Shown here in pieces: positions 1 to 64,000 of a stretch of 64,000 nucleotides of DNA. The position numbers were made by a program, and so were the translations under genes. Every line of letters starts with the position of its first letter. Positions within the stretch are counted from its first letter, which is position 1. The notes under the pieces are model-generated. The model did not search any database. It was given only the letters and a program-made list of their open reading frames with translations, and was not told the DNA's origin. Origin of the DNA: Candidatus Peregrinibacteria bacterium (GTDB taxonomy: Bacteria > Patescibacteriota > Gracilibacteria > UBA1369 > LOWO2-01-FULL-3); the NCBI GenBank assembly GCA_018654255.1, contig JABILX010000003.1, positions 13,030 to 77,029 of the forward strand. The letters run 5' to 3'.

Positions 1-1361
1 TCGAACACGACGAAGGCCCACACACCCAATCAGAAAGAACCGACCTATACATAGAACACGCAGAAAAACTTCTCGAGAGCGGCCACGCCTACCACTGCTT
101 CTGCAGCAAAGACCGCCTAACAGAACTCCGAGAAAAACAAGAGTCAGCTAAACAAGCCACAATGTACGACCGCAAATGTGGAGAAATTCCTCTAGAAGAA
201 GCTAGAAAACGAGTAGCAGCCGGTGAACCACATGTCATCAGACAAAAAATCCCATACGAGAACCTGAAATTCAAAGATCTAATCAGAGGAAACGTACAAT
301 TCGATGGAAAAAACGTCGACGACCAAGTCCTAGTAAAATCAGATGGATTCCCAACTTATCACCTCGCAAACGTAGTCGACGACCACTTGATGGAAATCAC
401 ACACGTTATCAGGGGTGAAGAATGGCTCCCATCTACACCAAAACACATCTTCCTTTACAAAGCATTTGGTTGGGAGGTCCCAGAATTCGCACACATTCCC
501 CTATTATTAAACAAAGATCGCAGCAAACTCTCAAAACGCCAAGGACACGTTGCCGTGGAAGACTATATAAAGGAAGGATATCTCAAAGAAGCTATTCTAA
601 ATTTCGTAGTATTCTTGGGTTGGCATCCAGGCGCAGGCGATGAAAACGAACTTTATACCTTAAAAGAGTTAGAGAAAGCTTTTTCAATAGATCGCGTCCA
701 CAAATCAGGCGCAATCTTCGATATTGAAAAATTGGATTGGTACAACTGGCTATGGCAAAAGAAACTCTTCAACGAAGAAATGCAAAAAGTAGCCAACGAC
801 CTAGACGACAAAGTACAGATCGAAGAAGTAAAACGCGGCACGTTCAAATATAAGTTCTCTTCAAAAGAACTTCACGACAAATTCCTAGAAGAAAAAGGCA
901 CCGCTCTACACAAAATCTGCGAAGACTACCTCTCAGAAGACCAAAAAAAAGCCGATCAAACCATTCTCAACCAAGCACTCATAGCAAATGAAGAAAAAGT
1001 TCTAAAATCCGCAAAAGAAATCGCAGAACACTTGGACTACTTCTTCACCTTCCCAGACTTCGAGATAAACCTGATAACACACGAAAAAATGAAGGTGGAT
1101 CTGGCTCAGGCCAAGTCTGCCCTAGAAGCTTGCATACCAGTCCTAGAAAAAATCTCAGAAGAAGACTGGACAGAAGAAAATCTAGCAAAACTCCTCATCG
1201 ATCTCGTTCAAAAACTCGAGATCAAAAACGGCCAACTCCTCTGGCCAATCAGAGTCGCCCTCACAGGACAACAATTCTCTCCAGGAACATTCGAGATGTT
1301 ATGGGCACTGGGAAAAGAGGAATCTCTCGATCGCATCAACAACACAATCACTAGAATGTAG
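1..1361 (+). CDS. gltX: glutamyl-tRNA synthetase, 5' end cut by window edge
   Basis: Frame 3 is open from the window edge (..SERTDLYIEHAEKLLESGHAYHCFC..) into ORF 162..1361. It has a class I aaRS core with a KLSKR (KMSKS-type) motif and GlxRS-like blocks (DGFPTYHLANVVDDHLMEITHVIRGEEW). Confidence 0.9.
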   Translation, partial: EHDEGPHTQSERTDLYIEHAEKLLESGHAYHCFCSKDRLTELREKQESAKQATMYDRKCGEIPLEEARKRVAAGEPHVIRQKIPYENLKFKDLIRGNVQFDGKNVDDQVLVKSDGFPTYHLANVVDDHLMEITHVIRGEEWLPSTPKHIFLYKAFGWEVPEFAHIPLLLNKDRSKLSKRQGHVAVEDYIKEGYLKEAILNFVVFLGWHPGAGDENELYTLKELEKAFSIDRVHKSGAIFDIEKLDWYNWLWQKKLFNEEMQKVANDLDDKVQIEEVKRGTFKYKFSSKELHDKFLEEKGTALHKICEDYLSEDQKKADQTILNQALIANEEKVLKSAKEIAEHLDYFFTFPDFEINLITHEKMKVDLAQAKSALEACIPVLEKISEEDWTEENLAKLLIDLVQKLEIKNGQLLWPIRVALTGQQFSPGTFEMLWALGKEESLDRINNTITRM

Positions 1362-2238
1362 TGACCTTTCGCCACTTTTGAACCAACTGATCTATACCAC
1401 ACCGCTCACCACTTCGATCCGGCTCTTTACGCACTCGCCACAATCCTGGCTTTTTTGCCTCATTTGCTATCAAACCACGATGCGCTAAATCATGATGCCC
1501 AGAACACAGACAAAAAATCCTATCAGGGTCATGACACTTCACCCGAGAAAAACCATCTGCATGATGGAGTTCACTAAATTTCCTACCACAACCAGGAACC
1601 ACACATCTATAATTATCTCTACGCTTAACAAATCTTTCTATAGGTTTAGGAATGTGCCTCGATTCAGATTGAACTGGATCAGGTTTTTTATTCTCGATTT
1701 TTTCTTTTCTCAGATTCAGCAGTTTCTTTATTGCATCTTCCCATTCACCACTTCCTTTGAGCTTCTTCAACTGGTCCAAAACCTGAGGATTCAAAGACAT
1801 TGTCACAAAAACTTTTCCAGGTTGGATTTCCGCGCCGGCGCGGGCTGACTCGGTTCGCATACCTTTGACAAAAACCTCAACTTCACGCCTAGACATGCTC
1901 TCTACCCTGTCGGCCCACTCTTTTTCAGTCTCTTTCGTAGCAACAGTAGCCACAGGCTTAACAGCCCACAGCCCCTTACTGCTAACAACCTTCTGAAGAG
2001 CAGGCATACCCTCAATCTTCTTCAAAATCCGCAAACTCTCATCAACTTGATTCCGACTCAACCCAGCAATCTTCGCCGCATATTCATAAAGACTTCCAAA
2101 ACCTTTCTTCCGCCAAACTTTATACCTATCAATATCCGGCAAAAGCAACATACATCGCCTCGCCCACTCCTTAGCATTCTTGCCACATTCCGAGAACTGA
2201 ACATGCAACTCAACAGACCTAGCATCAATTTTTTCCAT
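1351..2238 (-). CDS. HNH endonuclease domain protein
   Basis: The C-terminus carries an HNH signature (CVVPGCGRKFSELHHADGF...CLCSGHHDLAHRG). The likely start is MEKIDARS at 2238; the ORF track allows 2295. It overlaps the gltX stop by 11 nt, convergently. Confidence 0.7.
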   Translation of the reverse strand: MEKIDARSVELHVQFSECGKNAKEWARRCMLLLPDIDRYKVWRKKGFGSLYEYAAKIAGLSRNQVDESLRILKKIEGMPALQKVVSSKGLWAVKPVATVATKETEKEWADRVESMSRREVEVFVKGMRTESARAGAEIQPGKVFVTMSLNPQVLDQLKKLKGSGEWEDAIKKLLNLRKEKIENKKPDPVQSESRHIPKPIERFVKRRDNYRCVVPGCGRKFSELHHADGFSRVKCHDPDRIFCLCSGHHDLAHRGLIANEAKKPGLWRVRKEPDRSGERCGIDQLVQKWRKVTTF

Positions 2239-2560
2239 TTTCAAATTGGTTAAAAAATAAAAAGAACCAGCAACCTGCCTCAGCAAGTCACACAATAAAT
2301 TTGAATTAAATATAAAATGGACAGAAATAATCGAACTCTACGAAAAACCATCACAATTTTAACACAAAAAAGTCCTCCCAAACAGGTTAAAATCAGCCAA
2401 ACTAGCAATTTTACAAAGACAAAATCTCGAGACCATGGCGTGGTGAGCAAAAACTCACCCTTTAGCAAAACAAAAGCCTCGCCTCGACAACCACAGAACT
2501 TTAATTTATTATGAAGCTGAGAACAAAACAACCAGAACAACCTAAACAAAAGAACACCAC

Positions 2561-2875
2561 ATGAACTTCTTCGAACTAGAACTCATAATCAAGCACGTCA
2601 GAAAAAACAACACTTGCCCGCATTGCGACAAGAGATACAACATAAAAGATATTTCCGTTCTAGCTTCAACACAGCAAGAGTGCCTTCTTGAGCTCAAATG
2701 CCAATACTGCAAAAAAACAGCTCTAACAGATATAATCGCATCATCAAAAGCCCCAAAAGACGTCCCATTAATCAACCAAATGATAAAAAACGGGATAACA
2801 GACAACGACATCTTGGACGTCAAAAACTTCCTAGAAAGTTTCGATGGAGATTTTAAAAAACTTTTTCATAACTAA
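2561..2875 (+). CDS. hypothetical small zinc-ribbon protein
   Basis: 104-aa ORF with two CxxC pairs (CPHCDKRY ... CQYCKK). Its A/C-rich codon use matches neighbouring + strand genes. Confidence 0.45.
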   Translation: MNFFELELIIKHVRKNNTCPHCDKRYNIKDISVLASTQQECLLELKCQYCKKTALTDIIASSKAPKDVPLINQMIKNGITDNDILDVKNFLESFDGDFKKLFHN

Positions 2876-2895
2876 ACCCTCATAACTAAATTAGA

Positions 2896-3132
2896 ATGAA
2901 AAAATATCTTACCCTACCGTTAATCCTCTCAACTCTGCTAATGACAGGTTGCTTAGACAAAGTTAAGGACGGAGCAATAGACATCAAAGACGACACAGTA
3001 AAAGCATATGAAAATCTAAAAGAAGAGATTGGCGAACTATCAGACAAGTTCACAGAAACAAAAGACAAAATCGATGAAACAGCAGAAGACCTAGAACAAG
3101 CAAAAGAATCTATAGACGCCGTATTCGATTAA
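2896..3132 (+). CDS. small lipoprotein
   Basis: The N-terminus MKKYLTLPLILSTLLMTGC is a signal peptide with a lipobox (LMTGC), followed by a charged helical region. Confidence 0.55.
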   Translation: MKKYLTLPLILSTLLMTGCLDKVKDGAIDIKDDTVKAYENLKEEIGELSDKFTETKDKIDETAEDLEQAKESIDAVFD

Positions 3133-3133
3133 G

Positions 3134-3823
3134 ATGATCAAAGCACAACTCCACATTCATATCAAAGGGGATCCCGTTGATAGGATTCCTTACAATTGGA
3201 AAACTTTAATAGACCACGCACACGAAAAAAACTTTCGCGTCCTTTCTTTCACCTGCCACAAACGCATCGTCTTCCCCCTCAAAGCAAAGAAATACGCCCA
3301 AAACCTCGGCATCCTATTAATTAAAGGAGTAGAAATTGAAATACAAAAAGAACACATCATCATTCTCAATCCAACAAAACAAGCAGAACACATCCGAACA
3401 TTCAAAGACCTAAAAAAATACAAAAACACCCACCCCGAATGCCTAATCATGGCCCCACACCCATTTCACCCAAGCAAAGTCTCTCTCAAAAAGAGCCTAG
3501 AAAAACACATAGATCTTTTTGATGCGCTAGAATTCAGCTTTTACTACACAAGCCTCAAAAACCCAAACCTCAAAACAGAAGCTCTAGCAAAAAAACAAGG
3601 ACTGCCATTGATAGGAACATCTGACTGCCACATCTTGAAATACTTCAACCACACATATACAACCATCGAAAACACAAAACCTTTGACAACAAAAAACTTC
3701 CTCAAAACCATCAAAGAAAACAAAGTCAAAATACACACAACTCCCCTCTCAAACATCGAAGCCGCAAAAATAGTCCTAACTCTTTTAATTCGAAAATTGA
3801 GAAAATTATTGCCTGTGGTATAA
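3134..3823 (+). CDS. PHP-family metal-dependent phosphoesterase
   Basis: It has the N-terminal HIHIKGD motif and the distal GTSDCH motif typical of PHP domains. Confidence 0.6.
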   Translation: MIKAQLHIHIKGDPVDRIPYNWKTLIDHAHEKNFRVLSFTCHKRIVFPLKAKKYAQNLGILLIKGVEIEIQKEHIIILNPTKQAEHIRTFKDLKKYKNTHPECLIMAPHPFHPSKVSLKKSLEKHIDLFDALEFSFYYTSLKNPNLKTEALAKKQGLPLIGTSDCHILKYFNHTYTTIENTKPLTTKNFLKTIKENKVKIHTTPLSNIEAAKIVLTLLIRKLRKLLPVV

Positions 3824-3845
3824 TCATCAAAGTAACCCTCACCCT

Positions 3846-4859
3846 ATGCATAATTTTCTTCGCAAAGTTCGTGCTTCAGCAAAAGCAAACCCAAAAAAAA
3901 TCGTTTTCCCCGAGGGAGAAGAGCCTAGAATTTTAGAAGCAACTGAAACGATTATTAACCAAGGATTTGCAAACCCAATCCTAATCGGAGATCCAAGAAA
4001 GATGAAATCTCGCGCAAAAAAACAAAACCTCAAAATCGACTGGGGAAAAGTCAAAATCATCAACCCAAAAACTTCAAAATTAACAGAGAAATACACAGAA
4101 GCTTTCGCAGAAGCCAGAAAAGGAAAAGGCCTCACCAAAGCAAAAGCAAGAAAAATTCTCAAAAGCAAAGAAGGTATCAACTATTTTGGAACAATGATGG
4201 TACACACAGACGACGCAGACGGAATGGTTTCCGGAACAACATTCTCAACAGCAAACACAATAAGACCTGCCCTCCAAATAATAAAAACCGAAGAACAATT
4301 CCACACAGTCTCAGGAATTTTCTTCATGGTTCTAGAAAAACGACTTCTTTTATTTGCAGACGCGGCAATCACTATAGCGCCTGAATCTCACGATTTAGTC
4401 GACATCGCAGAAGACACAGTAAAAACAGCAAAAGCATTCGGAGTAGACCCAAGAGTCGCCTTCCTATCATTCTCAACAAAAGGATCCGCAAACCACCCAA
4501 GAGTCGATCGCGTCCGACAAGCTGTAAAAATGTTCAAACACGAATACCCAGACGTAATTTGTGATGGAGAAATGCAAGTTGACGCAGCTCTCGTACCAAA
4601 AGTCGCAGAAAAAAAATGCCCTTCATCCCCTATCCAAGGAAATGCAAACATACTCGTATTCCCAAACTTAGAAGCAGCCAACATTTCATACAAACTAGTA
4701 GAACGCCTAGCCGGTGCAAAAGCTATCGGCCCATTGCTCCAGGGACTACGAAAACCAGTCAATGACTTATCCCGAGGATGCAGTGCAAAAGACATAGTAT
4801 CAGTAACAGCATTCACCTGCTGCCAAGCACAAGGCACGTGCGAATATTGCGTCTCGTAA
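3846..4859 (+). CDS. pta: phosphate acetyltransferase
   Basis: PTA_PTB-type sequence (KKIVFPEGEEPRILEATE..., DADGMVSG, LVFPNLEAANISYK), directly upstream of ackA. Confidence 0.85.
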   Translation: MHNFLRKVRASAKANPKKIVFPEGEEPRILEATETIINQGFANPILIGDPRKMKSRAKKQNLKIDWGKVKIINPKTSKLTEKYTEAFAEARKGKGLTKAKARKILKSKEGINYFGTMMVHTDDADGMVSGTTFSTANTIRPALQIIKTEEQFHTVSGIFFMVLEKRLLLFADAAITIAPESHDLVDIAEDTVKTAKAFGVDPRVAFLSFSTKGSANHPRVDRVRQAVKMFKHEYPDVICDGEMQVDAALVPKVAEKKCPSSPIQGNANILVFPNLEAANISYKLVERLAGAKAIGPLLQGLRKPVNDLSRGCSAKDIVSVTAFTCCQAQGTCEYCVS

Positions 4860-4881
4860 AACATAACTTAAGCTCCCTCAG

Positions 4882-6060
4882 ATGAAAAAAATCTTAGTAA
4901 TAAACTGCGGATCTTCCTCTCTGAAATTTGAGTTATTTGTAGGAGGAAAAGAACCAACTTCAATCGCAGAAGGATTGATAGACGGAATAGGAAAAGACAA
5001 CTGCCGAGTCACATTCAAAAGTTCAGAATTAAACCTCGGACTAAGAAGCAATTTCGCAAACCACACAGCGGCAATCAAGTATGCTTTTGATGCTTTGTTA
5101 AAATCAAAATCAATCAGTAAACTTTCTGACATTTCAATCGTAGGTCACAGAGTAGTGCACGGCGGAGAAAAATACCAAAAAGCCACAAAGATCGACGCAA
5201 AAGTCCTAAAAGAAATCAAAGCCCTTTGCCCACTTGCACCACTCCACAATCCAATCAACTTAAAAGGAATTGAAGCCTGCAAAAAACTACTCCCACGAGC
5301 AAAACAAATCGCTGTCTTTGACACAGCATTCCACCAAACACTCAACGAAAAAACATATCTCTACGCCATCCCTCAAGAGTTCTACACAAAACACAGAATC
5401 AGAAAATACGGCTTCCACGGAACCAGCCACAAATACGTCACAAATGAAACAATCAAGCTTCTCGGCAAAAAACCAAACCCAAAGATAATCACATGCCACT
5501 TCGGAAACGGCTCATCGATAACAGCTTCCAAAAGCGGAAAAGTCGTAGACACAAGCCTGGGCTACACTCCACTCGACGGAATCCCAATGGGAACTCGCTC
5601 AGGATCTCTAGACCCAACGATTCCACTCCGCCTTCAGCAACTCAAAAAATGGACCCCAGCAAAAACAGACGAATTCCTCAACCGCGAATGTGGACTCAAA
5701 GGTCTTTCTGGAATCTCATCTGACATGCGAGAAATATACGCAGAATCATTAAAGAAAAACCCAGACGCACTCCTAACGATCGGCCATTTGGCATATCACT
5801 CAGCTAAATACATAGGTTCATACATAGCCGCATTAGACGGCCTCGACGCCCTCGTCTTCACAGCCGGAATGGGCGAAAAAGCTTTCTACGTCAGAGAACA
5901 AATCTGTGAACATTTCTCACACCTTGGCCTTAAACTAGATAAGAACAAGAACAAGAAAAACGACAAACTCATATCAACAAAATCAAGTAAAGTAAAAGTC
6001 TTCGTCATTCCAACTGATGAAGAATATCAAATAGCAAAAGAATCACTTCAAATAAAATAA
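4882..6060 (+). CDS. ackA: acetate kinase
   Basis: Canonical N-terminus MKKILVINCGSSSLKF, plus HRVVHGG and GFHGTSH motifs. Confidence 0.92.
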   Translation: MKKILVINCGSSSLKFELFVGGKEPTSIAEGLIDGIGKDNCRVTFKSSELNLGLRSNFANHTAAIKYAFDALLKSKSISKLSDISIVGHRVVHGGEKYQKATKIDAKVLKEIKALCPLAPLHNPINLKGIEACKKLLPRAKQIAVFDTAFHQTLNEKTYLYAIPQEFYTKHRIRKYGFHGTSHKYVTNETIKLLGKKPNPKIITCHFGNGSSITASKSGKVVDTSLGYTPLDGIPMGTRSGSLDPTIPLRLQQLKKWTPAKTDEFLNRECGLKGLSGISSDMREIYAESLKKNPDALLTIGHLAYHSAKYIGSYIAALDGLDALVFTAGMGEKAFYVREQICEHFSHLGLKLDKNKNKKNDKLISTKSSKVKVFVIPTDEEYQIAKESLQIK

Positions 6061-6074
6061 CCTCAACCTATCCT

Positions 6075-7559
6075 ATGAAACTAAACGCAACAAAAATTCC
6101 AATTCGCGTTGGAAAAAAATACATCGCCGTTCTAAATGAAAAACGCGCACACTTCCTCGACCTCCACGCAGGCGATCGTGTAATCCTCAAAAAAAGCAGA
6201 GTCCCTTCCATTCGTGCAATTCTAGAAATAACAGATAACAGCGAACTCAAAGAAACAGAAATTGGACTATACGAAGAAACTTGGGAAAAACTCAAAGTCG
6301 ACAATTACGGTGAAGACGTAGAAATTGGAATCGCAAAAAAACCAATCTCAACCACATACATCAAAGAAAAATTAAACGGCAAACCCCTCGACGCAAAAAA
6401 GATCAACGAAATCATAAAAGACGTCGTAAATGACGATCTATCTGACATCGAAGTCTCATACTTTGTATCTGGATGCTATGTTCACGGACTCTCAGACAAA
6501 GAAACCGCAGACCTCACCCGAGCAATCGTAAAAAACGGCTCACAAATCAAATTCGGAAACCGCATCGTCGCTGACAAACATTGTATCGGTGGAGTTCCAG
6601 GGAATCGAACCACAATGATCATCATCCCAATCATCACAGCAGCAGGAATCGTTATGCCAAAAACTTCATCAAGAGCAATCACAAGCCCATCAGGAACAGC
6701 AGACACAATGGAAGTTCTCGCAAACATAACCAACGACGCACCAAAACTCAAAAAGATCGCTCAAAAAGCCGGAGGATTCATAACTTGGGGCGGTGGAGTC
6801 GACCTCGCATCAGCAGACGACAAAATGATCAAAGTCCGCCATCCCCTATCTCTAGACCCTCAAGGAATGCTTCTCGCATCAATCATGGCAAAAAAATTCT
6901 CAGTCTCTTCAAATCACGTTTTGATAGACATTCCTGTAGGACCTCAAGTCAAAGTTAAAACCAAGAAAGAAGGAAAAATCCTCAAAAAACGATTCGAAAC
7001 TCTCGGTAAATATCTCGGAATGAAAATCAAAGTAATTTTCAGCAACGGCGACCAACCAATCGGAAACGGAATCGGCCCCTCTCTCGAAGCAATGGACGTC
7101 CTGAAAACTCTAAAAAACGAACCAGACGCACCACAAGAACTCAGAGAAAAGTCTATAATGATGGCAGGCCTACTCCTCGAATTATGTGGCAAAGCAAGAA
7201 AAACCAGAGGAAAAGCAATGGCACGCCGCTTACTTGATTCAGGCAAAGCATATGAACAAATGATGAAAATCATCAAAGCCCAAGGAGCAAAACGAACCAA
7301 GCTCCGACCAGGCAAATTCTCAAAAATCATAAAAGCAGGCAAAGCAGGCCGCATCACAGGAATCAACAATAAACTAATCGCACACATCGCAAGAACAGCA
7401 GGCGCTCCAAAAGACGCAGAAGCTGGCGTATATCTCCACAAAAAAATAGGAGCAACGGTCACAAAAGGAGAACCACTCTTCACCATCTACGCAGACATCG
7501 AAGAACGTATCGGTTACACATCTCAATACCCACTCAACAAAGCCTACACAATCAAATAA
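6075..7559 (+). CDS. AMP phosphorylase / thymidine phosphorylase family (archaeal-type, with N-terminal extension)
   Basis: 494 aa with the pyrimidine-nucleoside phosphorylase core (DKHCIGGVPGNRTT, TSSRAITSPSGTADTMEVL). It has the ~90-aa N-terminal domain typical of AMP phosphorylases and sits next to an eIF-2B-family isomerase. Confidence 0.75.
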   Translation: MKLNATKIPIRVGKKYIAVLNEKRAHFLDLHAGDRVILKKSRVPSIRAILEITDNSELKETEIGLYEETWEKLKVDNYGEDVEIGIAKKPISTTYIKEKLNGKPLDAKKINEIIKDVVNDDLSDIEVSYFVSGCYVHGLSDKETADLTRAIVKNGSQIKFGNRIVADKHCIGGVPGNRTTMIIIPIITAAGIVMPKTSSRAITSPSGTADTMEVLANITNDAPKLKKIAQKAGGFITWGGGVDLASADDKMIKVRHPLSLDPQGMLLASIMAKKFSVSSNHVLIDIPVGPQVKVKTKKEGKILKKRFETLGKYLGMKIKVIFSNGDQPIGNGIGPSLEAMDVLKTLKNEPDAPQELREKSIMMAGLLLELCGKARKTRGKAMARRLLDSGKAYEQMMKIIKAQGAKRTKLRPGKFSKIIKAGKAGRITGINNKLIAHIARTAGAPKDAEAGVYLHKKIGATVTKGEPLFTIYADIEERIGYTSQYPLNKAYTIK

Positions 7560-7579
7560 CCACTTTAGCCCGCAAAACC

Positions 7580-8449
7580 ATGCCAAAATATACTTTCAAC
7601 GAAACTGTCAAAAAAATTAAATCTCTCGAGATACAAGGCGCAGAAAACATAGCAGTCCGTGCAGTTGAAGCCTTTGCAACCAAGCTCAAAGAAACCCGCA
7701 GCAAAGCCAAACTGAAAAAAGCCGTCCGCGAACTCAAAGCAGCCCGTGCAACAGAACCTGCCCTCCAAAACGCACTCGACTACTGCCTCGCAAACTACGA
7801 TACCGACTCCAACATCGTAAAAACAGTCCTCGCCCATTTCAAAGACAGCAGACCTATGATCTCAAAAAACGGAGCAACCCTCATAAAAAATGGAATGAAA
7901 GTTTTCACCCATTGCCACTCAAGCACAGTCCGAAGAATTCTAGAAGAAGCTCACAGCCAAGGTATCAAATTTGAAGTCTTCAACACAGAAACCCGCCCAC
8001 GCTTCCAAGGACGAATCACAGCAGCAGAACTCGCTAAGAAAGGAATCAAAGTCACCCACATGGTTGATTCCGCCGGCCGCCATATGCTCAGAAAATGCGA
8101 CTTATTCCTGATCGGTTGTGACTCAATCACAAAGAGCAGAAAAGTCATAAACAAAATCGGTACAGAGAGCCTTTTTGACGCAGCCCAAGAAAGCAAAATC
8201 CCTACATACGTCTGCACAAACTCTTGGAAATTCGACACCGAATCTACCCTGAAGAAAGACACCAAGATCGAAGAACGTGATCCTGCAGAAGTCTGGGATC
8301 GACCACCAAAAAAAGTCACAATCTTCAACCCAGCATTTGAGAAAATCGATTTAGACAAAGCAACAGGTGTAATCACAGAACTCGGCGTTCTCAAGCCAAA
8401 GAAACTCGTTCGCAAAATACGAAAAAATTACCCATACATATGGCAATAA
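7580..8449 (+). CDS. ribose-1,5-bisphosphate isomerase (eIF-2B alpha/beta/delta family)
   Basis: IF-2B-family sequence (GAENIAVRAVEAF..., THCHSSTV, LIGCDSI). Its position after the AMP phosphorylase gene matches the known AMP salvage module. Confidence 0.7.
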   Translation: MPKYTFNETVKKIKSLEIQGAENIAVRAVEAFATKLKETRSKAKLKKAVRELKAARATEPALQNALDYCLANYDTDSNIVKTVLAHFKDSRPMISKNGATLIKNGMKVFTHCHSSTVRRILEEAHSQGIKFEVFNTETRPRFQGRITAAELAKKGIKVTHMVDSAGRHMLRKCDLFLIGCDSITKSRKVINKIGTESLFDAAQESKIPTYVCTNSWKFDTESTLKKDTKIEERDPAEVWDRPPKKVTIFNPAFEKIDLDKATGVITELGVLKPKKLVRKIRKNYPYIWQ

Positions 8450-8928
8450 CAAAGAAAGACATCGGATTCCTAGAACAACTCGACAAAATCGAGCCAAAAG
8501 CGAAATGCGTCCGCGCAAACATCGCAGCAATGCTAGTAAAAAGCGGGAAAGTACTAGTAAAGCACACAAACGACTGGCACAACAAAACTCCTTGCAACAA
8601 GATTGGCTGCATACGCAACAAACGCAAAGTAAAATCCGGCACACACCGCGAAATCTGCTACGGCCTCTGTGCAGAACAATGGTGTCTCGCCATAGCTGCC
8701 CGCAAAGGCATCAAAGTCGCAGGATCAACCTGTTACGTCACAAAACACCCATGCCGCGTGTGTGAAAGCCTCCTCACTGAAGCAGGCATCAAACGCATCG
8801 TCTACCAAGAAGGTTACCCCGACGTCCTTCCAAAATTTGATCTCTTCGAAAAAAGCAAAGTCAAAGTAGAACAAGGCCCAAACACAAACTACAAATCAGA
8901 GAAGATTCCGAAAAGTCACACGATTTAG
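8440..8928 (+). CDS. CMP/dCMP deaminase family zinc enzyme
   Basis: It has the zinc motif C-A-E (GLCAEQWC) plus PCRVCE. CAE rather than HAE resembles the all-cysteine cytidine deaminase subtype. Confidence 0.65.
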   Translation: MAITKKDIGFLEQLDKIEPKAKCVRANIAAMLVKSGKVLVKHTNDWHNKTPCNKIGCIRNKRKVKSGTHREICYGLCAEQWCLAIAARKGIKVAGSTCYVTKHPCRVCESLLTEAGIKRIVYQEGYPDVLPKFDLFEKSKVKVEQGPNTNYKSEKIPKSHTI

Positions 8929-8932
8929 AAAA

Positions 8933-9490
8933 CTAAATCCGCCAAGTAGCATCAAAAGCTTTTAACAAAGCTTCTTTTCCCTCAACTACTTCTCCTAGTC
9001 CATCCCAAAGACCCAACTCTTTCATAACTTTCCTTCTAGCTACCTTTCTACAATCATCTCTCTCTTCTTCATCATCCCAAGGAGCATCCTCCATCTCTTT
9101 ACGCATAAGAGCTTTATACTGCCTCCTCAGATCAGATGCCTCCACTCTAACAACCCTTCTCTTATGATCAGGTAAATCCTGCATTTCATCAATAAGATCA
9201 ATCAAAACATGAAAACGAGACCTAGCTGCCCACTCATCACCTTCCCCATTAAAAAATGCCGCAAATCTCTCACGAATCAAATCAACATTCCCCTCAATAT
9301 CAGCCAAAATCCTTTCATTCAAACCAAGAGAAAAAGCATCATTCAACGCATCAACCTGCTCCGAATCAATTCTATCCTCCAAAAGCCTTGGCAACACAAT
9401 CGTACGCGCCAGCTCCATACCCGACACATCTGGATGACCTCCTCCAATAGACATAATAAATTTTGTTAAATTCAAACAGGAGCCGATCAT
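8933..9490 (-). CDS. hypothetical protein
   Basis: 185-aa ORF with no recognisable motif. An alternative start is MSIGGG at 9454. Confidence 0.4.
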   Translation of the reverse strand: MIGSCLNLTKFIMSIGGGHPDVSGMELARTIVLPRLLEDRIDSEQVDALNDAFSLGLNERILADIEGNVDLIRERFAAFFNGEGDEWAARSRFHVLIDLIDEMQDLPDHKRRVVRVEASDLRRQYKALMRKEMEDAPWDDEEERDDCRKVARRKVMKELGLWDGLGEVVEGKEALLKAFDATWRI

Positions 9491-9540
9491 ACCAAACCCT
9501 CCCCTTTAAGACAATCCATTTATGAAGAATCCTCTTATAG

Positions 9541-9668
9541 AGGGAAAGAAAGGAACGAGAAAAGTTTCAGCTACTTTTTCCTGCATCATGATGCAGGAAA
9601 ACTGAGTGTATGAACATGTTCATACACGAAGATTTAGTAGTTAACTTTTCAAGAGCCTTCTTTCTCTC
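9541..9668. repeat. nested palindromic element, family A, copy 1 (probable bidirectional terminator)
   Basis: Layout is GCTACTTTTTC, hairpin TTTTCCTGCATCATGATGCAGGAAAA (9576-9601), CTGA, hairpin GTGTATGAACATGTTCATACAC (9606-9627), then TTAGTAG. The flanks AGGGAAAGAAAGG / CCTTCTTTCTCTC are inverted. The same architecture recurs at 36356-36490. Confidence 0.6.
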
Positions 9669-11722
9669 TAAAGATCAAACTCATACACCGATGTCGCAGT
9701 CAAAACCTTCATCCTCCCCGAATTCAAATCCACAGTGAAATCACGAATCTCTCCAACTCCATCGATAACATACTGATTTGAGTAAACAAGATTCCCAGTA
9801 TTCTCGTCCTTGTAGAAGACAAGAATCCTTCCATCCGAATCAAGAACATAAAGCTCAACCATATTTTCATCAGTGAGCATCTTCACAGGATCTACGAAAG
9901 CATTGAAAGGCGCCTTAGAAATTATCAAATCCTCCTTCACACCTCCATAATACTTATCAACTCCATCAGAGTTAAGGAACCAAACATTAGCATCAATTCC
10001 AAAGTCTTTAGCCAAAGCCAAGTCACCTTCAGAAGTATATTGATCAGCAACACCAAATCGATCTTGAGTAGCCTTATAAGTATATCTCCAAAGTTGATTG
10101 CTATCTGGATCCAACAAATAAATTCTATTAGACCAATCCTCGATCGCAACACCCTTGTGGAACGCACCATCTTCAGAGTCCATAAATGATAATGTACCTT
10201 CTTTATATTCAATAAATTTACCACTCTTAGTCAAGAAAACGATAGAATCTCTATCATCAAAATCAGTCGCCGCAATCACAGTTTCCTCCTCATCGATAGT
10301 TATAGGATCCTGAACCTGATCCAAAACAAGCTCATAAAGAGCATTATATTCAAAAACAAACAGTCGATCATTATTTTCAACAAATCCAAGAGCACTAATA
10401 TTGCTCCTCTTCTCAGTCAGATCAGCGAGCAAAGTTGGCTCTTCGATCCTCTTAACATTATCAAGACTATCGCGAGTCTCTTCGATTTGTTTCAACAAAA
10501 TACTAGCCTTCTCCCTGAAATGACCAGAACTCAAGACCTCCATTGCATCAGTTTGAGCCTTTTCCAGGATTTGACCTGCAGCTTCTTTATCATATTGTCC
10601 CTTGGTTTCAGCCTCAGAAATATTATTCTGAACATCTATAAGTTTTGTATCAAGAGCATCAATCTCAGCTTTTTGGACATTTTTGCTATACATAACCCAA
10701 ACTCCTCCAATCAATACAATCAAAACAAGAGCGATAGTCAAAAGCGCTTTTCCTCCTCCAAAACCACTTCCAAAAATTCCTCTCTTAAAATTTGAAAACC
10801 AAGAACCTACCCCTGAAACTTTTGTTCTCATGTCTCTTGGAGAACGAGCTTTCTTAAGCATTTTTCTCTCTCTTGTCTTCTTGAAAGCAGCTCCAATAGC
10901 TCCTTTAGCAACACCACCTGCTTTGACCAGAACCTTCGAAAATGTAGATTTCTTCTCAGCTCCAAATGGTGTGGAAACAACTTTATCAGCAGATGAAGAC
11001 GTATCAAGGAGCGTTTCCTGCAAACTTTCTTCACCCATTTCATCACCACCTTCAACCACAGCATCAGCCACATTTTGAGTAGCGATAGCAGTAAGTCCAA
11101 CTTTTCCAAGCATTTCTGTTGAAACAGCATCTCTCAATTCAGCCAAACAAACAGCAGGATCATCATTCATCATAATACGACCAAGATCGGTCTTGCTAAT
11201 ATATCGAAGCAACCGAGTCGAGCTAATCAAAACCTTATCTCCCTCCTCGAGAGCACCATTCGCAATATTACTAAAAACTTTCACCCCATTCTCTTCATAA
11301 AGCCCTTCTGTAACAGAACTAACAAATTTCTTCCTAATAAGATACGCCTCTGAATCTCCACTCTGTGTAATATAAAGAGTATCTCCTACCAAAGCCGCAA
11401 TCACTATATTCAAATTCCCCACATAACCTGAAACCTTCTCACTCTTGAACTTGTCCAACACATCATTTACCAATTTCAAAGAATTCTCGAACCTTTCATA
11501 AGGTTCCTCCTCAACACGATTGAAAAATTCTTCCTGAAACGTCGAAAAGACAGCCTCTCCAATTTCCTCACTATTAGCAGGATTATTCTGAATCTCCAAA
11601 GTTATGAAGATTTCCCCACTTTTCTCCCCATGTTTATCATACTGATCATAAGAATAGTTCTCGAGAAAGCTATTGTCATCTTTGCCGACAAACAAGAAGT
11701 CGTAGTTTGCTTTTAAAGGCAT
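9668..11722 (-). CDS. membrane protein with N-terminal PP2C/SpoIIE-like fold, one TM helix and a large extracytoplasmic domain
   Basis: The N-terminal region resembles PP2C (IVIAALVGDTLYITQSGDSEAYLIRK). A TM segment (ALLTIALVLIVLIGGVWVMY) is followed by a ~330-aa C-terminal domain rich in beta-strand-like repeats. Confidence 0.5.
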   Translation of the reverse strand: MPLKANYDFLFVGKDDNSFLENYSYDQYDKHGEKSGEIFITLEIQNNPANSEEIGEAVFSTFQEEFFNRVEEEPYERFENSLKLVNDVLDKFKSEKVSGYVGNLNIVIAALVGDTLYITQSGDSEAYLIRKKFVSSVTEGLYEENGVKVFSNIANGALEEGDKVLISSTRLLRYISKTDLGRIMMNDDPAVCLAELRDAVSTEMLGKVGLTAIATQNVADAVVEGGDEMGEESLQETLLDTSSSADKVVSTPFGAEKKSTFSKVLVKAGGVAKGAIGAAFKKTRERKMLKKARSPRDMRTKVSGVGSWFSNFKRGIFGSGFGGGKALLTIALVLIVLIGGVWVMYSKNVQKAEIDALDTKLIDVQNNISEAETKGQYDKEAAGQILEKAQTDAMEVLSSGHFREKASILLKQIEETRDSLDNVKRIEEPTLLADLTEKRSNISALGFVENNDRLFVFEYNALYELVLDQVQDPITIDEEETVIAATDFDDRDSIVFLTKSGKFIEYKEGTLSFMDSEDGAFHKGVAIEDWSNRIYLLDPDSNQLWRYTYKATQDRFGVADQYTSEGDLALAKDFGIDANVWFLNSDGVDKYYGGVKEDLIISKAPFNAFVDPVKMLTDENMVELYVLDSDGRILVFYKDENTGNLVYSNQYVIDGVGEIRDFTVDLNSGRMKVLTATSVYEFDL

Positions 11723-11767
11723 AATTATTATTTAAGAGTAGTTTTATCTGTGTGTGAATATACCAGA

Positions 11768-11959
11768 CTATCCCTGGCCATGTAAATCTTCTTCCAATTC
11801 AACCATTTCCCTAATTCTGTCACCAGCCTCTTTAGCCACAGCAACAACTTTCGGATCCTCAAGCTTTCCTCGACTACCATCATCATAAGGCTCTTTCGGT
11901 CTAATCATAGGAGGCAAACAAGACCCAATCGGCCGTGATGGTTTTTTATTCAAAGACAT
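11768..11959 (-). CDS. hypothetical small protein
   Basis: 63-aa ORF with no motif; kept only because no competing ORF covers it. Confidence 0.25.
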   Translation of the reverse strand: MSLNKKPSRPIGSCLPPMIRPKEPYDDGSRGKLEDPKVVAVAKEAGDRIREMVELEEDLHGQG

Positions 11960-12039
11960 ATCTATTTGTTAAATTCAATCTATAAGTAGCCAAATTATAA
12001 CAATCAAATCAAATATGTAAATGTTTTGTTAAAATAGAA

Positions 12040-12068
12040 TTGACTAACACAGTCTTTCCCTCTAGAGT
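12040..12068 (+). promoter_or_regulatory. sigma-70-type promoter candidate for rpmH operon
   Basis: TTGACT (12040-12045), a 17-nt spacer, then TAGAGT (12063-12068), about 50 nt upstream of the rpmH ATG. Confidence 0.5.
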
Positions 12069-12119
12069 ATGCACGCAAAAAAGCAATCAGAACAGAAGTA
12101 CTACTAACTTTCAAATAAA

Positions 12120-12263
12120 ATGCTCGGAAAGCTCAAAAAAAGAAAACGCCTTAGAAAACACGGCTTCATGCATAGAATGGCAACAAAAGGAGGAAAAAGC
12201 GTTCTAGGTCGAAGAAGAGGAAAAGGGAGAAAATCGCTTGCAGTCACAGTCCATTCAAAATAA
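12120..12263 (+). CDS. rpmH: 50S ribosomal protein L34
   Basis: Hand translation gives [47 protein letters not shown], which has the L34 signature (HGF..RM.T..G..VL.RRR.KGRK.L). It is below the ORF-track length cutoff. Confidence 0.85.
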
Positions 12264-12270
12264 ACGGAAA

Positions 12271-12636
12271 ATGATTTCCAAGAATTTTCGACTTAACAAA
12301 TCAGATACAAGCTGGGTCTTGAAAAAGGGTGAAAAACTTTCGACCGATCTTTTCATAGTAAGATTACTTCGACTCCCCCAACAAAACCCTCAAACAAAGC
12401 CACCACAAGTCGCTTTCACAATAGTTACCTCAACAAAACTAAGCAAAAAAGCGGTAGAAAGAAACGCACTAAAAAGACAGATTTCAGAAGCACTCAGACT
12501 CAACATCAACAAGGTAAAGAACCAAGACGAAACCTGGAAAGTCGCATTGATTCCCAAAAAGAAAGTACTTCATGTAGAATACAAAGAAATTGAATCAGAT
12601 ATAATATTACTTATAAATAAACTGAATAATGAATAA
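12271..12636 (+). CDS. rnpA: ribonuclease P protein component
   Basis: MISKNFRLNKS...LFIVR... is basic and about 120 aa. It holds the conserved position between rpmH and yidC. The ORF-track start at 12238 overlaps rpmH, so I use the ATG at 12271. Confidence 0.8.
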   Translation: MISKNFRLNKSDTSWVLKKGEKLSTDLFIVRLLRLPQQNPQTKPPQVAFTIVTSTKLSKKAVERNALKRQISEALRLNINKVKNQDETWKVALIPKKKVLHVEYKEIESDIILLINKLNNE

Positions 12637-13885
12637 ACAAAACCTCATCAAAAACATTCTTCTGTTCCTAATAGTTTTTCTATCACTCAATTACATTTTC
12701 AATAGTTGCCAGTCACCTGAAGAACAAGCCTCTATAATTGATCAAGGAGATTTAGGCTTCATGACGACAGACACTTCATACAGCAGAAACAAACTCGTCA
12801 CGGTAGAAATAAAGAACAACACAACCCAAGAGATCGTAATCCCACAAGATTGTCCTGGAGAACCTTTTGACGTGTTCAACTATGACAACGGTGAATGGGT
12901 GCAAATAGAATCAACTCCAGAAATAGACTGTAGTAAAGCAGAATCATACGCCCTTCAACCAGGAGAAGAATTAAAAGTTCCATACGACAAATGGTCTCAC
13001 GCATTATTTTCAAAAATGGGAAGATTCCGAATTAGTTTCACAACAACAATCGGAGAAGAACTAAAAACATTCGACACCAACGAATTTATAGTAGAAAAAG
13101 AAGGAATGCTGAGCCAACTTTGGAACGGACTCTTCTACAGACCTATATATAACGCGTTAATTTTTTTCATACACGTTCTACCTGGAAACAGCCTTGGATT
13201 AGCAATCATTCTCCTCACCATACTTATCAGAACAATATTGCTCGCTCCATCACAAAAAGCGATGAAAGCACAAAGAAGAATGCAAGAGGTCCAACCAATG
13301 ATTGAAAAGATCAAAGAAAAATACAAAGGAGACCAACAAAGAATTTCTCAAGAAACAATGACTCTTTGGAAAACCCAAAAAGTCAACCCAATGGGAAGCT
13401 GCCTTCCCCTACTCCTCCAATTCCCAGTATTAATAGCATTATTCTGGGTAGTAAAAGGTGGCCTTAATCCTGACAATTCATACCTGTTATACACAACATA
13501 CGAAAACTTCTCTCTTCTGAATATAGACACAGCATTCCTAGGACTAGACTTACTCAAACCAAACGTTTACGTCCTTCCAGTAATAATAGGTCTACTCCAA
13601 TTCGGACAGATGAAGTTATCAATGCACAAAAAAGGAAAGAAGACAGCAGCGAAAAAAGAAATGGCTATGGCAAACAACATGATGATGTACGCAATGCCTG
13701 TTATGATAGCAGTCTTCACAGCATCACTTCCTGCAGGTGTAGGAGTCTACTGGGGAACATCAACCTTATACGGAATAATCCAACAAGTATTTGTAAACAA
13801 AGGCTTCGACAAACCAGGAAAAAAAGACAAACCAGACGATAAGAATTCTGATGACGTAAAGGTCAGAGTAATTGAAAAACACTAA
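12629..13885 (+). CDS. yidC: membrane protein insertase YidC
   Basis: YidC/Oxa1 core (PLLLQFPVLIALFWV, GVGVYWGTSTLYGIIQQ) with a basic C-terminal tail and conserved rnpA-yidC-jag order. Confidence 0.85.
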   Translation: MNKQNLIKNILLFLIVFLSLNYIFNSCQSPEEQASIIDQGDLGFMTTDTSYSRNKLVTVEIKNNTTQEIVIPQDCPGEPFDVFNYDNGEWVQIESTPEIDCSKAESYALQPGEELKVPYDKWSHALFSKMGRFRISFTTTIGEELKTFDTNEFIVEKEGMLSQLWNGLFYRPIYNALIFFIHVLPGNSLGLAIILLTILIRTILLAPSQKAMKAQRRMQEVQPMIEKIKEKYKGDQQRISQETMTLWKTQKVNPMGSCLPLLLQFPVLIALFWVVKGGLNPDNSYLLYTTYENFSLLNIDTAFLGLDLLKPNVYVLPVIIGLLQFGQMKLSMHKKGKKTAAKKEMAMANNMMMYAMPVMIAVFTASLPAGVGVYWGTSTLYGIIQQVFVNKGFDKPGKKDKPDDKNSDDVKVRVIEKH

Positions 13886-13896
13886 TCCCTAAAAAT

Positions 13897-14361
13897 ATGA
13901 AAATCGAAAAACTCATTAAGGAAACTCTAGAGAACCTCCTGATAAAACTTGGATCGGAATACTCCGACATAGTGATAGACATGCGAGACGAAGACACATA
14001 CACAGTAAACATCAAATCAGAAGACGCGACAACACTGATAGGTCATCACGGAGAAACCATCTACAGTTTGCAACACGTCCTCAAGACACTCTGCTGGTCA
14101 AAATCAAAAAAGAAAGATGAATTCAATATCATCCTGGACGTGGACAATTACAGACAAAGACAAGAAGACCGAGTAATCGCAATAGCGGAAAAACAAGTAG
14201 CCTTCACAAGAAAAACAGGAAGACCACAAAAACTTCCACCAATGTCACCTTACTTCAGAAGAGTAGTCCACATACGCTTGATGGAACCAGAGTTCGACGA
14301 CATTGAAACTCTGAGTAACGGAGAAGGAGACCAACGACACATCATTATAAAACCAGCTTGA
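13897..14361 (+). CDS. jag: Jag-like KH/R3H RNA-binding protein
   Basis: KH-like [14 protein letters not shown] and R3H-like [13 protein letters not shown] motifs, positioned downstream of yidC. Confidence 0.75.
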
Positions 14362-15356
14362 TCAAAAAAATCTTAACTATCTTGGTAACCGCAACTCTAA
14401 GCTTCACGTTTGTCGTGAGCTTTTCGATCGTCCACAACCTGGGCCAACTCGCAACAGCCGAAGAAGCCGAACAAACAAAAGCAAATCAACCTGCAGACAC
14501 ACTATGCCCAAACGGTCTTGCCGACGTAGATGAAGGAGAGTACCACTACATCGCAATCAACGACTTGTTTTCAAAAGGAATCCTCAACGGATACGAAGAC
14601 TGTTCTTTCAAATCATACGACCCAATCAATAGAGCAGAGGCATTGAAAATAACATCAGAAGCATTCACTCCCTTCACAGAAGAATACATAGTTCCAGACA
14701 AACGTCCCTTCCAAGACGTTCCACTAGACGCATGGCACGCAAAATACATCGTCCAAGCAAAAGAAAAAGGAATGACCAACGGATACGAAGATGAAACTTT
14801 CCGACCATGGGAAACAATCAACCTCGCAGAGTCCCTCAAAATAATCACCCAATCCCTAAGCAACTACATCGAACCACACGCAGACGAACTGTTCACAGAC
14901 GTCCAATTGGACACATGGTTCTCAGGATACTTCGCATATGCGAAAGCACGAGACCTTCTCAACATATCCGCAGAAAACAAAGTTTTCCCAGAACAAGAAA
15001 TGAGCAGAGGATATTTCGCAGAAATTATCTACAGACTAAAAAGATCTTTCGAAGGATATGATTTCGGCAAAGCAACCTTTTATGGAGAAGTTTTCCACGG
15101 AAGAAACACAGCCTCAGGCAAAATGTTCGACATGTACGAAATGACAGCAGCACACAAGACCCTACCATTCGGATCAATAGTAGAAGTCACAAACTTAGCA
15201 AACGGCAAAACAGTACAAGTAGAAATAACAGACCGAGGCCCTTACGGCCCTGGCCGAGTGATAGACCTGACATCCTCAGCATTTGAAGTAATATCAAGCC
15301 TCAGCCGCGGAATCATATATGTAGAATACAAAGTGATCTCTGAACCAGTCAATTAA
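14358..15356 (+). CDS. SLH-repeat protein with RlpA-like double-psi beta-barrel domain
   Basis: The C-terminus [23 protein letters not shown]...[31 protein letters not shown] is RlpA/DPBB-like. The N-terminal half has SLH-like repeats (NGYED.SF....INRAEALKI). Confidence 0.75.
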
Positions 15357-15668
15357 ATGCGCCGAAAACAAACCTTACAAACAGAAGTAGAAAAAACTAT
15401 AAAACTCCTCATCACAACTCTCGCTATTATAATAATAGTTCTATTAATCGTATTCCTATTTTCTACCGGTAAAAAAGCCCAACAAGGCTACCTCCTAGAA
15501 CAAGCGAGAAACCACAACGAAGAACTCAAAAACAAATCAGAAGGCCTAAAAGCAAAGCTCACAAACGCACAATCAACATCCAATTTTGACGAAAGCGAAA
15601 TAATCGACGAAATGACCCCACCAGAAGACGAAATCCTTGATTACTTGCTTCCAGAGGATAACAATTAA
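15357..15668 (+). CDS. hypothetical single-pass membrane protein
   Basis: 103 aa with one TM (LLITTLAIIIIVLLIVFLF) followed by a coiled region. It is FtsL/DivIC-like in shape only. Confidence 0.4.
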   Translation: MRRKQTLQTEVEKTIKLLITTLAIIIIVLLIVFLFSTGKKAQQGYLLEQARNHNEELKNKSEGLKAKLTNAQSTSNFDESEIIDEMTPPEDEILDYLLPEDNN

Positions 15669-15746
15669 AATTCCCTTGAATAATCCCTCCCCTACAGGTA
15701 GAATCACCGCGTATTTCCTAGCGCCTCTAAAGCGCTTTGACAACAA

Positions 15747-15821
15747 GGTCCCATCGTCTAGTGGTTAGGACATCAGGTTTTCATCCTGAAAACAGGGGTT
15801 CGATTCCCCTTGGGACTACCA
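15747..15821 (+). tRNA. tRNA-Glu (anticodon UUC), CCA encoded
   Basis: Hand-folded cloverleaf: acceptor GGTCCCA/TGGGACT, D arm GTCT-AGTGGTTA-GGAC, anticodon arm TCAGG-TTTTCAT-CCTGA, T arm AGGGG-TTCGATT-CCCCT, then ACCA. Confidence 0.9.
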
Positions 15822-15828
15822 TTAAAAA

Positions 15829-15856
15829 ATGGCAGCCATTCGGCTGGCATTTTTTG
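15829..15856 (+). terminator. intrinsic terminator candidate after tRNA-Glu
   Basis: ATGGCAGCC-attc-GGCTGGCAT stem (one mismatch) followed by TTTTT. Confidence 0.45.
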
Positions 15857-15979
15857 ATAATCAAGGGGAAGAGAACCAAAAGGGTTCGCGTTTTCAAGTG
15901 AACGAGATAAGTGGACAAGCAAAGCTTGGACATTTACGAGTGAACGCAGAAAATCCTGTGACGAGCGCAACGAGTCACT

Positions 15980-15997
15980 TTCCCCTTGGGACTACCA
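15980..15997 (+). repeat. 18-nt direct repeat of the tRNA-Glu 3' end
   Basis: TTCCCCTTGGGACTACCA at 15980-15997 is identical to 15804-15821, the 3' end of the tRNA. Confidence 0.85.
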
Positions 15998-16004
15998 AAG
16001 TAAT

Positions 16005-16132
16005 GGCGAGAAATGCGATCCGTAGTGCAGCAAAGACCACGTTCTTTGCGAAACGAAGGAGAAAAAGCGCCAAAAAATCTACTCCAAACAGTGGAAAGAT
16101 TTTTAAAGCTTTTTCAGCATTTCCCCATTGAA
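16005..16132 (+). ncRNA. structured repeat, family B, copy 1 (candidate small RNA or MITE-like element)
   Basis: A ~128-nt unit also occurs at 44334-44462 with a conserved skeleton: GGCGAGAAATGCGATCCG, a variable hairpin, CGAAGGAGAAAAAGCG...CAGTGGAA.GAT.TTTTAAAGCTTTTTCAGCATTTCCCCA. The hairpin here is GCAAAGA/TCTTTGC. Confidence 0.45.
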
Positions 16133-16165
16133 CACCCTACTCCTTCACCACATCCATATCCACAG

Positions 16166-16993
16166 CTACAATTCAAAATTCAAATCTAGATCCCCAGAAC
16201 CATCTTCATCTTCTTCCGCAAAAAAGATACCAAGCTTAGCTGCCTCCTCTGCGGTCAACCCTTCATCCTCTTCATCATCAGAAAGACGAATACCTTTCGT
16301 CATAGCCCTCCGTTGATCTTTATCTTCAGACGCACTCCAAGTAGAAACATATTCACCACCAACCTTACGATTTGGATCTTTAAAAGTTTCATGAATACGA
16401 GAAGCAGCATATGCAGCAATCTGACGGATCCTTTCCCTAGTCATTCTAGAAATAAACCCAACATCTTCAAGAGAAAGCCCTCCCCTCTCAGCAATATCCA
16501 AAGCACAAGAGGCTGGGATCTCCATAGGATCCATCTCAGGAAAATTAATCTTCAAAGCTCCAGTATCCTTTATCTCCAAATAAAGATGATACCTACAAAG
16601 AAGAAATGGACACGGACGAGGCCCACTCTCACAATGAGCTCTGATCTTAGGACGATTAGCTTCAGCCCATTCTGCCTCTTCTCTCAAATCTCCACCCAAA
16701 TCAGCAACCACATTTTTATGAGTCTTCTCCAACTTCACAAATGGAATAGTCCCCGGCTTCATATACCTAGGCTCATCAACTTCTTCTTCACAACTAGCTT
16801 GCCTTAAAACATCATTCTCAATCACATCATTTTTATCAACCACATCCTCACCCCCAACAAGCACTTTTAAATCTTCATCCGAAAACTCATCCTCAATCAT
16901 TACTCCACCATCAACATCATCTTCATCAAAATCCAGATCAACAATGAGATCTGGATTCACGTCACCATCATGTTCAGGAGCCCTAGTTTCCAT
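16166..16993 (-). CDS. acidic protein with sigma-70 region-4-like HTH
   Basis: The central block CPFLLCRYHLYLE...SLEDVGFISRMTRERIRQIAAYAASRI resembles a sigma region 4 / HTH. Both termini are very acidic. Confidence 0.5.
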   Translation of the reverse strand: METRAPEHDGDVNPDLIVDLDFDEDDVDGGVMIEDEFSDEDLKVLVGGEDVVDKNDVIENDVLRQASCEEEVDEPRYMKPGTIPFVKLEKTHKNVVADLGGDLREEAEWAEANRPKIRAHCESGPRPCPFLLCRYHLYLEIKDTGALKINFPEMDPMEIPASCALDIAERGGLSLEDVGFISRMTRERIRQIAAYAASRIHETFKDPNRKVGGEYVSTWSASEDKDQRRAMTKGIRLSDDEEDEGLTAEEAAKLGIFFAEEDEDGSGDLDLNFEL

Positions 16994-17039
16994 CTAAAAA
17001 ATTTGACAAATATTGTTTATTTGATGTAGAAGTTTTACC

Positions 17040-18698
17040 ATGCTTGACTCACAAACATCAACATTAAATTTCGAAACTCCACCCGAAGACAAAATTTTGA
17101 CTCCGGAAAAATTAGCCGAACTTGCAACAAAAGATTGTGAGAAAGGCGAAATTTTTCTTGGCAACATGGGACAATTCATCCGACTACAAGAACTCGAAGA
17201 CAATATTTGGTATGTACCAATTGAACTGATAATCCCAAACCCAGATCAGCCAAGAAACTACTTCGACGAGAAAAAATTGAATGAGATGGAAGTCTCAATG
17301 TTAGACAGAGGCCAAGAAAATGCTGCAGCAGTAGTTCCATACATAGATTCAGAAGGAAAAATAAAATTTCTAATAGAAGGAGGTGAAAGAAGATTTCGAG
17401 TAATCACCGAAAGAATTGGAGCCCAATACATGAAAGTAGAAATAAAATGGAGGCCAACTTACAAAGAACTTTATGTAGCAGCCGGGCTAGACAACTTAGA
17501 TAGGGAAGATCCCAATCCAATAGAACAAGCCAAGTTCTTCAACAGATTAATAGAATGGGAAATGGAAGCAGATGGAATCGGAAAAGCAAAAGCAACAAAC
17601 ACCATAAGCAAAAAAACAGGAAGAAAAGAAACATTCATAAAAAACAGACTAAAACTGCTCGAAACCTCCGAAATAATACAAACAGCGATTATAGAAGGAC
17701 TCCCTGCGCACATAGGAATTGAAGTAGCTAGAATGGCAAAACGAGGGGACAACCAACTGGCAGCAGAACTAAAAGCCGTACAAATCCTATTAGACAATCC
17801 AGAAAAAGACTACGATAGCGAAGCTGCAAGAATAAAAGACCTCTCAAAACTAACAGTAGGAGAAGCTCAGGAAGTTATGAAAGCAATCTTGGCATCAACA
17901 GGAGGAAAAGCAGGAGAAGAAACCGTAGCAAGAGTAGACGCAGCAAAAAAAATCATTGGATTTTCCTCAGCCCTAACAACAATAATAAATCAATCAAGAA
18001 GACTGGTCGCAAACCCTAAGCTAATCCCAACAATAATAGCAACGATGCAGGAAAGAAGAGGTTACCCACCAGACATAGTCTTCGACAGAATACAAACAGT
18101 GCTCCCAATAATCAGAGGAATTCACAGACAAATAGTTGAAACAGCAACAGATACAGAAATACCTATGAAACCCGACGACCTGAGAGCAGAGCTAGAAGAA
18201 GTAAGAAGCGCCCTCGATGAAATGATCGAAGACCTTGCAGTCCCAACGAGAGGATACCCAACAGAAATAATCAAGACAAGAGCACAAGAAGCATTCGCAA
18301 GACTAAAAGAAGTTTACGAGAAGATAGTCGTAACAGCAATGATTCCGCCACCACTCGAAATCCCTGAAGGAGCCCCCACTTTCTTTGAACAACTAAAAAA
18401 ACAAGGAGCAAACTTAGCCCAAAAAAGCGCACTCAAATTCAGAATAGCAAAAATACTCGCAGACGCATCCGACAACGACGAAAAATCACTAAACAGCAAA
18501 GAAATAGCAGACAAACTAAAAGAGCAAGGCATCAGCACAAAAGAAACAGTCATAGAACAAATCATCAGAGATCTAGACAGCGACTTAATGAGAATGGACC
18601 TAAGAGTAGATGTACAAGTTTTAAGAATCAGAGACAAAAAAACAAACAAACTTCAAAAAGTGAATACATACCGACTCAAGTGGGTAATCAAGAGATAG
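17040..18698 (+). CDS. ParB/Srx N-terminal domain protein with long C-terminal extension
   Basis: ParB-like nuclease-domain blocks are IELIIPNPDQPRNYFDEKKLNEMEVSM and EGGERRFRV. It is divergent from the 16166..16993 gene, with a 46-bp spacer containing TTGACA. Confidence 0.6.
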   Translation: MLDSQTSTLNFETPPEDKILTPEKLAELATKDCEKGEIFLGNMGQFIRLQELEDNIWYVPIELIIPNPDQPRNYFDEKKLNEMEVSMLDRGQENAAAVVPYIDSEGKIKFLIEGGERRFRVITERIGAQYMKVEIKWRPTYKELYVAAGLDNLDREDPNPIEQAKFFNRLIEWEMEADGIGKAKATNTISKKTGRKETFIKNRLKLLETSEIIQTAIIEGLPAHIGIEVARMAKRGDNQLAAELKAVQILLDNPEKDYDSEAARIKDLSKLTVGEAQEVMKAILASTGGKAGEETVARVDAAKKIIGFSSALTTIINQSRRLVANPKLIPTIIATMQERRGYPPDIVFDRIQTVLPIIRGIHRQIVETATDTEIPMKPDDLRAELEEVRSALDEMIEDLAVPTRGYPTEIIKTRAQEAFARLKEVYEKIVVTAMIPPPLEIPEGAPTFFEQLKKQGANLAQKSALKFRIAKILADASDNDEKSLNSKEIADKLKEQGISTKETVIEQIIRDLDSDLMRMDLRVDVQVLRIRDKKTNKLQKVNTYRLKWVIKR

Positions 18699-18753
18699 TA
18701 ATTGACATATATTCTCCGCAAATGGTAACTTCGCCTCCTTTGCAAACAACAAA

Positions 18754-21700
18754 ATGCCAAAAAACACACTAGACAGCCTATTAAAACTGGAAGCACCCGA
18801 GAATCCCCTTCTAGAAATAATAGAGGATCCAATCGCAGCGATCACGATATCAGATGCCTTAAGAGGTCCTGTTCTTAATTTGCTTAGACAAATAGAAACA
18901 AAAAAATAGAGTTAGGAAGAGCCAAAGAACTAATTAGAAGAAAATTACTAACAATAATCGACCAAGAAGAACTGACAATAACTGACAGACAAAAAGCCCT
19001 GCAAGTAATAGACGAAATAGAAGACTCGCCAGAGCCAGAACCAGAACCAATCCCTGAAGCAGAAGACCCACAAGAGACAGAAGAACCCGCGCCCATACTT
19101 CCAGAACACACAGTAGTTCCACACCCAGTAAAAAAAGAAAGCTCTTTTTTCGACAAACTTATATCTCAAATAACCGAAACTCAAAACCCAAAAGCAAAAG
19201 AAATACTCAGATATTTCAGGGAAGCACCTGCAGGAGAAAAAGTATCAATAGGAAAACTAACAGAGCTCATAGGAGCTTCAGCATCCATCACAGCTTGGCT
19301 AATAATAGAAAAACATCTCACACACTCCCGCCCATTTTTCTTAAAAATCACAGGCAAACGAGGCAAAGGACAAAGACCAGAAATACAATTGGCACACACC
19401 CTAGAACCTCCTCCAAAAAAGGAAATCCCAATTCCAGCAAACGCAGTAAAAGGCCCAATCAGAAGAGGCCACCCACTATACGAAGAATTCCAAACCTTTT
19501 ACCACCACGAGATAACAGCTCCTCTATACAGAGAAATCATGTACTACATGTCAAAATTAGAAAGTGGTAAACATACAACAACAGCAGGCATAGTCGCCAA
19601 CACAAGCGTTCCAAACACAAACACCGCAACAGTCCTGATTAAAACCAAGCTAACAACAACCAAGCCATTCTACATAGAACAAGTGAAAAACCCAGATGGA
19701 TCACACCAAAAATTACTATTCCTATGCCACAAAAACCCTGAAGAAGAGGAAGAAAACATAATCCCAGAAAACATAGCAGAAGGCCCGATAACAAAAGCCC
19801 ATCCACTATCGAAAAACCTAGAAAACTTCTTAAGAAATTCAAAAGGAGGAACACACGAAAGAATTATAAGAATACTGGCCGCATCAGCAAACAAAGTTCC
19901 AACCACAATGATTACAATGGAAACCGCAACAGGAGTTGCCACTCAAACTTTAAAAAACACCCTCGATGACCTAAAAGACACTAGGCCATTCTACATAGCA
20001 ACAAGAAAATACGGAAAAACAACAAGCCTTTACTTATGCTATGAAAAAACCAAAGACGAAGACACAAACCTTCCACCAGAAACACCACCATCAGCAGAGA
20101 AATCCAAGAACCCAATCATAAAAACCGACCCACTAGGTACAAAAAAGTTCTTAGCCCAATGCGCAAACACAAAAGCAACATTCAAAGTAGCGCAACTCAT
20201 TGCAGAAGATATGGAGGTTGGCCAACGCACAACATATGAAATACTCAGCAAGAAAACAGGGCTAACACGAACATACTTAATAAAAATAGCCGAGCAACTC
20301 GAACAAACCCAACCATACAAACTAGAAAAATATTTAGCAGAAAAGGTTACAATACTAAAACTGGCAGCAAACCCCATTGAGAAAGAAGATCCAGAAGAGT
20401 CAGAAATAAGCGAAGAAGAAAAAGAACTGTTTTTGGAATGGAAAACACATCCATCACTAATAGGAAAACCCACTATACAAACACTAATAGACTACTTATC
20501 AAAATACCCAATAGGAAGCCGATTTGAAGAATCAAAACTAGCAGAAATACTAGAAATCAAGATTCTTTCATTCAAAAATCAAGTAGCACCAATACTAGCC
20601 GAAACAGAACCTTTATGCCTAATATTGGTAAAAGGCCAATACCAAGCAAAAAGACCCGAAGACGACGAAACCGGACTAGAATACCAAACACAAGAAGACA
20701 AAATAAGAAGACGACTCGTATTAAAACTACTATCAATATACGGTGAAGAAACTATAAACCCACTACCATTCGAACCAGAAATGAGATCCATAGACGACGA
20801 AACCAGCTCCGGGATAACAGCCCTCGCAATAAAATCCATACTAAAACTTGAGAGAAAATTAAAAGACCAGGAATTTGTAGTAGACCAAATTTGTAGAAGA
20901 ATAGATTTACTTATAGAAAATATTCGCAGCCAATTTAAAGACATGCCAGAAGTAGAAAAAGCTCTAAAGTCTTTAGTAGAAAGAGAACGTCAAACAATGG
21001 AAAGAGAAATAAAATTCAAACTATGGCAGAAATCAGCAAAAGGCCAATCGGCAAAAAAAATAGTAAAAGTATTGTCAGATCGATATTTCCAAATAGGAGA
21101 CGAATTGCTTTTAGAAGACTTGGCAAGACTCGCAAAAGTGGAACCACAAACAGTGAAACAAGCAGTAAGGGGAAGTCTGGCAAACACCACTCCATTAGGC
21201 CTGAAAGAAAAACACGAAAGAACTGGCGTGTTCTCTTATACAATCACTGAAAACGAAACCAAAGAAGCAAACAACGGAATCCCCGAAATCCCAATCTTCC
21301 CAGTAGTAGGCCCTATCCACCCAAGTCACCCATTATACCCAGCACTACAACAAACATTGGAAAACTTAGGAAACGCAGAAAGAATAAAAGAGATCTTGCA
21401 ATTCCTAGCAAACAGATACCCAAATCAAACGGTAACTTACCAAACAGTCGCAGAAAAAACCGACGTCCCAAGCTACAACGTCACCCAAGCTACAATAAAC
21501 ATGCACTTAGATGAAGAAACACAACATCACAAAACAGCCCCATTCACAGTAAAAAAATCTCCACTCCCAGGAGAAAAACGAAAAATACAAATAAAGTTAT
21601 GGTGCCGAGCTCAACTACCAAAACAAAAAGAAAGAATGAGAAAACATCCATCTTGCAATGATTGGATAAGAACACTACACGACCCAACAATGCAGAGACT

Positions 21701-22205
21701 AGCAAGAACACTCGTAGACCTAGGACCAAACGAAATAATTTCAACAGACAAATTAATTAGACAAGCCTTTCAAGGCAAGATAACACCTGACGTAGAAAGC
21801 AAAGCTAGAACAGCCATATCAGGAATGCTGAGAATTTTAACAAATCACCCGGAAATCCAAATAACAAGATACATAAGACAAGGAACAACTTACCTAGGAA
21901 CATCCCTGGCAAGCGCAGACGTAACCGAATGGGCAGCTGCAACTCCAAGAAAAGAAATCGAAAGAAAAATGGTTGAAGCAATCTTAGAAAGATTTTTCAC
22001 CTCAAGATCTCGCCCAATAACTTTCACAAAAAAAGAAGTCAAAAAAATATCAGGACTAAAGTCCGTAAAAGAAATCGAACAATTGATAGAGGTCTTGAAC
22101 AAAGCTCCGAATTTCAAACTGATGCAATCTCCACAGGACAAAAAAGAAGTAATGTTCGTCTCAGCAAAAAGAGAAATCACCGATGACCTCACGACCATTA
22201 ATTAA
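18754..22205 (+). CDS. very large protein of tandem winged-helix-like modules; needs a -1 frameshift at an A7 run
   Basis: The ATG at 18754 opens a 51-codon ORF that ends at TAG 18907, right after AAAAAAA (18900-18906). The -1 frame is open from 18888 and runs into ORF 19389..22205. The 167 codons 18888-19388 contain no ATG/GTG/TTG, yet they encode another copy of the repeated module. Confidence 0.55.
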
Positions 22206-22312
22206 CTCCTCCTCCCCCACTCCCCTCCAACAACCCCTTGACTCCAAGGAGTAAATTGTTGTAAAAATAACTACCGGAACAACACATTAAAACCACGCGC
22301 CACGCGCTCAAA

Positions 22313-23503
22313 ATGAAACGCATCTATCTCGACCACGCAGCAACAACTTACGTAGACCCAAAAGTCTTGGAAGCAATGCTACCCTACTTTACCGACAACT
22401 TCGGTAATCCAAATTCAATCTACACATCAGGCCTAGCATCAAGAAAAGCTATCGAAGACGCCAGAACAACAATCTCAGAAATCTTGAACTGCGAATACGA
22501 CGAGATCATCTTCACAGGAAGCGGAACCGAAAGCGACAATCTCGCAATCTTCGGCACGGTCCAAGCCCTAGCCAAAGACAAAAAGCCAGAAGACCTCCAC
22601 CTCATCACCTCAGCAATCGAACACAACGCAGTACAAGCTCCATTTAAAAAACTTGAAAAAGAAGGATACAAAGTAACTTACATCAAACCTCAACGAAACG
22701 GCCTCATAGATCCAAAAGATTTTGAAGAAGCAATCACAGACAAGACAGCCTTCGCATCAATCATCTACGCAAACAACGAAATCGGCACAATCCAACCAAT
22801 AGCCGAGCTAACACAGATAGCACACCGAAACGATATCATCTTCCACACCGACGCCTGCCAAGCAGCAGGAGCCCTCACAATGGACACACAAGAACTCGAC
22901 GTCAACCTACTCACTCTCAACGCTAGCAAAATCTACGGACCAAAAGGCATCGGAGTCCTGTTCAAAGCATCAAGCATAAAACTCGAACCACAAATCATCG
23001 GCGGTGGCCAAGAATCAAACCTCCGAAGCGGAACCGAAAACGTCCCAGGAATAGTAGGAATGGCAAAAGCCCTCGAACTCGCCCAAGAAACATACAAAGA
23101 AGAATCAGCCAGACTTACCACTCTCCGCAACCACCTCATAGACGGAATAGAAAAACAAATCCCACGAACATACCTCAACGGCGACCGCGACCTCAGACTA
23201 CCAAACAACGCAAACATCCTGATCCTAGACATCGAAGGTGAAGCACTTCTCCTCCACCTCGACGACGCCGGCATCGAAGTCTCAACAGGTTCAGCTTGCG
23301 ACTCGAAATCTCTCGAACCTTCACACGTCCTCACTGCCATCGGCCTTCCAAAAGACGCAGTCCACGGCTCAATCCGCTTCACCCTCGGCAAAAAAACAAC
23401 AAAGGAAGATATCGATTACGTCCTCAAAACTCTCCCAGGAATAGTAGAAAACCTCCGTAAAATATCCCCTGTCAGAATTGACGAAACCAAGCTAGGACTT
23501 TAG
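22313..23503 (+). CDS. cysteine desulfurase (NifS/IscS family)
   Basis: YLDHAATT at the N-terminus, the PLP lysine context LNASKIYGPKGIG, and the catalytic Cys in STGSACDS. Confidence 0.88.
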   Translation: MKRIYLDHAATTYVDPKVLEAMLPYFTDNFGNPNSIYTSGLASRKAIEDARTTISEILNCEYDEIIFTGSGTESDNLAIFGTVQALAKDKKPEDLHLITSAIEHNAVQAPFKKLEKEGYKVTYIKPQRNGLIDPKDFEEAITDKTAFASIIYANNEIGTIQPIAELTQIAHRNDIIFHTDACQAAGALTMDTQELDVNLLTLNASKIYGPKGIGVLFKASSIKLEPQIIGGGQESNLRSGTENVPGIVGMAKALELAQETYKEESARLTTLRNHLIDGIEKQIPRTYLNGDRDLRLPNNANILILDIEGEALLLHLDDAGIEVSTGSACDSKSLEPSHVLTAIGLPKDAVHGSIRFTLGKKTTKEDIDYVLKTLPGIVENLRKISPVRIDETKLGL

Positions 23504-23510
23504 AATCGCC

Positions 23511-24032
23511 ATGAACTTAACCAAATCAATCATGTCAAAACTCCTCTTCATAATAGCCCCAAAAAACTACCAAGACACAGAATACGAAGATCCAAAGAAA
23601 GTCCTCACAAAAAAAGGCCATGAAGTCATCACAACCTCAACAACAGCAATAGCAACAGGCGCTCTAGGCGGAGTAACTCACACAGACCTCTTGATCAACG
23701 AAGCCAAGCCAGAAGATTACGATGCAATAGTCTTCATCGGCGGCGGCGGATGCCAACTCTACTTCGAAAGCCCAACAGCTCACCGCCTCGCACAAGCCTT
23801 CTACGATGCAAACAAAATCACCGCCGCAATCTGCGCAGCACCAATCATCCTCGCAAAAGCAGGCCTCCTCACAAACAAAAAATCAACCTGCTATTCAGGC
23901 GGGGCCGATCAACTCAAACAACTCCAAGCAAATTACACTGGCAAATCCGTAGAAAAAGACGGCCACATCATAACCGCGAACGGCCCATCTTCAGCAAAAA
24001 AATTCGGAAAAGTTATAGCCAAAAATCTTTAA
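23511..24032 (+). CDS. DJ-1/PfpI family protein
   Basis: Nucleophile-elbow context AICAAPIILAKAGLL and about 170 aa in length. Confidence 0.75.
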   Translation: MNLTKSIMSKLLFIIAPKNYQDTEYEDPKKVLTKKGHEVITTSTTAIATGALGGVTHTDLLINEAKPEDYDAIVFIGGGGCQLYFESPTAHRLAQAFYDANKITAAICAAPIILAKAGLLTNKKSTCYSGGADQLKQLQANYTGKSVEKDGHIITANGPSSAKKFGKVIAKNL

Positions 24033-24105
24033 GCACTTGCCGTCAATTTAAAGTGCGTAACATTCACTTGCCCCAGACCCCTCTCATGAATAATATGGGG
24101 AATGC

Positions 24106-24153
24106 ACACAAAATCTTGTGTTTCAACTCAACACTAGGCACAAAATGTAGTCT
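24106..24153 (+). promoter_or_regulatory. pair of NrdR-box-like palindromes upstream of the ribonucleotide reductase gene
   Basis: ACACAAAATCTTGTGT (24106-24121) and GCACAAAATGTAGTCT (24138-24153) are offset by 32 bp, about 80 nt upstream of the RNR start. Confidence 0.45.
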
Positions 24154-24233
24154 TCCCTTCATTTCTGCGAAAATGTCAAATATTACTGGCGTTCGCGGCT
24201 TTTATACCCCAAATATATAACACCCCAGGTCCT

Positions 24234-26537
24234 ATGTCCCCTATCCAAAAAATAAAAAAGAGAGACGGCAGAATTGTCGACTTCGACCAAGAAAAAATCA
24301 CCGAAGCTGTCTGGAAAGCGGCAAGTTCTGTAGGAGGTGAAAACAAACAAGTAGCAGAACAAATCTCAAATCAGATCTCTGCAGTATTGGAAGTCTTCTT
24401 CAAAGACGAATCAGACATTCCAACAGTCGAACAAATCCAAGACTTGGTAGAAAAAATCCTAATCGAAGGAGGCCACGCAAAAACTGCAAAGGCATACATC
24501 ATCTACAGACACAAACAAGCGGACGCACGAGAACAAAAAGAATTAATGTTCGGCAAAGGGGCAGCCGACAAAACATTAAGCTTCTCAAACAATGCACTTC
24601 AAGTGTTAAAACGAAGATACCTACTAAAGGACAACAAAGGAAACCTGAAAGAAACACCAGAAGATCTAGTACGACGTGTAGCGAAATCAATTGCAGAAAC
24701 TGACAACAAATACGAAGGTGAAAATTCTCAAGAAACAGAAGAAAAATTCTACGAAATGATTAAGAATTTAGAATTCATGCCAAATTCTCCTACCCTCATG
24801 AACGCAGGCACAGGGATCGGCCAACTTTCTGCATGTTTCGTAATTCCAGTAGAAGATTCTATGGAAGGAATATTCACAAGCTTGAAGAACGCAGCACTCA
24901 TCCACAAAAGTGGAGGAGGAACTGGATTCTCTTTTGCACGACTACGACCATCAGAAGACATGGTCAGCTCAACGACAGGAGTATCATCAGGCCCAATCTC
25001 ATTCATGAAAGTTTTTGACGCAGCTACAGAAGTAATCAAACAAGGAGGAAAAAGACGAGGAGCAAACATGGGAATCCTCAGAGTTGATCATCCAGATATT
25101 CTAGACTTCATCAACATGAAGTCAGACATGAAAACACTCCAGAACTTCAACATATCAGTAGCTGTCACAAACGCATTCATCCAAGCTCTAGAAAAAGACG
25201 AAGAATACGACCTCAAAAATCCAAGAACAAAAGAAACAATGAAACGACTCCCAGCAAGAATGGTATTCGACTTGATAATTGCCAACGCTTGGAAAAACGG
25301 AGATCCAGGAGTAATTTTCATCGACGAAATCAACCAAAAAAGCCCAGTCAAACATCTCGGAGAAATTGAAGCCACGAACCCATGCGGAGAACAACCACTC
25401 CTCCCATACGAAAGCTGCAACTTAGGCTCAATAAACTTAAACAAAGCAATTTCAATAAGCGGACAAGACCTCGACTGGAACAAACTAGAACAAATCGTAT
25501 TCAGCGCAGTCCATTTCCTCGACAACGTAATAGACGCCAACAACTACCCAATCCCAGAGATAGCAGAAACATCAAGAAAAACCAGAAAAATCGGACTTGG
25601 AGTCATGGGATTCGCAGACATCCTATACAGACTTGGAATCCCATACAACTCAGAAGAAGGAATAAAGATGGGAGAACGAATCATGCGATTCGTAGACGAG
25701 AAATCAAAAGAAAAATCAATCACACTCGCACAAACCAGAGGAACGTTCCCAGCTTGGGAAGGATCTTTCTATCACAAAAACGGAATCAAGATCAGAAATG
25801 CATGTACTACAACCGTAGCTCCAACAGGAACAATCGGAATGCTCGCAGAAGCATCAGGAGGACTTGAACCACACTTCGCCATCTCTTACATCAAGAACGT
25901 AATGGACGGAACAGAGCTCGTATACACAAATAAATTCTTCGAGAAAGTCGCAAAAGACCAAGGATTCTTCTCAAAAGAATTGATGCACGAAATCGCAAAA
26001 GTAGGTTCGATCCAAAATTTCGTTGAAATTCCAGAAGCAGTAAAGAAAGTGTTTGTAGTAGCCCAAGACATCGCTCCAGAATGGCACATCAAGATGCAAG
26101 CCGCTTTCCAAAAACACGTCGACTCAAGCGTATCTAAAACCATCAACTTCCCACACGAAGCCTCAATAAAAGACGTAGAAAAAGCATACCTCCTTGCTCA
26201 CAAACTAAAATGCAAAGGAGTCACAATCTACAGAGACGGAAGCCGAGACAATCAAGTTCTAAACATTGGAAAAGTTAACAAAGCTGAAGTTCCAAAAGAG
26301 ACCTTCACTCCAATCATCGAAGAATCTACTCCAGCAACAACTCCAGAAAGACTCGAAGAAATCGCCCCACCCCCAATCTTCGAATCCGCTAAGTCAACCG
26401 AGCCTCGCGAACACAAACCAATGTCAAAACACGACATTTTACAGAGTAAAAAGTGTCCAGAATGCAAAAGCGACGTCCAAATCGGTGAAGGGTGCATGCT
26501 CTGCCTTTCTTGTGGATTTTCAGCCTGCACAGTCTAA
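24234..26537 (+). CDS. nrdJ: class II (adenosylcobalamin-dependent) ribonucleotide reductase with ATP-cone
   Basis: N-terminal ATP-cone (IKKRDGRIVDFDQEKITEAV), catalytic block NPCGEQPLLPYESCNLGSINL, and a C-terminal zinc ribbon CPECKS...CMLCLSCG. Confidence 0.85.
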   Translation: MSPIQKIKKRDGRIVDFDQEKITEAVWKAASSVGGENKQVAEQISNQISAVLEVFFKDESDIPTVEQIQDLVEKILIEGGHAKTAKAYIIYRHKQADAREQKELMFGKGAADKTLSFSNNALQVLKRRYLLKDNKGNLKETPEDLVRRVAKSIAETDNKYEGENSQETEEKFYEMIKNLEFMPNSPTLMNAGTGIGQLSACFVIPVEDSMEGIFTSLKNAALIHKSGGGTGFSFARLRPSEDMVSSTTGVSSGPISFMKVFDAATEVIKQGGKRRGANMGILRVDHPDILDFINMKSDMKTLQNFNISVAVTNAFIQALEKDEEYDLKNPRTKETMKRLPARMVFDLIIANAWKNGDPGVIFIDEINQKSPVKHLGEIEATNPCGEQPLLPYESCNLGSINLNKAISISGQDLDWNKLEQIVFSAVHFLDNVIDANNYPIPEIAETSRKTRKIGLGVMGFADILYRLGIPYNSEEGIKMGERIMRFVDEKSKEKSITLAQTRGTFPAWEGSFYHKNGIKIRNACTTTVAPTGTIGMLAEASGGLEPHFAISYIKNVMDGTELVYTNKFFEKVAKDQGFFSKELMHEIAKVGSIQNFVEIPEAVKKVFVVAQDIAPEWHIKMQAAFQKHVDSSVSKTINFPHEASIKDVEKAYLLAHKLKCKGVTIYRDGSRDNQVLNIGKVNKAEVPKETFTPIIEESTPATTPERLEEIAPPPIFESAKSTEPREHKPMSKHDILQSKKCPECKSDVQIGEGCMLCLSCGFSACTV

Positions 26538-26632
26538 CCTGTAGAGCAGGTTGACTTTTGGTAAATAAATGATAAAGTTGTCTCTCGCTGCGAATTAAGC
26601 AGCAAAGACACAAAATTTGTTAACCTTAAAAA

Positions 26633-29110
26633 GTGGGCCCAGACATAGCCAGAAATTTGGATGACAACCTAGATCTTGCACAAGAGGAACAAGAGGAACA
26701 AGAAGCTCAAGAGAAGCTTTCCCAAACCCCAAGAAGTTTTGAGGAACAAAAAATCAAAGCCCTAAGCCATGAGGATAGAGAGCGTTTCCGAAGTGGAAAA
26801 GTAGGCCTAGAAGACTTGAAAAAAGAAAGTGAACAGGTCAAAGACCAAGCCACAAACTTGATTGAAATGGCTCGAGGACAAGAAAAAATCACAAAAAAAG
26901 AAGCAAAAGAATACAAAAAACGACTGAACATAAGCCAACGCAAAGGAGAACGCGAACAAATAGTAGAAGACCTCCAAGGAGCGATTGCTCAAATCCAAAC
27001 AACAAGAGACAAAAACGAAGAACTCGAAAAATCCGATCCAGAACTCCAAAGAGCATACGGACAATATGACAGACTAATAAAAGAAAACGCTCATTTATTA
27101 GGATCAAAAGCAGTCGAATCAAACGACCCACAGGAATCATACACAGCCTGGATAAGACAACAGAAACCATCAATAGCTGAAATAGAAAAACTCACTGTCA
27201 AATTCTTCCAATCACAACGCCCACCAAGACTAGCCATATACAACAAACTCAAAGCAAAACTTCCAAAATACGGAATCGCCAAACCAACCGACATTCCATT
27301 CATAGAAAGAGAAGGATTATCTGAAAGAGAACAGTTCTTCGAAAGAATCGAAAGCCTTGAATCAACCATGAACAAGATGGGTGGCCTCAAAGACAAACTC
27401 TACTCAAAGAAAGCTGAAAGAGGAATTATGCAAGACCTCCTCCACGCAACAACCGAACAAGACCAAGACACAATTTTAAACAAAGTAGAAAGAACCCTTC
27501 ACAAAGAAGAAACAAACGGCTACGCAGACCTCGAGACAGCCGCTAGGTCAAACCGCATCAGCCAGAAATCAATGACAAACATCCTCAACTACTACAAGAA
27601 CCTCGCCAACACCAAAGACAGACTAGAAAACTTAAAACTATGGCCAAGCTTCATAGAAAACGAAGCAAAACTAACAGACAACCTAAAAGAAGTCTTCGAC
27701 AAAGCACCAAAAAACGACGAAGGATACAATCTAGCCTTCCAGGCATTCAAACACATGGACTTCGTAGGAAAAGAAAAATTCATCGCAGACCAGAAACAAA
27801 AACGAGAAACCGAAATCAACGAAGAAGAACACAACAAAGAACTAGTACTTTTAGCTTTCAAACAGGAATGCGAAAAAGCACGACAAGAAAACACCTTGTC
27901 AGACAAAACCGCAGAAAATTACGAAAAATGGTTAGACTCTAGGGCAAAAACCGCAACCTTCGCTGAACTAAAAGAATTCCTAGCAGTCTTAACCTCCCCA
28001 ACCGCAAACGAACAACACAAGAACCTCAAAGCATACGAAAAAAGAAAGAAATTATTCAGAACAGACCTAAGAACTCTCCGAGATCTCGACCCAACTATTT
28101 CAGACAAAAAAATAGCCAAGTGGGAAAAAAGATATAACGAAGAAGGTTGGACAAAAAGAAGTAATATCCACGACGAACTAAAAATAGAAATCAACAAAGC
28201 CAAAGAAAACCGAATTGGCGAAAAAGCAAAAAAAGCTGGATTAAAAGTCATCGACGGAGGAAAAGAAACCAAAGAAACCACAGACACTCTATCAACAGAT
28301 AAAAAGATCGCAGTCCAAGCAATCAATCGCCTTTTCGATCTCGAAGCATACGGCGACGCAATGATTATGTGTTGGGAACTTCTCAAACATCACAAAGACG
28401 ACGAAGAAATAAAATCTCTATTCGATAAAATCCAGAAATTCGCAAACTCAGGAGCAAAAAAAGCAAACAAAGCCGAACAACAAGACACGTACGAAAAATA
28501 CCAAACCCTCGCAGACAAAAAAATGACAAACGACACCGAGACAAAAGAAGATTCCGACGAACTTCAAACAAAAGAACAAGCCCTACACTTAACAAAAAAA
28601 GACCAAGAACAAAAGAAGAAAACCTCAGCAAAAGACAGAAACCAAGACGAAGTAATGGAAAAAGTAAAACACGACACAGAACTCGGATCATACGCAGAAG
28701 AATACCTAGAAGGAAGCACAGACGATGAAATTATAGATGCAGACACCCTCAAAGCAACAAACGTAATCAAAGTCGATTTCGACACCGAAGACACAAAACA
28801 AGACAAGAAAACACTGAGAAAACAAGTCCGCAAAGAACGTGAAAAAGCCGGAGAATACCAAGGTTCAACTGTAATAGAATTCGAACAAGGAAAAACCGGA
28901 CGAACCATGGATGCACGCTCAGGAAAAGAAGCGGAAGCTCAATTACAAAAAGAAAAAGAAGTTCTAGCAGCCGAAATGGCCCTAGACATAGCAAGCATAG
29001 TTCACCCAGAAGGTGCCCCAACTCCAGATCAACTAGCAAGAGCAAAAGAAGCTGCCCTTGCAAAATTGAACAAAAAAGCGAAAACTAAGATAGAAAGATC
29101 AACCGAATAA
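26633..29110 (+). CDS. hypothetical Lys/Glu-rich coiled-coil protein
   Basis: 825-aa ORF with a GTG start and a highly charged, low-complexity helical composition. No catalytic motif recognised. Confidence 0.5.
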   Translation: MGPDIARNLDDNLDLAQEEQEEQEAQEKLSQTPRSFEEQKIKALSHEDRERFRSGKVGLEDLKKESEQVKDQATNLIEMARGQEKITKKEAKEYKKRLNISQRKGEREQIVEDLQGAIAQIQTTRDKNEELEKSDPELQRAYGQYDRLIKENAHLLGSKAVESNDPQESYTAWIRQQKPSIAEIEKLTVKFFQSQRPPRLAIYNKLKAKLPKYGIAKPTDIPFIEREGLSEREQFFERIESLESTMNKMGGLKDKLYSKKAERGIMQDLLHATTEQDQDTILNKVERTLHKEETNGYADLETAARSNRISQKSMTNILNYYKNLANTKDRLENLKLWPSFIENEAKLTDNLKEVFDKAPKNDEGYNLAFQAFKHMDFVGKEKFIADQKQKRETEINEEEHNKELVLLAFKQECEKARQENTLSDKTAENYEKWLDSRAKTATFAELKEFLAVLTSPTANEQHKNLKAYEKRKKLFRTDLRTLRDLDPTISDKKIAKWEKRYNEEGWTKRSNIHDELKIEINKAKENRIGEKAKKAGLKVIDGGKETKETTDTLSTDKKIAVQAINRLFDLEAYGDAMIMCWELLKHHKDDEEIKSLFDKIQKFANSGAKKANKAEQQDTYEKYQTLADKKMTNDTETKEDSDELQTKEQALHLTKKDQEQKKKTSAKDRNQDEVMEKVKHDTELGSYAEEYLEGSTDDEIIDADTLKATNVIKVDFDTEDTKQDKKTLRKQVRKEREKAGEYQGSTVIEFEQGKTGRTMDARSGKEAEAQLQKEKEVLAAEMALDIASIVHPEGAPTPDQLARAKEAALAKLNKKAKTKIERSTE

Positions 29111-29111
29111 A

Positions 29112-29717
29112 ATGATTGACCTAGCCTTCGCCATCTTGGTATTCGCAGTTCTAGCTGTGGTAATAATAGTTATATTAGCGCTCTTCACATCCTTCATAGT
29201 CGCAGTTTTTGGCGGCGGCCCTTTTGTCCCAACCCCAACAAAAGAAGTCAAACGCATCCTAAAACACGCAAACATTCGCAAAGGTGACAGACTCTACGAC
29301 ATCGGCGCCGGCGACGGACGCTTCATCCACTACGCAACCAAACTCTACGGAGCAAAAGCAACCGGCTTCGAAATAGACCCATTCGTATACCTACTCGCCC
29401 GCCTCAGACAAATTTTCCTCAAATGGAAAGGAGAAATGGTCCGGGCAGACTTCCAATCACACAGCTTGAAAGACGCAGATATCATAATCTGTTATATGCT
29501 CCCAAACACATTGAAAAAATTCAAAACTAAATTCGAGAAAGAACTTCGTCCAGGCTGCAAAGTAATCTCATACACCTTCAAAGTCGGCAACTGGAAACCA
29601 ATAAAAATCCTCCCAAAAAGCAAAAAACGCCACCAAAAACGCATCTACATCTACAGCGTCCGCGACAACTCAGCAAAAACTCGTACCAAGAAAAAAACAA
29701 TTTCCAAGAGAAAGTAA
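29112..29717 (+). CDS. class I SAM-dependent methyltransferase with N-terminal TM helix
   Basis: Motif I YDIGAGDGRF follows a hydrophobic N-terminus. Its 3' end overlaps the comEC 3' end convergently. Confidence 0.6.
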   Translation: MIDLAFAILVFAVLAVVIIVILALFTSFIVAVFGGGPFVPTPTKEVKRILKHANIRKGDRLYDIGAGDGRFIHYATKLYGAKATGFEIDPFVYLLARLRQIFLKWKGEMVRADFQSHSLKDADIIICYMLPNTLKKFKTKFEKELRPGCKVISYTFKVGNWKPIKILPKSKKRHQKRIYIYSVRDNSAKTRTKKKTISKRK

Positions 29718-31024
29718 CTCACAAACGAGACTTTTTCTCCCAACCCTTCAGACACAAAGCTCAAAACAATCGCCACAAAAGACGAGAGCATAATTAGCGG
29801 AATAAAAGGCAAAACAAATATATTCGCCAAAGGACAAATCAGAGAGAACCTCCCAAAACTCCTCAAAATCACAGGCAGAGCAAAAGTCTGAGCTGACAAA
29901 GTCATTATCAGATTTTCCCGTACAGCAAACATCACAGGCACCCGCGACAATGCACGCCCAAAAACACCTCCAGCCTTCTCAATCACAGGAGAAACATAAA
30001 TCAAACCCAGTGTCGCCAAAAACGACAACTGAAATCCAACATCATATGGCCCCACTTTGGGATTCCACAAATTCATAAAAAAAGCCGTCAAAACCACAGC
30101 ATACCCAACTTGATTCTGCCTTCCAAAATAAAGAGCAAAAAGCCCAATCACTCCCATTATCCCAGCCCTCACAACGGCGCTTGACGCGCCTACCAAAACC
30201 ACAAACACAAAAACAAAGAGGCTCGCCACAACAACGCGCGCCCTCCGCCCCAAAAAACCAAACATCCCAAACACAACCAAAATCACCAAGGTAATATTAT
30301 AGCCAGAAATCGCAACAATATGAGTCAATCCAGTCTCATTGAAATCCAAAGTCAATTCCTCAGGAATCCCCTTCCTCACTCCCAGAAGGAGACCTGCAAC
30401 CATACTTCCATGAGGCTCCGAATAAATCCGTGAAACCTTCTCCTCAAATTTTCCCTTCAAATCATAAATCCCCTCAAAAAACAAAGAACCACACCCATCC
30501 CCCACCTTCATCACCCGAGCATTATTCACCATCGAATAAATTCCATATCTCTCCAAATACTTCCCATAATCAAAATCATCAATTTTCTCAGCACGCACAG
30601 GCCCTCCAACCACAGACAAAACATCCCCATATTCATAAACCGGATACTTCGCCGCATTGACCAACAACTTCCCACCATACACACGCCCCTCCTCCCCAGA
30701 GATAACCACCTCCGTCAAAGTATATTTCACCCGATCAGCCCTCACATCAACCTCACCAGAAACACATCCCGTCATCGAAAACTCCCCAGTTCCGTTCAAG
30801 ACGGACACATCATCACCAAAAGAGATTTCTGCTAACAAAAACCGTCCAACCCCAAAACACACCCCAAGCATAATCACCAACAAAATCTTCAACCCAACCA
30901 CCACTCCTTTCCGAACAAAAACCCAAACTACCAAACCAAGAAACACGACCCCAATCATCACATCCTGCGCCGCAAAAAACACCCCTATCAAAAAACCTAT
31001 CATGAAAAATATCACCATAACCAA
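29651..31024 (-). CDS. comEC: ComEC/Rec2 family competence membrane protein
   Basis: Polytopic membrane protein with the competence-domain block GLTHIVAISGYNITLV. Confidence 0.75.
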   Translation of the reverse strand: MVMVIFFMIGFLIGVFFAAQDVMIGVVFLGLVVWVFVRKGVVVGLKILLVIMLGVCFGVGRFLLAEISFGDDVSVLNGTGEFSMTGCVSGEVDVRADRVKYTLTEVVISGEEGRVYGGKLLVNAAKYPVYEYGDVLSVVGGPVRAEKIDDFDYGKYLERYGIYSMVNNARVMKVGDGCGSLFFEGIYDLKGKFEEKVSRIYSEPHGSMVAGLLLGVRKGIPEELTLDFNETGLTHIVAISGYNITLVILVVFGMFGFLGRRARVVVASLFVFVFVVLVGASSAVVRAGIMGVIGLFALYFGRQNQVGYAVVLTAFFMNLWNPKVGPYDVGFQLSFLATLGLIYVSPVIEKAGGVFGRALSRVPVMFAVRENLIMTLSAQTFALPVILRSFGRFSLICPLANIFVLPFIPLIMLSSFVAIVLSFVSEGLGEKVSFVSYFLLEIVFFLVRVFAELSRTL

Positions 31025-31067
31025 AAACTACAGCACCAACCTTAAATAAAACTTAAATTTTTCTAAA

Positions 31068-32150
31068 TTATTCCACAACTTCGGGTTCCACCACCTCAGG
31101 CTCCACCTCAGGCTCCACAACCTCCAAGTCGCCCCCAAGGTCACCAAGTTCCTCCTGCTTCGTCTCAACAGTGTCCATAGGCTGAATTTCATCTATACCA
31201 CCCATAATACCAGACTCAAAAAACGCACCAAAGAAAGCCGCAAGATCAAAAACCTCATATTCTAGAGGAGTATCAACAGTGAAAGGCTTGTTAATATTAG
31301 AAACAACAATCTCAATGTCCGCTTCAATCTCATCTCCAGAAGCAACATCTCGAGCAAAAGCATCTCCATCAATCTTTACCAGGGCCCCAGACAGAGGATC
31401 CACCCAAACATCGCCATCAAAATTAATAGAACCAAACAAATTCATAAAACCAGAAGCATAATCAGAATCAAACTCTTCTCCAGAAAGTTCAGCACATTTT
31501 TTCTGATACGCCAAAATTCCAGCAGGATTAAGCTCCACACTGTAACGATAAGCTTCATACTCACCAACAGTCTCTGTTCCTTCGAAATTAATACCTGTGA
31601 AAAACTCAGCGACCAAAAGCTCTTCTCTCTTTTGTCTATCTAATGGATCAAGATCCTCAACAGGAGTCCCAACAATACCTTTCACATAACCTGCAGCCAT
31701 AGATTCTTCAGTTCCAGACTCAAGCTTCCACCAAGGCCCAACCAAATCAGAAAACAAAGCCACGGGGAAATTTGGAATCTCAGGCATATCAAGAAGTCTA
31801 ACAAAAGCTCCATCTTCAGTTTCCCTCAAATAAACATCAGCACGATAATTTTCACCAGCAGCCTCTATCTTCGCAACAACATTAATCTCAATACCTTCAT
31901 TCTCAGAATCATAATAACTATAAGATCCATTCAAAGACGCCTCAACTTCTCCACCACCATTTCCAGATTGACTAATAGCCAGATCAGACTCAAACCGCAA
32001 AGATTCCGCTCCAAACAGATTAAAAACAGACTTCTGCAAAAAAGCTGAAGAGTCACTCACAGGATCCTCTTCCCCACAACCAGACAAACCAACCAACACA
32101 AGAACTACAATTAACCCCGAAACAAAAAGAGATTTACGATTTTTATTCAT
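31068..32150 (-). CDS. hypothetical lipoprotein
   Basis: Signal peptide plus lipobox (VLVGLSGC) and an acidic C-terminal EPEV repeat tail. Confidence 0.5.
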   Translation of the reverse strand: MNKNRKSLFVSGLIVVLVLVGLSGCGEEDPVSDSSAFLQKSVFNLFGAESLRFESDLAISQSGNGGGEVEASLNGSYSYYDSENEGIEINVVAKIEAAGENYRADVYLRETEDGAFVRLLDMPEIPNFPVALFSDLVGPWWKLESGTEESMAAGYVKGIVGTPVEDLDPLDRQKREELLVAEFFTGINFEGTETVGEYEAYRYSVELNPAGILAYQKKCAELSGEEFDSDYASGFMNLFGSINFDGDVWVDPLSGALVKIDGDAFARDVASGDEIEADIEIVVSNINKPFTVDTPLEYEVFDLAAFFGAFFESGIMGGIDEIQPMDTVETKQEELGDLGGDLEVVEPEVEPEVVEPEVVE

Positions 32151-32239
32151 ACAATTTTGTTAAAATATAAGTCGCGCTTCGGTCGCGCTGCTTCGCATTA
32201 TAAATTGCATATTACTTTTTTTAAAGTAAAATACTTCCG

Positions 32240-33664
32240 ATGCAGATTAGAAGAATAAAAAACAAGGGAGTAAACATCTCGATAATCCTCTCCCTAACAA
32301 TCATAGTCATACTTGTAACACTGATAATAAAAGTGCTTTTAAGCATCGATTTCAATGCGCTTATGCTCGCTGCAGGCGAAACACTGGAAAAAGACGAATT
32401 CAACCAAACAAATTTCCTAATTATAGGAACAGGAACAGACGATCACGATGGTGCAGACCTGACAGACACAATAATAGTAGCCAGCCTCGACCACAATCTC
32501 GACGTAGTCACGATGGTTTCTATACCAAGAGACCTACATATCGACGATGATTTATTGCAAGTCCCAAGAATCAACGAAATCTTTTATTACGCAAAAGAAC
32601 ATTTTGGCAATGAAAAAGAAGGTTTAGACTTCTTGGTCAAAAAAGTCGAAGAATCAACAGGTCTACCAATCCATTACCACGTCAAAATTGACTTCAAAGG
32701 ATTCACAGAGATCATAGATGCAATCGGAGGCATAGACATCGATGTACCAGAAGCAATATACGACCCATTCTATCCAAAAGCAGAAACAATATCTTACGAA
32801 TTATTCCAAGTATCAAAAGGACTTCAACACATGGATGGCGCAACAGCCCTCAAATATGCACGAAGTCGTAAAACAACCTCAGACTTCGACAGATCAAAAC
32901 GCCAACAACAAATAATATACGCATTGAAAGAAAAAGCTCTCCAAACACGCCTAATCCTCGACACAGACAAATTAAAAGAACTTCTAAACACAGTAAACGA
33001 CAACATAGAAACAAACCTAAACATCAGAGAAATGCTCACACTAGGAGCACTCGCAGACAACTTCTCCCAAGAGAAAGTCTTGAGTTTTCAAATCCACGAC
33101 GATCCAGTTCAATGCGGAGGATTCCTTTATGCTCCTCCCATACAACAGACCGGCGGAGCTTTCGTCCTTGAACCTGCAGGAGGAATCGAATACCTCCAAA
33201 AATATTTTGATTTGATAACAAAACACCAACCAGCATTCCACGAAAATCTCAAAATCCAAGTCCTCAACGGCACACCAGCCGCAGGAATCGCAGCAGAAAA
33301 CAAACAAGTCTTCCAAAGATACTGCATGGATGTAGAAAGATTCGGGAACGCAAGATCTCAAAACATCAAACAAACAACAATTTACTACAACCCAATTCCC
33401 CTACCAAAAAAAGAACCCACCGAAGAAACAAAATACTACACTCCCTTCACAATAGAGCTAATAAAAGAAATTATTCCCGAAGCAGTAACTTCAGAAACAT
33501 TCCCACAAGAATACATCGACCAAGGATATGACAAACTCTCAGACATAATCGTAGAAATCGGGGAAGATTACATCGACTCAGATCACTACTTGGAAGACAG
33601 CTTCTACCCTTTGTACGAAATAATTTACGCAGAACCAACCCTAGAACCAACTACAGATGAATAA
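32240..33664 (+). CDS. LytR-CpsA-Psr (LCP) family protein
   Basis: N-terminal TM, then the LCP core (GADLTDTIIVASLD...VSIPRDL, ALKYARSRK). Confidence 0.8.
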   Translation: MQIRRIKNKGVNISIILSLTIIVILVTLIIKVLLSIDFNALMLAAGETLEKDEFNQTNFLIIGTGTDDHDGADLTDTIIVASLDHNLDVVTMVSIPRDLHIDDDLLQVPRINEIFYYAKEHFGNEKEGLDFLVKKVEESTGLPIHYHVKIDFKGFTEIIDAIGGIDIDVPEAIYDPFYPKAETISYELFQVSKGLQHMDGATALKYARSRKTTSDFDRSKRQQQIIYALKEKALQTRLILDTDKLKELLNTVNDNIETNLNIREMLTLGALADNFSQEKVLSFQIHDDPVQCGGFLYAPPIQQTGGAFVLEPAGGIEYLQKYFDLITKHQPAFHENLKIQVLNGTPAAGIAAENKQVFQRYCMDVERFGNARSQNIKQTTIYYNPIPLPKKEPTEETKYYTPFTIELIKEIIPEAVTSETFPQEYIDQGYDKLSDIIVEIGEDYIDSDHYLEDSFYPLYEIIYAEPTLEPTTDE

Positions 33665-34385
33665 TCAGGACCATTTCGTTCGCCTCAACGCTTTCATTTC
33701 TCAAAGTGGCATCACAAGTCGCAGAAAAGCAGACGATCTTATTAGTGCAGGCAAGATAAAAGTGAACGGCAAAACGATCACAGAACTGGGAACAAAAATC
33801 GACCCAATAAAAGACAAAATAGAATTCGAAAACAAACAGATAACTCCACCAAAACACCTCACCTACCTCGCAATCTACAAACCAAAAGGAATCATTAGCA
33901 CTCTCCACGACGAAGAGAACAGACCATGTATGAAAGACTTAATCCCACCAAATCTAGAAAGTAAAAACCTACGACCAGTAGGCCGTTTGGACAAAGACAG
34001 TGAAGGACTAATGCTCCTAACTGACGACAATCAATTCATAAACGAACTTACCCACCCAAAATTTGAAAAAGAAAAAGAATACCTGGTCAAAATCAACAAA
34101 CCACTAAAATTAAGCCAGAGAAATCAATTAGAAGAAGGCATAATAATAGAAACAGAGGAAGGCGCATTCAAAACACGCCCATGCCGCATCCACCTTTCAC
34201 CAAGCCACCTCCACATAACATTAAAAGAAGGACGCAAACGGCAAATCAGAAAAATGTTTCAACAATTAGACATCACTGTAATATACTTACAAAGAATGAG
34301 AATCGGAAAACTCGTACTAGGAAAACCACCGATTGAAAATCTCACGCCTGGACAAGGAATATTAATAAACAAAAATGCTATCTAG
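33657..34385 (+). CDS. pseudouridine synthase, RsuA/RluB family
   Basis: S4 domain (RLNAFISQSGITSRRKADDLISAGKIKVNG) and the catalytic GRLDKDSEGLMLLT block. Confidence 0.85.
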   Translation: MNNQDHFVRLNAFISQSGITSRRKADDLISAGKIKVNGKTITELGTKIDPIKDKIEFENKQITPPKHLTYLAIYKPKGIISTLHDEENRPCMKDLIPPNLESKNLRPVGRLDKDSEGLMLLTDDNQFINELTHPKFEKEKEYLVKINKPLKLSQRNQLEEGIIIETEEGAFKTRPCRIHLSPSHLHITLKEGRKRQIRKMFQQLDITVIYLQRMRIGKLVLGKPPIENLTPGQGILINKNAI

Positions 34386-35286
34386 CTTAATCAGTTTTTA
34401 CATCACCGCAGCGCTACAACCACTCCTCCCTCTCCCAACAAACGAAAACATCCCAATCATCGAAGAGGCCAGCATTAACATAGGCAAACTAGATTTCCTA
34501 GACTTACTTTCAGTCAGCCCAATTCCGATCAAAAAAGACGGCTACATTTCACCAGTGATCAACGCCCATTCATCAGTAGCAATCGACAACCAAACCGGAG
34601 AAATCTTATTCGAAAAAGACCTCCACACAAAACGACAAATCGCTTCGATTACAAAACTAATGACAGCGATAATCATATTGGAAGAAAACGACCTCGACTC
34701 AATAGTAACAGTCTCTCCAGAGGTAAAATACGCAGACGGATCAGAGATGTTCCTTCACACAGGAGAACAAATAACTGTCGAGAACCTCATGTATGGACTC
34801 ATAATAAACTCAGCAAACGATGCAGCAGTAGCACTCGCAGAATTCAACGCAGGATCAGTCGAAGCTTTCGTAGAAAAGATGAACAAAAAAGCTTTATCAC
34901 TTGGGCTACTCGACACTCATTTCCAAAACCCAATCGGATACGACAACTCACACAATTATTCAAGTGCATACGACGTCGCTATAATGGCCAGATACGTATA
35001 CCAAAAACCTTTCGTCAAAAAAGCAGCAGCTATAAAAGAACTTGAAGTAACATCGGTAGACAACGCCTACACTCACAAACTCGAATCAACAAACGAACTT
35101 CTAGACAGCTACCTAAACATCAAGGGTCTAAAGACAGGACACACCGACCAAGCAGGCTTATGCTTGGTAGCCATTGCCGAGAACGAAAACCAAAACGATA
35201 TCATCTCCGTAGTACTAAACAGCCCAGCACGATTCACCGAGAGCAAAATACTAATTGACTGGATATTTCGCGCCTACATCTGGTAA
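34375..35286 (+). CDS. D-alanyl-D-alanine carboxypeptidase (peptidase S11)
   Basis: SxxK (SITKLMT), SxN (NSAND) and KTG (LKTGHT) motifs are present in the correct order. Confidence 0.8.
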   Translation: MLSSLISFYITAALQPLLPLPTNENIPIIEEASINIGKLDFLDLLSVSPIPIKKDGYISPVINAHSSVAIDNQTGEILFEKDLHTKRQIASITKLMTAIIILEENDLDSIVTVSPEVKYADGSEMFLHTGEQITVENLMYGLIINSANDAAVALAEFNAGSVEAFVEKMNKKALSLGLLDTHFQNPIGYDNSHNYSSAYDVAIMARYVYQKPFVKKAAAIKELEVTSVDNAYTHKLESTNELLDSYLNIKGLKTGHTDQAGLCLVAIAENENQNDIISVVLNSPARFTESKILIDWIFRAYIW

Positions 35287-35311
35287 CATACCAACCACTT
35301 AATTTTTTTGT

Positions 35312-36355
35312 ATGCATGAATTCACAAAAGATCTAATTCTAATACTAGGATCATCATTCCTGGCATTCCTAATAACATTTATTGCAGTCAAACCATTTAC
35401 AAATTTCCTCATCAATCACAAGATAGGAAAACAGATCCGAGAAAACGCATTAACAGGAGAAAAATCATCAGTATTCTCAGCACTACACGCAAAGAAATCA
35501 GGAACCCCAACGATGGGAGGAATCATCATATGGGGATCTGCTCTATTCGTAATTCTCTTATCAAGATTAGCTTCAGCAATGGGATTTTTCGACAGATCAT
35601 TACTAAACAGAAAAGAAACCTGGATCCCAATATTCACAATGGTCGCAGTAGGAATGTTGGGTGCATTAGACGATTATTTGAACATCAAAGGAATTGGCAA
35701 AACAAAAGGATTAAGCGCATCTTTCAAACTCATATGGCTCACTATATTCGGTGGTGTTGGAGCATACTGGTTCTTTGAGAAACTAGGCTTCGATTCAATA
35801 AACATCCCCATGATCGGAGACGTAACAATCGGATGGTGGTATATCCCGCTTTTCATATTCATCATTGTCGCAACTTCAAATTCAGTAAATTTAACAGACG
35901 GTCTAGACGGACTCGCCTCAGGACTTTTGATACTAGCATTCGGCGCATTTGGTATAATCGCATATATCCAAGGACTTCTAATACTATCTGCATTCTGCGG
36001 AGTCATCGTAGGGTCTACAGCAGCCTTCCTTTGGTTCAACATCCCTCCAGCACTCTTCTACATGGGAGACACTGGAGCACTGAGCCTGGGAGCAACACTA
36101 GGGGTTATCGCAATGCTAACAGACCAAGTATTAGTACTTCCATTTATTGGATTCATATTTGTAATTGAAACACTTTCTTGCATCATTCAAATCACATCAA
36201 AAAAACTCTTCAAAAGAAAAGTCTTCCGCATCGCTCCAATCCATCATCACTTTGAAGCAAAAGGCTGGCCAGAATCAAAAGTAGTCATGCGATTCTGGAT
36301 AATCGGAGGATTCGCAACAGGCCTTGGATTGATACTTAGCTTGCTGACACTCTAA
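35312..36355 (+). CDS. mraY: phospho-N-acetylmuramoyl-pentapeptide transferase
   Basis: Polytopic protein with NSVNLTDGLDGLA and PIHHHFE motifs. Confidence 0.9.
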   Translation: MHEFTKDLILILGSSFLAFLITFIAVKPFTNFLINHKIGKQIRENALTGEKSSVFSALHAKKSGTPTMGGIIIWGSALFVILLSRLASAMGFFDRSLLNRKETWIPIFTMVAVGMLGALDDYLNIKGIGKTKGLSASFKLIWLTIFGGVGAYWFFEKLGFDSINIPMIGDVTIGWWYIPLFIFIIVATSNSVNLTDGLDGLASGLLILAFGAFGIIAYIQGLLILSAFCGVIVGSTAAFLWFNIPPALFYMGDTGALSLGATLGVIAMLTDQVLVLPFIGFIFVIETLSCIIQITSKKLFKRKVFRIAPIHHHFEAKGWPESKVVMRFWIIGGFATGLGLILSLLTL

Positions 36356-36490
36356 AGAGAAAAAAAGAAGATGAGAAATGTTCTGCTACTTTTTTCGTTC
36401 TCATGAGAACGAAAAACTGAATCATAGAACATGTTCTATGGTTCAGCTTAGTAGCAATATTTCGAAGGTTCTTTTCTCCTCCTCAAACAT
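36356..36490. repeat. nested palindromic element, family A, copy 2 (between convergent genes)
   Basis: Layout is GCTACTTTTTTC, hairpin TTTTCGTTCTCATGAGAACGAAAA (36392-36415), CTGA, hairpin CTGAATCATAGAACATGTTCTATGGTTCAG (36417-36446), then TTAGTAGC. The flanks AGAGAAAAAAAGAAG / GGTTCTTTTCTCCTCC are inverted. Confidence 0.6.
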
Positions 36491-36542
36491 GTTGAATGAT
36501 TCAGCTAAGTAACCAACATTTACGAGAATTCTCTTCCTAAAC

Positions 36543-38315
36543 CTATCTAGTCAAATCCAAAAGTGGATCCAAAATTTTCATATCATCACCTGATCCAGTA
36601 ACAGGAACGCCGTAATCCGAAGTTTGTTGAACCGGAGCCGCAACCCCAGTAGACACAGTATCCACAGCCACATCAATCTCACCAGCGGCAACTTCATCGT
36701 TAATTGCCTCCATCATATCACTAGCAGCCTCCTCAACTGCCGCAAATTTCTCATCAACCTCGACATCATCTGCAACATCTTCCACAGCATCCCCCACGTC
36801 TTCCGTCGCAGCATAATAATCGTCCATAGCTTCCTGAGCTAATTCATCCTCACCAACTTCAGACAAGTCCTGGAACTCAGACAATTTTGAAGCAGCTTGT
36901 CTGCTCTTGATCAAAGCCATCTCAGAGTCCGTCTCAGCAGAAGCTTGTTCAGCAACATTCATATATTCCTTTGCTGTATACAGAGGAGAAGTCGGCAAAA
37001 TAGATTTTAAATATTTCTTTGTTTTCTTAATCTCACTATCAAGATACACCTTCAATTCATTAGCATATTCATCATCTCCATTAATTCTCACATTCTCAAT
37101 CATCGCTCTCAAACTCTCAACCTCAGAAACATACTGATCAAAAACACCTTCTGCCTCACCCTGATCAACCCCACCTTCATTCATCATAACTCCCCATTCA
37201 ACAAAATGTCTTTGAGAAACTTCAAAATCCAATTTCTGTTTAGAAATATCATCGAATGTAAGAAGTCTAACAACTCCAGTCTTAATTGATTTAAACGGAT
37301 AAAGTCCACTCTCTGGTAAAGAACCAATAGAGTCCTTCAATTCCTCAGAAGCCTCAGCATCTATTTTTGCAATATGAACCTTGTCGTTCTCTAGATTTTC
37401 CTGGACCCACTTATCACCTACCTCAGAAGATTCAGCCAAAACAAAATCATTATCCTGAGAGCTAACTTCGGCCTTCTGACCTTTCTTCACTTTCACAACC
37501 TCAGAACCTTCATTACTAGTCTTCATCTCAACAACATTACTATAAACCTCAATAACCGACTGATCGTCGTCCCTGTGAACATTGAAAGCAGCTTTCTTGG
37601 CAGTAGCCTGCACATCCCCAGCCTTCACAACAAAAGAGTCACCATCTTCAAAAAGATTGAAAACTCTAGTCCACATATCACCATGCGCAATTTCAACTTC
37701 AACATTGGTAACCACGGTCCCTCCAGAATCTTCGAACAATTTTGAGAGAGATATCTCTGATCCCTCCTTCAAGCGAGCAACACTATCATCAAGGAATTTT
37801 ATACTAACCCATCCATCTTCACCAGTGTACACTCTATCCCCTTCCTCAAGCTTCATTTCACCATACGCCATATATTGATCACCATCTCTATCGACATAAA
37901 CCTCTCCACGCATATCTTCTATAACTGTAAAACTATCCGCAGAAGCAACATTCAAACTACCACCAGCAAAATTAAAAAGTCCCATAAACATCGCAAACGC
38001 TAAAAAAGCGCCAACGAATCTTTTAGTTAGACCCAAGGCGCTTGAAAATGAAAATCTGTTCTGTTTAGCTGTTTCAATATAAGAGATGATTCTTTCCTTC
38101 ATACAAACCCTCTGATAATCCGTCAGCCAAACATCACGAGCAACATCTTTTATGAGCCTCGACACCCCACGTTCTTGCTTGAAAGATTCACTTTGAGAAG
38201 TTGAAGAAATCTTATGCATAATACGATTTTTCATCACTTCCTTCCGCTCCAAACTCAAAACAGGCTTATCCAAGCCATGAATCCAATCCTCTATTTCATT
38301 AATTTTATCTTTCAT
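36543..38315 (-). CDS. anti-sigma-like membrane protein with FecR domain
   Basis: Downstream of the ECF sigma gene. It has one TM (FVGAFLAFAMFMGLF) and a FecR-like block (GEMKLEEGDRVYTGEDGWVSIKFLDDSVARLKEGSEISL). Confidence 0.6.
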   Translation of the reverse strand: MKDKINEIEDWIHGLDKPVLSLERKEVMKNRIMHKISSTSQSESFKQERGVSRLIKDVARDVWLTDYQRVCMKERIISYIETAKQNRFSFSSALGLTKRFVGAFLAFAMFMGLFNFAGGSLNVASADSFTVIEDMRGEVYVDRDGDQYMAYGEMKLEEGDRVYTGEDGWVSIKFLDDSVARLKEGSEISLSKLFEDSGGTVVTNVEVEIAHGDMWTRVFNLFEDGDSFVVKAGDVQATAKKAAFNVHRDDDQSVIEVYSNVVEMKTSNEGSEVVKVKKGQKAEVSSQDNDFVLAESSEVGDKWVQENLENDKVHIAKIDAEASEELKDSIGSLPESGLYPFKSIKTGVVRLLTFDDISKQKLDFEVSQRHFVEWGVMMNEGGVDQGEAEGVFDQYVSEVESLRAMIENVRINGDDEYANELKVYLDSEIKKTKKYLKSILPTSPLYTAKEYMNVAEQASAETDSEMALIKSRQAASKLSEFQDLSEVGEDELAQEAMDDYYAATEDVGDAVEDVADDVEVDEKFAAVEEAASDMMEAINDEVAAGEIDVAVDTVSTGVAAPVQQTSDYGVPVTGSGDDMKILDPLLDLTR

Positions 38316-38349
38316 TTCAACTACTTTAACGGGGAATTAATAGGTTTTG

Positions 38350-38946
38350 TTACACTTCATCTAATCCAATTTCAGTAAGTTCGTACTTCAGAGCCTTCAA
38401 AGCCCTAAATTGCAAAATCCTCACACTGCCTTCACTTTTGTTCAAAATCTTTGCGATTTCTTCATTAGAAAGCTCATTTATGAACTTCAAAATAACTATC
38501 TGCTTATAGTTCTTTTTCAATTTAGAAAGCGCAATTTTCAACTTGTCAGAATGCAAGCTGTTCTCAGTCATCTTGATAGGATTGTGCTCTCTTCTATATT
38601 CAGGAACATTCGGAGAAAGTTCAACAAACTCCTTATCTTTCTTGAATCTATAAGTATCAACTACCAAATTGTGAGCTATCCTGAAAATCCAAGCAGAAAA
38701 TCCTTTCTGAGCAGGTTTATACTGCTTTATCTTCTCCCAAGCCTTCAAAAAGACCTGTTCAGTCAAATCCTCAGCATCCGCCTTTGGAACCCGGAAATAT
38801 ATGTACCTATAAATAGAATTAACAAAAGTATCGTATATCGAAGCAAAAGCATCACTATCGCCTTTTTGCGCAAGGGAGACAAGCTCCTCTATTTCCTTTT
38901 TTTGCTCATCAGTTAGAGCCACTGTTATTAGGTTACAGGCTACCAC
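38350..38946 (-). CDS. ECF-type RNA polymerase sigma factor
   Basis: Region 2 (FVNSIYRYIYFRV...AEDLTEQVFLKAWE) and a region 4 HTH (LSNEEIAKILNKSEGSVRILQFRALKAL). Confidence 0.85.
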   Translation of the reverse strand: MVACNLITVALTDEQKKEIEELVSLAQKGDSDAFASIYDTFVNSIYRYIYFRVPKADAEDLTEQVFLKAWEKIKQYKPAQKGFSAWIFRIAHNLVVDTYRFKKDKEFVELSPNVPEYRREHNPIKMTENSLHSDKLKIALSKLKKNYKQIVILKFINELSNEEIAKILNKSEGSVRILQFRALKALKYELTEIGLDEV

Positions 38947-39047
38947 TTATACTACAAAAACGGGGTGTTTGTCAAACACCCAAACGATTATCAAGTTCTA
39001 ATACGGAATCTACAGGACTTCCATTACAGAAAATAACTTTACACATA

Positions 39048-39971
39048 TCAAATGAGATATTTTGAACACCTATCAACTTCCTCCTTACTTCCAATATAAA
39101 TTGGCGTTCTTTGGTCAATTTTCTCATAAGTTTTCTCGAGAATTCGTTTATAACCATCACTAGCCGCTCCCCCAGCCTTCTCCATAAGAAACGCCATTGG
39201 AGCACATTCAAAAATCAATCGTAACTTCCCATCAGGATACTTCGAATAAGGTGGATAAGAGAAAATTCCTTTTCCCTTGAGAAGAATCTGATTCACATCA
39301 GGAACCATCCCTCCAGAATATCTCAACGTGTACTCTGACCTAATCCAGAAAGTCACAAGATCCAAATACTTGAGATTCTCAGAACAAGCCCGCAAATTCC
39401 CAGGCGAAAACATCTTCCCTTCCCCAACCTTCAACTCACTCTTGCTCAAATAAAATTCATCCTCACCAAGAGTAAATTCATTCACCTCTCCATCAATCGC
39501 AAGAACAATAGTCGTCCTCGGCCCATAAACAGCAATCATTGATACCTCCAAATCATCTCCTTTCAAACCAACAAAACTCTTGTCTTGATTTGCATCCGAC
39601 CGCAACTTCAGATCATAAACACCAAAAATAGTCCCAACCGCCAAATTCACATCTATCAACGAAGACCCATCAAGAGGATCATAAGAAACTGCAAAATCCC
39701 CATCACCAAGCCAAATTTCATCAGGTTGTTCTTCAGACGCAATCAAACCAATCTGCTCGTTTTTCTCACATTCTTCCTGGATCAACTTGTCCGCAAGAAT
39801 ATCCAGCGCCATCTGTTCCTCACCATATTCATTGTTGGTACCAGCCTTGCAGGTCTCGGCTGTACTGATTCGTTCAGAGATAGCCTTCACAGATTCAGAA
39901 AGAGTCACAAGAACACTTTGAAGCTGTTCATCCTGAACCTTCTCCTGAAGAAAACTTTGTAATGTTTGCAT
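39048..39971 (-). CDS. fbp: fructose-1,6-bisphosphatase class I
   Basis: GEEQMALDILAD, DPLDGSSLIDVNLAVGTIFGVY and GKLRLIFECAPMAFLMEKAGG blocks. The likely start is MQTLQSF at 39971; the ORF track allows 40010. Confidence 0.85.
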   Translation of the reverse strand: MQTLQSFLQEKVQDEQLQSVLVTLSESVKAISERISTAETCKAGTNNEYGEEQMALDILADKLIQEECEKNEQIGLIASEEQPDEIWLGDGDFAVSYDPLDGSSLIDVNLAVGTIFGVYDLKLRSDANQDKSFVGLKGDDLEVSMIAVYGPRTTIVLAIDGEVNEFTLGEDEFYLSKSELKVGEGKMFSPGNLRACSENLKYLDLVTFWIRSEYTLRYSGGMVPDVNQILLKGKGIFSYPPYSKYPDGKLRLIFECAPMAFLMEKAGGAASDGYKRILEKTYEKIDQRTPIYIGSKEEVDRCSKYLI

Positions 39972-40037
39972 TGGAAATATTTTATTATACACAAAAAAAA
40001 TACCTTTCACTCAGAAGAAAGTCAAAGGAAGACACCC

Positions 40038-40403
40038 CTACCTACTCACCACAACTGTCTCACCATGAACAAAAGCGATCGCACCAGGTCTCACCATGTG
40101 AGAAACCTTTGAAGTATTTTTAATTGCATCAAGCGCACGAACCTTAGAAAGTTGCATATCTTTGATCTCGCGCTCCTTAACAAGACCTTGCTGTTCAGCA
40201 TCAAGCTTATTTAGCATATATCCCTTCGTCACCTCATTAGTCGCAAAAATCAAAGTAGTCATCGTCAACAAACAAACAAAAATAACCAACGAAACAATCA
40301 AGAAATAAGGACTCAACTCAAAATTCAAAAGCCTAGCTGGAATAATCCTCCTAAGAAGACTCTTTTGATACGACGCACCTCTTTCTAATACTAACTGTGA
40401 CAT
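40038..40403 (-). CDS. FtsL-like cell-division membrane protein
   Basis: 121 aa with a single TM followed by a coiled region, immediately downstream of rsmH as in dcw clusters. Confidence 0.5.
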   Translation of the reverse strand: MSQLVLERGASYQKSLLRRIIPARLLNFELSPYFLIVSLVIFVCLLTMTTLIFATNEVTKGYMLNKLDAEQQGLVKEREIKDMQLSKVRALDAIKNTSKVSHMVRPGAIAFVHGETVVVSR

Positions 40404-40404
40404 T

Positions 40405-41355
40405 TTATGGGAATGAGATTAATTTTTTAACTGCGCGGAGTTTCGCACTCCTAGCTCTAGGGTTCTCAGACACTTCTTGCTCAGACGGCCCAACAGGTTT
40501 CCTTGTGAGCAATTCCACAACCGACTCACCTCTGCACTTACACATAGGAACTTCTTGGGGACAAATACAACTTCGAGCCAAATCCTTAAAGAAATGCTTC
40601 ACGATTCGATCTTCCAACGAGTGATAGGAGATCACAACAATCCTCCCACCAACCTTTAGAACCTCCATCGAACCGTCAAGCGCCTCTTTAAGAGCATTCA
40701 ACTCATCATTCACCTCTATCCTCAATGCCTGAAATATCTTTGTAGCTGGATGATGCTTACTCTTTTGACCCTTCTTCTTACCTCGAGATGACGTCACCGA
40801 CTCGAGAAAATCTGCCAATTCTTTAGTAGACTCAAACTTCTTCGCCATTCTCCTCTCAGAAAGCTTCCGAGAAATCCTCCTCGACGCACGCTCCTCCGCA
40901 TACAAATAGATCACATTAGCCAAGTCCTCTTCTGAATAATGATTCACAACCTCATAAGCAGTTAATTTCTGATCTTTTGAGAATCTCATATCAAGCGGAC
41001 CATCTTTCATAAAGGAAAATCCCCTCTCAGCCTCATCTACATGAGGAGAACTCAATCCAAGATCAAACAAAATCGCATCAACCTGTTCAAATCCTGCTTC
41101 TTGAACCCTAGTTTTTAATGATCGGAAATTATCGTTTATCAGAACTTTATTTTTGTACCTTTTGAGTCTTTTTTCTGCCTCCTCCAGATTTGCCTTATCG
41201 AGATCAAACCCAATCAAAGTCCCCTTTTCTCCTACCAATTCCAACATTCCAGAAGCATGTCCCCCAAGCCCAAGCGTTGCATCCACAACGACTTGCCCAG
41301 CACCCAAATCCAAATACTTATAAACACCTTCTTTTAACACAGATATATGCTCCAT
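40405..41355 (-). CDS. rsmH: 16S rRNA (cytosine1402-N4)-methyltransferase
   Basis: HISVLKEGV...VVDATLGLGGH, FDLGLSSPHVD and VISYHSLEDRIVK motifs. Confidence 0.9.
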   Translation of the reverse strand: MEHISVLKEGVYKYLDLGAGQVVVDATLGLGGHASGMLELVGEKGTLIGFDLDKANLEEAEKRLKRYKNKVLINDNFRSLKTRVQEAGFEQVDAILFDLGLSSPHVDEAERGFSFMKDGPLDMRFSKDQKLTAYEVVNHYSEEDLANVIYLYAEERASRRISRKLSERRMAKKFESTKELADFLESVTSSRGKKKGQKSKHHPATKIFQALRIEVNDELNALKEALDGSMEVLKVGGRIVVISYHSLEDRIVKHFFKDLARSCICPQEVPMCKCRGESVVELLTRKPVGPSEQEVSENPRARSAKLRAVKKLISFP

Positions 41356-41651
41356 TTTTTCGCTTCTATAAGGTCAAGAATCTTTTTTTACCCATTTTAA
41401 TGTTCAAAACTTGTGCACACCCTGTGTATAATTTTTGTACTCTTACCCTTCCTCCCAAAGATAAGGTTAGAAAACCTGTTCGTCAACAATTTCAGCTCAA
41501 AGAACTCAAAACATAGTACTAAATTAGTACTCAGCAACCATAAAAACACCAACTTTCCCTCCTTGAAAAGCCGTTTTCAAATGTTTCACAAAATCATTTG
41601 CCACAATCAACCCAGGTTGTATAACTTTTGTGTGCACCAGCCACTCACCTC

Positions 41652-41697
41652 CCGAACTTAACTACCCCTTTTACTTAAGTCCGAACTTAACTATAAT
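41652..41697 (+). promoter_or_regulatory. 46-bp promoter-like unit with tandem CCGAACTTAACTA boxes, locus 1
   Basis: CCGAACTTAACTA occurs at 41652 and 41681 (29-bp offset). The second box ends in TATAAT (41692-41697), 6 nt before the ATG at 41704. A homologous unit lies at 63848-63893. Confidence 0.45.
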
Positions 41698-41703
41698 CCA
41701 ACC

Positions 41704-42189
41704 ATGCTAGAAAACCTCACCACCCCAGAAATAGCCACATTCTTCACCTCAATGCTCCCAGGACTAGAGCTAAGACTCGGCATACCATTAGGCATAGGAT
41801 TCGGCTTAAGCCCACCCCAAGCATTTATAATAGGAACACTAGGAAACCTAATACCAGCATTTTTCATCCTAAAGCTACTAGATCCAATAGCAAACCTCCT
41901 CAGAAAACACTCCAAGCTAATGGATCGGTTCTTCACATTCCTTTTCGACAAAACCCGCAACAAACATTCAAAGAAGTTCGCAAAATATGGCAAAGCATTC
42001 ATTATAATATTCGTATCAATCCCCCTGCCAGGATCAGGAGCATGGAGCGGAAGCCTGCTGGCATATCTATTTGGGGTAAAATACTGGCAAGCAATACTTC
42101 TAATAAGCCTCGGCGTAATAATCGCAGGAATACTGGTCACAGCAGGGTTCGGATCGATACACGCGATATTTACATACCTTGTCGCATAA
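41704..42189 (+). CDS. small multidrug-export-like membrane protein (COG2426-type)
   Basis: Four-TM protein with LELRLGIPLGI and PLPGSGAWSGSLLAYLFG blocks. Confidence 0.55.
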   Translation: MLENLTTPEIATFFTSMLPGLELRLGIPLGIGFGLSPPQAFIIGTLGNLIPAFFILKLLDPIANLLRKHSKLMDRFFTFLFDKTRNKHSKKFAKYGKAFIIIFVSIPLPGSGAWSGSLLAYLFGVKYWQAILLISLGVIIAGILVTAGFGSIHAIFTYLVA

Positions 42190-42526
42190 GCAACTCATCA
42201 ATTTCCAAAACAACCTTTCTCCCATTCACAACAATCTCCATACCTAGAATCCTCGCTACAACCTGAGCAACAAGTTCTTGATTATTAGCAATATCAACAA
42301 AAAAACGATCTCCCCTAGGATCCTCCGTTCTAGTCATACACGGAAACAAACCTGCCTCAAAAAGATAATTACGTACTTGCCCCCTAATGTAATCCCCAGA
42401 AACAACATCGGCTCTACCCGGAGCATCCTTATCAATTACATCAACAGGGATACTTGCAAAAGCTCTTTCAGGAGGAGCAGCCCCTGGTTTTGCTATAACA
42501 AGTGACCGAGGTCTATCTATACTCAT
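42170..42526 (-). CDS. hypothetical protein
   Basis: 118-aa ORF with no motif recognised. It overlaps the previous gene's 3' end convergently by 20 nt. Confidence 0.4.
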   Translation of the reverse strand: MSIDRPRSLVIAKPGAAPPERAFASIPVDVIDKDAPGRADVVSGDYIRGQVRNYLFEAGLFPCMTRTEDPRGDRFFVDIANNQELVAQVVARILGMEIVVNGRKVVLEIDELLMRQGM

Positions 42527-42589
42527 AATTTTTTAAATTAAAAATAGGAGGAACTTATAACACACCTCGATTCCACAGTCAACCAACCC

Positions 42590-43210
42590 CTACCTCATCA
42601 TCCCTCCCATTTCACTTCCATCACCACGAACAAAGACAGTAGTATCACCCACAATCTTCACTATAGTAGAAGGTGGATTCTCTGGAATCTTGCCACTATC
42701 AACAACGAAACCAAGATTTCCATACCTACGAACCCCAAACTGTTTCTTCAAATCAGGAACACTATAACAAGCTGGTTTCCCAGAAAGATTTGCAGAAGTT
42801 GTGACGATTGGCCTCCCAAGCATCCTGACCATCTTCATAGTAAAAGGATCACTACTGTACCTAATAGAAATAAACTGGTGACCAGGATTAAAAAATTCAG
42901 GAAGACCTCCTTGTCTCCTCATAACTATAATTGAAACTGGACCTGGCCAAAACTTCTCGACAATACTTTCCGCATAATCACTAAACAGACCATATTTGTC
43001 CGCCATATCGAGAGAAGACACTAATATACTCAAAGGCTTCTCATTCTCCATCTTTTTCATACCATATAACGCTTTCAGCCCCTCCTCATTTGTCGGATCC
43101 ACTGCTAAACCATAACATGTCTCGGTAGGATGCAAGACAATTTTCCCCTCCTGGAGAGCTTCTACCGCCTTCTTTAGAACATCATCCATATTTTTTGCAT
43201 TCATACGCAT
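42590..43210 (-). CDS. tsaC: L-threonylcarbamoyladenylate synthase (YrdC/TsaC domain)
   Basis: HPTETCYGLAVD and TTSANLSGKP motifs. Confidence 0.85.
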   Translation of the reverse strand: MRMNAKNMDDVLKKAVEALQEGKIVLHPTETCYGLAVDPTNEEGLKALYGMKKMENEKPLSILVSSLDMADKYGLFSDYAESIVEKFWPGPVSIIVMRRQGGLPEFFNPGHQFISIRYSSDPFTMKMVRMLGRPIVTTSANLSGKPACYSVPDLKKQFGVRRYGNLGFVVDSGKIPENPPSTIVKIVGDTTVFVRGDGSEMGGMMR

Positions 43211-43321
43211 AACAAAATGGTTAGTCTTGATTATTGGCCGAGCCCAATTATACTAATGACGAAGCTAAAGTCAAATCCAAGGCCTTTGAAATAGGGCCTT
43301 TATATATTAACCATTACTACT

Positions 43322-44332
43322 ATGAAACCAAAAATTGCTATCAACGGATTCGGAAGAATAGGTCGTGCTTGTTTTCGCATTTTAATGGATGATTTCGCAG
43401 ATGATTTTGAGTTAGTAGCCGTAAACGACCCTGCAGACAAAGAAGCTCTTTGTCATTTATTAAAGTATGATTCAAATTTTGGAACCTGGAGCAAAACTCC
43501 ATCTTGCTCTGCAAACGGAGTAGAAGTTGAGGGTAAAATGGTGAATTTCTCCTCAGACCGCGATCCTGAAAATCTGCCTTGGACAGACCTAGGAGTAGAC
43601 ATCGTATTAGAATGCACAGGCGTATTCCGAGACAGAGAAGGTGCAGGAAAACACATCAAAGCCGGAGCAAAAAAAGTAATAATTTCAGCTCCAGGAAAAG
43701 ACGTCGACTTCACAGTAGTCCGAGGAGTAAATTGCGGACAACTCAAACCTGAACACAACATCATTTCAAACGCTTCTTGTACAACAAACTGCTTGGCTCC
43801 ATTCACACGCGTATTGCACGAAAAATTCGGATTAAAAAGAGGTTTGATGACAACAATTCACGCATACACAAATGATCAAAGAATCCTAGACGTCAGCCAC
43901 AAAGACCTACGCCGAGCCCGAGCAGCAGCAGTCTCAATGATCCCAACTTCAACAGGAGCTGCCAAAGCAATGGGAATCGTAATGCCAGAACTAGAAGGAA
44001 AATTGAACGGACTTTCTGTCCGCGTACCAACCCCAACAGTTTCATTGGTTGACTTGGTAGCTGAAGTAGAAAAAGGAACATCAGTCGAAGAAGTAAACGC
44101 TGCGATGCGCGAATATTCAGAAGGAGAAATGAAAGGTATTCTCGGATACAACGAATTGCCCCTCGTCTCAATCGACTACATCTGCAACCCCCTATCTTCA
44201 ATCGTAGACGGCCTCTCAACTCAAGTCATCGACGGCACTCTCATAAAAGTACTTTCTTGGTACGACAACGAATGGGCATACTCAGTCAGAACAGTTGAAT
44301 TGGCAAAGATGATGGGAGCGATGATGGGCTAG
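43322..44332 (+). CDS. gap: glyceraldehyde-3-phosphate dehydrogenase
   Basis: INGFGRIGR, the SNASCTTNCLAP catalytic cysteine block, and WYDNEWAYS. Confidence 0.93.
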   Translation: MKPKIAINGFGRIGRACFRILMDDFADDFELVAVNDPADKEALCHLLKYDSNFGTWSKTPSCSANGVEVEGKMVNFSSDRDPENLPWTDLGVDIVLECTGVFRDREGAGKHIKAGAKKVIISAPGKDVDFTVVRGVNCGQLKPEHNIISNASCTTNCLAPFTRVLHEKFGLKRGLMTTIHAYTNDQRILDVSHKDLRRARAAAVSMIPTSTGAAKAMGIVMPELEGKLNGLSVRVPTPTVSLVDLVAEVEKGTSVEEVNAAMREYSEGEMKGILGYNELPLVSIDYICNPLSSIVDGLSTQVIDGTLIKVLSWYDNEWAYSVRTVELAKMMGAMMG

Positions 44333-44333
44333 T

Positions 44334-44462
44334 GGCGAGAAATGCGATCCGAAGAGAAGGCAAACTCGCATGTTTGCCGTAGCGAAGGAGAAAAAGCGAT
44401 GAAAAATCCGCTCCAAGCAGTGGAAGGATCTTTTAAAGCTTTTTCAGCATTTCCCCACTGAA
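44334..44462 (+). ncRNA. structured repeat, family B, copy 2
   Basis: It starts 2 nt after the gap stop codon and has the same skeleton as 16005-16132. The variable hairpin here is GGCAAAC/GTTTGCC, and the inner helix is ATCC/GGAT where copy 1 has ATCT/AGAT. Confidence 0.45.
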
Positions 44463-44480
44463 AAAAACCTACCCCACCCC

Positions 44481-44522
44481 TTGCCAAACCACCAGTTAGC
44501 ACTATATAATCCCTAGTGCTAA
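44481..44522 (+). promoter_or_regulatory. hrcA promoter with CIRCE operator
   Basis: TTGCCA (44481) and TATAAT (44505). CIRCE is TTAGCACTA-N9-TAGTGCTAA at 44496-44522, against the consensus TTAGCACTC-N9-GAGTGCTAA. Confidence 0.8.
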
Positions 44523-44559
44523 ATTTCGGCCGTCAAAAACGACCACAAACCTGCAAACA

Positions 44560-45279
44560 ATGACCAACGAACGCAAACAACAAGTCCTAAAAGCAATCAT
44601 AAAACACTTCATCGATACAGCGGAACCAGTCGGTTCTAATACAATCATCGTGAATTACAATTTCCACGTATCCCCTGCAACAATCCGAAACGACATGGCA
44701 ACTCTGGAGAACGATGGCTTCATTTACCAACCACACACCTCCGCCGGCCGCATCCCAACAACAAAAGGATACCGAGAATATGTAGAAAAAATCGCAGACA
44801 TCGAAAAAGCAAAGAAGGAAGCTACAAAAGTCATCAAAGAGTTATCAGAAGAATACAAGACCCAAAAGGCCAAAGAATACGTCTATGACGCCGTTCAGCT
44901 CCTTTCTAGAGCAACTGCCACAGCTAGCTTCGCAACAGTCCCAGACAGCAACAGAACGTTCTATCTTGGCTTGTCTAACGTACTCAAACAACCAGAATTC
45001 ACCCAAAACACAATCCACGCCAGCCAGGTAATCGAAATGTTTGAGCATGGCGACAATTTCATCACAACCTTAAAATCTCTAAACGTAGAAGACGAAACAA
45101 AAGCATTCATCGGAGAAGAGAACATTCTCGAACAAATCCAATCTTGCGGAATGGTCGTCACAAAATACAACATCAACGGATTCAAAGGATTCCTCGGAGT
45201 CCTCGGCCCCACCCGCATGCACTACCCTTTCAACATAGCGATGGTAGAACAAATCAAAACCCTACTAGAAAATAACTAA
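44560..45279 (+). CDS. hrcA: heat-inducible transcription repressor HrcA (short form)
   Basis: The N-terminal w[29 protein letters not shown] is typical HrcA. It is followed by grpE and preceded by CIRCE. At 239 aa it is shorter than typical HrcA. Confidence 0.8.
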
Positions 45280-45289
45280 AATCCAAACT

Positions 45290-45805
45290 ATGACTAAAGA
45301 TAAAAGTAAATCTTCCGCAAATCCACCTGCCCAAAACGACACCGAACTCCTGAAACTAAAACTCAAAGACGCAGAACAAAAACTCGAACAAATGACCGAA
45401 CTCGGCCGCCGTGCCATCGCTGACATGGAAAACATGAAACGCCGAGTGGAAGAAGACCGCTCAAGAATGGCCCTTTTCGCAAACATAGAACTGGTACGAG
45501 CAATTCTACCTGTTGTCGATAATTTCAAAAGAGCCCAAGCCCACACACCAGAAGACCTATCTGACACAGCAAAAGAATGGCTCCAAGGAGTAACTCAAAC
45601 ATTAAACCAACTCACTCAAGCCTTGGAACAAGCAGGTGTCAAAGAAATCGAAGCCCTAGGCCAACAATTCGACCCAAATCGTCACGAGGCAATAGTCCAA
45701 GACAAAGGCCCTCAAAACCAAGTCCTAGAAGTCCTAGAACCCGGATACAAAATTGGCGACCAAGTAATCAGACCAGCGAAAGTTAAGGTTGGGATGGGAG
45801 AGTAG
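45290..45805 (+). CDS. grpE: nucleotide exchange factor GrpE
   Basis: RAIADMENMKRRVEEDR, VVDNFKRA and FDPNRHEA blocks. Confidence 0.88.
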   Translation: MTKDKSKSSANPPAQNDTELLKLKLKDAEQKLEQMTELGRRAIADMENMKRRVEEDRSRMALFANIELVRAILPVVDNFKRAQAHTPEDLSDTAKEWLQGVTQTLNQLTQALEQAGVKEIEALGQQFDPNRHEAIVQDKGPQNQVLEVLEPGYKIGDQVIRPAKVKVGMGE

Positions 45806-45850
45806 CAATCACCCCCCATCCAAACTAATCAAAATTAACACAAGAATGAC

Positions 45851-46102
45851 ATGGAGAAACCCAGCAAGGGAGAAGGAGTAGAATTAGCAACAATATTCGT
45901 ATTATCAGCCATAATCTTAGCAGCCTCAGGAGCTGTAAAACTCGAGCTAGCAAAAAGATACCACTCCAAACATCAACCCACTAAAGAATCAGAAGCAATA
46001 TCGGCACCAGCCCCTGCCGAAGCAACAAAGCCACAAATGGGATTGTGGGAACAAATAGTAGAAAAAACTAGAAAGGCATTGAGCCAAGAAATACTTCCTT
46101 AA
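45851..46102 (+). CDS. hypothetical small membrane protein
   Basis: 83 aa with one TM (LATIFVLSAIILAASGAV). Confidence 0.35.
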   Translation: MEKPSKGEGVELATIFVLSAIILAASGAVKLELAKRYHSKHQPTKESEAISAPAPAEATKPQMGLWEQIVEKTRKALSQEILP

Positions 46103-46114
46103 AACATAAACGAG

Positions 46115-46561
46115 ATGGAAACCGAACAACCCTTATCACAACAATTAGAGAAGTTACTCACAGGAATAGAATCAACTGACAGCGAAACTGAAGAAACTCC
46201 AGATAAAGACGAAAGAATAAAAACCACATTAGAAGACAACGCAGATTTAATAAAAGACGTATACAAAAACAAACCATTCACAAAAAAAGAAATAGAAATG
46301 CTAACAATCCTTTGCGAACTTGGTGAATCATACGGATTAGACATAATAGAAACATCTGGAGGAAAATTCAAAAGAGGAACAATCTATGTTCACCTTTCAA
46401 AAATGGAAGAAAAAGGTTTGGTAACAGGAGACAAAGAAGAATCTTCAGAGGTTGGCCCACGCAGAAGAAAATTCAAAATAACAGAAGAAACACGAGAGAG
46501 ATTCCAAACATGGTTAAAACTACTCAAAATATTGGACTTAGCAGTACTCAAAACAGATTAA
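46115..46561 (+). CDS. PadR-like winged-helix protein
   Basis: The C-terminal half ILCELGESYGLDIIETSGGKFKRGTIYVHLSKMEEKGLV resembles PadR/wHTH. The N-terminal half is acidic. Confidence 0.45.
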   Translation: METEQPLSQQLEKLLTGIESTDSETEETPDKDERIKTTLEDNADLIKDVYKNKPFTKKEIEMLTILCELGESYGLDIIETSGGKFKRGTIYVHLSKMEEKGLVTGDKEESSEVGPRRRKFKITEETRERFQTWLKLLKILDLAVLKTD

Positions 46562-46570
46562 AAACTTCCC

Positions 46571-46611
46571 TTGACCCCTTCAAACTAGCACTCTATAATA
46601 CAGAGCGCTAA
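46571..46611 (+). promoter_or_regulatory. dnaK promoter with second CIRCE operator
   Basis: TTGACC (46571), a 17-nt spacer, then TATAAT (46594). CIRCE-like CTAGCACTC-N9-GAGCGCTAA lies at 46585-46611. Confidence 0.7.
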
Positions 46612-46650
46612 TTCACTTTAGCAACTAACACAAACTTAACAAAAATAATT

Positions 46651-48615
46651 ATGGCAAAAATCATAGGAATAGATCTAGGAACAACCAACTCATGCGTCGC
46701 TGTCATGGAAGGTGGTGAACCAACTGTAATCGCAAATTCAGAAGGCGCACGCACCACTCCATCAGTTGTCGCTATCAAAGACGGTGAACGACTAGTAGGA
46801 ATCACTGCAAAACGTCAAGCCGTCACAAATACAGACAACACTATTTATTCAGCAAAACGATTCATCGGACGACAATTTTCCGAAGCAAAAAAAGACATTG
46901 AACAAGTTGCATTTGGATGCAAAGAAGGAAAAGGAGGAGAAGTAGAGATGATTCTAGAAGGCAAACAAAAACGTCCTGCTGAAATCGCAGCAATGGTTCT
47001 TCAAAAACTCAAAACAGACGCTGAAAGCTACCTCGGTGAAAAAGTCACAGAGGCAGTAATCACAGTCCCTGCATACTTCAACGATTCACAAAGACAAGCA
47101 ACAAAAGACGCCGGAAAAATCGCCGGACTTGAAGTCAAAAGAATCATAAACGAACCAACAGCAGCGGCTCTCGCATACGGAGTCGACAAAAAAGGCGGTG
47201 ACAAAACAGTCGCAGTCTACGACCTCGGTGGAGGAACTTTCGATATCTCAATCCTTGACCTTGGAGAAGGAGTTTTCAAGGTTTTATCAACAAACGGAAA
47301 CACCCAACTCGGAGGTGACGATTTCGACCGAAAGATCATGGAATATTTAGTCGCTGAATTCAAAAAAGATCAAGGCGTAGATTTGAGCAAAGACAAAACT
47401 GCAGTTCAACGTCTGCTCGAAGCTTCAGAAAAAGCAAAAGCTGAACTCTCATCAACACACGAGACAACGATCAGCCTACCATTCATCACATCAGACTCAG
47501 ACGGAGGTCCAAAACACTTCGAAATGAAACTCACACGAAGCAAACTCGAAGACCTAGTAGCAGACCTAATAGAAGCAACTGTCGAACCATGTCAGAAAGC
47601 AATGGACGACGCAAAAACATACGCATCAGACATCGATGAGATCATCCTAGTCGGAGGATCAACTCGTATGCCAGCTGTTCAAAAGAAAGTCGAAGAGATC
47701 TTCGGAAAAGAACCACACAGAGGACTCAACCCAGACGAAGTAGTAGCGATGGGAGCCGCTCTCCAAGGCGGAATTCTCCAAGGCGACAGCAACGTAAAAG
47801 ACATTCTGCTCGTAGACGTCACTCCCCTATCACTCGGTATCGAAACTCTCGGCGGAGTAAACACAGTCCTGATAGAACGAAATACCGCAATCCCAACATC
47901 AAAATCACAAATTTTCTCAACAGCTGCCGACAACCAACCAGGCGTAGAAGTCCACGTCCTACAAGGTGAACGCCCAATGGCCATCGACAACAAATCCCTC
48001 GGGAAATTCATGTTGGACGGAATTCCACCAGCACCTCGCGGAGTACCACAGGTCGAAGTAACTTTTGAGATCGATTCAAACGGAATCTTGAACGTCAAAG
48101 CCCAAGACAAAGCAACTAGCAAAGAACAACACATCACAATCACAGGAAGCTCAAACCTTTCTGACGAAGACATCGAAAGAATGAAAAAAGAAGCTGAAGC
48201 ACACGCTGACGAAGACAAGAAAAAGAAAGGAGAAATCGAAACTCGCAACAAAGCCGACTCATTAGTAGTACAAGCAGAACGCACATTAAAAGATGCCGGG
48301 GACAAAGTCTCAGACGACATCAAAAAACCTGTTGAAGAAAAGATTGAGACTCTCAAAAAGACACTCGAAAACAAGGACGCAAAACCTGAAGACATCGAAA
48401 AAGACTATGAAGCTCTCTCTGAAGAAATTCAAAAAGTAGGAGCAGAAATGTATAAAGGTGCTCAAGAAGCAGGCAGCGGAAAAACCGACGCCCCAGCCGA
48501 AGACGACGACGTAAAAGTTTACCAAAAAGGTGAAAAACCTGAGGAAAAAAAGAAAGAAAACGAAGTCGAAGGAGAGGTAGTTAAAGAGGAGGAGAAAGAG
48601 AAAAAGAACAAATAG
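46651..48615 (+). CDS. dnaK: chaperone DnaK (Hsp70)
   Basis: [23 protein letters not shown] and [11 protein letters not shown] motifs. Confidence 0.97.
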
Positions 48616-48755
48616 AACAACGAAATCACAAACAAAGCTTGACTATTTTTTAAATCACTGTACGGTACGAAAGTCCATTAGGGATATCTAGGAGTTAGAA
48701 ATTAAATTCCATTAGACATCACTTAACGGAATTTTATTTCTTAACCTTTTATACA

Positions 48756-48953
48756 ATGGAAGGTATCATCAAAAAGCTGAACGAAAAAGGCTTTGGATTC
48801 ATCACTCCGGACGGAGAGGATAAGGACGTTTTCTTTCACAGAAACGACCTTGTAGACGCTGAATTCGACAACCTGAACGAGGGTGACAGAGTCACTTTTG
48901 AAAAGGAGGATTCTGAAAAGGGTCCAAAAGCAGTAGGAGTTACACTCGTTTAA
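48756..48953 (+). CDS. cspA: cold-shock protein (CspA family)
   Basis: KGFGFI (RNP1) and VFFH (RNP2) in a 65-aa protein with a ~100-nt leader. Confidence 0.9.
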   Translation: MEGIIKKLNEKGFGFITPDGEDKDVFFHRNDLVDAEFDNLNEGDRVTFEKEDSEKGPKAVGVTLV

Positions 48954-48978
48954 TTACAGAGCAGTAATAGAATACAAA

Positions 48979-49018
48979 AGGTCATTTGAATACTAGTTAT
49001 TTAAATGGCCTTTTTTTT
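48979..49018 (+). terminator. intrinsic terminator of cspA
   Basis: AGGTCATTTGAAT-actagtt-ATTTAAATGGCCT forms a 13-bp stem with two G-T pairs, followed by T8. Confidence 0.75.
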
Positions 49019-49022
49019 GACA

Positions 49023-49169
49023 AAAAAATACCCTCATGAGAGATTAGAGGAATACAACGAACTTGAAAGACAAGCAAGAGACAACGGGGTCGGTTTATGG
49101 GCCGAAGGTGTATGTGACGACTTCTCACCACCACCAAAACCTCAACGGTCTCAACACCAGAAGAAATAA
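49023..49169 (+). pseudogene. orphan 3' fragment of a thermonuclease gene
   Basis: In frame it reads KKYPHERLEEYNELERQARDNGVGLWAEGVCDDFSPPPKP...*. Over 119 nt it is 104/119 identical to 59764-59882, the 3' end of the intact nuclease gene. There is no upstream coding part. Confidence 0.8.
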
Positions 49170-49274
49170 GTGCAACAATCGGAGGAAAACACTAAAAGAC
49201 CACAACTTCAGCGAAATCATAAACCGCTCAAAAATAGGATACGAGATCGTGCTAACAGAAAGAGCGCCACAAGA

Positions 49275-49610
49275 CTAAGCCTTCAACGCAACATCCCGCA
49301 AAAAACTCGACACTGAAGAATAACCCAACCGAGCCGCCTTTTTCTCAATCGCCTTCTTTTCCTCAACCGCAAGCCTAAACCTAATAATCTCTTTTGTTTT
49401 TTTCTGATAATTCTTCTCAGCTATGATTAACTCTGGCAAATCAATCAACAAGGCCGGAATATCCTCAGCCAAAAACGGTTGAGATATAGCAGCGGCTGGA
49501 CACTCGAAATAGACAACATCCTCCCCCTCATCCTTGTACGAAGAACTAATCGAATAAGGATATTTCTTATTATTAAAAGTTATTAAATGTTTCGTCTTTT
49601 TCTTATTCAT
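49275..49610 (-). CDS. antitoxin-like protein with C-terminal ribbon-helix-helix
   Basis: The C-terminus RFRLAVEEKKAIEKKAARLGYSSVSSFLRDVALKA is CopG/RHH-like. It lies immediately downstream of the hicA-like gene. Confidence 0.55.
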   Translation of the reverse strand: MNKKKTKHLITFNNKKYPYSISSSYKDEGEDVVYFECPAAAISQPFLAEDIPALLIDLPELIIAEKNYQKKTKEIIRFRLAVEEKKAIEKKAARLGYSSVSSFLRDVALKA

Positions 49611-49622
49611 AGAAATTCATTT

Positions 49623-49805
49623 TTAATAATTTTGAACGGGAATCGAGACCTCAACGTTACGAAACATATGCTTGAACTTCACATGACTCCCCTTCGCCTC
49701 TACCCTTTCAAACCCAAACCACATCAATATCCGACAAACCTCCCAAACCTTAAGACTCCCCGGATTCTCCAAAAACTTCTTTATCAACTTTTCTTTTCGA
49801 CTCAA
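49623..49805 (-). CDS. hicA: HicA-family toxin (mRNA interferase)
   Basis: 60 aa with a HicA-like pattern in FGFERVEAKGSHVKFKH. Confidence 0.7.
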   Translation of the reverse strand: MSRKEKLIKKFLENPGSLKVWEVCRILMWFGFERVEAKGSHVKFKHMFRNVEVSIPVQNY

Positions 49806-49860
49806 ACACTTGTGGTTACATTATATAAAAATATAGCTACAAAGTCAACCCAAACACAAC

Positions 49861-50742
49861 TCAAAGCGGACTTCTAACGCCACGAAGCCCCCTCTTCGTC
49901 ACCCGCGTATAAAGCTGAGTCGTCTTCACATCCCGATGCCCCAAAAGCTCCTGCACATAACGCAAATCCACCCCATCCTCGAGAAGATGTGTCGCAAAAC
50001 TATGCCTCAACGAATGAAACGACACATCACCCCTAATCCCCAAACGAACTAAACACTGCGAAAAAACCTTCTGCGCCGATCGACTAGTCAACCTGCCACC
50101 CCTATTACTCGGAAAAACATAATCCCGCCCAGCACTCCCATCAACAAACGCCCAAAGCTCCCGCGAAATCCTATCCGGCAACAACGTCACCCGATCTTTG
50201 CCGCCCTTCCCACAACGCACATTGATAAACCCATTCCCAAAATCCAAATCCCCCACCCGAAGACTCACAACTTCACTCACCCGCAGCCCCGCCCCGTATG
50301 CAACCGAAATCAACAAACGATGTTTTTGATTCTCAATCCCCCTAATCACCCGACGAACCTCAGTTCGATCGAGCACCCTCGGCAACCGAAGCGACCGTTT
50401 GGCACATTTGATGCTTTTCCCCACATCCCTCTCCAAAATCTCCCTATAGAAAAACTTCACCGCATTCAACGCCAGATTCACAGTCTGCGGCGCAGCCCCC
50501 TCATCAATTTTTTTCAGAAGAAATCTCTTCACGACCGCATCCCCAGTATGCTCCACATTCACGGCAAATTGATCTGGATCAAGCTCAAACAAAAACTCCA
50601 AATACTCCCGCAAATAACCTGTATAACTCTTCAAAGTCCTCGGACTATAATTACGAATCTTCAGCTCAGTCTCCACCACACCCACACACATATAAATGAT
50701 TGTATACTTCGGCGCACCCGGACTAATGTGAAAGATATTCAT
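49861..50742 (-). CDS. IntI-like tyrosine recombinase lacking the integron-integrase-specific insertion
   Basis: Landmarks are LRVGDLDFGNGFINVRCGKGGKDR, HSLRHSFATHLL, LLGHRDVKTTQLYTRV and the C-terminal GLRGVRSPL. Only 58 residues lie between GKGGKDR and HSLRH. An alternative start is MCVG at 50691. Confidence 0.8.
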   Translation of the reverse strand: MNIFHISPGAPKYTIIYMCVGVVETELKIRNYSPRTLKSYTGYLREYLEFLFELDPDQFAVNVEHTGDAVVKRFLLKKIDEGAAPQTVNLALNAVKFFYREILERDVGKSIKCAKRSLRLPRVLDRTEVRRVIRGIENQKHRLLISVAYGAGLRVSEVVSLRVGDLDFGNGFINVRCGKGGKDRVTLLPDRISRELWAFVDGSAGRDYVFPSNRGGRLTSRSAQKVFSQCLVRLGIRGDVSFHSLRHSFATHLLEDGVDLRYVQELLGHRDVKTTQLYTRVTKRGLRGVRSPL

Positions 50743-50865
50743 GATACTCTTACCCTACCCCACCAACCTTACAAAAAACTTAAATAAAACTAAATTTTTT
50801 ATTAAATCCACACCACCAATCCAACTCCACTTCCCGCATCCCCCCATTTTTGCTAGCATAAGTTC

Positions 50866-50885
50866 AGATAAACACTAGTTAGCTG
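50866..50885 (+). other. attI-like junction (first crossover box)
   Basis: CAGATAAACACTA-GTTAGCTG resembles the L'-R' arms of the downstream sites. No left-arm partner is visible upstream. Confidence 0.45.
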
Positions 50886-50951
50886 AAATAACAATAAATT
50901 CCCATGCTCCTTCGGAGCATATATAATAACCAAAACTAATTTTCTTTAATT

Positions 50952-51704
50952 ATGAATCAAGTAACAATTTTTTCCATTGTAATACTAATAGCGATCTTTC
51001 TTTTATATCGCTACGTTGAACGTCGCCTGAATCAAATTGAAAACAGAATTGCTCATAAGGACGTGGTTCCGGAAAACAATGAAGCAAAAAATTCTTTAAC
51101 GGCTGTTGAAAAAAAATTGAGCGCAATCCAAAACTTGTGCTCGCCGCTTTTTTTGTTAAATATTTTCGACACATGGAGCAGTCTTACAACCGATGACTCA
51201 ACACAATTAGAGCTATTGGTTAAAGATTTTGAAGAAGCGGAAGAAACAAGAGTGTCGAAAATCAAAGGGGTAAATGATACCGAAAAAGAGGAACTCCAAG
51301 AATATGAGGAAAAGCATCCTAATAAAAAAGAGTTTGAACCTAGTCATAGCCTGAAATGCGACATACTCGCGGCGAGCACAGCAATAGTAATCAGACAAAC
51401 ACTGCATGAGCAACTAGAAGCCGTTAAAGAACTGTTTTTTGATGTCTTAAATGGGAAAATCTCCATTAAAGAAGCACGTCAAAAATCAATAAAAATCGCT
51501 TCAAGAAAAGACATTCATGATCTGGAAAACACTTTGTATTCACCAGAACTTTATGCCAATGATATTGAAAAGGATAAGGACATTCACCCTGAAATCAAAA
51601 AACAGTTCAAAGAATTTTTTGCAATGTATCAAAAACGTTGGGGCGACAATAAGTGGAAAGATCGCTTGAAATGGTACAAGGAAATGGAAAATTACGAAAA
51701 TTAG
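50952..51704 (+). CDS. cassette 1 ORF, hypothetical (N-terminal TM, coiled region)
   Basis: 250-aa ORF that starts 73 nt after the junction at 50879. It is AT-rich and lacks the host A/C bias. Confidence 0.6.
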   Translation: MNQVTIFSIVILIAIFLLYRYVERRLNQIENRIAHKDVVPENNEAKNSLTAVEKKLSAIQNLCSPLFLLNIFDTWSSLTTDDSTQLELLVKDFEEAEETRVSKIKGVNDTEKEELQEYEEKHPNKKEFEPSHSLKCDILAASTAIVIRQTLHEQLEAVKELFFDVLNGKISIKEARQKSIKIASRKDIHDLENTLYSPELYANDIEKDKDIHPEIKKQFKEFFAMYQKRWGDNKWKDRLKWYKEMENYEN

Positions 51705-51748
51705 TTTTGGTTATTATTCGCCTTCGGCGAGGGAATTTATTGTTACAT

Positions 51749-51879
51749 CAGCTAACAATGAATAACTGGTTCACTCACTCCGCTACGCTTCGTTCGTTCT
51801 CCCAAATTTGGCGGCGGTATGTCGCTCCGCTCCAAATTATACCGCCACCAAACTTCAGTTATTCATGGACGTTATACGC
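51749..51879 (+). repeat. attC-like site 1
   Basis: CAGCTAAC-a-ATGAATAACTG ... TTTGGCGGCGGTAT/ATACCGCCACCAAA ... CAGTTATTCAT-ggac-GTTATACGC. Its R'' is the exact complement of GTTAGCTG at 50878. Confidence 0.6.
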
Positions 51880-52027
51880 AATTCAAAAAATATTTTTCTT
51901 TTAATAAGGAATTTTGACAGGCTTTTTAAAAGGGGAATAAATTTGATTTTTAATTTATAATGAGGGGGATAGCGGTATTTTCTCCGCTTCTCTCCGAAAA
52001 TGATTTATAATTTAACCAAAAATTATT

Positions 52028-53248
52028 ATGGGATTTGAAACACCAACACCGCCTGAAGCACACGATACTTCCAATGCTATTGAAAAACCAAAACCGATTC
52101 CAGAACCAGCAGAGAAATCTGTTGACGATCAGAGACAAGAAACAAAAATGTCTTCTCCTGATTTAAGTAATCAATCTCCAAAACAAGAACAGGAAGATCA
52201 AACCAAAATAGATCAAATTAGAGAACAGTTAGATTTAGAAAATGAAAATTTAGTGACTAAACAGGATATTTTAAACCCTGAAGAAGCAAAAGTGAGACTG
52301 TTTGCGCTGATGGATGAAATACAGGAAACAAGTGCCACTCCAACCAATAAGGCAAAAACAATAGAAGAAATAACGCAGCTACTTAGAGAAATTTCAAAAA
52401 CAAAGGATCCTAAATCTTATAAATTTTTTAGAGAAGATGGTCACTTTAAACAACTAAAAATTGTCAGTAAATATTTGATTGAAAATTCTCTTGATCGTGA
52501 TTTGCACGAAAGAGTGCTCACTTATCTTGGTAGTGTAGGCATTGAAACAACCCAAGATGAACGAGCGCAAATTATTGATTATTTCAGAGAGAAAGATGAC
52601 GAAAAAAGACGCGACACTTTCATGTCTTATGCACAAAATGGACTTTTAACATTAAAGTCTGCAATTGAGCGTGGAGTGCTAAAAGAATCTTCGTCAACAC
52701 CAGGTGACTTTTCATCATTAGACGACCTTCAAGAATTTTCTTTAGAAGAACATGGAAATGTAAGAGGTTATGAGCTTAGTCCACAAGACATCAATGATGA
52801 ATTATTTTATGGAAGAAATAGTTTCTTTGGTGTTGTTTTAGAAAGAGGTGGAGAAGAAATTGATAGAGCGGGCAAACTACCAAAAGCAGAAGTTCAAAAT
52901 AGATTAAGGAATTCAATGATTTTTATTATGAAATCAGAAAAAGCCGATATCTCTAGGCGCACAGATAATGCCAATAAAGAAGATATCGTGAGAAGAGACA
53001 TAAAACCAGAAGAAATTGATTATTTAATTGTTGATCATTCAAATATCACAGCTGCACAAGAGGCTTTTGGTCATTTACCTTGCAGGATAATTTCTGCTGA
53101 TACTGTTGAAGCTAAACTTCAAAATTTCTTTGAAGAACCTTATAAATTACCAGATTATAAAGGTGAAGTAGAAAAAATAGCAAAAAATGAAGGTGAGGTT
53201 TGGTGTCATATCGCCAGACTTCCAGTAGATACGTATCCTGAAGAATAA
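52028..53248 (+). CDS. cassette 2 ORF, hypothetical
   Basis: 406-aa ORF with no motif recognised. It is followed by a perfect 17-bp hairpin, GTTTTGGATTTTGGGCA/TGCCCAAAATCCAAAAC (53252-53302). Confidence 0.6.
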   Translation: MGFETPTPPEAHDTSNAIEKPKPIPEPAEKSVDDQRQETKMSSPDLSNQSPKQEQEDQTKIDQIREQLDLENENLVTKQDILNPEEAKVRLFALMDEIQETSATPTNKAKTIEEITQLLREISKTKDPKSYKFFREDGHFKQLKIVSKYLIENSLDRDLHERVLTYLGSVGIETTQDERAQIIDYFREKDDEKRRDTFMSYAQNGLLTLKSAIERGVLKESSSTPGDFSSLDDLQEFSLEEHGNVRGYELSPQDINDELFYGRNSFFGVVLERGGEEIDRAGKLPKAEVQNRLRNSMIFIMKSEKADISRRTDNANKEDIVRRDIKPEEIDYLIVDHSNITAAQEAFGHLPCRIISADTVEAKLQNFFEEPYKLPDYKGEVEKIAKNEGEVWCHIARLPVDTYPEE

Positions 53249-53426
53249 GGAGTTTTGGATTTTGGGCATTCACCTCTAACCCCTCTGCCCAAAATCCAAA
53301 ACAAAAAACAAATTTATAATTATTGTATGAAAAGTCTGTCAAAATGAAATTGAATGAAAAATATTTTTTGAACTTCTCGCTATCGCTCGACCACATTGCA
53401 TTCTTGCTCCACTGCGTTCCGCTCGG

Positions 53427-53545
53427 GGCGTATAACACAGTATATCTGGCTCGCTCGTGCCCTTGCTCGACCCATATTTGCCAAAAACTCATTGATTTTA
53501 AAAGGAATTTTGGCAAACATCAGATATACTGAAACGTTGTACGCC
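53427..53545 (+). repeat. attC-like site 2
   Basis: GGCGTATAAC-a-CAGTATATCTG ... TTTGCCAAAA/TTTTGGCAAA ... CAGATATACTG-aaac-GTTGTACGCC. Its R'' GCGTATAAC is the exact complement of GTTATACGC at 51871. Confidence 0.6.
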
Positions 53546-53943
53546 ATAACAAAAAGCCCCAAGTTCCAAATAGCATTTTCAGTAGCAGATAGAGTTTAAA
53601 GTAGAAATTAACACATCACTGAGTCAACCTCCTGTAAATCAAGTCACCTTAACTTACAATCTGTCTGTCACTTCTCTCTAAACACCAAGCCCATTTAGAA
53701 CAAGTTGACAGTGACCATAAACCTTTGAGAAAGCTTACAACCAGACTTATTATTGCCATCCAAAACTTGAGGCACAACTAGCGACAAATAATTCCAATTT
53801 ATCACCACTTGCGCCCCGAGTTTCGCGTATTTTTTAAAGATCACTACAATCATAGTACCACATTTATAAAACAAAATCAAGTATTTTCAGACAAAAAATC
53901 CTTAATGTTTGGGCTTTTTGTTACACGCTCACTTCGTTCGCTA

Positions 53944-54132
53944 GCGCACAACAAAAGTATATATGGTTCACTCACGTTTTGCGATTCTTAAATGAAGGCA
54001 AATCCAAAACTCCCCTACTTTTAACCAATCCTTTACATCTCCACCGTTCTCCCAACTTGTTGCGAGGTGATCCCGACAAGTCGGGACCATTGTACCTCAC
54101 CCCAAGTTCACATATACTTTGGCCGTTGTGTG
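53944..54132 (+). repeat. attC-like site 3
   Basis: GCGCACAAC-a-AAAGTATATATG ... CATATACTTT-ggcc-GTTGTGTG. Its R'' matches the complement of the preceding R' (GCGTACAAC) at 8/9. It shares GGTTCACTCAC and CGTTCTCCCA blocks with site 1. Confidence 0.55.
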
Positions 54133-54190
54133 ATATAATGAAAAAAACAAAGTTTATATTTTTGATAATTTATCCATAACCAAATAAAAA

Positions 54191-54616
54191 ATGGAACAAA
54201 ATCAACCAACACAAACCAAAAAACCTCCGCTCGGCATAAAAATAATGGCCGGAATATTACTCCTGATAGGTCTCGTTATAGGATTCGATGTGTTGTCTTC
54301 AATTAGCGCAATACTGTTTGGTGGATGGATGTTAGTCACAGGCATCGTCGCATTAATTCTCTTCATTTACACAGAAAAAACCAGCATCAACATGTTCAAA
54401 ATGAAATCGAGCAACAAAATAAACTACTACATTGCCCTCTTTCTGGATATGCTATATATATGCTCAATGCCATTAAGGGAAACCCTTATACTTACACACG
54501 AAACACCATCAGCAGATACATTTCTAGTAGCAATAATATTAACGGTAATTGTGTTCGCAGTCCTTGCACTACCATTCTTTTTCATTACTAGAAAGCACAA
54601 AGATCTATACGTATAG
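54191..54616 (+). CDS. cassette 4 ORF, hypothetical 4-TM membrane protein
   Basis: 141-aa hydrophobic ORF that starts 65 nt after the junction at 54126. Confidence 0.55.
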   Translation: MEQNQPTQTKKPPLGIKIMAGILLLIGLVIGFDVLSSISAILFGGWMLVTGIVALILFIYTEKTSINMFKMKSSNKINYYIALFLDMLYICSMPLRETLILTHETPSADTFLVAIILTVIVFAVLALPFFFITRKHKDLYV

Positions 54617-54668
54617 AATAAATTATCAAAAATATTAAGCCTGCTTCGCAGCCTTATTTTTCATTACA

Positions 54669-54792
54669 GCACACAACAGAGTATGTGCGGCTCGCTTCCG
54701 CAAGCGGAGCACTCACCCATATTGACCAGTGATACGCTTTCAGCGTATTTTATCACTGGTCAACATCGCATACGATCCGACCGTTGTGTGCC
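54669..54792 (+). repeat. attC-like site 4
   Basis: CACACAAC-ag-AGTATGTGCG ... TTGACCAGTGATA/TATCACTGGTCAA ... CGCATAC-gatccgacc-GTTGTGTGCC. Its R'' is the exact complement of GTTGTGTG at 54125. Confidence 0.6.
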
Positions 54793-54861
54793 ATTTCAGG
54801 TTTGACAAATCCCATAATAAACATATATAAATCTACTCCTATTCTATAAACAAGATTAAAC

Positions 54862-55068
54862 ATGACAAATACACCCGATCAAGAAACAGAGATAACCATA
54901 GATGAGAGAGTCGCTGTCCAAGTCGACTTGGAATTAACAACAAGAGCTATAAAATGTCAAACAAGACTAACCCCAGACAGTAAAACAACCATAGTCAAGG
55001 TAAGCACATCTGTAGAAGATCGTGTAAGACAACTGCTATCAAGCCTAGGATTCAAAATAACTAAATAA
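54862..55068 (+). CDS. cassette 5 ORF, hypothetical small protein
   Basis: 68-aa ORF that starts 78 nt after the junction at 54784. Confidence 0.45.
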   Translation: MTNTPDQETEITIDERVAVQVDLELTTRAIKCQTRLTPDSKTTIVKVSTSVEDRVRQLLSSLGFKITK

Positions 55069-55169
55069 TTATGAATGAAATTTTAGAAGGGGTTTCTTTC
55101 GAGCCACTATCACCTCGGCAAAAGCCAGCTTGTATAAATAACAGCGCTGAACACAAATGCGACAATCCT

Positions 55170-55314
55170 GCCACACAAGAAGCAGTACACGGAATTAATA
55201 GAGTTAGATGTTGTGATGAAGATCCCTGCAAGATAAGAGCAGCAACCCTCGCAAAAATAAGTAAAGAATTGCAATAATTTTGCAACATCGTACACACACC
55301 GACCGTTGCGCACC
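55170..55314 (+). repeat. attC-like site 5 (right arm clear, left arm degenerate)
   Basis: The right arm CATCGTACACACACCGACC-GTTGCGCACC matches the family. The candidate left box GCCACACAAG matches the complement of the preceding R' (GGCACACAAC) at 8/10. Confidence 0.4.
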
Positions 55315-55387
55315 ATAATCCCGAGAAATTATTTGACATAACCCCATTATTCACGTATAGTTGCCCCTATTTTTTTAAACCCTATTT

Positions 55388-55630
55388 ATGTCAGAATCAG
55401 ATAAGATTCTTGTTGTTACTGAGAAAGGCGCTATACCTCTTCCAGAAACTTCAGCACTCATCCCTAGGATAGAAGCAATCATTGATGATCCAGAAACCAA
55501 AGCTATTAAACGAGATGAAATTGGTGACATAATCGTAAATACAGGAACCCTGCTGCTAGCTATTAAGCCCCAACAACTTGAACTCAGGGCAGAAGAAGTC
55601 CTAAAAGAGATATTAGGCGACAGAGACTAG
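55388..55630 (+). CDS. cassette 6 ORF, hypothetical small protein
   Basis: 80-aa ORF that starts 82 nt after the junction at 55306. Confidence 0.45.
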   Translation: MSESDKILVVTEKGAIPLPETSALIPRIEAIIDDPETKAIKRDEIGDIIVNTGTLLLAIKPQQLELRAEEVLKEILGDRD

Positions 55631-55636
55631 GCGGCT

Positions 55637-55725
55637 TATTCACCCATGTTTGACGAGGGTAAGTCTTTCGGCGTATTTTACCGCTGTCAAACATCACACA
55701 ACAGATGTATGTGCGGCTCGTTTCC
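55637..55725 (+). repeat. rearranged attC-like fragment (central block followed by a left arm)
   Basis: TTCACCCATGTTTGAC...GTCAAACATC is homologous to the centre of site 4. It is followed directly by CACACAACAGATGTATGTGCGGCTCG, near-identical to the left arm of site 4. No right arm follows. Confidence 0.45.
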
Positions 55726-55768
55726 TTCGTTAGCAGAAATATCGTTTACAACACTTAACAATAAAAAC

Positions 55769-56185
55769 ATGAACAAACCAACTTCACATTTTGAAGAAGG
55801 AGGTCCAAGCCAAGAACCACAAAGCACCTCCGAAAGAGAAAAACAAGAAAGAGTAGTAGAAATTCTTAGGTTAGTAGAAAAAATTAATGAATCAGGTGCG
55901 CCTTTGCCTTTTCCTGGCATTCCTCAAGAAACTTATTTAAAAATGAAGGCAGATGAAAATGAGGCTCCTGGTTATACTACGCCAATAGACGAAATAATAT
56001 TTAGATGTCAAAGAGAGGGTATAAAAGTAATCACAGGAAGACATCCAGGATCAGGCGGCGTCTTTATTTTACCAGCAGGCAGTGATGATTGTGACATGGA
56101 CAGCATTCTCCCCCGCCAATTAGCAGTTGAGGCTGTTGAAAATGAACATCTTGCAAGATTGATACAGCTAAAAACTAAAAATTGA
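55769..56185 (+). CDS. hypothetical protein
   Basis: ORF from MNKPTSHFEEGG. The upstream part of track ORF 55646.. overlies the attC-like fragment and is not counted. Confidence 0.45.
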   Translation: MNKPTSHFEEGGPSQEPQSTSEREKQERVVEILRLVEKINESGAPLPFPGIPQETYLKMKADENEAPGYTTPIDEIIFRCQREGIKVITGRHPGSGGVFILPAGSDDCDMDSILPRQLAVEAVENEHLARLIQLKTKN

Positions 56186-56210
56186 TTGATTTTTTTAACA
56201 AAATAAAAAC

Positions 56211-56501
56211 ATGGAAAAATACTTTATCTACACCATTACATTTCTATACAGCATTGGAGGACTAATAACGTTCGCTGGATTTTTTCCAACAATGAAGGAC
56301 CTATGGAAAGGAAAACCAAGTGCAAATATTAATACCTACATCATATGGGGAGCAACTACCTTCATCACATCACTATATGCAATTTTTGTCGTAAAAGACT
56401 TGCTTTTCAGCTTGGTAATTAACCTTCAATTAGTAGCATGCGTGATTGTTTTGATCTTGAGACTAAGGCTAAAAGTAAAAAAGTCCAAAAAGACTCCATA
56501 A
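56211..56501 (+). CDS. hypothetical 3-TM membrane protein (PQ-loop/SemiSWEET-like shape)
   Basis: 96 aa with three hydrophobic helices and an FFPTMKDLWKGK loop. The similarity to PQ-loop proteins is only impressionistic. Confidence 0.35.
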   Translation: MEKYFIYTITFLYSIGGLITFAGFFPTMKDLWKGKPSANINTYIIWGATTFITSLYAIFVVKDLLFSLVINLQLVACVIVLILRLRLKVKKSKKTP

Positions 56502-56526
56502 AACCTCATTCCATCTACACCACAAC

Positions 56527-57936
56527 TCACGCCGCCAGAACCCCCTGAGGACCAGACAACACCTTCTCAAACTTTCCAACGTGTTCCAAGAAGTTCTGAG
56601 ACGGAACATTCCACGTCCCAAAGTGCTGTCGATAAAAAGGAATGTCTCCAGCCACTTTGTTACCTTTAGCCTCCAAAAAGAAACATACATCAACTGCCTC
56701 AGACCCAAGAGCCTGCAAAGCCGGAATAATCTTTCTTAAAGTAGTTCCCGTCACCGCATCATTTTCACAAACCAAAATCCTTTTAGCTTCAGTTACAGGC
56801 TTGAAATTCATGCCAACATTTCTCCAGACAGGTTCTCTGTTTTCCCATTCTCGATCTTTTTGATGCCACTCAATATACCTAACATTTCCTCCCATTAATT
56901 CACAAAGCGCAGCCATAGAACATCCAGCATTCATAACACCAACGATCAAGTCATATTGACTAATCAACTCCCCAGCAGCATTAATCATATCAGGCCGAAT
57001 CTCAGTATTCATACTCTCTAGAGGCAATCCTACCTGCCCAGCATAATCCAAAAAGGACCCAAGATTCCCGCGCAATCTATCCTTCACCAAACCATCAACA
57101 AAAGAATCCTTCAAAACTGTCTCAAAATCATCTCCATCACAATCACCATCATGATATTTTAAATAACGAGAAATATAAATCTCCATTTCCTCTTCCGTAA
57201 AAGTACGATAAATCTCGGGAGGTATATGGTAATCATATTCATTCGAATAAACAAACCCTCTGCCATATCTCTTAAGCTCATCATCCAGACCCAACATATT
57301 AAAACCATCTGCAATACCATAAACATTCTTGGAATTTACAAATAATTCATTGATAAATAAAAGGAATTCTTTTAATTCAATTTGCTGTTGACCATCAAGA
57401 GGTTCACCAGATTCATACGAATATTCTTTTCTTACATGATTAACTAATTTTTTAGCCAACTCCATTGAAATATCGCGCCTCGTTTCAGGAGAGTAAGTGG
57501 AATCAAGATACCTATTTCCACATTTTTTAAGACTATCATCAGGAAACCTTTCAGCCAACATATCTCCATCGACAACAACACCCAACAAATCTGCTCTACA
57601 AACAGCACGTACCTCATCAGCCAAATCAAAATCTCCAAGGGCAAGTATCCTATCAACTTCCTCCCCAACTCCCTCCACAATCCCCTCAACGAGATAACGG
57701 TCTCTCAATGCATAAATCTCAACCATCATTTTCTCCAGTTTTGTTTGAAAGCCAGGGATAAAACGTTTTGAAAAAGCAGCAATTTCCCCATCATTTCTAA
57801 TCATGAGTTTAGAAGCCCTGTCATCCTCTCCAAGCATCCAAAAAGCCTCAACATTACCGGTACTTCGAATCTGATGAAGCACGTCACCTGGTTGAAAATC
57901 AATGGTCTCCGAATTTGTAGGCGGTCGATTTCTCAT
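56527..57936 (-). CDS. protein with C-terminal phosphoribosyltransferase-like domain and unknown ~300-aa N-terminal region
   Basis: The PRTase PRPP-loop-like motif RILVCENDAVTGTTLRKI lies about 65 aa from the C-terminus, preceded by YDLIVGVMNAGCSMAA. Confidence 0.5.
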   Translation of the reverse strand: MRNRPPTNSETIDFQPGDVLHQIRSTGNVEAFWMLGEDDRASKLMIRNDGEIAAFSKRFIPGFQTKLEKMMVEIYALRDRYLVEGIVEGVGEEVDRILALGDFDLADEVRAVCRADLLGVVVDGDMLAERFPDDSLKKCGNRYLDSTYSPETRRDISMELAKKLVNHVRKEYSYESGEPLDGQQQIELKEFLLFINELFVNSKNVYGIADGFNMLGLDDELKRYGRGFVYSNEYDYHIPPEIYRTFTEEEMEIYISRYLKYHDGDCDGDDFETVLKDSFVDGLVKDRLRGNLGSFLDYAGQVGLPLESMNTEIRPDMINAAGELISQYDLIVGVMNAGCSMAALCELMGGNVRYIEWHQKDREWENREPVWRNVGMNFKPVTEAKRILVCENDAVTGTTLRKIIPALQALGSEAVDVCFFLEAKGNKVAGDIPFYRQHFGTWNVPSQNFLEHVGKFEKVLSGPQGVLAA

Positions 57937-58045
57937 GAATTTTAATAAGCAAAAAACAAAGAGAAGATATTGTACCAGAAACCCTCAAAAAAGCAACCCC
58001 TTTGAAAAACTCCGCTCAAATTTGCGAGGGATCTCCCTTTGACAT

Positions 58046-58393
58046 ATGATAACACCAATGAACACATTAGAATTCCTCAGACAGTTTCGTTTCAGTGGTT
58101 ACGCTATCTTTGATTTAGTAGCAGCCTTACTTGGTATTTATTTGATATCACCTCTCCTATCCAAACTCTTTTTGAAAATCAGAATTGATATTCCAAAACT
58201 CAACTGGCTATATTTGACCTTACCAATAGGAATACTCGTTCATCTCTTGGTTGGAGAAATGACCCCCATGACTGTAGATTTCCTGAACATACACGACCAT
58301 TACATTTTGAAAATACTGACGATCGGATTATTAGTCCTAGGATTGAGAAACATAAAAATAAGGAAAAAACACAAAGCCACTAACCAACGTTGA
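58046..58393 (+). CDS. hypothetical membrane protein
   Basis: 115 aa with three to four hydrophobic segments. Confidence 0.4.
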   Translation: MITPMNTLEFLRQFRFSGYAIFDLVAALLGIYLISPLLSKLFLKIRIDIPKLNWLYLTLPIGILVHLLVGEMTPMTVDFLNIHDHYILKILTIGLLVLGLRNIKIRKKHKATNQR

Positions 58394-58457
58394 CCAATAA
58401 CATACTCCAACATATGATGTGGTCATCAACTTTTTAATAATCTAAACCAAAACCATC

Positions 58458-59033
58458 ATGCCAACTTTAGAAGGATCAAAAACCGAAAAAAATCTATTAA
58501 AATCTTTCGCTGGAGAATCTCAAGCCAGAATGCGCTATGACTATTTTGCAAAACAAGCAAAAAAAGAAGGGTTAGAACAAATCTCAGCTATTTTTGAAGA
58601 AACAGCCCTCAACGAAAAAGAACACGCAAAAAGATTCTTTAAATTTTTGGAAGGCAGACCTGTTGAAATCACAGCCACCTACCCTGCTGGAAAAATAGGA
58701 ACAAGCCTTGAAAACCTAAAAGCCTCAGCCGAAGGAGAAAACGAAGAATGGACAGAACTATACCCAGAATTCGCCAAAATAGCAGAAGAAGAAGGCTTTC
58801 AAGAAATAGCAGATACTTTCACAAAAATAGCAGAAGTTGAAAAAGCTCACGAAGAAAGATACAAAAAGCTATACAAAAACCTGGAAAAAGGAAACGTTTT
58901 CACCAGCAACGACACCATAACTTGGAAATGCAGAAATTGCGGATACTTACACCAAGGAACTTCTGCTCCAGAAATATGCCCAGCTTGCCTACACCCACAA
59001 GCACACTTCCAAATCAAAGAAAATAATTACTAA
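58458..59033 (+). CDS. rbr: rubrerythrin
   Basis: Ferritin-like diiron motifs ([36 protein letters not shown]) plus the C-terminal rubredoxin CRNCGY...CPAC. Confidence 0.9.
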
Positions 59034-59080
59034 GCCTGGTTGGCTTAAATATTAGAGCATACATAAAAAAGAAAAATTGA

Positions 59081-59170
59081 ATTTCACCCACTCTCCCAAG
59101 TCTGACAGTGGCACGTCGCTTCGCTCAATTGTACCACCGCCAGACTTCGTACATACTCCGACCGTTAGCC
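59081..59170 (+). repeat. orphan attC-like half site (central block plus right arm)
   Basis: ATTTCACCCA..., hairpin AAGTCTGACAGTGGCAC/GTACCACCGCCAGACTT, then CGTACATAC-tccgacc-GTTAGCC. No matching left arm is seen nearby. Confidence 0.45.
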
Positions 59171-59253
59171 AAAATATCTCTCAAATTCACCTTCACATTT
59201 GACAAAAAAGAGTAGTTAGAACTAAAATATTCTCCTTTTAACCAATCTAAATT

Positions 59254-59913
59254 ATGGCAGGACTAAAAGAAGTAGCACTACTCAGCATTGCATTAGCACT
59301 AGCACCCAGTTGCGCCCACCACGACATAAACAACGGAAGAAATCACCCCCCCAAAACAAAAACTACTGAAAGAGTAGAAGAATCCCGACTTGCACTACAA
59401 AAAGTACTCACCGAAGAACATCCAGATCATCCTCCTGCCTACGAAGCTGAGAAACAAGAAGTTCCTGTACTAAAAGTTGTAGACGGAGACACTGTTGATG
59501 TTTATTACAAGGGGAAAAAAGAAAGAATTAGAATAATTGGAATAAACACCCCTGAAACAGTCCATCCATCAAAACCAGTAGAATGCTTTGGGCGAGAAGC
59601 GTCGAATAAAATGAAAGAATTGCTAGAAGGTCAAAAAATTATTATCAGAACAGGACAAGGCTCAGGGGACAGAGGTAAATATGGTCGCCTTTTAAGGTAT
59701 ATAGAGCTTGGTGGTGAAGACATCGGTGCTAAAATGATCGAAGAAGGATACGCCTTTGCCTATAAAAAATATCCTCATGAAAGGTTAGAGGAATACACTA
59801 AACTTGAAAGACAAGCGAGAGAAAACGGAGTCGGATTATGGGCTGAAGGAGTATGTGACGATTTCGTCCCACCACCAAAACCAGAATGGCATCCAGTTCC
59901 TGAAAAAAAATAA
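59254..59913 (+). CDS. thermonuclease (SNase-family) lipoprotein
   Basis: Signal peptide plus lipobox (ALAPSC). SNase blocks are VVDGDTVDV, RIRIIGINTPE, ECFGREAS and YGRLLRYI. Confidence 0.85.
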   Translation: MAGLKEVALLSIALALAPSCAHHDINNGRNHPPKTKTTERVEESRLALQKVLTEEHPDHPPAYEAEKQEVPVLKVVDGDTVDVYYKGKKERIRIIGINTPETVHPSKPVECFGREASNKMKELLEGQKIIIRTGQGSGDRGKYGRLLRYIELGGEDIGAKMIEEGYAFAYKKYPHERLEEYTKLERQARENGVGLWAEGVCDDFVPPPKPEWHPVPEKK

Positions 59914-60151
59914 AAACTTTTCACAACATCGTAAAAAACCCAACAGGACGAACGACATTGACAATCTCACGAAAAAGTGTAAAATTAACACCTTGTAGAA
60001 ATACCGTATTTAACCTAAAAAAAATGCGTCAATTAGAACACCAAGACGAAAACAACTTGGAATAGAGCAACAACCCTCTTCTTAACAGGTTTACGTAGGT
60101 TGACGCTATGCCATAAAAAATGTTATAATAAACAGAAGTAACATAAACGAA

Positions 60152-60754
60152 ATGGCGTCAAAAAAACTAAAATGGCCTCACCCATGCAAGCACACTCCAA
60201 AGAGATTTCTTGAAGCTTTGACATTGGATATCATGTCTATTCCAGGTCTATTCATGTCTGATGAAGCAAACGCAAAATGGCATCTAAAACACGTATGCCC
60301 ACATTGCAGCCAACACAGAAAAAGCTTTAGGGACCCAAAAGAAAAAGGAGACTTTTGCCTATGGGAAGACGCATGGAAACGCGGACACTACGTTGAATAC
60401 CCAAGAAACTTCGGAATAAAAGCTTGGATCCTATATTACTTAGGAGTCCGAACAAACATGAGAAGATTCTACAATCTATACAAAAAACTCCTAAAACAAC
60501 CGAAAACAATCAAGAGAAAAGTACATTTCATGTACATCAAAGACAAAATCATCCTCAAAGACACCAAAAAAAGATGTTGCCCAGCACACTACTGGCCACA
60601 CAAAATTCCAGATGGTAAACCAATTACAGACGAGCCATGCCACACCCACAAAAAAACATGGCGAAAAGCCCACCACAACTTCTACTGCAAATTCATAAAG
60701 TGCCCACATTACAAATTCATGAAAGAAAAAACAAAGTCAATTCCTGAGGAATAA
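60152..60754 (+). CDS. hypothetical basic Cys/His-rich protein
   Basis: 200 aa with several C/H clusters (CPHCSQH, CCPAHYWPH, CHTHKK, CKFIKCPH). No family recognised. Confidence 0.45.
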   Translation: MASKKLKWPHPCKHTPKRFLEALTLDIMSIPGLFMSDEANAKWHLKHVCPHCSQHRKSFRDPKEKGDFCLWEDAWKRGHYVEYPRNFGIKAWILYYLGVRTNMRRFYNLYKKLLKQPKTIKRKVHFMYIKDKIILKDTKKRCCPAHYWPHKIPDGKPITDEPCHTHKKTWRKAHHNFYCKFIKCPHYKFMKEKTKSIPEE

Positions 60755-60857
60755 CCCAAGAAACACCCTCTTGACAAAACCCCGGAAAGATTCTCTTGCT
60801 TTTTTCGCAAACCCTGCTAAACTATCGCTCCAATCAAGAAGTAACCATATTTGAACC

Positions 60858-61313
60858 ATGTTAGAACCATCAAGAATTTCACAAATATCAGCCATCCAGG
60901 CTCCAATAAGTCTACCAACTCACGTATCTCAAGTAGAAGAAATGGATGTACCCAATTCATACCTACCAAGAATCCTAGAATTAGCACAAGAAGCTATAGA
61001 GAAAAGTGGCAAACAACGAATAGATGGAAGCATATTATTCGACGTTATGTGCAATTTTGGTTTCAGCCAATGGCTAGAACTTCAGGAAAGAATGATCTTA
61101 ATGAGCCTAGAAACTAGCGAAGAAATAGACGAACAATTGGGCAGAGAAATCAAAAGAATAGCCCTAAACTCAGTCTTCCCACAATTGACTAAACAAGTCT
61201 TAGACCTTCAAATGACAACACAACCCGCATCTCAAGAAAGAGAAGTTTTTACAATCATACAAGACACACAGACACAGCTACCTGAAGACCTGCTACAAGC
61301 GGCTTCAATGTAA
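60858..61313 (+). CDS. hypothetical protein
   Basis: 151-aa ORF with no motif. Confidence 0.4.
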   Translation: MLEPSRISQISAIQAPISLPTHVSQVEEMDVPNSYLPRILELAQEAIEKSGKQRIDGSILFDVMCNFGFSQWLELQERMILMSLETSEEIDEQLGREIKRIALNSVFPQLTKQVLDLQMTTQPASQEREVFTIIQDTQTQLPEDLLQAASM

Positions 61314-61314
61314 T

Positions 61315-63822
61315 TTAGTCCAACTCCACCTCAGCAACATCACTCAAATCATCCATTTGATTTGCTTTGACCATATCTGATGACGTCGTGTAGAAATAAT
61401 CCCCAATATAAAGGATTCTTTCCAGCCATTTCGTATAGTCATATCCATAGTTATACTCCGCGTCAAAATTATCGTAATGCGTTACAGTTCCTCTTAGCTC
61501 AAAACCATCTTCCAAACTGACATCATAAACATAAGCTCCCTGGAATGTATAATCACCGTACGACCAACTATCCACACCAAAATCTTTCACATCCTGCGGA
61601 ATTTCAGCAATAGTGATAGGAAAGGCCATAATTCCTTTGTCCTTATCAAAAAGCAAAGCTTTGTGATTCCAACTCAGCTCACTATGAGTCCCACGATCCC
61701 CTATCACGACCTTGTGCATCTCTTCAGGATTTTCAACATCTGAAACATCAAACATCGCAAGCTTCACACCCTGATACCAAGCTCCCTCAACTCCCATATC
61801 ATCCATCTCTTCTTCCGTCATAGCATCAGTATCCAAACCAAATCCAATCAAATGATCTTCGTCATAAGGATGCAAATAATCGCTGAATCCAGGAATCTTC
61901 AATTCACCAAGAACCTCAGGATCAGTAGGATCCGAAACATCAATCACAAACAAAGGATCAATCGTCTTGAAAGTCACCATATAAGCTCGATCTCCAAGGA
62001 AACGAACAGAATAAATTTCCTCTCCAGGAGCAAGACCTTCAACACTTCCAACAACCTCCAAATCATCATCTAAGACATATAAATTATTCAAAGATGAATC
62101 ATCCCACGTCTGACCTTCAGTGGTTGCAATTCTGAAATATCCGTTATTCTCATCCATTGAGAATTGATTCAACGTTCTACCAGACACAGTCCCACTTCCA
62201 AGATACTCCATGTCATCATATCCAAGCCCAACTTTGTGAACAATCGTTTCATCTTGCCAAGAACTCGTCCATCGATCCCAGAAAACAGGATTGTAATACT
62301 GCTCAGCTATATACAAATTATCCCTAGATGAATAAACATTCAAACTAGATCCCAAAACAGCTTCACTCTTCACCACAGAATCACTATCAGATATATCAAT
62401 CGCCGAAACAACCATATAATCAGAGCTACTTGAACCAGGAACATACATCACATCTCCACAACTACAAGTCGCCTGAATATCATCAACCGCACTGTCAGCA
62501 TAAAGAGGAACAACATCCTCATACGGCATATCATCCCAATCTTCCTCAACCCAACTCCAATAATTCGAATATTTATTTGTAATTAAATAAAGAACATCAT
62601 CAACTTTTCTAGAAGTTGAATAATACCCCTCAAAATCAACCTGCCTCTCAACAACAGGCTCGCTTCGATCACTAATATCCAAAACGTAAACCTCTACCAA
62701 ATCCGTATACACATCACCATATCCCCTATCGTCTACCTCAGAAACAAAGTAATCCAAATATTCATAAGCACTACCAATCACAACCAACCTATCCCCATCA
62801 ACATACATTTCACTCGGATAGAAATCTTCATTACCAAAAGTCACTACAGCCACTTCAGCCATTTCTTCAGGTGGATAAGCCTTGATAATCCTCACAGTAC
62901 TATCCTTGATAGTATAAACATATTCAGCATCATTCTTTACAATATCAGCTTCATCAACTCCTTCTACTTGGATGTTCGTAGTTGAGAATTCAGCGCCACC
63001 TTCCGCACCTCCCTCAGCTCCAGCCGTTGAAACAGACTCCTCAGCCATATCCATCTCCATCGCAGCAGGCTCAGCAAACATAATATCATCCTCCCACATA
63101 CCTCTCATAGAAACATTATAAGAGTCCATATTCACACCCAAGAAACCCTTCAACTCCTCACAATCATCAAAAGCAGTCAACTCCGCAACCACAGTCTCCC
63201 CACTCATAACCCCCTCGTAAGTATTTGAAAGACCGTAAAAATTCTCACTATCAATTTTATAAATCATATCCGACATTTCAGCGCGGGTCATGGTTTTACC
63301 AAAATCTTCGACCGACGCTGGAATCGCATTCAAACCCTCCAACGAAACAACAAACTGTTGAAACCAATTATCATCTAAATCTAAGTCCAATTCCAACCCA
63401 AGCAAATTCGCAACCATCTTGCTCGCCTCAGCAAAATTGATTTCTTGCTCAGGCCTGAAAGTCCCATCATCATACCCCTCAACAAACTTCAATTCAGCAG
63501 CCTTACATATATAAGGAGCAAACCATTCATCAGAAACATCCTCAAAACAATCCTCTCCCTCCTCTTCATACTCAGTCGCACCCATCACAATCTTCAGAAA
63601 CTCAGCACGATTGATATTATCGTCAGGCTTGTACGTCCCATCGTCGTAACCATCCACAACTTCATTATCTTCAAGATAATTTACAGCATTCAAATTTGGA
63701 TGGTCATAAGACACATCAGAAAAAGCCGCCGCCGAATCCATTACCGGCAGAAATGCCGCCAACAAGGCAATAATAGAAAAAATAGCGATCAGAACTTTTG
63801 TAAAAGTTTTCTTTTTACTCAT
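61315..63822 (-). CDS. secreted SLH-domain protein with C-terminal beta-propeller domain (COG4880-like)
   Basis: The likely start is MSKKKTF (63822) with a signal peptide. SLH repeats (DGYDDGTYKPDDNINRAEFLKI) are followed by the block FLGDRAYMVTFKTIDPLFVIDVSDPTDPEVLGELKIPGFSDYLHPYDEDHLIGFG, typical of the beta-propeller family. Confidence 0.7.
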   Translation of the reverse strand: MSKKKTFTKVLIAIFSIIALLAAFLPVMDSAAAFSDVSYDHPNLNAVNYLEDNEVVDGYDDGTYKPDDNINRAEFLKIVMGATEYEEEGEDCFEDVSDEWFAPYICKAAELKFVEGYDDGTFRPEQEINFAEASKMVANLLGLELDLDLDDNWFQQFVVSLEGLNAIPASVEDFGKTMTRAEMSDMIYKIDSENFYGLSNTYEGVMSGETVVAELTAFDDCEELKGFLGVNMDSYNVSMRGMWEDDIMFAEPAAMEMDMAEESVSTAGAEGGAEGGAEFSTTNIQVEGVDEADIVKNDAEYVYTIKDSTVRIIKAYPPEEMAEVAVVTFGNEDFYPSEMYVDGDRLVVIGSAYEYLDYFVSEVDDRGYGDVYTDLVEVYVLDISDRSEPVVERQVDFEGYYSTSRKVDDVLYLITNKYSNYWSWVEEDWDDMPYEDVVPLYADSAVDDIQATCSCGDVMYVPGSSSSDYMVVSAIDISDSDSVVKSEAVLGSSLNVYSSRDNLYIAEQYYNPVFWDRWTSSWQDETIVHKVGLGYDDMEYLGSGTVSGRTLNQFSMDENNGYFRIATTEGQTWDDSSLNNLYVLDDDLEVVGSVEGLAPGEEIYSVRFLGDRAYMVTFKTIDPLFVIDVSDPTDPEVLGELKIPGFSDYLHPYDEDHLIGFGLDTDAMTEEEMDDMGVEGAWYQGVKLAMFDVSDVENPEEMHKVVIGDRGTHSELSWNHKALLFDKDKGIMAFPITIAEIPQDVKDFGVDSWSYGDYTFQGAYVYDVSLEDGFELRGTVTHYDNFDAEYNYGYDYTKWLERILYIGDYFYTTSSDMVKANQMDDLSDVAEVELD

Positions 63823-63847
63823 AGAAATGGGGTTAAGAGGTTGGAGT

Positions 63848-63893
63848 TCGGACTTAACTATAGGCTTTACCTGAGTCCGAACTTGACTATAAA
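63848..63893 (+). promoter_or_regulatory. 46-bp promoter-like unit with tandem boxes, locus 2
   Basis: TCGGACTTAACTA (63848) and CCGAACTTGACTA (63877) have the same 29-bp offset and a similar spacer (CTTTAC.T.AGT) as 41652-41697. The unit ends in TATAAA. Confidence 0.4.
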
Positions 63894-64000
63894 AAAGCAC
63901 CCACAAGTCTACAAGAAACTGCGAAAAAAGGCTAGAGAGGAAGAGGACGGCCCCTGCCCTTCCCTTCCAAAAAACTTTCCGCTAATATAACGAGCGCCCA

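Follow-up and report, generated by a model that had tools for sequence, protein, structure and literature searches.

One DNA strand is rich in A+C along the entire chromosome of a Candidatus Peregrinibacteria bacterium and of its close relatives, and the lack of a switch at an origin or terminus suggests that the chromosome is copied in an unusual, largely one-directional manner. The bias concerns the whole strand and the whole chromosome, is seen at neutral sites whatever the orientation of the genes, is specific to a clade and has reached equilibrium, and the main chromosome of this clade breaks Chargaff's second rule over its whole length. The window considered here is a stretch of 64,000 nt from assembly GCA_018654255.1 (contig JABILX010000003.1, positions 13,030-77,029 of the forward strand), whose dnaK gene served to confirm the affiliation to Peregrinibacteria.

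The top strand of the window contains 23,823 A, 15,830 C, 14,159 T and 10,188 G, which corresponds to 61.96% A+C, a GC skew of -0.217 and an AT skew of +0.254, about 60 SD off parity. An earlier sequence-only reading had proposed such a bias from four 60-nt lines of 67-75% A+C. An exact recount of these lines gives 75%, 66.7%, 66.7% and 71.7%, all from the upper part of a distribution in which the 60-nt lines average 62.0% A+C, with at least 66.7% in 35% of them and at least 50% in 92.8%. The bias itself is borne out by the whole-window statistics, and the figure at neutral sites is stronger than the one initially given. Indeed, at four-fold degenerate sites outside the cassette region, read on the top strand, plus-strand genes show A.537, C.251, G.048 and T.164, and minus-strand genes A.525, C.258, G.060 and T.158. 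Since top-strand A+C thus amounts to 78-79% in both gene orientations, the bias of the window is a strand-specific mutation bias and not an effect of transcription or coding. The claim that the bias belongs to the strand also holds at third codon positions, where skews are equal in sign and size in both orientations, and a single gene can illustrate it, as the minus-strand ComEC-type gene has an A+C-rich top strand, so that the bias does not follow the coding strand (Table 1). Intergenic DNA in the window is 59.5% A+C. GC skew is negative and AT skew positive in every 4-kb window within the 64 kb, in agreement with the earlier statement that no skew switch occurs there. The restriction of the earlier A+C percentages to DNA outside the cassette region was equally appropriate, as A+C at four-fold sites drops to 62.8% in the cassette genes (50.9-58.4 kb); these genes are probably recent arrivals that so far fall short of the equilibrium composition of the strand.

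Table 1. Features of the 64,000-nt window and their skew values (positions are those of the window)
Feature	Position	Strand	Evidence and skew
Phosphotransacetylase, acetate kinase, nucleoside phosphorylase-like gene	3846..7559	+	Pfam; top-strand GC3 skew -0.66 to -0.75, AT3 +0.54 to +0.56
Ribonucleotide reductase large subunit	24234..26537	+	GC3 skew -0.56, AT3 skew +0.59
ComEC-type competence protein	29651..31024	-	Pfam PF03772; top strand 72% A+C, GC3 -0.76, AT3 +0.58
Fructose-1,6-bisphosphatase, small ORF, RsmH/MraW methylase	39048..41355	-	Top-strand GC3 skew -0.62 to -0.79
dnaK	46651..48615	+	GC3 skew -0.59, AT3 skew +0.53
Cassette-like accessory genes	50952..58393	+	Skew weak or absent; GC3 +0.01 and +0.08 (first two genes); four-fold A+C 63%
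SLH/beta-propeller surface protein gene	61315..63906	-	Top-strand GC3 skew -0.55, AT3 skew +0.54

The same bias extends over the chromosome. The genome under study (1.24 Mb) is assembled in nine contigs, none of which shows a sign change, and its closed relative of the same family, G008 (998,424 bp), has a GC skew of -0.30, with 280,830 C and 151,950 G. In G008, more than half of the bases are A+C in all 99 10-kb windows and in 994 of the 995 4-kb ones, four-fold GC skew lies between -0.53 and -0.81 in all 40-kb bins, and cumulative GC skew falls monotonically, in a near-linear manner; no short replichore of at least 4 kb is hidden in it. The genes of G008 are divided 55% to 45% between the strands and skew is equal in both orientations, so that gene distribution does not explain the disparity. 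AT skew has whole-genome values of +0.175 in this genome and +0.15 in G008, and four-fold values of +0.43 and +0.22, respectively. By means of 446 reciprocal best hits, the nine contigs are collinear on G008 with the same strand A+C-rich, and once they are ordered by synteny, as C3-C8-C2-C4-C7rc-C1-C6rc-C5rc-C9, 121 of 123 10-kb windows are A+C-rich. The two genomes share 49% amino-acid identity and their synonymous sites are saturated, and in the 83 orthologues whose strand differs between two genera, the skew is that of the strand on which they now lie. The orientation-independent four-fold composition, the unskewed cassette genes and these orthologues all count for a mutational, strand-bound bias. 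Moreover, because synonymous sites are saturated between genera, the pattern is an equilibrium feature rather than a relic of inversions.

Among relatives, the one-signed bias is found in four genera of the family and, in weaker form, in a second family (G025), whose closed genome keeps its sign at 20 sampled points. Elsewhere in the class, the closed genomes G065 and G071 show a clear sign change, and in 13 further closed genomes the counts of G-runs and C-runs are roughly balanced (1:1 to 2.8:1, with 6:1 in G106 on the basis of 14 runs). Genomes G020, G174, G033 and the outgroups were represented by sampled sequence, and skew sign in the sampled relatives was mapped by G6-run pattern matches, whose counts in G020 and G174 were too low to be useful. 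The relatives form a graded series that comprises bipolar, half-skewed and fully one-signed chromosomes.

One reading of the window would be that nothing unusual occurs, and that it is the lagging strand of a conventional, very strongly skewed chromosome whose sign flips elsewhere. The polarity of the step at dnaN, described below, is canonical and puts the window on the lagging-type side. However, the sign never flips in the closed chromosomes G008, which was fully read, and G025, at the 20 sampled points, nor in contigs that span both domain borders in two other genera (C1 and C3 of this genome and the 591-kb C6 of genus G020). This account, which the sequence-only reading had itself named as one that could overturn its claim, does not explain the data and is very unlikely. 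Errors of assembly, in which one replichore is inverted at repeats so that a bipolar skew becomes one-signed in closed assemblies, do occur in published 'complete' genomes (PMC7111523), but this explanation is barely credible here: the assemblies of this genome, G008, G020 and G025, which represent four genera and are presumably independent, are collinear across both borders, and in three of the four the half that would have been inverted has a much weaker GC skew rather than a mirror image of the other.

Although the sign is constant, the magnitude of the skew is not, and the chromosome has a two-domain structure with a step at dnaN. The two halves of this genome have four-fold GC skews of -0.60 and -0.20, with AT skews of 0.485 and 0.384, respectively. 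A step model explains 41% of the variance in GC4 skew (40.8%, with 39.6% for a triangular and 35.9% for a sawtooth fit); in G008, each of the three fits explains less than 10%. Within +/-15 kb of the intergenic region between dnaN and rny, GC skew rises from -0.57 to -0.09 (p = 3e-20), with a concomitant fall in AT skew. This step has the polarity of a canonical origin, as G and T rise to its right, and we infer that it marks the origin. The window lies 136-200 kb to the left of it (contig C3:213.3-213.6 kb), in the strongly skewed half ('Domain I'), so that its top strand corresponds to a conventional lagging-type strand. The two borders are syntenic, about half a chromosome apart, and recur in G025; in G020 the terminus-side border is a gradual change and the dnaN border rests on few G-run matches. 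In both G020 and G025 the GC skew of the weakly skewed half is about zero. Neutral sites show the G+T versus A+C skew of classical bipolar chromosomes regardless of gene orientation, but the sign reversal at two points is absent from G008, from the sampled G025 and from the contigs of this genome, where only magnitude steps. Recent inversions were considered as a source of the weakly skewed half and rejected, as strand-switched orthologues are skewed like the others and the pattern is common to genera with saturated synonymous sites. Genomes of the same genus are themselves only 67-80% identical in DNA, which leaves synonymous sites saturated for a polarised substitution spectrum.

Our preferred reading, to which we give a probability of roughly 45%, is that a chromosome-wide offset arises from a fork that goes one way round the chromosome in many or most rounds, on top of an ordinary bipolar layer. 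Strand-specific mutation pressure has given the circle an A+C-rich strand with a G+T-rich complement over its full length, and two superimposed layers are visible. The bipolar layer has the form of ordinary bidirectional replication skew, with an origin-type step at dnaN-rny and a step of terminus type on roughly the other side of the chromosome; the window, being left of the origin-like step, has a lagging-type top strand. The larger layer has one sign chromosome-wide, with four-fold skews of about -0.4 (GC) and +0.43 (AT) in this genome, and because of this offset the second replichore never flips sign. It may represent the footprint of a copying mode in which the fork proceeds round the entire chromosome in a single direction, for which unidirectional theta, rolling-circle and strand-displacement replication are candidates, and which may account for many of the replication rounds of this genome and for almost all of those in G008. 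Precedents for this reading are the unidirectional replication of Pseudoalteromonas chromids with one-signed GC skew and the similar proposal made for UBA1400 Microgenomates, both treated below. A strand that is repeatedly exposed as single-stranded DNA would lose C (to T) and A (to G) and become G+T-rich; the heavy strand of vertebrate mitochondrial DNA is G+T-rich through such exposure, with C to T and A to G changes. The data refute a simple mix in which leftward and rightward forks share one mutation spectrum, as GC skew comes down to about 0 in parts of this genome while AT skew stays at +0.35 to +0.4. The persistence of AT skew there implies that two modes would have to differ in their spectra. 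Close to dnaN, the skew of the weakly skewed half is more negative than at a distance from it, which is the opposite of what is expected for a rightward fork that fails at random. A more specific version, which we regard as speculative and on balance unlikely, is that the clade copies its sole chromosome in two ways, namely bidirectionally from a dnaN-linked origin and by a displacement of one defined strand, as single-stranded DNA and all the way round the circle, that resembles that of mitochondria or rolling circles. If this were true, the related genera would be stages of a shift from bidirectional to one-directional copying in free-standing bacterial chromosomes.

The same two-domain pattern can be read differently, with ordinary bidirectional replication from a dnaN-linked origin and an offset that comes from a separate, non-replicative process always treating the same strand differently, for example a recurrent transfer or export of one particular strand in single-stranded form, or an undescribed strand-specific repair or damage. 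Two domains whose borders are roughly antipodal and conserved in synteny, together with an origin signature of the canonical type at dnaN, are what normal bidirectional replication would give, and the different scaling of GC and AT skews between the halves points to two mutational processes. Nevertheless, replication and conjugative transfer are the only processes known to traverse an entire bacterial chromosome directionally, the searched gene content gives no hint of such a process, and its frequency would need to be similar to that of replication in order to give GC4 skews of -0.4 to -0.7; we thus consider this explanation possible but doubtful. At the other extreme, replication may be purely unidirectional theta, with origin and terminus adjoining, as hypothesized by Kadnikov et al. 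(2020) for other bacteria, and the two levels may come from other regional effects. The profile of G008 speaks for it, being almost flat (position explains 4-9% of the variance between genes) and near zero only in about 3 kb around dnaN-rny, as if the rightward fork stopped at once, and one-signed skew matches unidirectional replication in Pseudoalteromonas chromids (PMC7858055). What this account leaves over is a half-chromosome whose GC skew is down to one third in this genome and to about zero in G020 and G025, delimited by syntenic borders half a circle apart, and it is accordingly improbable. Unidirectional copying in many or most rounds, combined with the bipolar layer, remains the reading that we favour.

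In the window, 40 genes lie on the plus and 19 on the minus strand (calls based on ORFs, many of them confirmed by Pfam on both strands), so that the earlier estimate of about 70% of genes on the A+C-rich strand holds locally (68%); genome-wide it does not, with 53% in this genome and 55% in G008. The further suggestion that the A+C-rich strand is the gene-rich, leading strand is not supported: the genome-wide majority is only 53-55%, tRNA genes favour neither strand, the 16S rRNA gene and dnaA are on the G+T-rich strand, and the step at dnaN has canonical polarity. On the other hand, with 45-47% of the genes, the G+T-rich strand does not carry the gene majority of a G-rich leading strand. In the strongly skewed half, 62-70% of conserved genes are on the A+C-rich strand, an excess largely due to one ribosomal-protein cluster. 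The S10 ribosomal-protein operon is on the A+C-rich strand in the same half as the 16S rRNA gene and dnaA, and as these are oppositely oriented one highly expressed set would be head-on for either fork direction. Gene orientation along the chromosome shows no clear two-part pattern that could indicate fork direction. The strand bias also reshapes proteins, as had been proposed from the window, and it does so genome-wide: proteins encoded on the G+T-rich strand have an excess of V, D, G, M, W and F, and those encoded on the A+C-rich strand an excess of Q, T, I, P, K, N and H.

No cluster of DnaA boxes of the E. coli-type consensus was found anywhere, including upstream of dnaA and dnaN, and there was no match to the core dif consensus. 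Intergenic conservation between two genera was limited to tRNAs, rRNA and CIRCE operators, with no origin or dif element, and dnaA is far from both domain borders. Gene loss was rejected as a cause for want of an obvious candidate, since the primase DnaG, uracil-DNA glycosylase and MutS are all present in genomes with and without the trait.

Sign-switching GC skew is treated as near-universal in bacterial chromosomes and is used for origin finding, assembly validation and the estimation of metagenomic growth rates. In genomes of this Peregrinibacteria clade, skew-based assembly checks and origin finding mislead. In parallel, the clade is a natural system for the study of how strand-specific mutation arises, and its graded series of relatives makes a transition in replication mode directly testable by read-depth profiles.

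The pattern shares features with several known systems. Classical bipolar (Lobry-type) skew has the same G+T versus A+C polarity, is likewise unaffected by gene orientation and steps at an origin-like site, here by dnaN; unlike in that case, there is no sign reversal at origin and terminus and the second replichore has the same sign. Vertebrate mtDNA is a 16-kb molecule with a dedicated strand-displacement mechanism, in which skew follows the time spent single-stranded. Similarly to the present chromosomes, it has one-signed A+C and G+T strands over the whole molecule, most extreme at four-fold sites and independent of gene orientation, and the amino-acid content of its proteins varies with the coding strand; however, the chromosomes described here are 1-1.2 Mb long, encode normal bacterial replisome genes (DnaA, DnaN, DnaG) and show no clean sawtooth gradient in the fits. 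Pseudoalteromonas chromids also have one-signed GC skew over a large circular replicon, and their unidirectional replication has been proven by read-depth profiling and by a dif site adjoining ori, with an evolutionary transition between unidirectional and bidirectional modes within the genus (Xie et al. 2021, PMC7858055). Those chromids are secondary, RepA-initiated and plasmid-derived, whereas here the trait affects the sole main chromosome, with dnaA and dnaN; skew is far larger and standard consensus searches found no dif.

The closest precedent is the G/C-only strand disparity described in 2020 in UBA1400 Microgenomates (Ch65, Ca. Collierbacteria and Ca. Beckwithbacteria), where it covers the whole chromosome and unidirectional replication was proposed as a cause (Kadnikov et al. 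2020, PMC7143001). In both cases, closed chromosomes of about 1 Mb from the candidate phyla radiation show monotonic cumulative GC skew with roughly twice as much C as G on one strand, the two strands carry nearly equal shares of the genes, the C-rich one slightly more, and the trait is common to related lineages and missing from a more distant one. The lineages are different, however, and that same study cites Peregrinibacteria and Gracilibacteria as having typical skew. In addition, AT skew is strong here and absent in Ch65, rRNA occupies the G-rich strand here but the C-rich one in Ch65, and the bipolar step at dnaN and the graded series among relatives are unreported for UBA1400 Microgenomates. 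Collectively with the Microgenomates case, these data suggest that non-canonical chromosome replication may have evolved repeatedly in bacteria of the candidate phyla radiation.

The top strand of the window is rich in A and C (A 23,823, C 15,830, T 14,159, G 10,188; A+C 61.96%, GC skew -0.217, AT skew +0.254), and all of its 4-kb windows combine a negative GC skew with a positive AT skew, in agreement with the sequence-only reading, which had seen no switch in the 64 kb. The four 60-nt lines quoted in that reading were confirmed on an exact recount, but they come from the upper part of a distribution that averages 62% A+C, with at least 66.7% in 35% of lines and at least 50% in 93%. Genes were taken as non-overlapping long ORFs, and Pfam confirms real genes on both the plus strand (Pta, AckA, YidC, ribonucleotide reductase, cysteine desulfurase, DnaK) and the minus strand (ComEC, FBPase, RsmH, a FecR-domain protein, an SLH/beta-propeller protein). 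With 40 plus and 19 minus genes, 68% lie on the A+C-rich strand, close to the 70% first estimated; genome-wide the share is only 53-55%, so that the estimate is local and does not show the A+C-rich strand to be leading or preferred by genes. A CIRCE-type inverted repeat (TTAGCACTC-N9-GAGCGCTAA) precedes the dnaK gene; very few other intergenic elements are conserved across the two genera to which this genome (G000) and its closed relative G008 belong.

The bias is bound to the strand and not to gene orientation, as had been proposed. Indeed, third-codon-position skews (GC3, AT3) read on the top strand of contig C3 have equal sign and size in plus genes (-0.50, +0.47) and minus genes (-0.61, +0.42), and the four-fold sites of the window are nearly identical in composition (A.54, C.25, G.05, T.16 in plus genes; A.53, C.26, G.06, T.16 in minus genes). 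Intergenic DNA of the window has the same bias in weaker form. Amino-acid usage is split by coding strand (V, D, G, M, W, F versus Q, T, I, P, K, N, H), as predicted. The 83 orthologues whose strand differs between the two genera carry the skew of their present strand, and composition is thus set by position and at equilibrium. The accessory cassette genes are almost free of the bias (GC3 +0.01 and +0.08 in the first two), which fits recent acquisition.

The genome spans 1.237 Mb in nine contigs and is about 96% complete; the closest named relatives of its DnaK are from 'Candidatus Peregrinibacteria bacterium', and TGA-recoded relatives also occur in the same class. No contig shows a sign change, dnaA lies within a uniformly skewed one, and 121 of 123 10-kb windows of the pseudo-chromosome are A+C-rich. 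G008, a single contig of 998,424 bp from the same family, was read entire and has no switch either (C 280,830 versus G 151,950; GC skew -0.30): A+C exceeds 50% in 99/99 10-kb and 994/995 4-kb windows, and the four-fold GC skew is -0.53 to -0.81 across all 40-kb bins in both gene orientations. The two genomes share 446 reciprocal best hits at a mean protein identity of 49% and are collinear, which gives the contig order C3-C8-C2-C4-C7rc-C1-C6rc-C5rc-C9, and the A+C-rich strand of every contig matches that of G008. This collinearity is striking at such identity, with small local inversions only, and no origin-symmetric X-pattern rearrangements were found between the whole genomes. Two stretches of C1 are without G008 orthologues, have raw skew near zero or locally reversed and hold the only 4-kb windows of the genome below 50% A+C; both are likely to be insertions specific to the lineage, or giant genes. 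The two ends of the G008 contig map to a part of the window that contains a cassette-like array, and its assembly was probably opened at this hypervariable cassette locus; C3 runs unbroken through the locus, which supports a circular chromosome.

Coordinates of features in the genome under study and its relatives
Feature	G000	G008	Others
Cassette genes	window 50.9-58.4 kb		
Cassette-like array	window 49.8-59.9 kb		
Locus of G008 contig ends	window 46000-64000 (C3:59-77 kb)	start/end	
dnaK	window 46651		
CIRCE-type repeat upstream of dnaK	window 46581-46615		
Near-identical CIRCE copies	C6:9718	861.6 kb; 251.4 kb	
Stretches without G008 orthologues	C1:84-122 kb; C1:0-35 kb		
dnaA	C6:21 kb		G065 193 kb
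dnaN			G065 200 kb
Skew switches			G065 near 0 kb and 480 kb
dnaN-RNase Y step	C3:213,322-213,642	~196 kb	
Opposite border	C1 ~195-235 kb	~705 kb	
Low-skew dnaN spot	C3:212215-215181	195879-198900	L073 10490-13868 (G025)
Inverted block	C1:214-250 kb	695-721 kb	L064 (G025); L121 (G020)

Within this single sign, a two-level model captures 41% of the variance between genes in their four-fold GC skew (GC4), with a strong half (-0.60, 547 kb) that includes the window, dnaA, the rRNA genes and the S10 operon, and a weak half (-0.20, 690 kb); AT skew differs far less (0.485 versus 0.384). One border is a sharp up-step in the 321 bp of intergenic DNA that separate dnaN (minus strand, mfd behind it) from RNase Y (plus strand). 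Within +/-15 kb of this point GC4 rises from -0.57 to -0.09 (p = 3e-20), and four-fold AT skew (AT4) falls too. G and T rise rightward here, the canonical signature of an origin, and the opposite border has that of a terminus; in G008 coordinates the two lie half a circle apart. By synteny, the same borders also divide G025 into its strongly and weakly skewed halves, and the terminus-side border is a gradual change in G020. That the window is simply a conventional lagging strand, the refuting case named at the outset, is highly improbable, and an assembly artefact even more so, both being contradicted by closed genomes, G008 among them, and by contigs of four genera spanning both borders.

Near-zero or positive GC3 at dnaN and the gene(s) beyond its upstream intergenic region recurs in G000, G008 (both rny) and G025 (two other ORFs). 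In G008 near-zero skew is confined to dnaN and rny, with flanking genes at -0.6 to -0.8, and this conserved dip of about 3 kb may mark the origin. At the terminus-type border, some 35 kb of G008 run in the opposite direction to their counterparts in G000, G020 and G025, and this block would be a recurrent rearrangement site adjoining the putative terminus. Read additively, the bipolar layer amounts to about +/-0.2 in GC4 and -/+0.05 in AT4, on a one-signed GC4/AT4 offset of about -0.4/+0.43 in G000, -0.67/+0.22 in G008 and -0.1/+0.21 in G025.

Relatives form a graded series. In the same family, G020 keeps one sign through the dnaA region of its 591-kb contig C6 (about -0.15 rising to -0.5) and G174 has moderate, coupled GC and AT skews. 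In the same order, the closed 1.49-Mb G025, of another family, never flips sign (halves with GC3 ~0, AT3 +0.12 versus GC3 -0.2, AT3 +0.3), and G033 appears weakly bipolar. More distantly, closed genomes of the same class include two with a clear sign change by sampling and G-run/C-run mapping (G065, G071) and 13 with roughly balanced run counts (1:1 to 2.8:1; G106 is an exception at 6:1, on 14 runs), two of which, G056 and G182, were sampled at five points each and have only weak skew. The trait is thus clade-specific. A conventional up-step lies at dnaN in the outgroup G071, not in the outgroup G065, whose adjacent dnaA and dnaN genes sit mid-replichore by run polarity, at neither switch point, so that the position of dnaA is an unreliable marker of the origin within this class. 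The two strands differ in their number of G6 runs in the closed G176 (43 versus 119) and G182 (63 versus 110), possible milder instances of unequal replichores or of a partial one-signed skew.

As for the mechanism, the polarity, in which one strand loses C and A and gains T and G, is that expected of single-strand deamination; the vertebrate mitochondrial heavy strand has the same polarity as the G+T-rich strand here. To our knowledge, replication is the only established directional process at chromosome scale; a separate, non-replicative strand-specific process is a less probable alternative. The replicative reading favoured below has its caveats: UDG, MutS and DnaG are all present, and the rRNA genes and dnaA share a half with the S10 operon in opposite orientations. 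A blend of leftward and rightward forks that share one mutation spectrum is refuted, because AT skew remains where GC skew vanishes, and the gradient within the weak half runs in the wrong direction for a randomly failing fork. Origin, dif and initiator motifs were looked for by standard consensus and by conservation of intergenic DNA, and none was found. In the chromids of Pseudoalteromonas, experiments have shown that a one-signed GC skew marks unidirectional replication (PMC7858055), which was also proposed for an analogous Microgenomates case (PMC7143001). Deamination polarity, the standing of replication and these two precedents together favour a one-directional copying mode that would be superimposed on, or replace, bidirectional replication (probability about 0.45); pure unidirectional theta replication is considerably less plausible.

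Predicted unidirectional replicons are rare, with 77 of 16,103 large replicons in a RefSeq survey, chiefly secondary ones (PMC7858055), and the Peregrinibacteria case adds a further form to the rare phenomenon of chromosome-wide strand disparity. The searchable literature yielded one description of whole-chromosome strand disparity in this radiation, which explicitly labels Peregrinibacteria and Gracilibacteria as typical (PMC7143001), a label that rests on Peribacteria genomes (PMC4736985). Since that earlier case, in UBA1400 Microgenomates, concerns G and C only and unidirectional replicons are rare, the present one is new in several respects, namely the lineage, the strong AT skew added to the GC skew, the superimposed canonical step at dnaN and the graded series in relatives.

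Follow-up and report, generated by a model that had tools for sequence, protein, structure and literature searches.

A giant gene split at a poly-A run

The window, the whole stretch of 64,000 nucleotides that was analysed, comes from an uncultured marine bacterium and contains a giant gene that is interrupted by a run of seven adenines (A7) and is therefore read as a 51-codon ORF followed by a very long ORF in the -1 frame. Judged from comparison with the homologous proteins, the two pieces were originally one gene, and the interruption is probably a recent lineage-specific deletion of one base that was fixed in a near-clonal population, leaving either a young pseudogene or a gene that is leaky through unprogrammed slippage. 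The frameshift site does not look like an evolved recoding device. The earlier note on this DNA had joined the 51-codon ORF to the giant ORF of the -1 frame and placed the switch at the A7 run, and this part stands. None of the four explanations that it listed (programmed frameshifting, homopolymer phase variation, a one-base assembly error and a non-canonical start codon) fits best; a recent fixed frameshift mutation, which was absent from that list, does. The features of the region are as follows.

16166–16993, minus strand: divergent gene encoding 275 aa, in the same fast-evolving island, 52% identical to its orthologue
17040–18698, plus strand: intact upstream neighbour encoding a ParB/Srx-domain protein of 552 aa (Pfam ParB_N, HTH_ParB)
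18702–18707, plus strand: TTGACA hexamer (-35-like), inside the TAATTGACA block shared with the orthologue 5′ of the start codon
18733–18739, upstream of the start: CTCCTTT, a second conserved motif in the DNA alignment with FLOH01000057
18754–18909, plus strand: piece 1 of the giant gene in frame 0, with ATG, 51 codons and TAG; conserved N-terminus (MPKNTLDSLLKLEAPENPLLEIIEDPIAAITISD...)
18900–18906, plus strand: A7 homopolymer, in phase as A_AAA_AAA, the most likely site of the one-base loss
18906–22205, plus strand: piece 2, the -1-frame part of the giant gene, with ATA 18906 as its first codon, 1099 sense codons and TAA 22203–22205
19389–19391, plus strand: TTG, the first canonical start codon of the -1 frame and the start used by public gene calls

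The layout given in the earlier note was recovered in full. The ORF opened by ATG 18754 is ended after 51 codons by TAG 18907–18909, and the A7 run occupies 18900–18906 with C 18899 just 5′ and the TAG directly 3′ of it. The frame 0 codons at the run are ACA AAA AAA TAG, which places the run in phase as the A_AAA_AAA slippery heptamer that had been proposed, with the X_XXY_YYZ pattern; a one-base deletion from an A8 run starting at codon position 3 produces this phase automatically. In the -1 frame, no stop interrupts the 1105 codons between TAG 18885–18887 and TAA 22203–22205, so that this frame opens at 18888, and its first 167 codons are free of ATG, GTG and TTG up to TTG 19389. The frame switch is confined to 18888–18906, and either A8 or A5 in place of A7 gives one continuous ORF. 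Frame 0 meets TAG and TAA again no more than seven codons past the first stop. The ATA that begins piece 2 (18906–18908) overlaps this first stop (A-UAG/AUA-G). The fused product reads ...ETKKIELG... at the junction, which is flanked by the KK, and the -1 frame translation contains the peptides AKELIR and LLTIIDQEELTITDR. Besides the remainder of the N-terminal helical domain, piece 2 supplies an acidic/proline linker and a tandem series of winged-helix-like modules. Public gene calls list a 51-aa ORF and a 938-aa protein (P0003) that starts at TTG 19389, and this annotation should be corrected to a single frameshifted gene of approximately 1150 codons belonging to a small orphan family.

Coding evidence and start sites

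A codon model identifies frame 0 as coding over 18754–18844 and the -1 frame as coding from 18904 on. The claim that the region lacking start codons is genuinely coding and holds a copy of the repeat module is upheld by this model, by the match between modules 1 and 2 and by 58% identity to the orthologue. Between module 1 (residues 130–216 of the fused product) and module 2 the Smith-Waterman score is 59, compared with a mean of 33.6 (sd 3.9, maximum 49) in shuffled controls; BLASTP of the giant protein against itself did not show the repeats. ATG 18754 has a start-context score of 3.19, equal to the median of presumed true starts and at the 99th percentile of internal ATGs, and TTG 19389 scores 1.53, at the 27th percentile of presumed starts. 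Starting at this TTG would lose the N-terminal domain and module 1, which are kept in all homologues. The TTGACA hexamer at 18702–18707 is given as an observation only because the promoter scan called no full promoter there. The same scan placed a promoter-like sequence spanning the A7 run (TAGACA-16-TAGAGT) at chance level, and this candidate was rejected.

Homologues of the giant gene

The syntenic orthologue P0004 (1143 aa, 60% identity, 100% coverage) carries both parts in a single ORF, and the more distant homologues P0007 and P0008 likewise encode both parts in one ORF each. Alignment of the fused product with P0004 shows no indel across the junction, and the uninterrupted ORF of the relatives is colinear with the two pieces, as would be expected of a recent frameshift pseudogene or inactivating indel. 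Piece 1 exhibits 62% identity to the N-terminus of the orthologue (dN/dS 0.22) and piece 2 exhibits 58–62% identity to P0004 throughout (dN/dS 0.23–0.41), with dN/dS below 1 in the pieces of both frames (0.22, 0.41 and 0.23). The N-terminal motif (S)L..P..(P)ENP of piece 1 is also featured in P0007 and P0008. At the position of the run the orthologue reads AAAAGGAAAGAAAACGCTGCG, without run or stop, and P0007 and P0008 have no lysines there. The earlier note had suggested that orthologues be compared for conservation of the slippery site and the 0-frame stop; neither an A-run nor a stop is found at this site in any homologue (P0004, P0007, P0008), and all three are single ORFs. An orthologue of the giant protein was not found in the 40 relatives searched, and profile scans of genome contigs and metagenome contigs with the giant protein returned only the FLOH01 orthologue.

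Protein family and gene neighbourhood

The giant gene encodes a putative DNA-binding-type protein of approximately 1150 aa, in which a helical domain at the N-terminus is combined with winged-helix-like modules in tandem. No family was identified for this protein in Pfam, PADLOC, PDB sequence profiles, phage records or plasmid records. The AlphaFold model of the first 360 residues of the orthologue features modules of helix-helix-helix-helix plus beta-hairpin at a pLDDT of 80–90, and the junction is predicted to fall in a loop within the three-helix N-terminal domain, where the 51-aa piece corresponds to helix 1 only. Foldseek provided only non-significant matches, to proteins with winged helices in tandem, namely RepE, ScpB, RNA polymerase III subunit chains and TFIIIC.

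The giant gene is an accessory gene located in a fast-evolving island, whose genes are 52–68% identical to their orthologues, compared with 85–92% for the housekeeping neighbours. The ParB-like gene immediately upstream is 68% identical to its orthologue and accompanies the giant gene both in the orthologue locus (L006) and in a second locus (L027). A search of 25 relatives with the ParB-like protein found no orthologue, with one weak ParB match in the relative G013. The divergent 275-aa gene of the window has no Pfam match, and its counterpart in L027 carries a Sigma70_r4 domain.

The A7 run in independent assemblies

The A7 run is present in every other assembly found, comprising contigs from 11 further samples whose sequence is 100% identical apart from one SNP. 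These samples are GCA_018650705 and GCA_018653375 (NCBI), seven ENA assemblies with SPAdes- and MEGAHIT-style names (ERZ4200950/980/993, ERZ27237568/574/584 and ERZ27250158) and two JGI metagenomes with DNA (3300022912 and 3300024259), representing at least three pipelines (SPAdes-type, MEGAHIT-type and JGI). A twelfth sample, JGI 3300072015, exhibits the same split at the level of gene calls only. No fused A8-type protein of 55–476 aa or 633–2000 aa is present in a collection of 15 billion proteins, and no metagenome contig matched an exact pattern of the site in which the length of the A-run was left free. The locus provides a clean example of how many independent metagenome assemblies can separate a real fixed indel from an assembly error.

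Origin and age of the frameshift

In the proposed history, a single ancestral gene next to the ParB-like gene would have lost one base of a poly-A run (A8 to A7) in this lineage only. The A7 allele is real DNA and is fixed in a near-clonal natural population. Ribosomes starting at ATG 18754 would stop at TAG 18907 after 51 residues, having made only helix 1 of the N-terminal domain. Translation of the other 1099 codons would depend entirely on unprogrammed events, namely a basal -1 ribosomal slip on A_AAA_AAA, the addition of one A by RNA polymerase, or rare internal initiation, which would make the locus either a pseudogene of very recent origin or a leaky gene whose expression is strongly reduced. 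We infer both the direction and site of the mutation, A8 to A7 at this run, and a low level of full-length expression.

The deletion appears to be young. No further stops or frameshifts occur in the 1099 codons of piece 2, and if piece 2 is neutral, the neutral-evolution bound on the age is d < ~0.017, against a dS of ~1.1 to the orthologue. Lineage-specific changes (25 vs 22, 53 vs 51 and 62 vs 59) exhibit no rate acceleration, and the locus carries none of the extra stops, indels or raised substitution rate of a decaying gene. The carriers are near-clonal, with a diversity of ~1e-4. Several observations sit less easily with a young pseudogene or leaky gene: the intact 1099-codon frame and the unaccelerated rate equally fit a gene that is still under selection, the same genome keeps a clade-conserved out-of-frame A9 in an LCP gene, a second A7 split with the same -1 direction is found at G000:C2:33512, and the neighbouring island genes are intact. 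Taken alone, the site is of little weight, being one more homopolymer frameshift in an accessory gene.

Other split sites and slippage rescue

A scan of the 1.24 Mb genome identified the A7 run as the sole homopolymer junction that joins two long coding frames and is followed by 160 start-less codons. A looser scan added two further split sites, the second A7 and the A9 tract of the LCP (LytR_cpsA_psr) gene (G000:C2), which is out of frame with both halves intact, and all three sites in the genome need the same correction of +1 A or a -1 shift. Several other apparent homopolymer junctions in the genome were explained by ordinary boundaries between genes or by antisense artefacts. The LCP tract is conserved as A9/A10/A11 across approximately 20 relatives, and because this conserved tract is out of frame as A9 while the halves stay intact, slippage rescue at A-runs probably operates in this clade. 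The LCP A9/A10 tract and the second A7 split therefore keep compensation by slippage in consideration at the giant gene as well.

Under such compensation, RNA polymerase would add an A, or ribosomes would slip -1 at A_AAA_AAA, and a useful protein identical to the full-length product (...ETKKIELG...) would be made, with the frameshifted allele tolerated or even favoured. We regard this as unlikely for the giant gene, although a number of observations agree with it: the run is in the correct phase with the 0-frame stop directly after it, both pieces are intact without rate acceleration, the single SNP in piece 2 is synonymous (CTA to CTC at 19724), the LCP gene of the same genome and genus is out of frame at a clade-conserved A9 with its halves intact, the three split sites share one direction of correction, and precedents have been described (PMC3017870, PMC4256274). 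The length of the run weighs on the other side, since all the proven sites of transcriptional slippage that are cited have longer runs (9–11 A), and A7 does not reach the 8–9 or more A/T of such sites in tested bacteria. Slippage by the E. coli RNA polymerase is undetectable below 8 A (PMC6260861), and A7 falls under this limit, which is that of E. coli and may not be that of the organism studied here. Ribosomal slippage would have to proceed without a stimulator, on a heptamer that is abundant in genes and at a site that is absent from all homologues. The gene is intact, all its carriers are near-identical (~1e-4 diversity) and the nearest other species is without the site; fixation in a near-clonal population is uninformative on selection, which also counts against compensation.

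In the manner of insect endosymbionts, the marine CPR bacteria studied here might routinely tolerate genes that are one A short in a poly-A run, with RNA polymerase or ribosomes restoring the frame sufficiently often at runs down to A7, though we consider so general a tolerance unlikely. If it were true, three genes with out-of-frame DNA would still be expressed, namely the giant gene, the second gene split at an A7 and the LCP gene with its clade-conserved A9, and run length would serve as an expression throttle.

Phase variation, recoding and independent translation

Homopolymer phase variation would make the site a contingency locus: replication slippage would convert A7 (off) to A8 (on) and back, and an accessory DNA-binding protein would thereby be controlled reversibly. 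The run lies early in the ORF, at codons 49–51 of approximately 1150, within a gene of a fast-evolving accessory island, and the LCP tract of the same clade toggles its homopolymer length between species. However, no length polymorphism of the A-run was seen in the consensus sequences, with A7 in 11 of the 11 other samples with DNA, and no A8-type product is present in the protein collection, so phase variation is left without support. The tract is not conserved in any homologue, MutS and MutL are encoded in the genome, and A7/A8 tracts are common in the genome without being otherwise linked to split genes, all of which makes a contingency locus very unlikely.

The in-phase heptamer is the one hallmark of programmed frameshifting that the site possesses; a stimulator and a conserved two-frame layout are both missing. 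The RNA downstream of the run (60–100 nt) folds at -2.7 to -5.7 kcal/mol with z between -0.35 and 0, no stimulatory hairpin or pseudoknot at a distance of 5–9 nt was found by this folding, and Rfam gave no match at the site. No Shine-Dalgarno-like sequence is located upstream of the A7 run, and the genome-wide depletion of G upstream of starts indicates that Shine-Dalgarno sequences are not used in this genome. A_AAA_AAA occurs in phase 259 times in 646 long ORFs, where this is the commonest phase, and a heptamer so abundant in genes cannot be very slippery alone; in E. coli, unstimulated heptamers reach at most ~10 times a 0.055% background (PMC4066793). With the site absent from all homologues, no stimulator and a heptamer that is common in the genome, the suggestion of programmed frameshifting is unsupported. 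A non-canonical start codon is likewise improbable, as the N-terminal 51 residues, for which frame 0 is the coding frame, form a conserved part of the protein in the three homologues with intact genes. Alternative decoding was also considered and rejected: the three stops are all used (456 TAA, 242 TAG and 150 TGA), there is no suppressor tRNA, and TAG and TAA recur in frame 0 within seven codons of the first stop.

It is highly improbable that the locus encodes two separate polypeptides, with the 51-aa peptide released at the TAG and piece 2 translated independently through termination-reinitiation at AUA 18906–18908, another near-cognate codon or TTG 19389. The overlap of ATA 18906 with the stop and the middling start-context score of TTG 19389 are compatible with this arrangement, and the lack of Shine-Dalgarno use together with A-rich mRNAs makes internal initiation conceivable. 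In the bacteria where it has been tested, initiation at the near-cognate codon AUA is very inefficient. Further, the junction lies inside a three-helix domain, of which the released peptide would hold helix 1 only, the protein is a single chain in all three homologues, and the N-terminal domain and module 1, both lost with a start at TTG 19389, have intact codons that show purifying selection when compared with the orthologue.

Finally, it is extremely improbable that the true sequence is A8 with an intact gene and that A7 is a sequencing or assembly artefact: homopolymers are the classic site of one-base miscalls and the colinearity between fused product and orthologue is perfect, but independent assemblies agree on A7 (the one that contains the window and those of 11 other samples, from at least three pipelines), and among ~1280 long homopolymers in the genome none else breaks a gene in this way except two sites that are corroborated by relatives, so that the one-base assembly error raised in the earlier note is effectively excluded. 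Short-read platforms seldom miscall 7–8-mers consistently.

Comparison with known systems

A_AAA_AAG/A heptamers are the sites of programmed -1 ribosomal frameshifting in the dnaX gene of E. coli and the IS911/IS3 transposases (PMC4066793, PMC5009743), with which the A7 site shares an in-phase X_XXY_YYZ heptamer that here is all-A and has the long product in the -1 frame. Unlike those systems, the A7 site has no downstream hairpin or pseudoknot and no upstream Shine-Dalgarno-like element, it is not conserved, and its heptamer is common in the genes of the genome instead of being avoided.

The tssM1 gene of Citrobacter rodentium (PMC4256274) is similar in that a poly-A run lies just before a premature stop and a long C-terminal part is regained when the mRNA carries an added base. 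Transcriptional frameshifting in tssM1 takes place at an A11 run with ~20% efficiency, both products are needed and the arrangement is conserved in Yersinia (PMC4256274), whereas the run described here is A7, its site is not conserved and its short product is a 51-aa fragment of a domain.

The poly-A/poly-T frameshifts in the reduced, AT-rich genomes of Blochmannia and Buchnera, which have been interpreted either as the onset of gene erosion or as cases in which transcriptional slippage rescues the gene (PMC3017870), also involve a single A-run indel in an otherwise intact gene of a small A-rich genome with many tracts. They share the absence of rate acceleration and the same ambiguity between recent erosion and slippage rescue. 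The tracts of these endosymbionts are 9–12 bases long and some of their frameshifts are conserved between species, in contrast to an A7 that is lineage-specific in a genome with mismatch repair genes.

A further comparison is provided by the LCP tract of the same genome, where the frame must be shifted in the same direction (by +1 A or a -1 slip) and a 0-frame stop lies within two codons of the run. This tract occurs at the same position in approximately 20 relatives and alternates between forms that are in frame (A10/A11) and forms that are split (A9); several lineages keep both halves intact. The A7 studied here is without a counterpart in any homologue. The A7 site, which is not conserved, can thus be contrasted with the A9/A10 LCP tract, which its own clade conserves, and if slippage rescue were shown at A7 sites too, endosymbiont-style tolerance of poly-A frameshifts would reach free-living or episymbiotic CPR bacteria.

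Two reading frames of one gene

The reading frames described in the earlier note are recovered when the sequence is re-read, and the region has the following features.

16166-22205: island of a reverse 275-aa gene, a ParB-like gene and the split giant gene
18754-18909, forward strand: first piece of the giant gene, 51 codons from ATG 18754 to TAG 18907-18909
18900-18906, forward strand: A7 run, the proposed slippery heptamer, A_AAA_AAA in phase with frame 0
18888-22205, forward strand: second piece, open -1 frame of 1105 codons to TAA 22203-22205
19389, forward strand: TTG, the earliest ATG, GTG or TTG of the -1 frame, after 167 start-less codons

In the frame of ATG 18754 the junction reads ...GAA ACA AAA AAA TAG AGT TAG G... 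According to a codon-usage model, for which 429 long ORFs of the source genome served as the training set, coding potential is positive for frame 0 across 18754-18844 and for the -1 frame from 18904 on, so coding truly switches frame at the A7 run. The start-less stretch does hold a copy of the repeated module, as had been proposed; its local alignment with module 2 scores 59, against 33.6 ± 3.9 (maximum 49) for shuffled controls.

With the two pieces conceptually fused into one query, a protein search identified P0004, a 1143-aa protein with 60% identity over 100% coverage, located on FLOH01000057.1 (GCA_900089805.1) in the gene order of the window. There, rnpA, yidC, jag, an SLH/DPBB gene, a 103-aa gene, the reverse gene and the ParB-like gene precede the giant gene, which is followed by a NUDIX gene and then a class-V aminotransferase; the NUDIX gene ahead of the aminotransferase is extra relative to the window. 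P0004 is a single uninterrupted ORF whose beginning (MPNTLESLLQPEAPENPLLEVIQDPIAAITISD...) corresponds to the 51-codon ORF, and the fused product (...LLRQIETKK, then IELGRAKELIRRKLL... past the junction) aligns with it over the junction without a gap. Besides one fragment, only two further relatives of full length came up when 1.84 billion representative proteins were searched with a profile: P0007, of 978 aa, and P0008, of 979 aa, each one ORF with the N-terminal region included. One homologue locus, L027, has ParB-like and Sigma70_r4 genes, and the other, L026, has an aminotransferase gene downstream; an rve-family integrase/transposase gene occupies the position of the ParB-like gene at L026. 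Relative to the orthologue, dN/dS in each part's own frame is 0.22 for the 51-codon piece, 0.41 for the start-less stretch and 0.23 for the remainder. By these sequence comparisons, the two ORFs belong to a single gene.

Predicted protein and its accessory island

In the AlphaFold model of the first 360 residues of the orthologue (mean pLDDT 74), three helices (25-47, 53-71 and 75-86) are predicted to form the N-terminal domain; a disordered acidic/proline linker leads on to modules built of four helices and a beta-hairpin, with pLDDT 80-90. The junction (residue 51/52 of the fused product, 50/51 of the orthologue) lies in a loop that connects predicted helices 1 and 2, so the 51-aa product would be only part of a domain. 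Foldseek against PDB gave nothing significant for the modelled region; the weak top matches, among them RNA polymerase III subunit chains, TFIIIC, RepE and ScpB, are proteins with tandem winged helices. Pfam, PADLOC, PDB sequence profiles, phage records and plasmid records assigned no family to the giant protein.

The island genes are 52-68% identical to the orthologous genes vs 85-92% for housekeeping neighbours, and the giant gene was not found among 40 relatives searched. The island is accessory, evolves fast and has a patchy distribution. Just 5' of the start codon, TAATTGACA and CTCCTTT are kept between the window and the orthologue within 18702-18739 and may be a promoter -35 element and a leader element.

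Proposed recent loss of one base

The favoured reading, held with some reserve, is that a one-base deletion recently arose in the A run of an accessory gene and went to fixation in a near-clonal population, leaving a young pseudogene or a gene expressed only weakly, through unprogrammed slippage. A single-A deletion from ACA AAA AAA ATA GAG would produce exactly the in-phase A_AAA_AAA with TAG next to it, and for this reason the two weigh little as evidence of design.

Relative-rate counts with P0007 and P0008 as outgroups reveal no acceleration in the window lineage, with 25 vs 22, 53 vs 51 and 62 vs 59 lineage-specific changes in the window and intact lineages. The 1099 downstream codons contain zero stops. 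With 175 stop-creating targets, a neutral frame stays open with at least 5% probability only to d ~0.017, and dS to the orthologue is ~1.1. Five additional A7/A8 runs within the giant gene are all in frame, and the single SNP seen inside it is synonymous (CTA to CTC at 19724). Given the lack of acceleration and the open downstream codons, either the break happened very recently or selection may still be acting on the downstream part; the rate, stop and SNP data allow both equally.

Tests for programmed recoding

Programmed frameshifting, one option of the earlier note, finds no support in the comparison of homologues, as the slippery site and stop are absent from P0004, P0007 and P0008. P0004 has AAAAGGAAAGAAAACGCTGCGGAT at the homologous position, with neither run nor stop, and in P0007 and P0008 even lysines are missing at this point. 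No RNA structure was detected downstream, where the 60-100 nt after the run fold at -2.7 to -5.7 kcal/mol (z -0.35 to 0 vs shuffled); Rfam has no match, and no SD-like element lies upstream of the run. E. coli heptamers without stimulators reach merely 2-10 times the 0.055% background (PMC4066793). As a recoding site, the A7 run is neither conserved nor stimulated.

The source genome (1.24 Mb, 9 contigs, 96% complete; the window is 13030-77029 of contig C3) uses all three stop codons and has no suppressor tRNA. Its coding strand favours A strongly over T and C strongly over G, in the window and genome-wide. No Shine-Dalgarno signal precedes the 653 presumed starts of the whole genome, where positions -20 to -5 are poor in G and a T/A-rich peak lies at -15 to -10. 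Runs of A7 and A8 abound in the genome, with 981 A/T runs of exactly 7 and 180 of exactly 8; both MutS and MutL are encoded. An in-frame TAG outside the window (C3:172584-172586) interrupts an otherwise continuous Cys-rich gene (...HMIRTGE, stop, GEFFPHALAPFPYN...); a nonsense mutation or read-through may account for it.

Other homopolymer splits

Among 1283 long homopolymers, only the A7 run at 18900-18906 joins two long frames with the downstream frame lacking a nearby start, so the assembly is not riddled with homopolymer errors. Only one long start-less stretch in the genome has a higher coding score than that of the giant gene, and it was discarded as a low-complexity antisense artefact.

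A looser scan with inspection added two true splits, and in both the frame would be restored by the same step, -1 or +1 A. The first is an LCP (LytR_cpsA_psr) gene on contig C2 (minus strand, ~248159-248167, outside the window), split at A9 with its membrane/repeat N-part and LCP domain in different frames. The tract is A9, A10 or A11 in 20 relatives (loci L030-L050): A10/A11 gives one ORF of ~700 aa, and with A9 the gene is split, its two halves each intact, as in the source genome, one same-genus genome and several other lineages. It is a conserved frame-toggling poly-A tract. The second, lineage-specific and in the same -1 direction, is an A7 run at C2:33512-33518 (within C2:33349-33821, forward strand, outside the window). 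After a 58-aa membrane-anchor ORF (ending ...SEESHGEKNL), the -1 frame continues for 121 codons with DWISFYEGLDD-type repeats, and both parts are joined in one 239-aa open frame in a same-genus genome (contig C38, L064).

These two loci, an LCP tract kept out of frame within the clade and a second A7 split in the same genome, lend some plausibility to meaningful compensation of the break by RNA polymerase or ribosomal slippage, which is unlikely overall. Slippage by E. coli RNA polymerase is undetectable on fewer than 8 A (PMC6260861).

The A7 run in other assemblies

Exact look-ups of two public gene products, P0003 (938 aa, called from TTG 19389) and P0001, located carrier contigs with DNA in 11 further samples.

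NCBI: GCA_018650705.1, GCA_018653375.1
ENA, NODE_... names: ERZ4200950, ERZ4200980, ERZ4200993
ENA, k141_... names: ERZ27237568, ERZ27237574, ERZ27237584, ERZ27250158
JGI: 3300022912, 3300024259

A twelfth sample, JGI 3300072015, is known from gene calls alone, which are split alike. All 11 samples with DNA have A7, in consensus contigs whose surrounding sequence equals the window over up to 3601 bases. Flanking diversity among carriers is ~1e-4 except in one 85-base hypervariable patch; with identical sequence at the site, the carriers are therefore a near-clonal population sampled many times. The patch lies in the SLH/DPBB gene (14831-14915), where GCA_018653375.1 has 19 differences from the window and the surrounding 8 kb are identical; the patch is hypervariable or recombined, unless a repeat was mis-assembled there.

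Phase variation at the A7 run is highly improbable in light of this uniformity, and no fused (A8-type) junction protein of 55-476 or 633-2000 residues occurs in a 15-billion-protein collection. Still less credence is given to separate translation of the second piece, whether reinitiated at AUA 18906 or begun at TTG 19389. An artefact, the assembly error also listed in the earlier note, is the least credible reading, contradicted by A7 in every contig of the 11 samples.

Comparison with known systems

The in-phase A_AAA_AAA (A7 from codon position 3) occurs 259 times in 646 long ORFs, above either other phase, and the same ORFs contain 101 A8 runs; the heptamer is nothing special in the source genome. 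E. coli differs, as AAAAAAA is under-represented there in all frames (PMC4066793), whereas A_AAA_AAA is the commonest phase in the source genome. Within the clade itself, the A9/A10/A11 tract of the LCP gene offers a model of a conserved slippage or contingency tract.

Follow-up and report, generated by a model that had tools for sequence, protein, structure and literature searches.

The DNA analysed here, hereafter the window, is a 64,000-nt stretch of a Candidatus Peregrinibacteria (CPR) chromosome, in which a gene for a 293-aa tyrosine recombinase (49861..50742, minus strand; Pfam PF00589 and PF13495) faces a short palindromic primary site and points away from an array of gene cassettes on the plus strand. 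All of the catalytic residues are present in the recombinase (R154, K179, H243, R246, H269, and Y278; protein alignment A5). Each locus of this kind carried one such recombinase, and no second one was found in the 64-kb window. Two further minus-strand genes, one HicA-like (49623-49805) and one NikA-like/RHH (49275-49610), lie downstream of the recombinase gene. According to the gene tables of relatives and to tblastn, the pair adjoins the recombinase throughout its close clade; it is probably a toxin–antitoxin module attached to the platform (49275..49805).

The initial annotation called the enzyme IntI-like and allowed that it might be Xer-like. The integron integrase model TIGR02249 was its top NCBIfam match, with a score of 214.6 bits that lies below the cutoff of 265, and the XerA model scored 205 bits against a cutoff of 220. 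The best PDB match, by sequence and by structure (Foldseek top hit), was VchIntIA (2A3V), with XerA second in both comparisons, and in a neighbor-joining tree the CPR clade joined IntI, apart from XerA and Escherichia coli XerC/D, with 100% bootstrap support. IntI is the nearest solved and phylogenetic relative of the recombinase. However, the IntI additional domain, which is thought to be essential to integron integrases, is missing from the enzyme in the alignments to 2A3V and to other proteins, and the 31-aa and 11-aa IntI insertions are absent here and in all CPR relatives, so that the enzyme is not an IntI in the strict sense. The group has been described as a Xer-related “Cand” subgroup of CPR recombinases (PMC8138268), and the window enzyme falls in this Xer-related, IntI-sister clade.

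The attI-like, dif-like primary site (AAGTTCAGATAA-ACACTAG-TTAGCTGAAAT; 50860..50889, plus strand) is an 11-7-11 imperfect palindrome whose arms agree at 9 of 11 positions. Its right box, GTTAGCTG, has its first G at 50878, and we infer that crossover takes place between G50878 and T50879. In a related locus (L007), the primary site is the same as in the window up to the GTT and different beyond it, and homologues of the site occur in seven further loci (L008, L051, L053, L055, L059, L063, and L073).

The array comprises four complete structured sites followed by degenerate ones and reaches position 59176, beyond the end at 55314 assigned to it in the initial annotation. Cassette 1 (50879..51871) carries a 250-aa ORF (50952-51704), and its two ends are inverted repeats of each other over 74 nt (50878-50951 / 51690-51756). 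It is followed by cassette 2 (51872..53536; 406-aa ORF, 52028-53248), the 589-bp cassette 3 (53537..54125), which has no ORF, and cassette 4 (54126..54783), whose 141-aa product (54191-54616) is mostly hydrophobic, which suggests a membrane protein. Cassette 5 (54784..55317) contains two 68-aa ORFs and closes with a half-site, and cassette 6 (55306..55743) contains an 80-aa ORF (55388-55630) and closes with a rearranged site. The last, 3.4-kb segment (55730..59176) holds five ORFs, which encode a 138-aa protein, a 96-aa protein homologous to a PQ-loop cassette gene of L008, a PRTase-like protein of 469 aa (minus strand), a 115-aa protein, and a 191-aa rubrerythrin, and is closed by a terminal site. 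All of these cassettes lie on the plus strand, and the ORFs begin 66-157 nt past each junction. No common cassette promoter was identified; promoter-like matches occur inside the cassettes, with no overall enrichment.

The left and right boxes named in the initial annotation were located by sequence check exactly where it had placed them. Site 1 (51745..51883) has the order R''-L''-short hairpin-long hairpin-L'-R', with the left box CAGCTAAC at 51749 and the right box GTTATACGC with its first G at 51871. The corresponding boxes are GCGTATAAC (53428) and GTTGTACGCC (G at 53536) in site 2 (53425..53548), GCGCACAAC (53944) and GTTGTGTG (G at 54125) in site 3 (53941..54137), and CACACAAC (54670) and GTTGTGTGCC (G at 54783) in site 4 (54666..54795), all on the plus strand. 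These sites are 118-191 nt long, with perfect or near-perfect 11-nt inverted repeats as L''/L' arms, left spacers of 1-2 nt, and right spacers of 4-5 nt. The proposal that every unit ends in an R''-L''...L'-R' palindrome thus stands for four units; the fifth ends in L'-spacer-R' alone (55275-55317; R' GTTGCGCACC, G at 55305; 13.8 bits; repeat families D2 and D7). In the site of cassette 6 (55615-55743; a partial match of 24.9 bits; family D5), the long hairpin (55636-55694) precedes R''-L'' (55697-55722) and the R' (GTTAGCAG / GTTAGCAGAAAT, at 55729), an order that is probably the product of a deletion between two ACATC motifs of neighbouring sites. The terminal site (59042-59176; 30.7 bits, E 1e-4) has the R' GTTAGCC / GTTAGCCAAAAT, with its G at 59164. 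These three distal sites are also on the plus strand.

The four complete sites scored 99, 84.8, 86.7, and 119.9 bits, in order, with model R1, and 66.2 (E 2e-12), 75.6, 33.4, and 56.2 bits with R3, a covariance model built solely from sites of unrelated metagenome loci. R3 recovered all four (E 1e-14 to 9e-5) and nothing else over the 64 kb bar one match at E=0.5, although its training set was picked by R1 and the model alignments were fitted to structure, so that the two tests are not fully independent. In these searches, the sites in the window were confined to the array and to the plus strand. As single-stranded DNA, both strands of the window sites folded better than shuffled sequences (z -2.7 to -7.6; 0-2 of 200 shuffles did as well), in agreement with the hairpins expected by the initial annotation; the conserved extrahelical bases that it proposed to look for were absent. 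The two strands folded about equally well, so that folding favoured neither of them.

A comparison of 46 sites extended this picture to the family. Pairing reached 96.7% in the L helix and 96.5% in the long hairpin, with 10 of 11 and 14 of 15 pairs, respectively, showing double changes, whereas slid controls gave 29-42%. One-sided (G-T) changes were nearly missing from these helices, and such Watson–Crick-only compensatory changes point to pairing in DNA. The left spacer was a single A in 44 of the 46 sites and the right spacer 3-5 nt, and none of the L stems had a conserved extrahelical base. A cassette site is a 90-200-nt element with R boxes of the form nnnYAAC / GTTRnnn, including the classic GCCTAAC/GTTAGGC, and a branched interior with the conserved motifs GGCTCGC... 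and CCCATATTTG...CAAACATC. Neither the window nor any of 12 CPR loci gave a match to a model built from canonical attC sites, although this model found attCs in six true-integron loci outside its training set; conversely, the CPR site model matched nowhere in true-integron and other loci totalling 550 kb. The cassette sites are a new family, distinct from canonical attC.

The initial annotation had noticed that the left box of each site complements the right box of the preceding site, a pattern that it attributed to the insertion of circular cassettes at G|TT. In the window, the left boxes fitted the previous junction at 22 of 24 variable positions, against 17 of 24 for the site's own right box, and this was reached in 6 of 1680 permutations; site 4, whose left box fits both right boxes equally, does not discriminate. 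Over 22 consecutive site pairs from 12 loci, the left box agreed with the previous right box at 4.95/6 variable positions (6/6 in 11 of the 22 pairs), compared with 3.5/6 for its own right box and a background of 3.02/6, and the chain-rule sum was reached in none of 20000 random draws. The randomization that had been proposed as a check of the chained boxes therefore came out in their favor.

Related genomes differed exactly at these junctions, all of the polymorphisms being drawn from metagenome assemblies. Two sister strains with an identical recombinase (L002 and L003) carry an extra cassette, X, inserted precisely at the G|TT of site 2; it is about 840 bp long and brings a 192-aa ORF as well as a site of its own. 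At this point the window sequence is ...gaaacG|TTGTACGCC, and that of the sister strains is ...gaaacG|TTATACGAC-(cassette X)-ctaaatG|TTGTACGCC. Cassette X has no terminal inverted repeats at its borders, and there is no target duplication beyond the common GTT. In four other assemblies (L006, L138, L141, and L142), cassette 3 occurs twice, head to tail, joined end to start at G|TT, and the downstream sequence is otherwise 100% identical over 6.6 kb. This junction was seen in SPAdes assemblies of one project only, and may reflect either a duplication in tandem or a loop that circles created in the assembly.

These polymorphisms contradict a reading of the sites as passive intergenic palindromes with no role in recombination, such as REP- or MITE-like repeats, terminators, or RNA-processing hairpins. 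The sites are indeed intergenic, follow ORFs, and are strongly structured, and the ends of cassette 1 form the inverted repeat mentioned above, a feature that had raised the concern of a MITE in the initial annotation. However, the first cassettes of L008 and L055 also show long complementarity between start and end, as the circular-cassette model predicts, and together with the lack of terminal inverted repeats in cassette X this answers the concern. Passive palindromes would also leave unexplained why the left box agrees with the preceding junction instead of the right box of its own site, and why the sites are tied to one recombinase clade. The near absence of G-U pairs is not an RNA pattern, and the sites are not followed by a T-tract and matched no Rfam family. 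We regard this explanation as very improbable.

Cassette content turns over between relatives. Where the recombinase is 84% or 66% identical, the flanks are kept (DnaK, 93-94%; an SLH/beta-propeller gene, 70-90%), but the cassettes are almost entirely different, with one or two cassette genes in common with the window; the cassette polymorphism sought by the initial annotation was observed. Contig ends fall at the array in many assemblies, and L007 and L008 have one or two intact sites each. Among the 19 loci that offered 500 nt or more of upstream sequence and a recombinase of 43% identity or higher, 15 carry at least one site upstream of the distant CPR recombinase gene. In 83 further loci, 39 of 41 site matches were on the strand opposite the recombinase gene, and the right-box motif occurred 45 times on the array strand and five times on the other. 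The cargo consists of accessory, toxin–antitoxin, and defence genes (HpaII restriction-modification with Vsr, HicAB, and RHH/YafQ), and some cassettes have no ORF. Searches of IMG/VR gave no confirmed matches.

A housekeeping Xer/dif system would share much of this mechanism, and differs from an integron-like platform in what the locus is for: the recombinase would be a dimer resolvase, the primary site the chromosomal dif, and the cassettes tandem IMEX-like hitchhikers, likened to the CTX and TLC phages at Vibrio dif1. The Xer-related affiliation of the enzyme, its score near that of the XerA model, its lack of the IntI insertions, the dif-like primary site, and the single recombinase are all compatible with this. 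The XerS gene of streptococci adjoins its difSL site, and the form in which CTX phage integrates is a folded single strand. Like the XerCD-dependent IMEX at dif (CTX and TLC phages and the gonococcal island), the CPR system combines a Xer-type enzyme without the IntI domain, a dif-like duplex site, tandem integrations, and a partner site that probably consists of folded single-stranded DNA, in which the stem restores two binding arms on either side of an imperfect central region. Like XerA/dif of archaea, XerS/difSL, and XerH/difH, it has a single recombinase (about 270-290 aa in those systems) and a palindromic core with 11-bp arms. In contrast to IMEX, however, the CPR units are 0.5-6-kb cassettes without replication or phage genes, all with the same site family, and the locus includes the enzyme gene. 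It is apparently not at the terminus: the L055 platform lies ~4 kb from dnaA-rpmH-rnpA-yidD, near the likely origin, and cumulative GC skew is monotonic across the window and does not turn at the array, a measure confounded by gene orientation. The single-recombinase Xer systems resolve dimers at one site without a cassette array. The initial annotation had set an XerC/D placement with a nearby dif-like site against an integron; the primary site is dif-like, but the tree puts the clade with IntI and away from XerC/D. The gene-site-array order with fixed polarity in 15 of 19 loci indicates a platform design rather than occasional parasitism, and we consider the housekeeping explanation unlikely.

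The chained boxes and the cassette polymorphism instead support an integron-like array built by insertion at G|TT, and it is highly likely that the locus is a chromosomal integron-like gene-cassette platform whose enzyme and sites are distinct from the canonical ones. In the mechanism that we propose, the recombinase, as the presumed catalyst, would join the double-stranded primary site beside its gene with the structured cassette-end sites, exchanging strands between the G and the TT of the conserved GTT. Cassettes would leave as circles with one rebuilt site and re-enter through either the primary site or the site of another cassette. Each would then have a right box's TT-proximal half at its start and the matching left box at its end. 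The cassette site folds, most probably as a single strand of DNA, into a Y: its R stem, which has AAC/GTT at the inner end, is followed by a conserved asymmetric internal loop (one A versus about four nt, usually AAAC), an 11-12-bp L stem, and two hairpins, one short and GC-rich and the other long. If integron attC and the hairpin of CTX-phage attP are a guide, the loop may act as the central region and let only one strand exchange, the junction then being resolved by replication. The IntI insertions contact the extrahelical bases of attC, and because these insertions are absent, the use of folded DNA by the CPR recombinase is putative.

The platform shares with integrons a recombinase gene that points away from an adjacent primary site and co-oriented cassettes, cassette-end imperfect palindromes (R''-L''...L'-R') with AAC/GTT at the crossover, and the chained boxes and long start/end complementarity that result from G|TT crossover. 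ORF-less cassettes and accessory, toxin–antitoxin, and defence cargo recall sedentary chromosomal integrons especially. This geometry, together with the TIGR02249 and VchIntIA matches, would also fit a canonical integron with a true IntI, attI, and attC that IntegronFinder could call. Nevertheless, the sub-cutoff score and the missing insertions largely refute this reading with respect to the integrase, and the silence of the attC model, the R-L spacing of 1/4 nt rather than about 5/5 nt, the absence of conserved extrahelical bases, the branched interior of the 90-200-nt sites, and the simple dif-like primary site all differ from canonical integrons; the probability that we assign to it is slight. 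Hence, the locus is correctly called “integron-like” but is no “integron” in the strict sense, because the IntI domain is missing, the site family is distinct, and the primary site is dif-like.

The pdif modules of Acinetobacter plasmids are likewise discrete gene modules between Xer-type sites, shuffled among replicons; they lie between 28-bp duplex sites of opposite orientation that alternate along the DNA, whereas the CPR sites are co-oriented, long, folded, and beside a recombinase gene. Archaeal integrons were reportedly detected with standard IntI and attC models, in contrast to the CPR system, which lacks the IntI domain and on which the canonical attC model is silent. Ghaly et al. (2022; PMC9668308) reported the archaeal elements as integrons. 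Like the CPR system, these came from metagenome-assembled genomes and extend the integron idea past the classical hosts. The host phylum is absent from published lists of integron-bearing phyla (PMC8618304), and no published report of such an array was found in the literature. The locus most probably represents integron-style gene capture on the chromosome of a marine Peregrinibacteria (CPR) bacterium without the IntI-specific domain, with a site family that recurs beside related recombinases in many CPR genomes.

The initial annotation described an integron-like array of at least five gene cassettes ending at 55314, and every box it quoted was located by a sequence check where it had been placed. 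Four plus-strand units end in complete sites (sites 1–4, at 51745–51883, 53425–53548, 53941–54137, and 54666–54795), in which a left box ending in AAC is followed by a 1–2-nt spacer, an 11-nt arm, a branched interior, the complementary arm, a 4–5-nt spacer, and a right box that opens with GTT. The fifth unit ends in a right half-site alone (55275–55317), so that four of the claimed units carry complete sites. The array itself extends further than first described, from 50879 to approximately 59170, with a rearranged site on the plus strand after the half-site of the fifth unit (55615–55743) and a terminal site on the same strand at the far end (59042–59176). The rearranged site begins with the long hairpin, continues with R''-L'' (ACATCACACAAC-A-GATGTATGTGCGG), and closes with the right box GTTAGCAGAAAT; its left box matched the start of cassette 4 (GTTGTGTGAT) at 11 of 12 positions, and the order of its parts fits a putative deletion between the ACATC that ends one long hairpin and the ACATC that begins the next left box. 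Over 15 nt, the terminal right box GTTAGCCAAAATATC is shared without a mismatch by the window (59164–59178) and the minus strand of L055, a distant CPR genome (2895–2881), in both cases at the far end of the array. Before cassettes were inserted, this box perhaps formed the right arm of the primary site, the attI-like site beside the recombinase gene, but a chance match is also possible given the shared consensus.

These sites have the integron-type layout R''-L''...L'-R', with conserved AAC...GTT, crossover at G|TT, and chained boxes, that is, the left box of a site complements the right box of the preceding junction. The chaining reported in the initial annotation was borne out in the window, where 22 of 24 variable positions matched the previous junction versus 17 of 24 when left boxes were compared with the right boxes of their own sites, a result equaled in only 6 of 1680 permutations. 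The same rule was recovered from 22 consecutive site pairs in 12 loci, in which the left box agreed with the preceding right box at 4.95 of 6 variable positions, compared with 3.5 of 6 for its own right box and 3.0 of 6 for other loci; none of 20,000 random draws reached the observed sum. The match was complete (6/6) in eleven of these pairs, one of which spans a 5.8-kb cassette.

A covariance model built from eight sites (R1) found no matches outside the array sites in the 64 kb and none in 550 kb of true-integron and unrelated loci. We applied it to 83 loci, 80 of them collected by a metagenome scan based on recombinase alignment, together with L054–L056; 39 of its 41 matches lay on the strand opposite the recombinase gene. 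Among the 19 loci that offered 500 nt or more of upstream sequence and a recombinase of 43% identity or higher, 15 had one or more sites upstream, and one locus had eight. Upstream, the right-box motif was counted 45 times on the array strand versus 5 times on the opposite one; 151 kb of downstream sequence contained 24 copies. A further model (R3), trained on sites of unrelated metagenome loci only, but not a fully independent test because these had been chosen with R1, recovered all four complete window sites (E-values of 1e−14 to 9e−5) and nothing else of note. A marginal model match (17.3 bits, E-value 0.5) was seen at 61003–61056, with a right-box-like ACGTTATGTGCAAT at 61044, within an ORF at 60860–61313 beyond the terminal site; it is probably due to chance but could be a decayed junction.

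When folded as single-stranded DNA, a check proposed in the initial annotation, all four complete sites outperformed shuffled sequences on both strands (z of −2.7 to −7.6). In an alignment of 46 sites, pairing reached 96.7% in the L helix, where 10 of 11 pairs showed compensatory double changes, and 96.5% in the long inner hairpin, where 14 of 15 pairs did; controls with slid partners showed 29–42% pairing. The R helix was only 77.5% paired with its own partner, as predicted by the chain rule. One-sided changes giving G-U pairs were nearly absent from the site helices, which fits pairing of DNA rather than RNA. The left spacer was a single A in 44 of the 46 sites, and the right spacer was 3–5 nt, most often AAAC. 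Conserved extrahelical bases had also been proposed as a feature to look for, and no conserved bulge was found in the L helix. The conserved asymmetric loop would form the central region of the folded core site, with approximately 5–6 nt between the arms on the cleaved strand and only 2 nt on the other side, and this asymmetry would permit one strand exchange, as in attC and the CTX-phage hairpin. A reading of the sites as RNA structures was rejected because the covariation is Watson-Crick only. In an Rfam search, the sole match was a tRNA, and no RNA family matched the sites.

The cassette presence/absence polymorphism anticipated by the initial annotation was observed among assemblies. The loci L002 and L003, whose recombinase is identical to that of the window, contain an extra 840-bp unit between the G and the TT of site 2, consisting of a 192-aa ORF and its own site (cassette X). 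The site 2 junction reads ...gaaacG|TTGTACGCC in the window, and the junctions in L002 read ...gaaacG|TTATACGAC...ctaaatG|TTGTACGCC; the left box of cassette X, CGTATAAC, complements the first bases of the same cassette. In four other loci (L006, L138, L141, and L142), cassette 3 (53537–54125) is joined end to start (...ctttggccG|TTGTACGCC), and the sequence downstream of this junction is otherwise 100% identical over 6.6 kb. This junction reflects tandem duplication or, alternatively, an excised circle captured in the assembly graph, and both origins require exchange between two cassette sites at G|TT. These strain differences from the window are exactly those predicted by the cassette model. 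Furthermore, several contigs end within approximately 50 nt of a junction, as expected of a locus that varies within populations.

Explanations of the sites as passive palindromes, MITEs, or RNA elements fail: they are contradicted by the polymorphisms at G|TT, the chaining of the boxes, the strand bias of the sites, and the pattern of covariation. Cassette X lacks the combination of terminal inverted repeats and target-site duplication that marks a MITE; the inverted partner of its left end lies approximately 100 nt inside its right end, and its junctions share only GTT.

Comparison with relatives pointed to extensive turnover of the cassettes. The flanks of the window, with hrcA-grpE-dnaK on one side and SLH/beta-propeller and serS genes on the other, are kept in L007 (recombinase 84% identical) and L008/L009 (66%). 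Between them lie small co-oriented genes almost wholly different from those of the window, the only array genes in common being a PQ-loop-like gene (L007) and a rubrerythrin gene (L008). A cold-shock protein gene is located between dnaK and the platform in the window (48756–48953) and in L007, and a copy 94% identical to it occurs inside the cassette array of L008 (7213–7410); the two positions suggest that a gene of housekeeping type has passed from one to the other of flank and array. The distal array segment of the window contains a 469-aa ORF on the minus strand (56527–57936) with a weak phosphoribosyltransferase-like C-terminal region, the only gene in the cassette region that opposes the array polarity.

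A direct repeat of 126 nt, 85% identical, links 49023–49148 with 59764–59889. Its first copy belongs to the truncated 3' end of a staphylococcal-nuclease-like gene (ORF 49005–49169) on the far side of the recombinase module, and an intact nuclease-like gene (59254–59913) directly follows the terminal array site; neither L007 nor L008 has a nuclease gene. The repeat may be left over from a rearrangement in which material from the array end crossed the platform. It also raised the possibility of an island integrated into the 3' end of the nuclease gene. This was rejected as the main explanation because the truncated copy is situated upstream of the full-length one, identity between the repeats is only 85%, and the platform persists in relatives that lack the nuclease.

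The primary site (50860–50889, plus strand; AAGTTCAGATAA-ACACTAG-TTAGCTGAAAT) is an 11-7-11 imperfect palindrome whose arms match at 9 of 11 positions, in keeping with the layout of a Xer/dif core site (approximately 28–30 bp, with 11-bp arms and a 6–8-bp center). It adjoins the divergently oriented recombinase gene, with the cassettes co-oriented, as in integrons. The site is the same in the window and L007 as far as GTT and diverges beyond, and we infer that crossover occurs at the edge of its right arm. Homologous primary sites were found in eight other loci, with the consensus TTCGCATAAA-N4-5-A-G|TTRnnnGAAAT. In an integron, promoterless cassettes would be driven by a common promoter (Pc) of the platform; upstream of 50878, no convincing plus-strand promoter was found in the window. 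The best promoter-like matches lie just inside cassettes (50899, 51914, 55333, and 59199), and their positions alone are suggestive. Promoter-like matches numbered 26 against 29 expected, and the counts of both promoters and terminators were those of chance.

The dif-like primary site leaves room for a housekeeping Xer/dif system with integrated hitchhikers, which is possible as a dual role. A dif site for chromosome-dimer resolution would be expected at the replication terminus. No turn of the cumulative GC skew, which is confounded by gene orientation, was found within the 64-kb window, and the platform of L055, of the same design as that of the window and with a recombinase 53% identical, is located approximately 4 kb from dnaA (dnaA-rpmH-rnpA). 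The proximity to dnaA, the absence of a skew turn, and the uniform architecture of the platforms argue for the array as the chief function of the locus. The arrays also differ from pdif modules, in which oppositely oriented duplex Xer sites alternate, whereas here all sites of an array are co-oriented.

Names attached to the identical DnaK in other sources point to a marine Candidatus Peregrinibacteria as the host. The recombinase gene (49861–50742, minus strand) encodes a protein of 293 aa with PF00589 and PF13495 domains, and alignment with true IntIs showed that its catalytic R-K-HxxR-H-Y set is intact. Its top family match was the integron-integrase model TIGR02249 (214.6 bits, under the cutoff of 265), followed by the Xer models XerA (205 bits; cutoff, 220), XerC (187; 335), and XerD (176; 330). 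The closest solved relative by sequence was VchIntIA (2A3V; E-value 5e−44), which was also the best Foldseek match of the predicted structure (pLDDT 88.8; E-value 1e−16). Residues 192–221 of the recombinase (30 aa) align opposite residues 173–245 of VchIntIA (73 aa). Two IntI insertions, of 31 and 11 aa, are present in five true IntIs and missing in the window recombinase and all eight CPR relatives aligned; these insertions make up the additional domain that reportedly holds the extrahelical bases in the 2A3V work. By this alignment, the window recombinase lacks the IntI-specific additional domain expected of an integron integrase.

In a neighbor-joining distance tree, a modest method with thin outgroup sampling here, the CPR clade, three more divergent site-bearing recombinases, and IntI formed one group with 100% bootstrap support, and XerA and E. 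coli XerC/D fell outside it; IntI was monophyletic (100%), and the CPR clade was supported at 71%. Smyshlyaev et al. class these CPR proteins as a Xer-related “Cand” subgroup (PMC8138268). The three divergent recombinases (L082, L090, and L091) are 33–41% identical to that of the window and lie near the base of the CPR+IntI clade; model-positive sites (35–68 bits) nevertheless occur upstream of their genes, and the site family may reach beyond the sampled CPR clade. In L006, where the cassettes are identical to those of the window, the recombinase is only 94% identical (10001–11530, corresponding to the window left of 49936). The divergence is confined to its C-terminal end, and the downstream flank has a 147-aa ORF in place of HicA/NikA, implying a recombination breakpoint inside the 3' end of the gene.

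The reading of the locus as a canonical integron, as defined by IntegronFinder and Cury et al., to which the layout and the TIGR02249 match would conform, fails on the integrase domain. The sites differ as well. A surrogate canonical attC model (R2), built from 20 Xanthomonadales attCs of true integron loci, detected attCs in six untrained loci of several lineages, including Neptunomonas and Desulfobacterales (20–76 bits); this stand-in for the IntegronFinder model gave no match at an E-value ≤1 in the window or 12 CPR loci. Canonical attC has 5-nt spacers on both sides and a simple hairpin, whereas the CPR sites have spacers of 1 nt and 3–5 nt and a branched interior, and neither conserved extrahelical bases nor a central spacer of approximately 5 nt per side was found in them. 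The R boxes are alike in both, and GCCTAAC/GTTAGGC is frequent in the CPR sites.

The cassette system is apparently widespread in CPR bacteria, to judge from the loci assembled. The array of L055, whose sites carry the same conserved motifs as those of the window, consists of a primary site followed by a DUF4145 cassette, an empty cassette, an RHH/YafQ toxin-antitoxin cassette, and a Na/Ca-exchanger cassette. Overall, the cargo includes restriction-modification and toxin-antitoxin genes, deaminases, nucleoside-salvage enzymes, rubrerythrin, and a nuclease. In L060 (454–5849, minus strand), a single 5.8-kb cassette with boxes chained 6/6 across it encodes an HTH regulator, a C5 cytosine methylase, an HpaII-type restriction endonuclease, Vsr, and a 924-aa AAA/SMC-like ATPase; by its gene content, it is in effect a defense island packed as one cassette. 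A GTDB genome scan with the single recombinase protein, based on over-specific peptide patterns, returned no close relative, only true integron integrases and unrelated recombinases, and its loci were reused as negative and positive controls. An IMG/VR scan with the left-half consensus gave three matches, none confirmed by the model, and thus no evidence of phage-borne sites.

In a literature search of full texts outside subscription journals, neither integrons nor similar arrays were found described for CPR/Patescibacteria. A 2021 review omits these bacteria from its list of integron-bearing phyla (PMC8618304), and the IntegronFinder 2 paper does not mention them. In a 2026 study, 97% of contigs with an “integron-type” recombinase had no detectable attC, and novel attC types were one explanation raised (PMC13323075).

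We rate the window system as one that works like an integron, yet lies outside the integron family as now defined. On balance, we lean toward an undescribed class of integrons that is widespread in CPR bacteria. Its integrases would be a sister group of IntI without the additional domain and would act on a dif-like primary site and on a family of Y-shaped folded sites peculiar to them; the enzyme might at the same time serve the cell as its Xer. In the prevailing view, folded attC sites cannot recombine without the IntI-specific domain, and integrons had a single origin, from a Xer-like ancestor. If our reading is true, cassette capture through folded DNA has either arisen twice or is older than the IntI domain, in which case the system is an extant intermediate between Xer/dif and integrons. 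A domain-less clade next to IntI adjoins arrays with recent gain, loss, and duplication at G|TT, which makes the origin of integrons and the minimal needs of folded-DNA recombination directly testable. CPR genomes are tiny and streamlined, and their gene flow is poorly understood; the locus is a dedicated and apparently widespread hotspot for accessory and defense genes. Such a hotspot would escape current integron finders, and its invisibility may partly explain why most metagenome contigs with “integron-type” recombinases show no detectable attC (PMC13323075).
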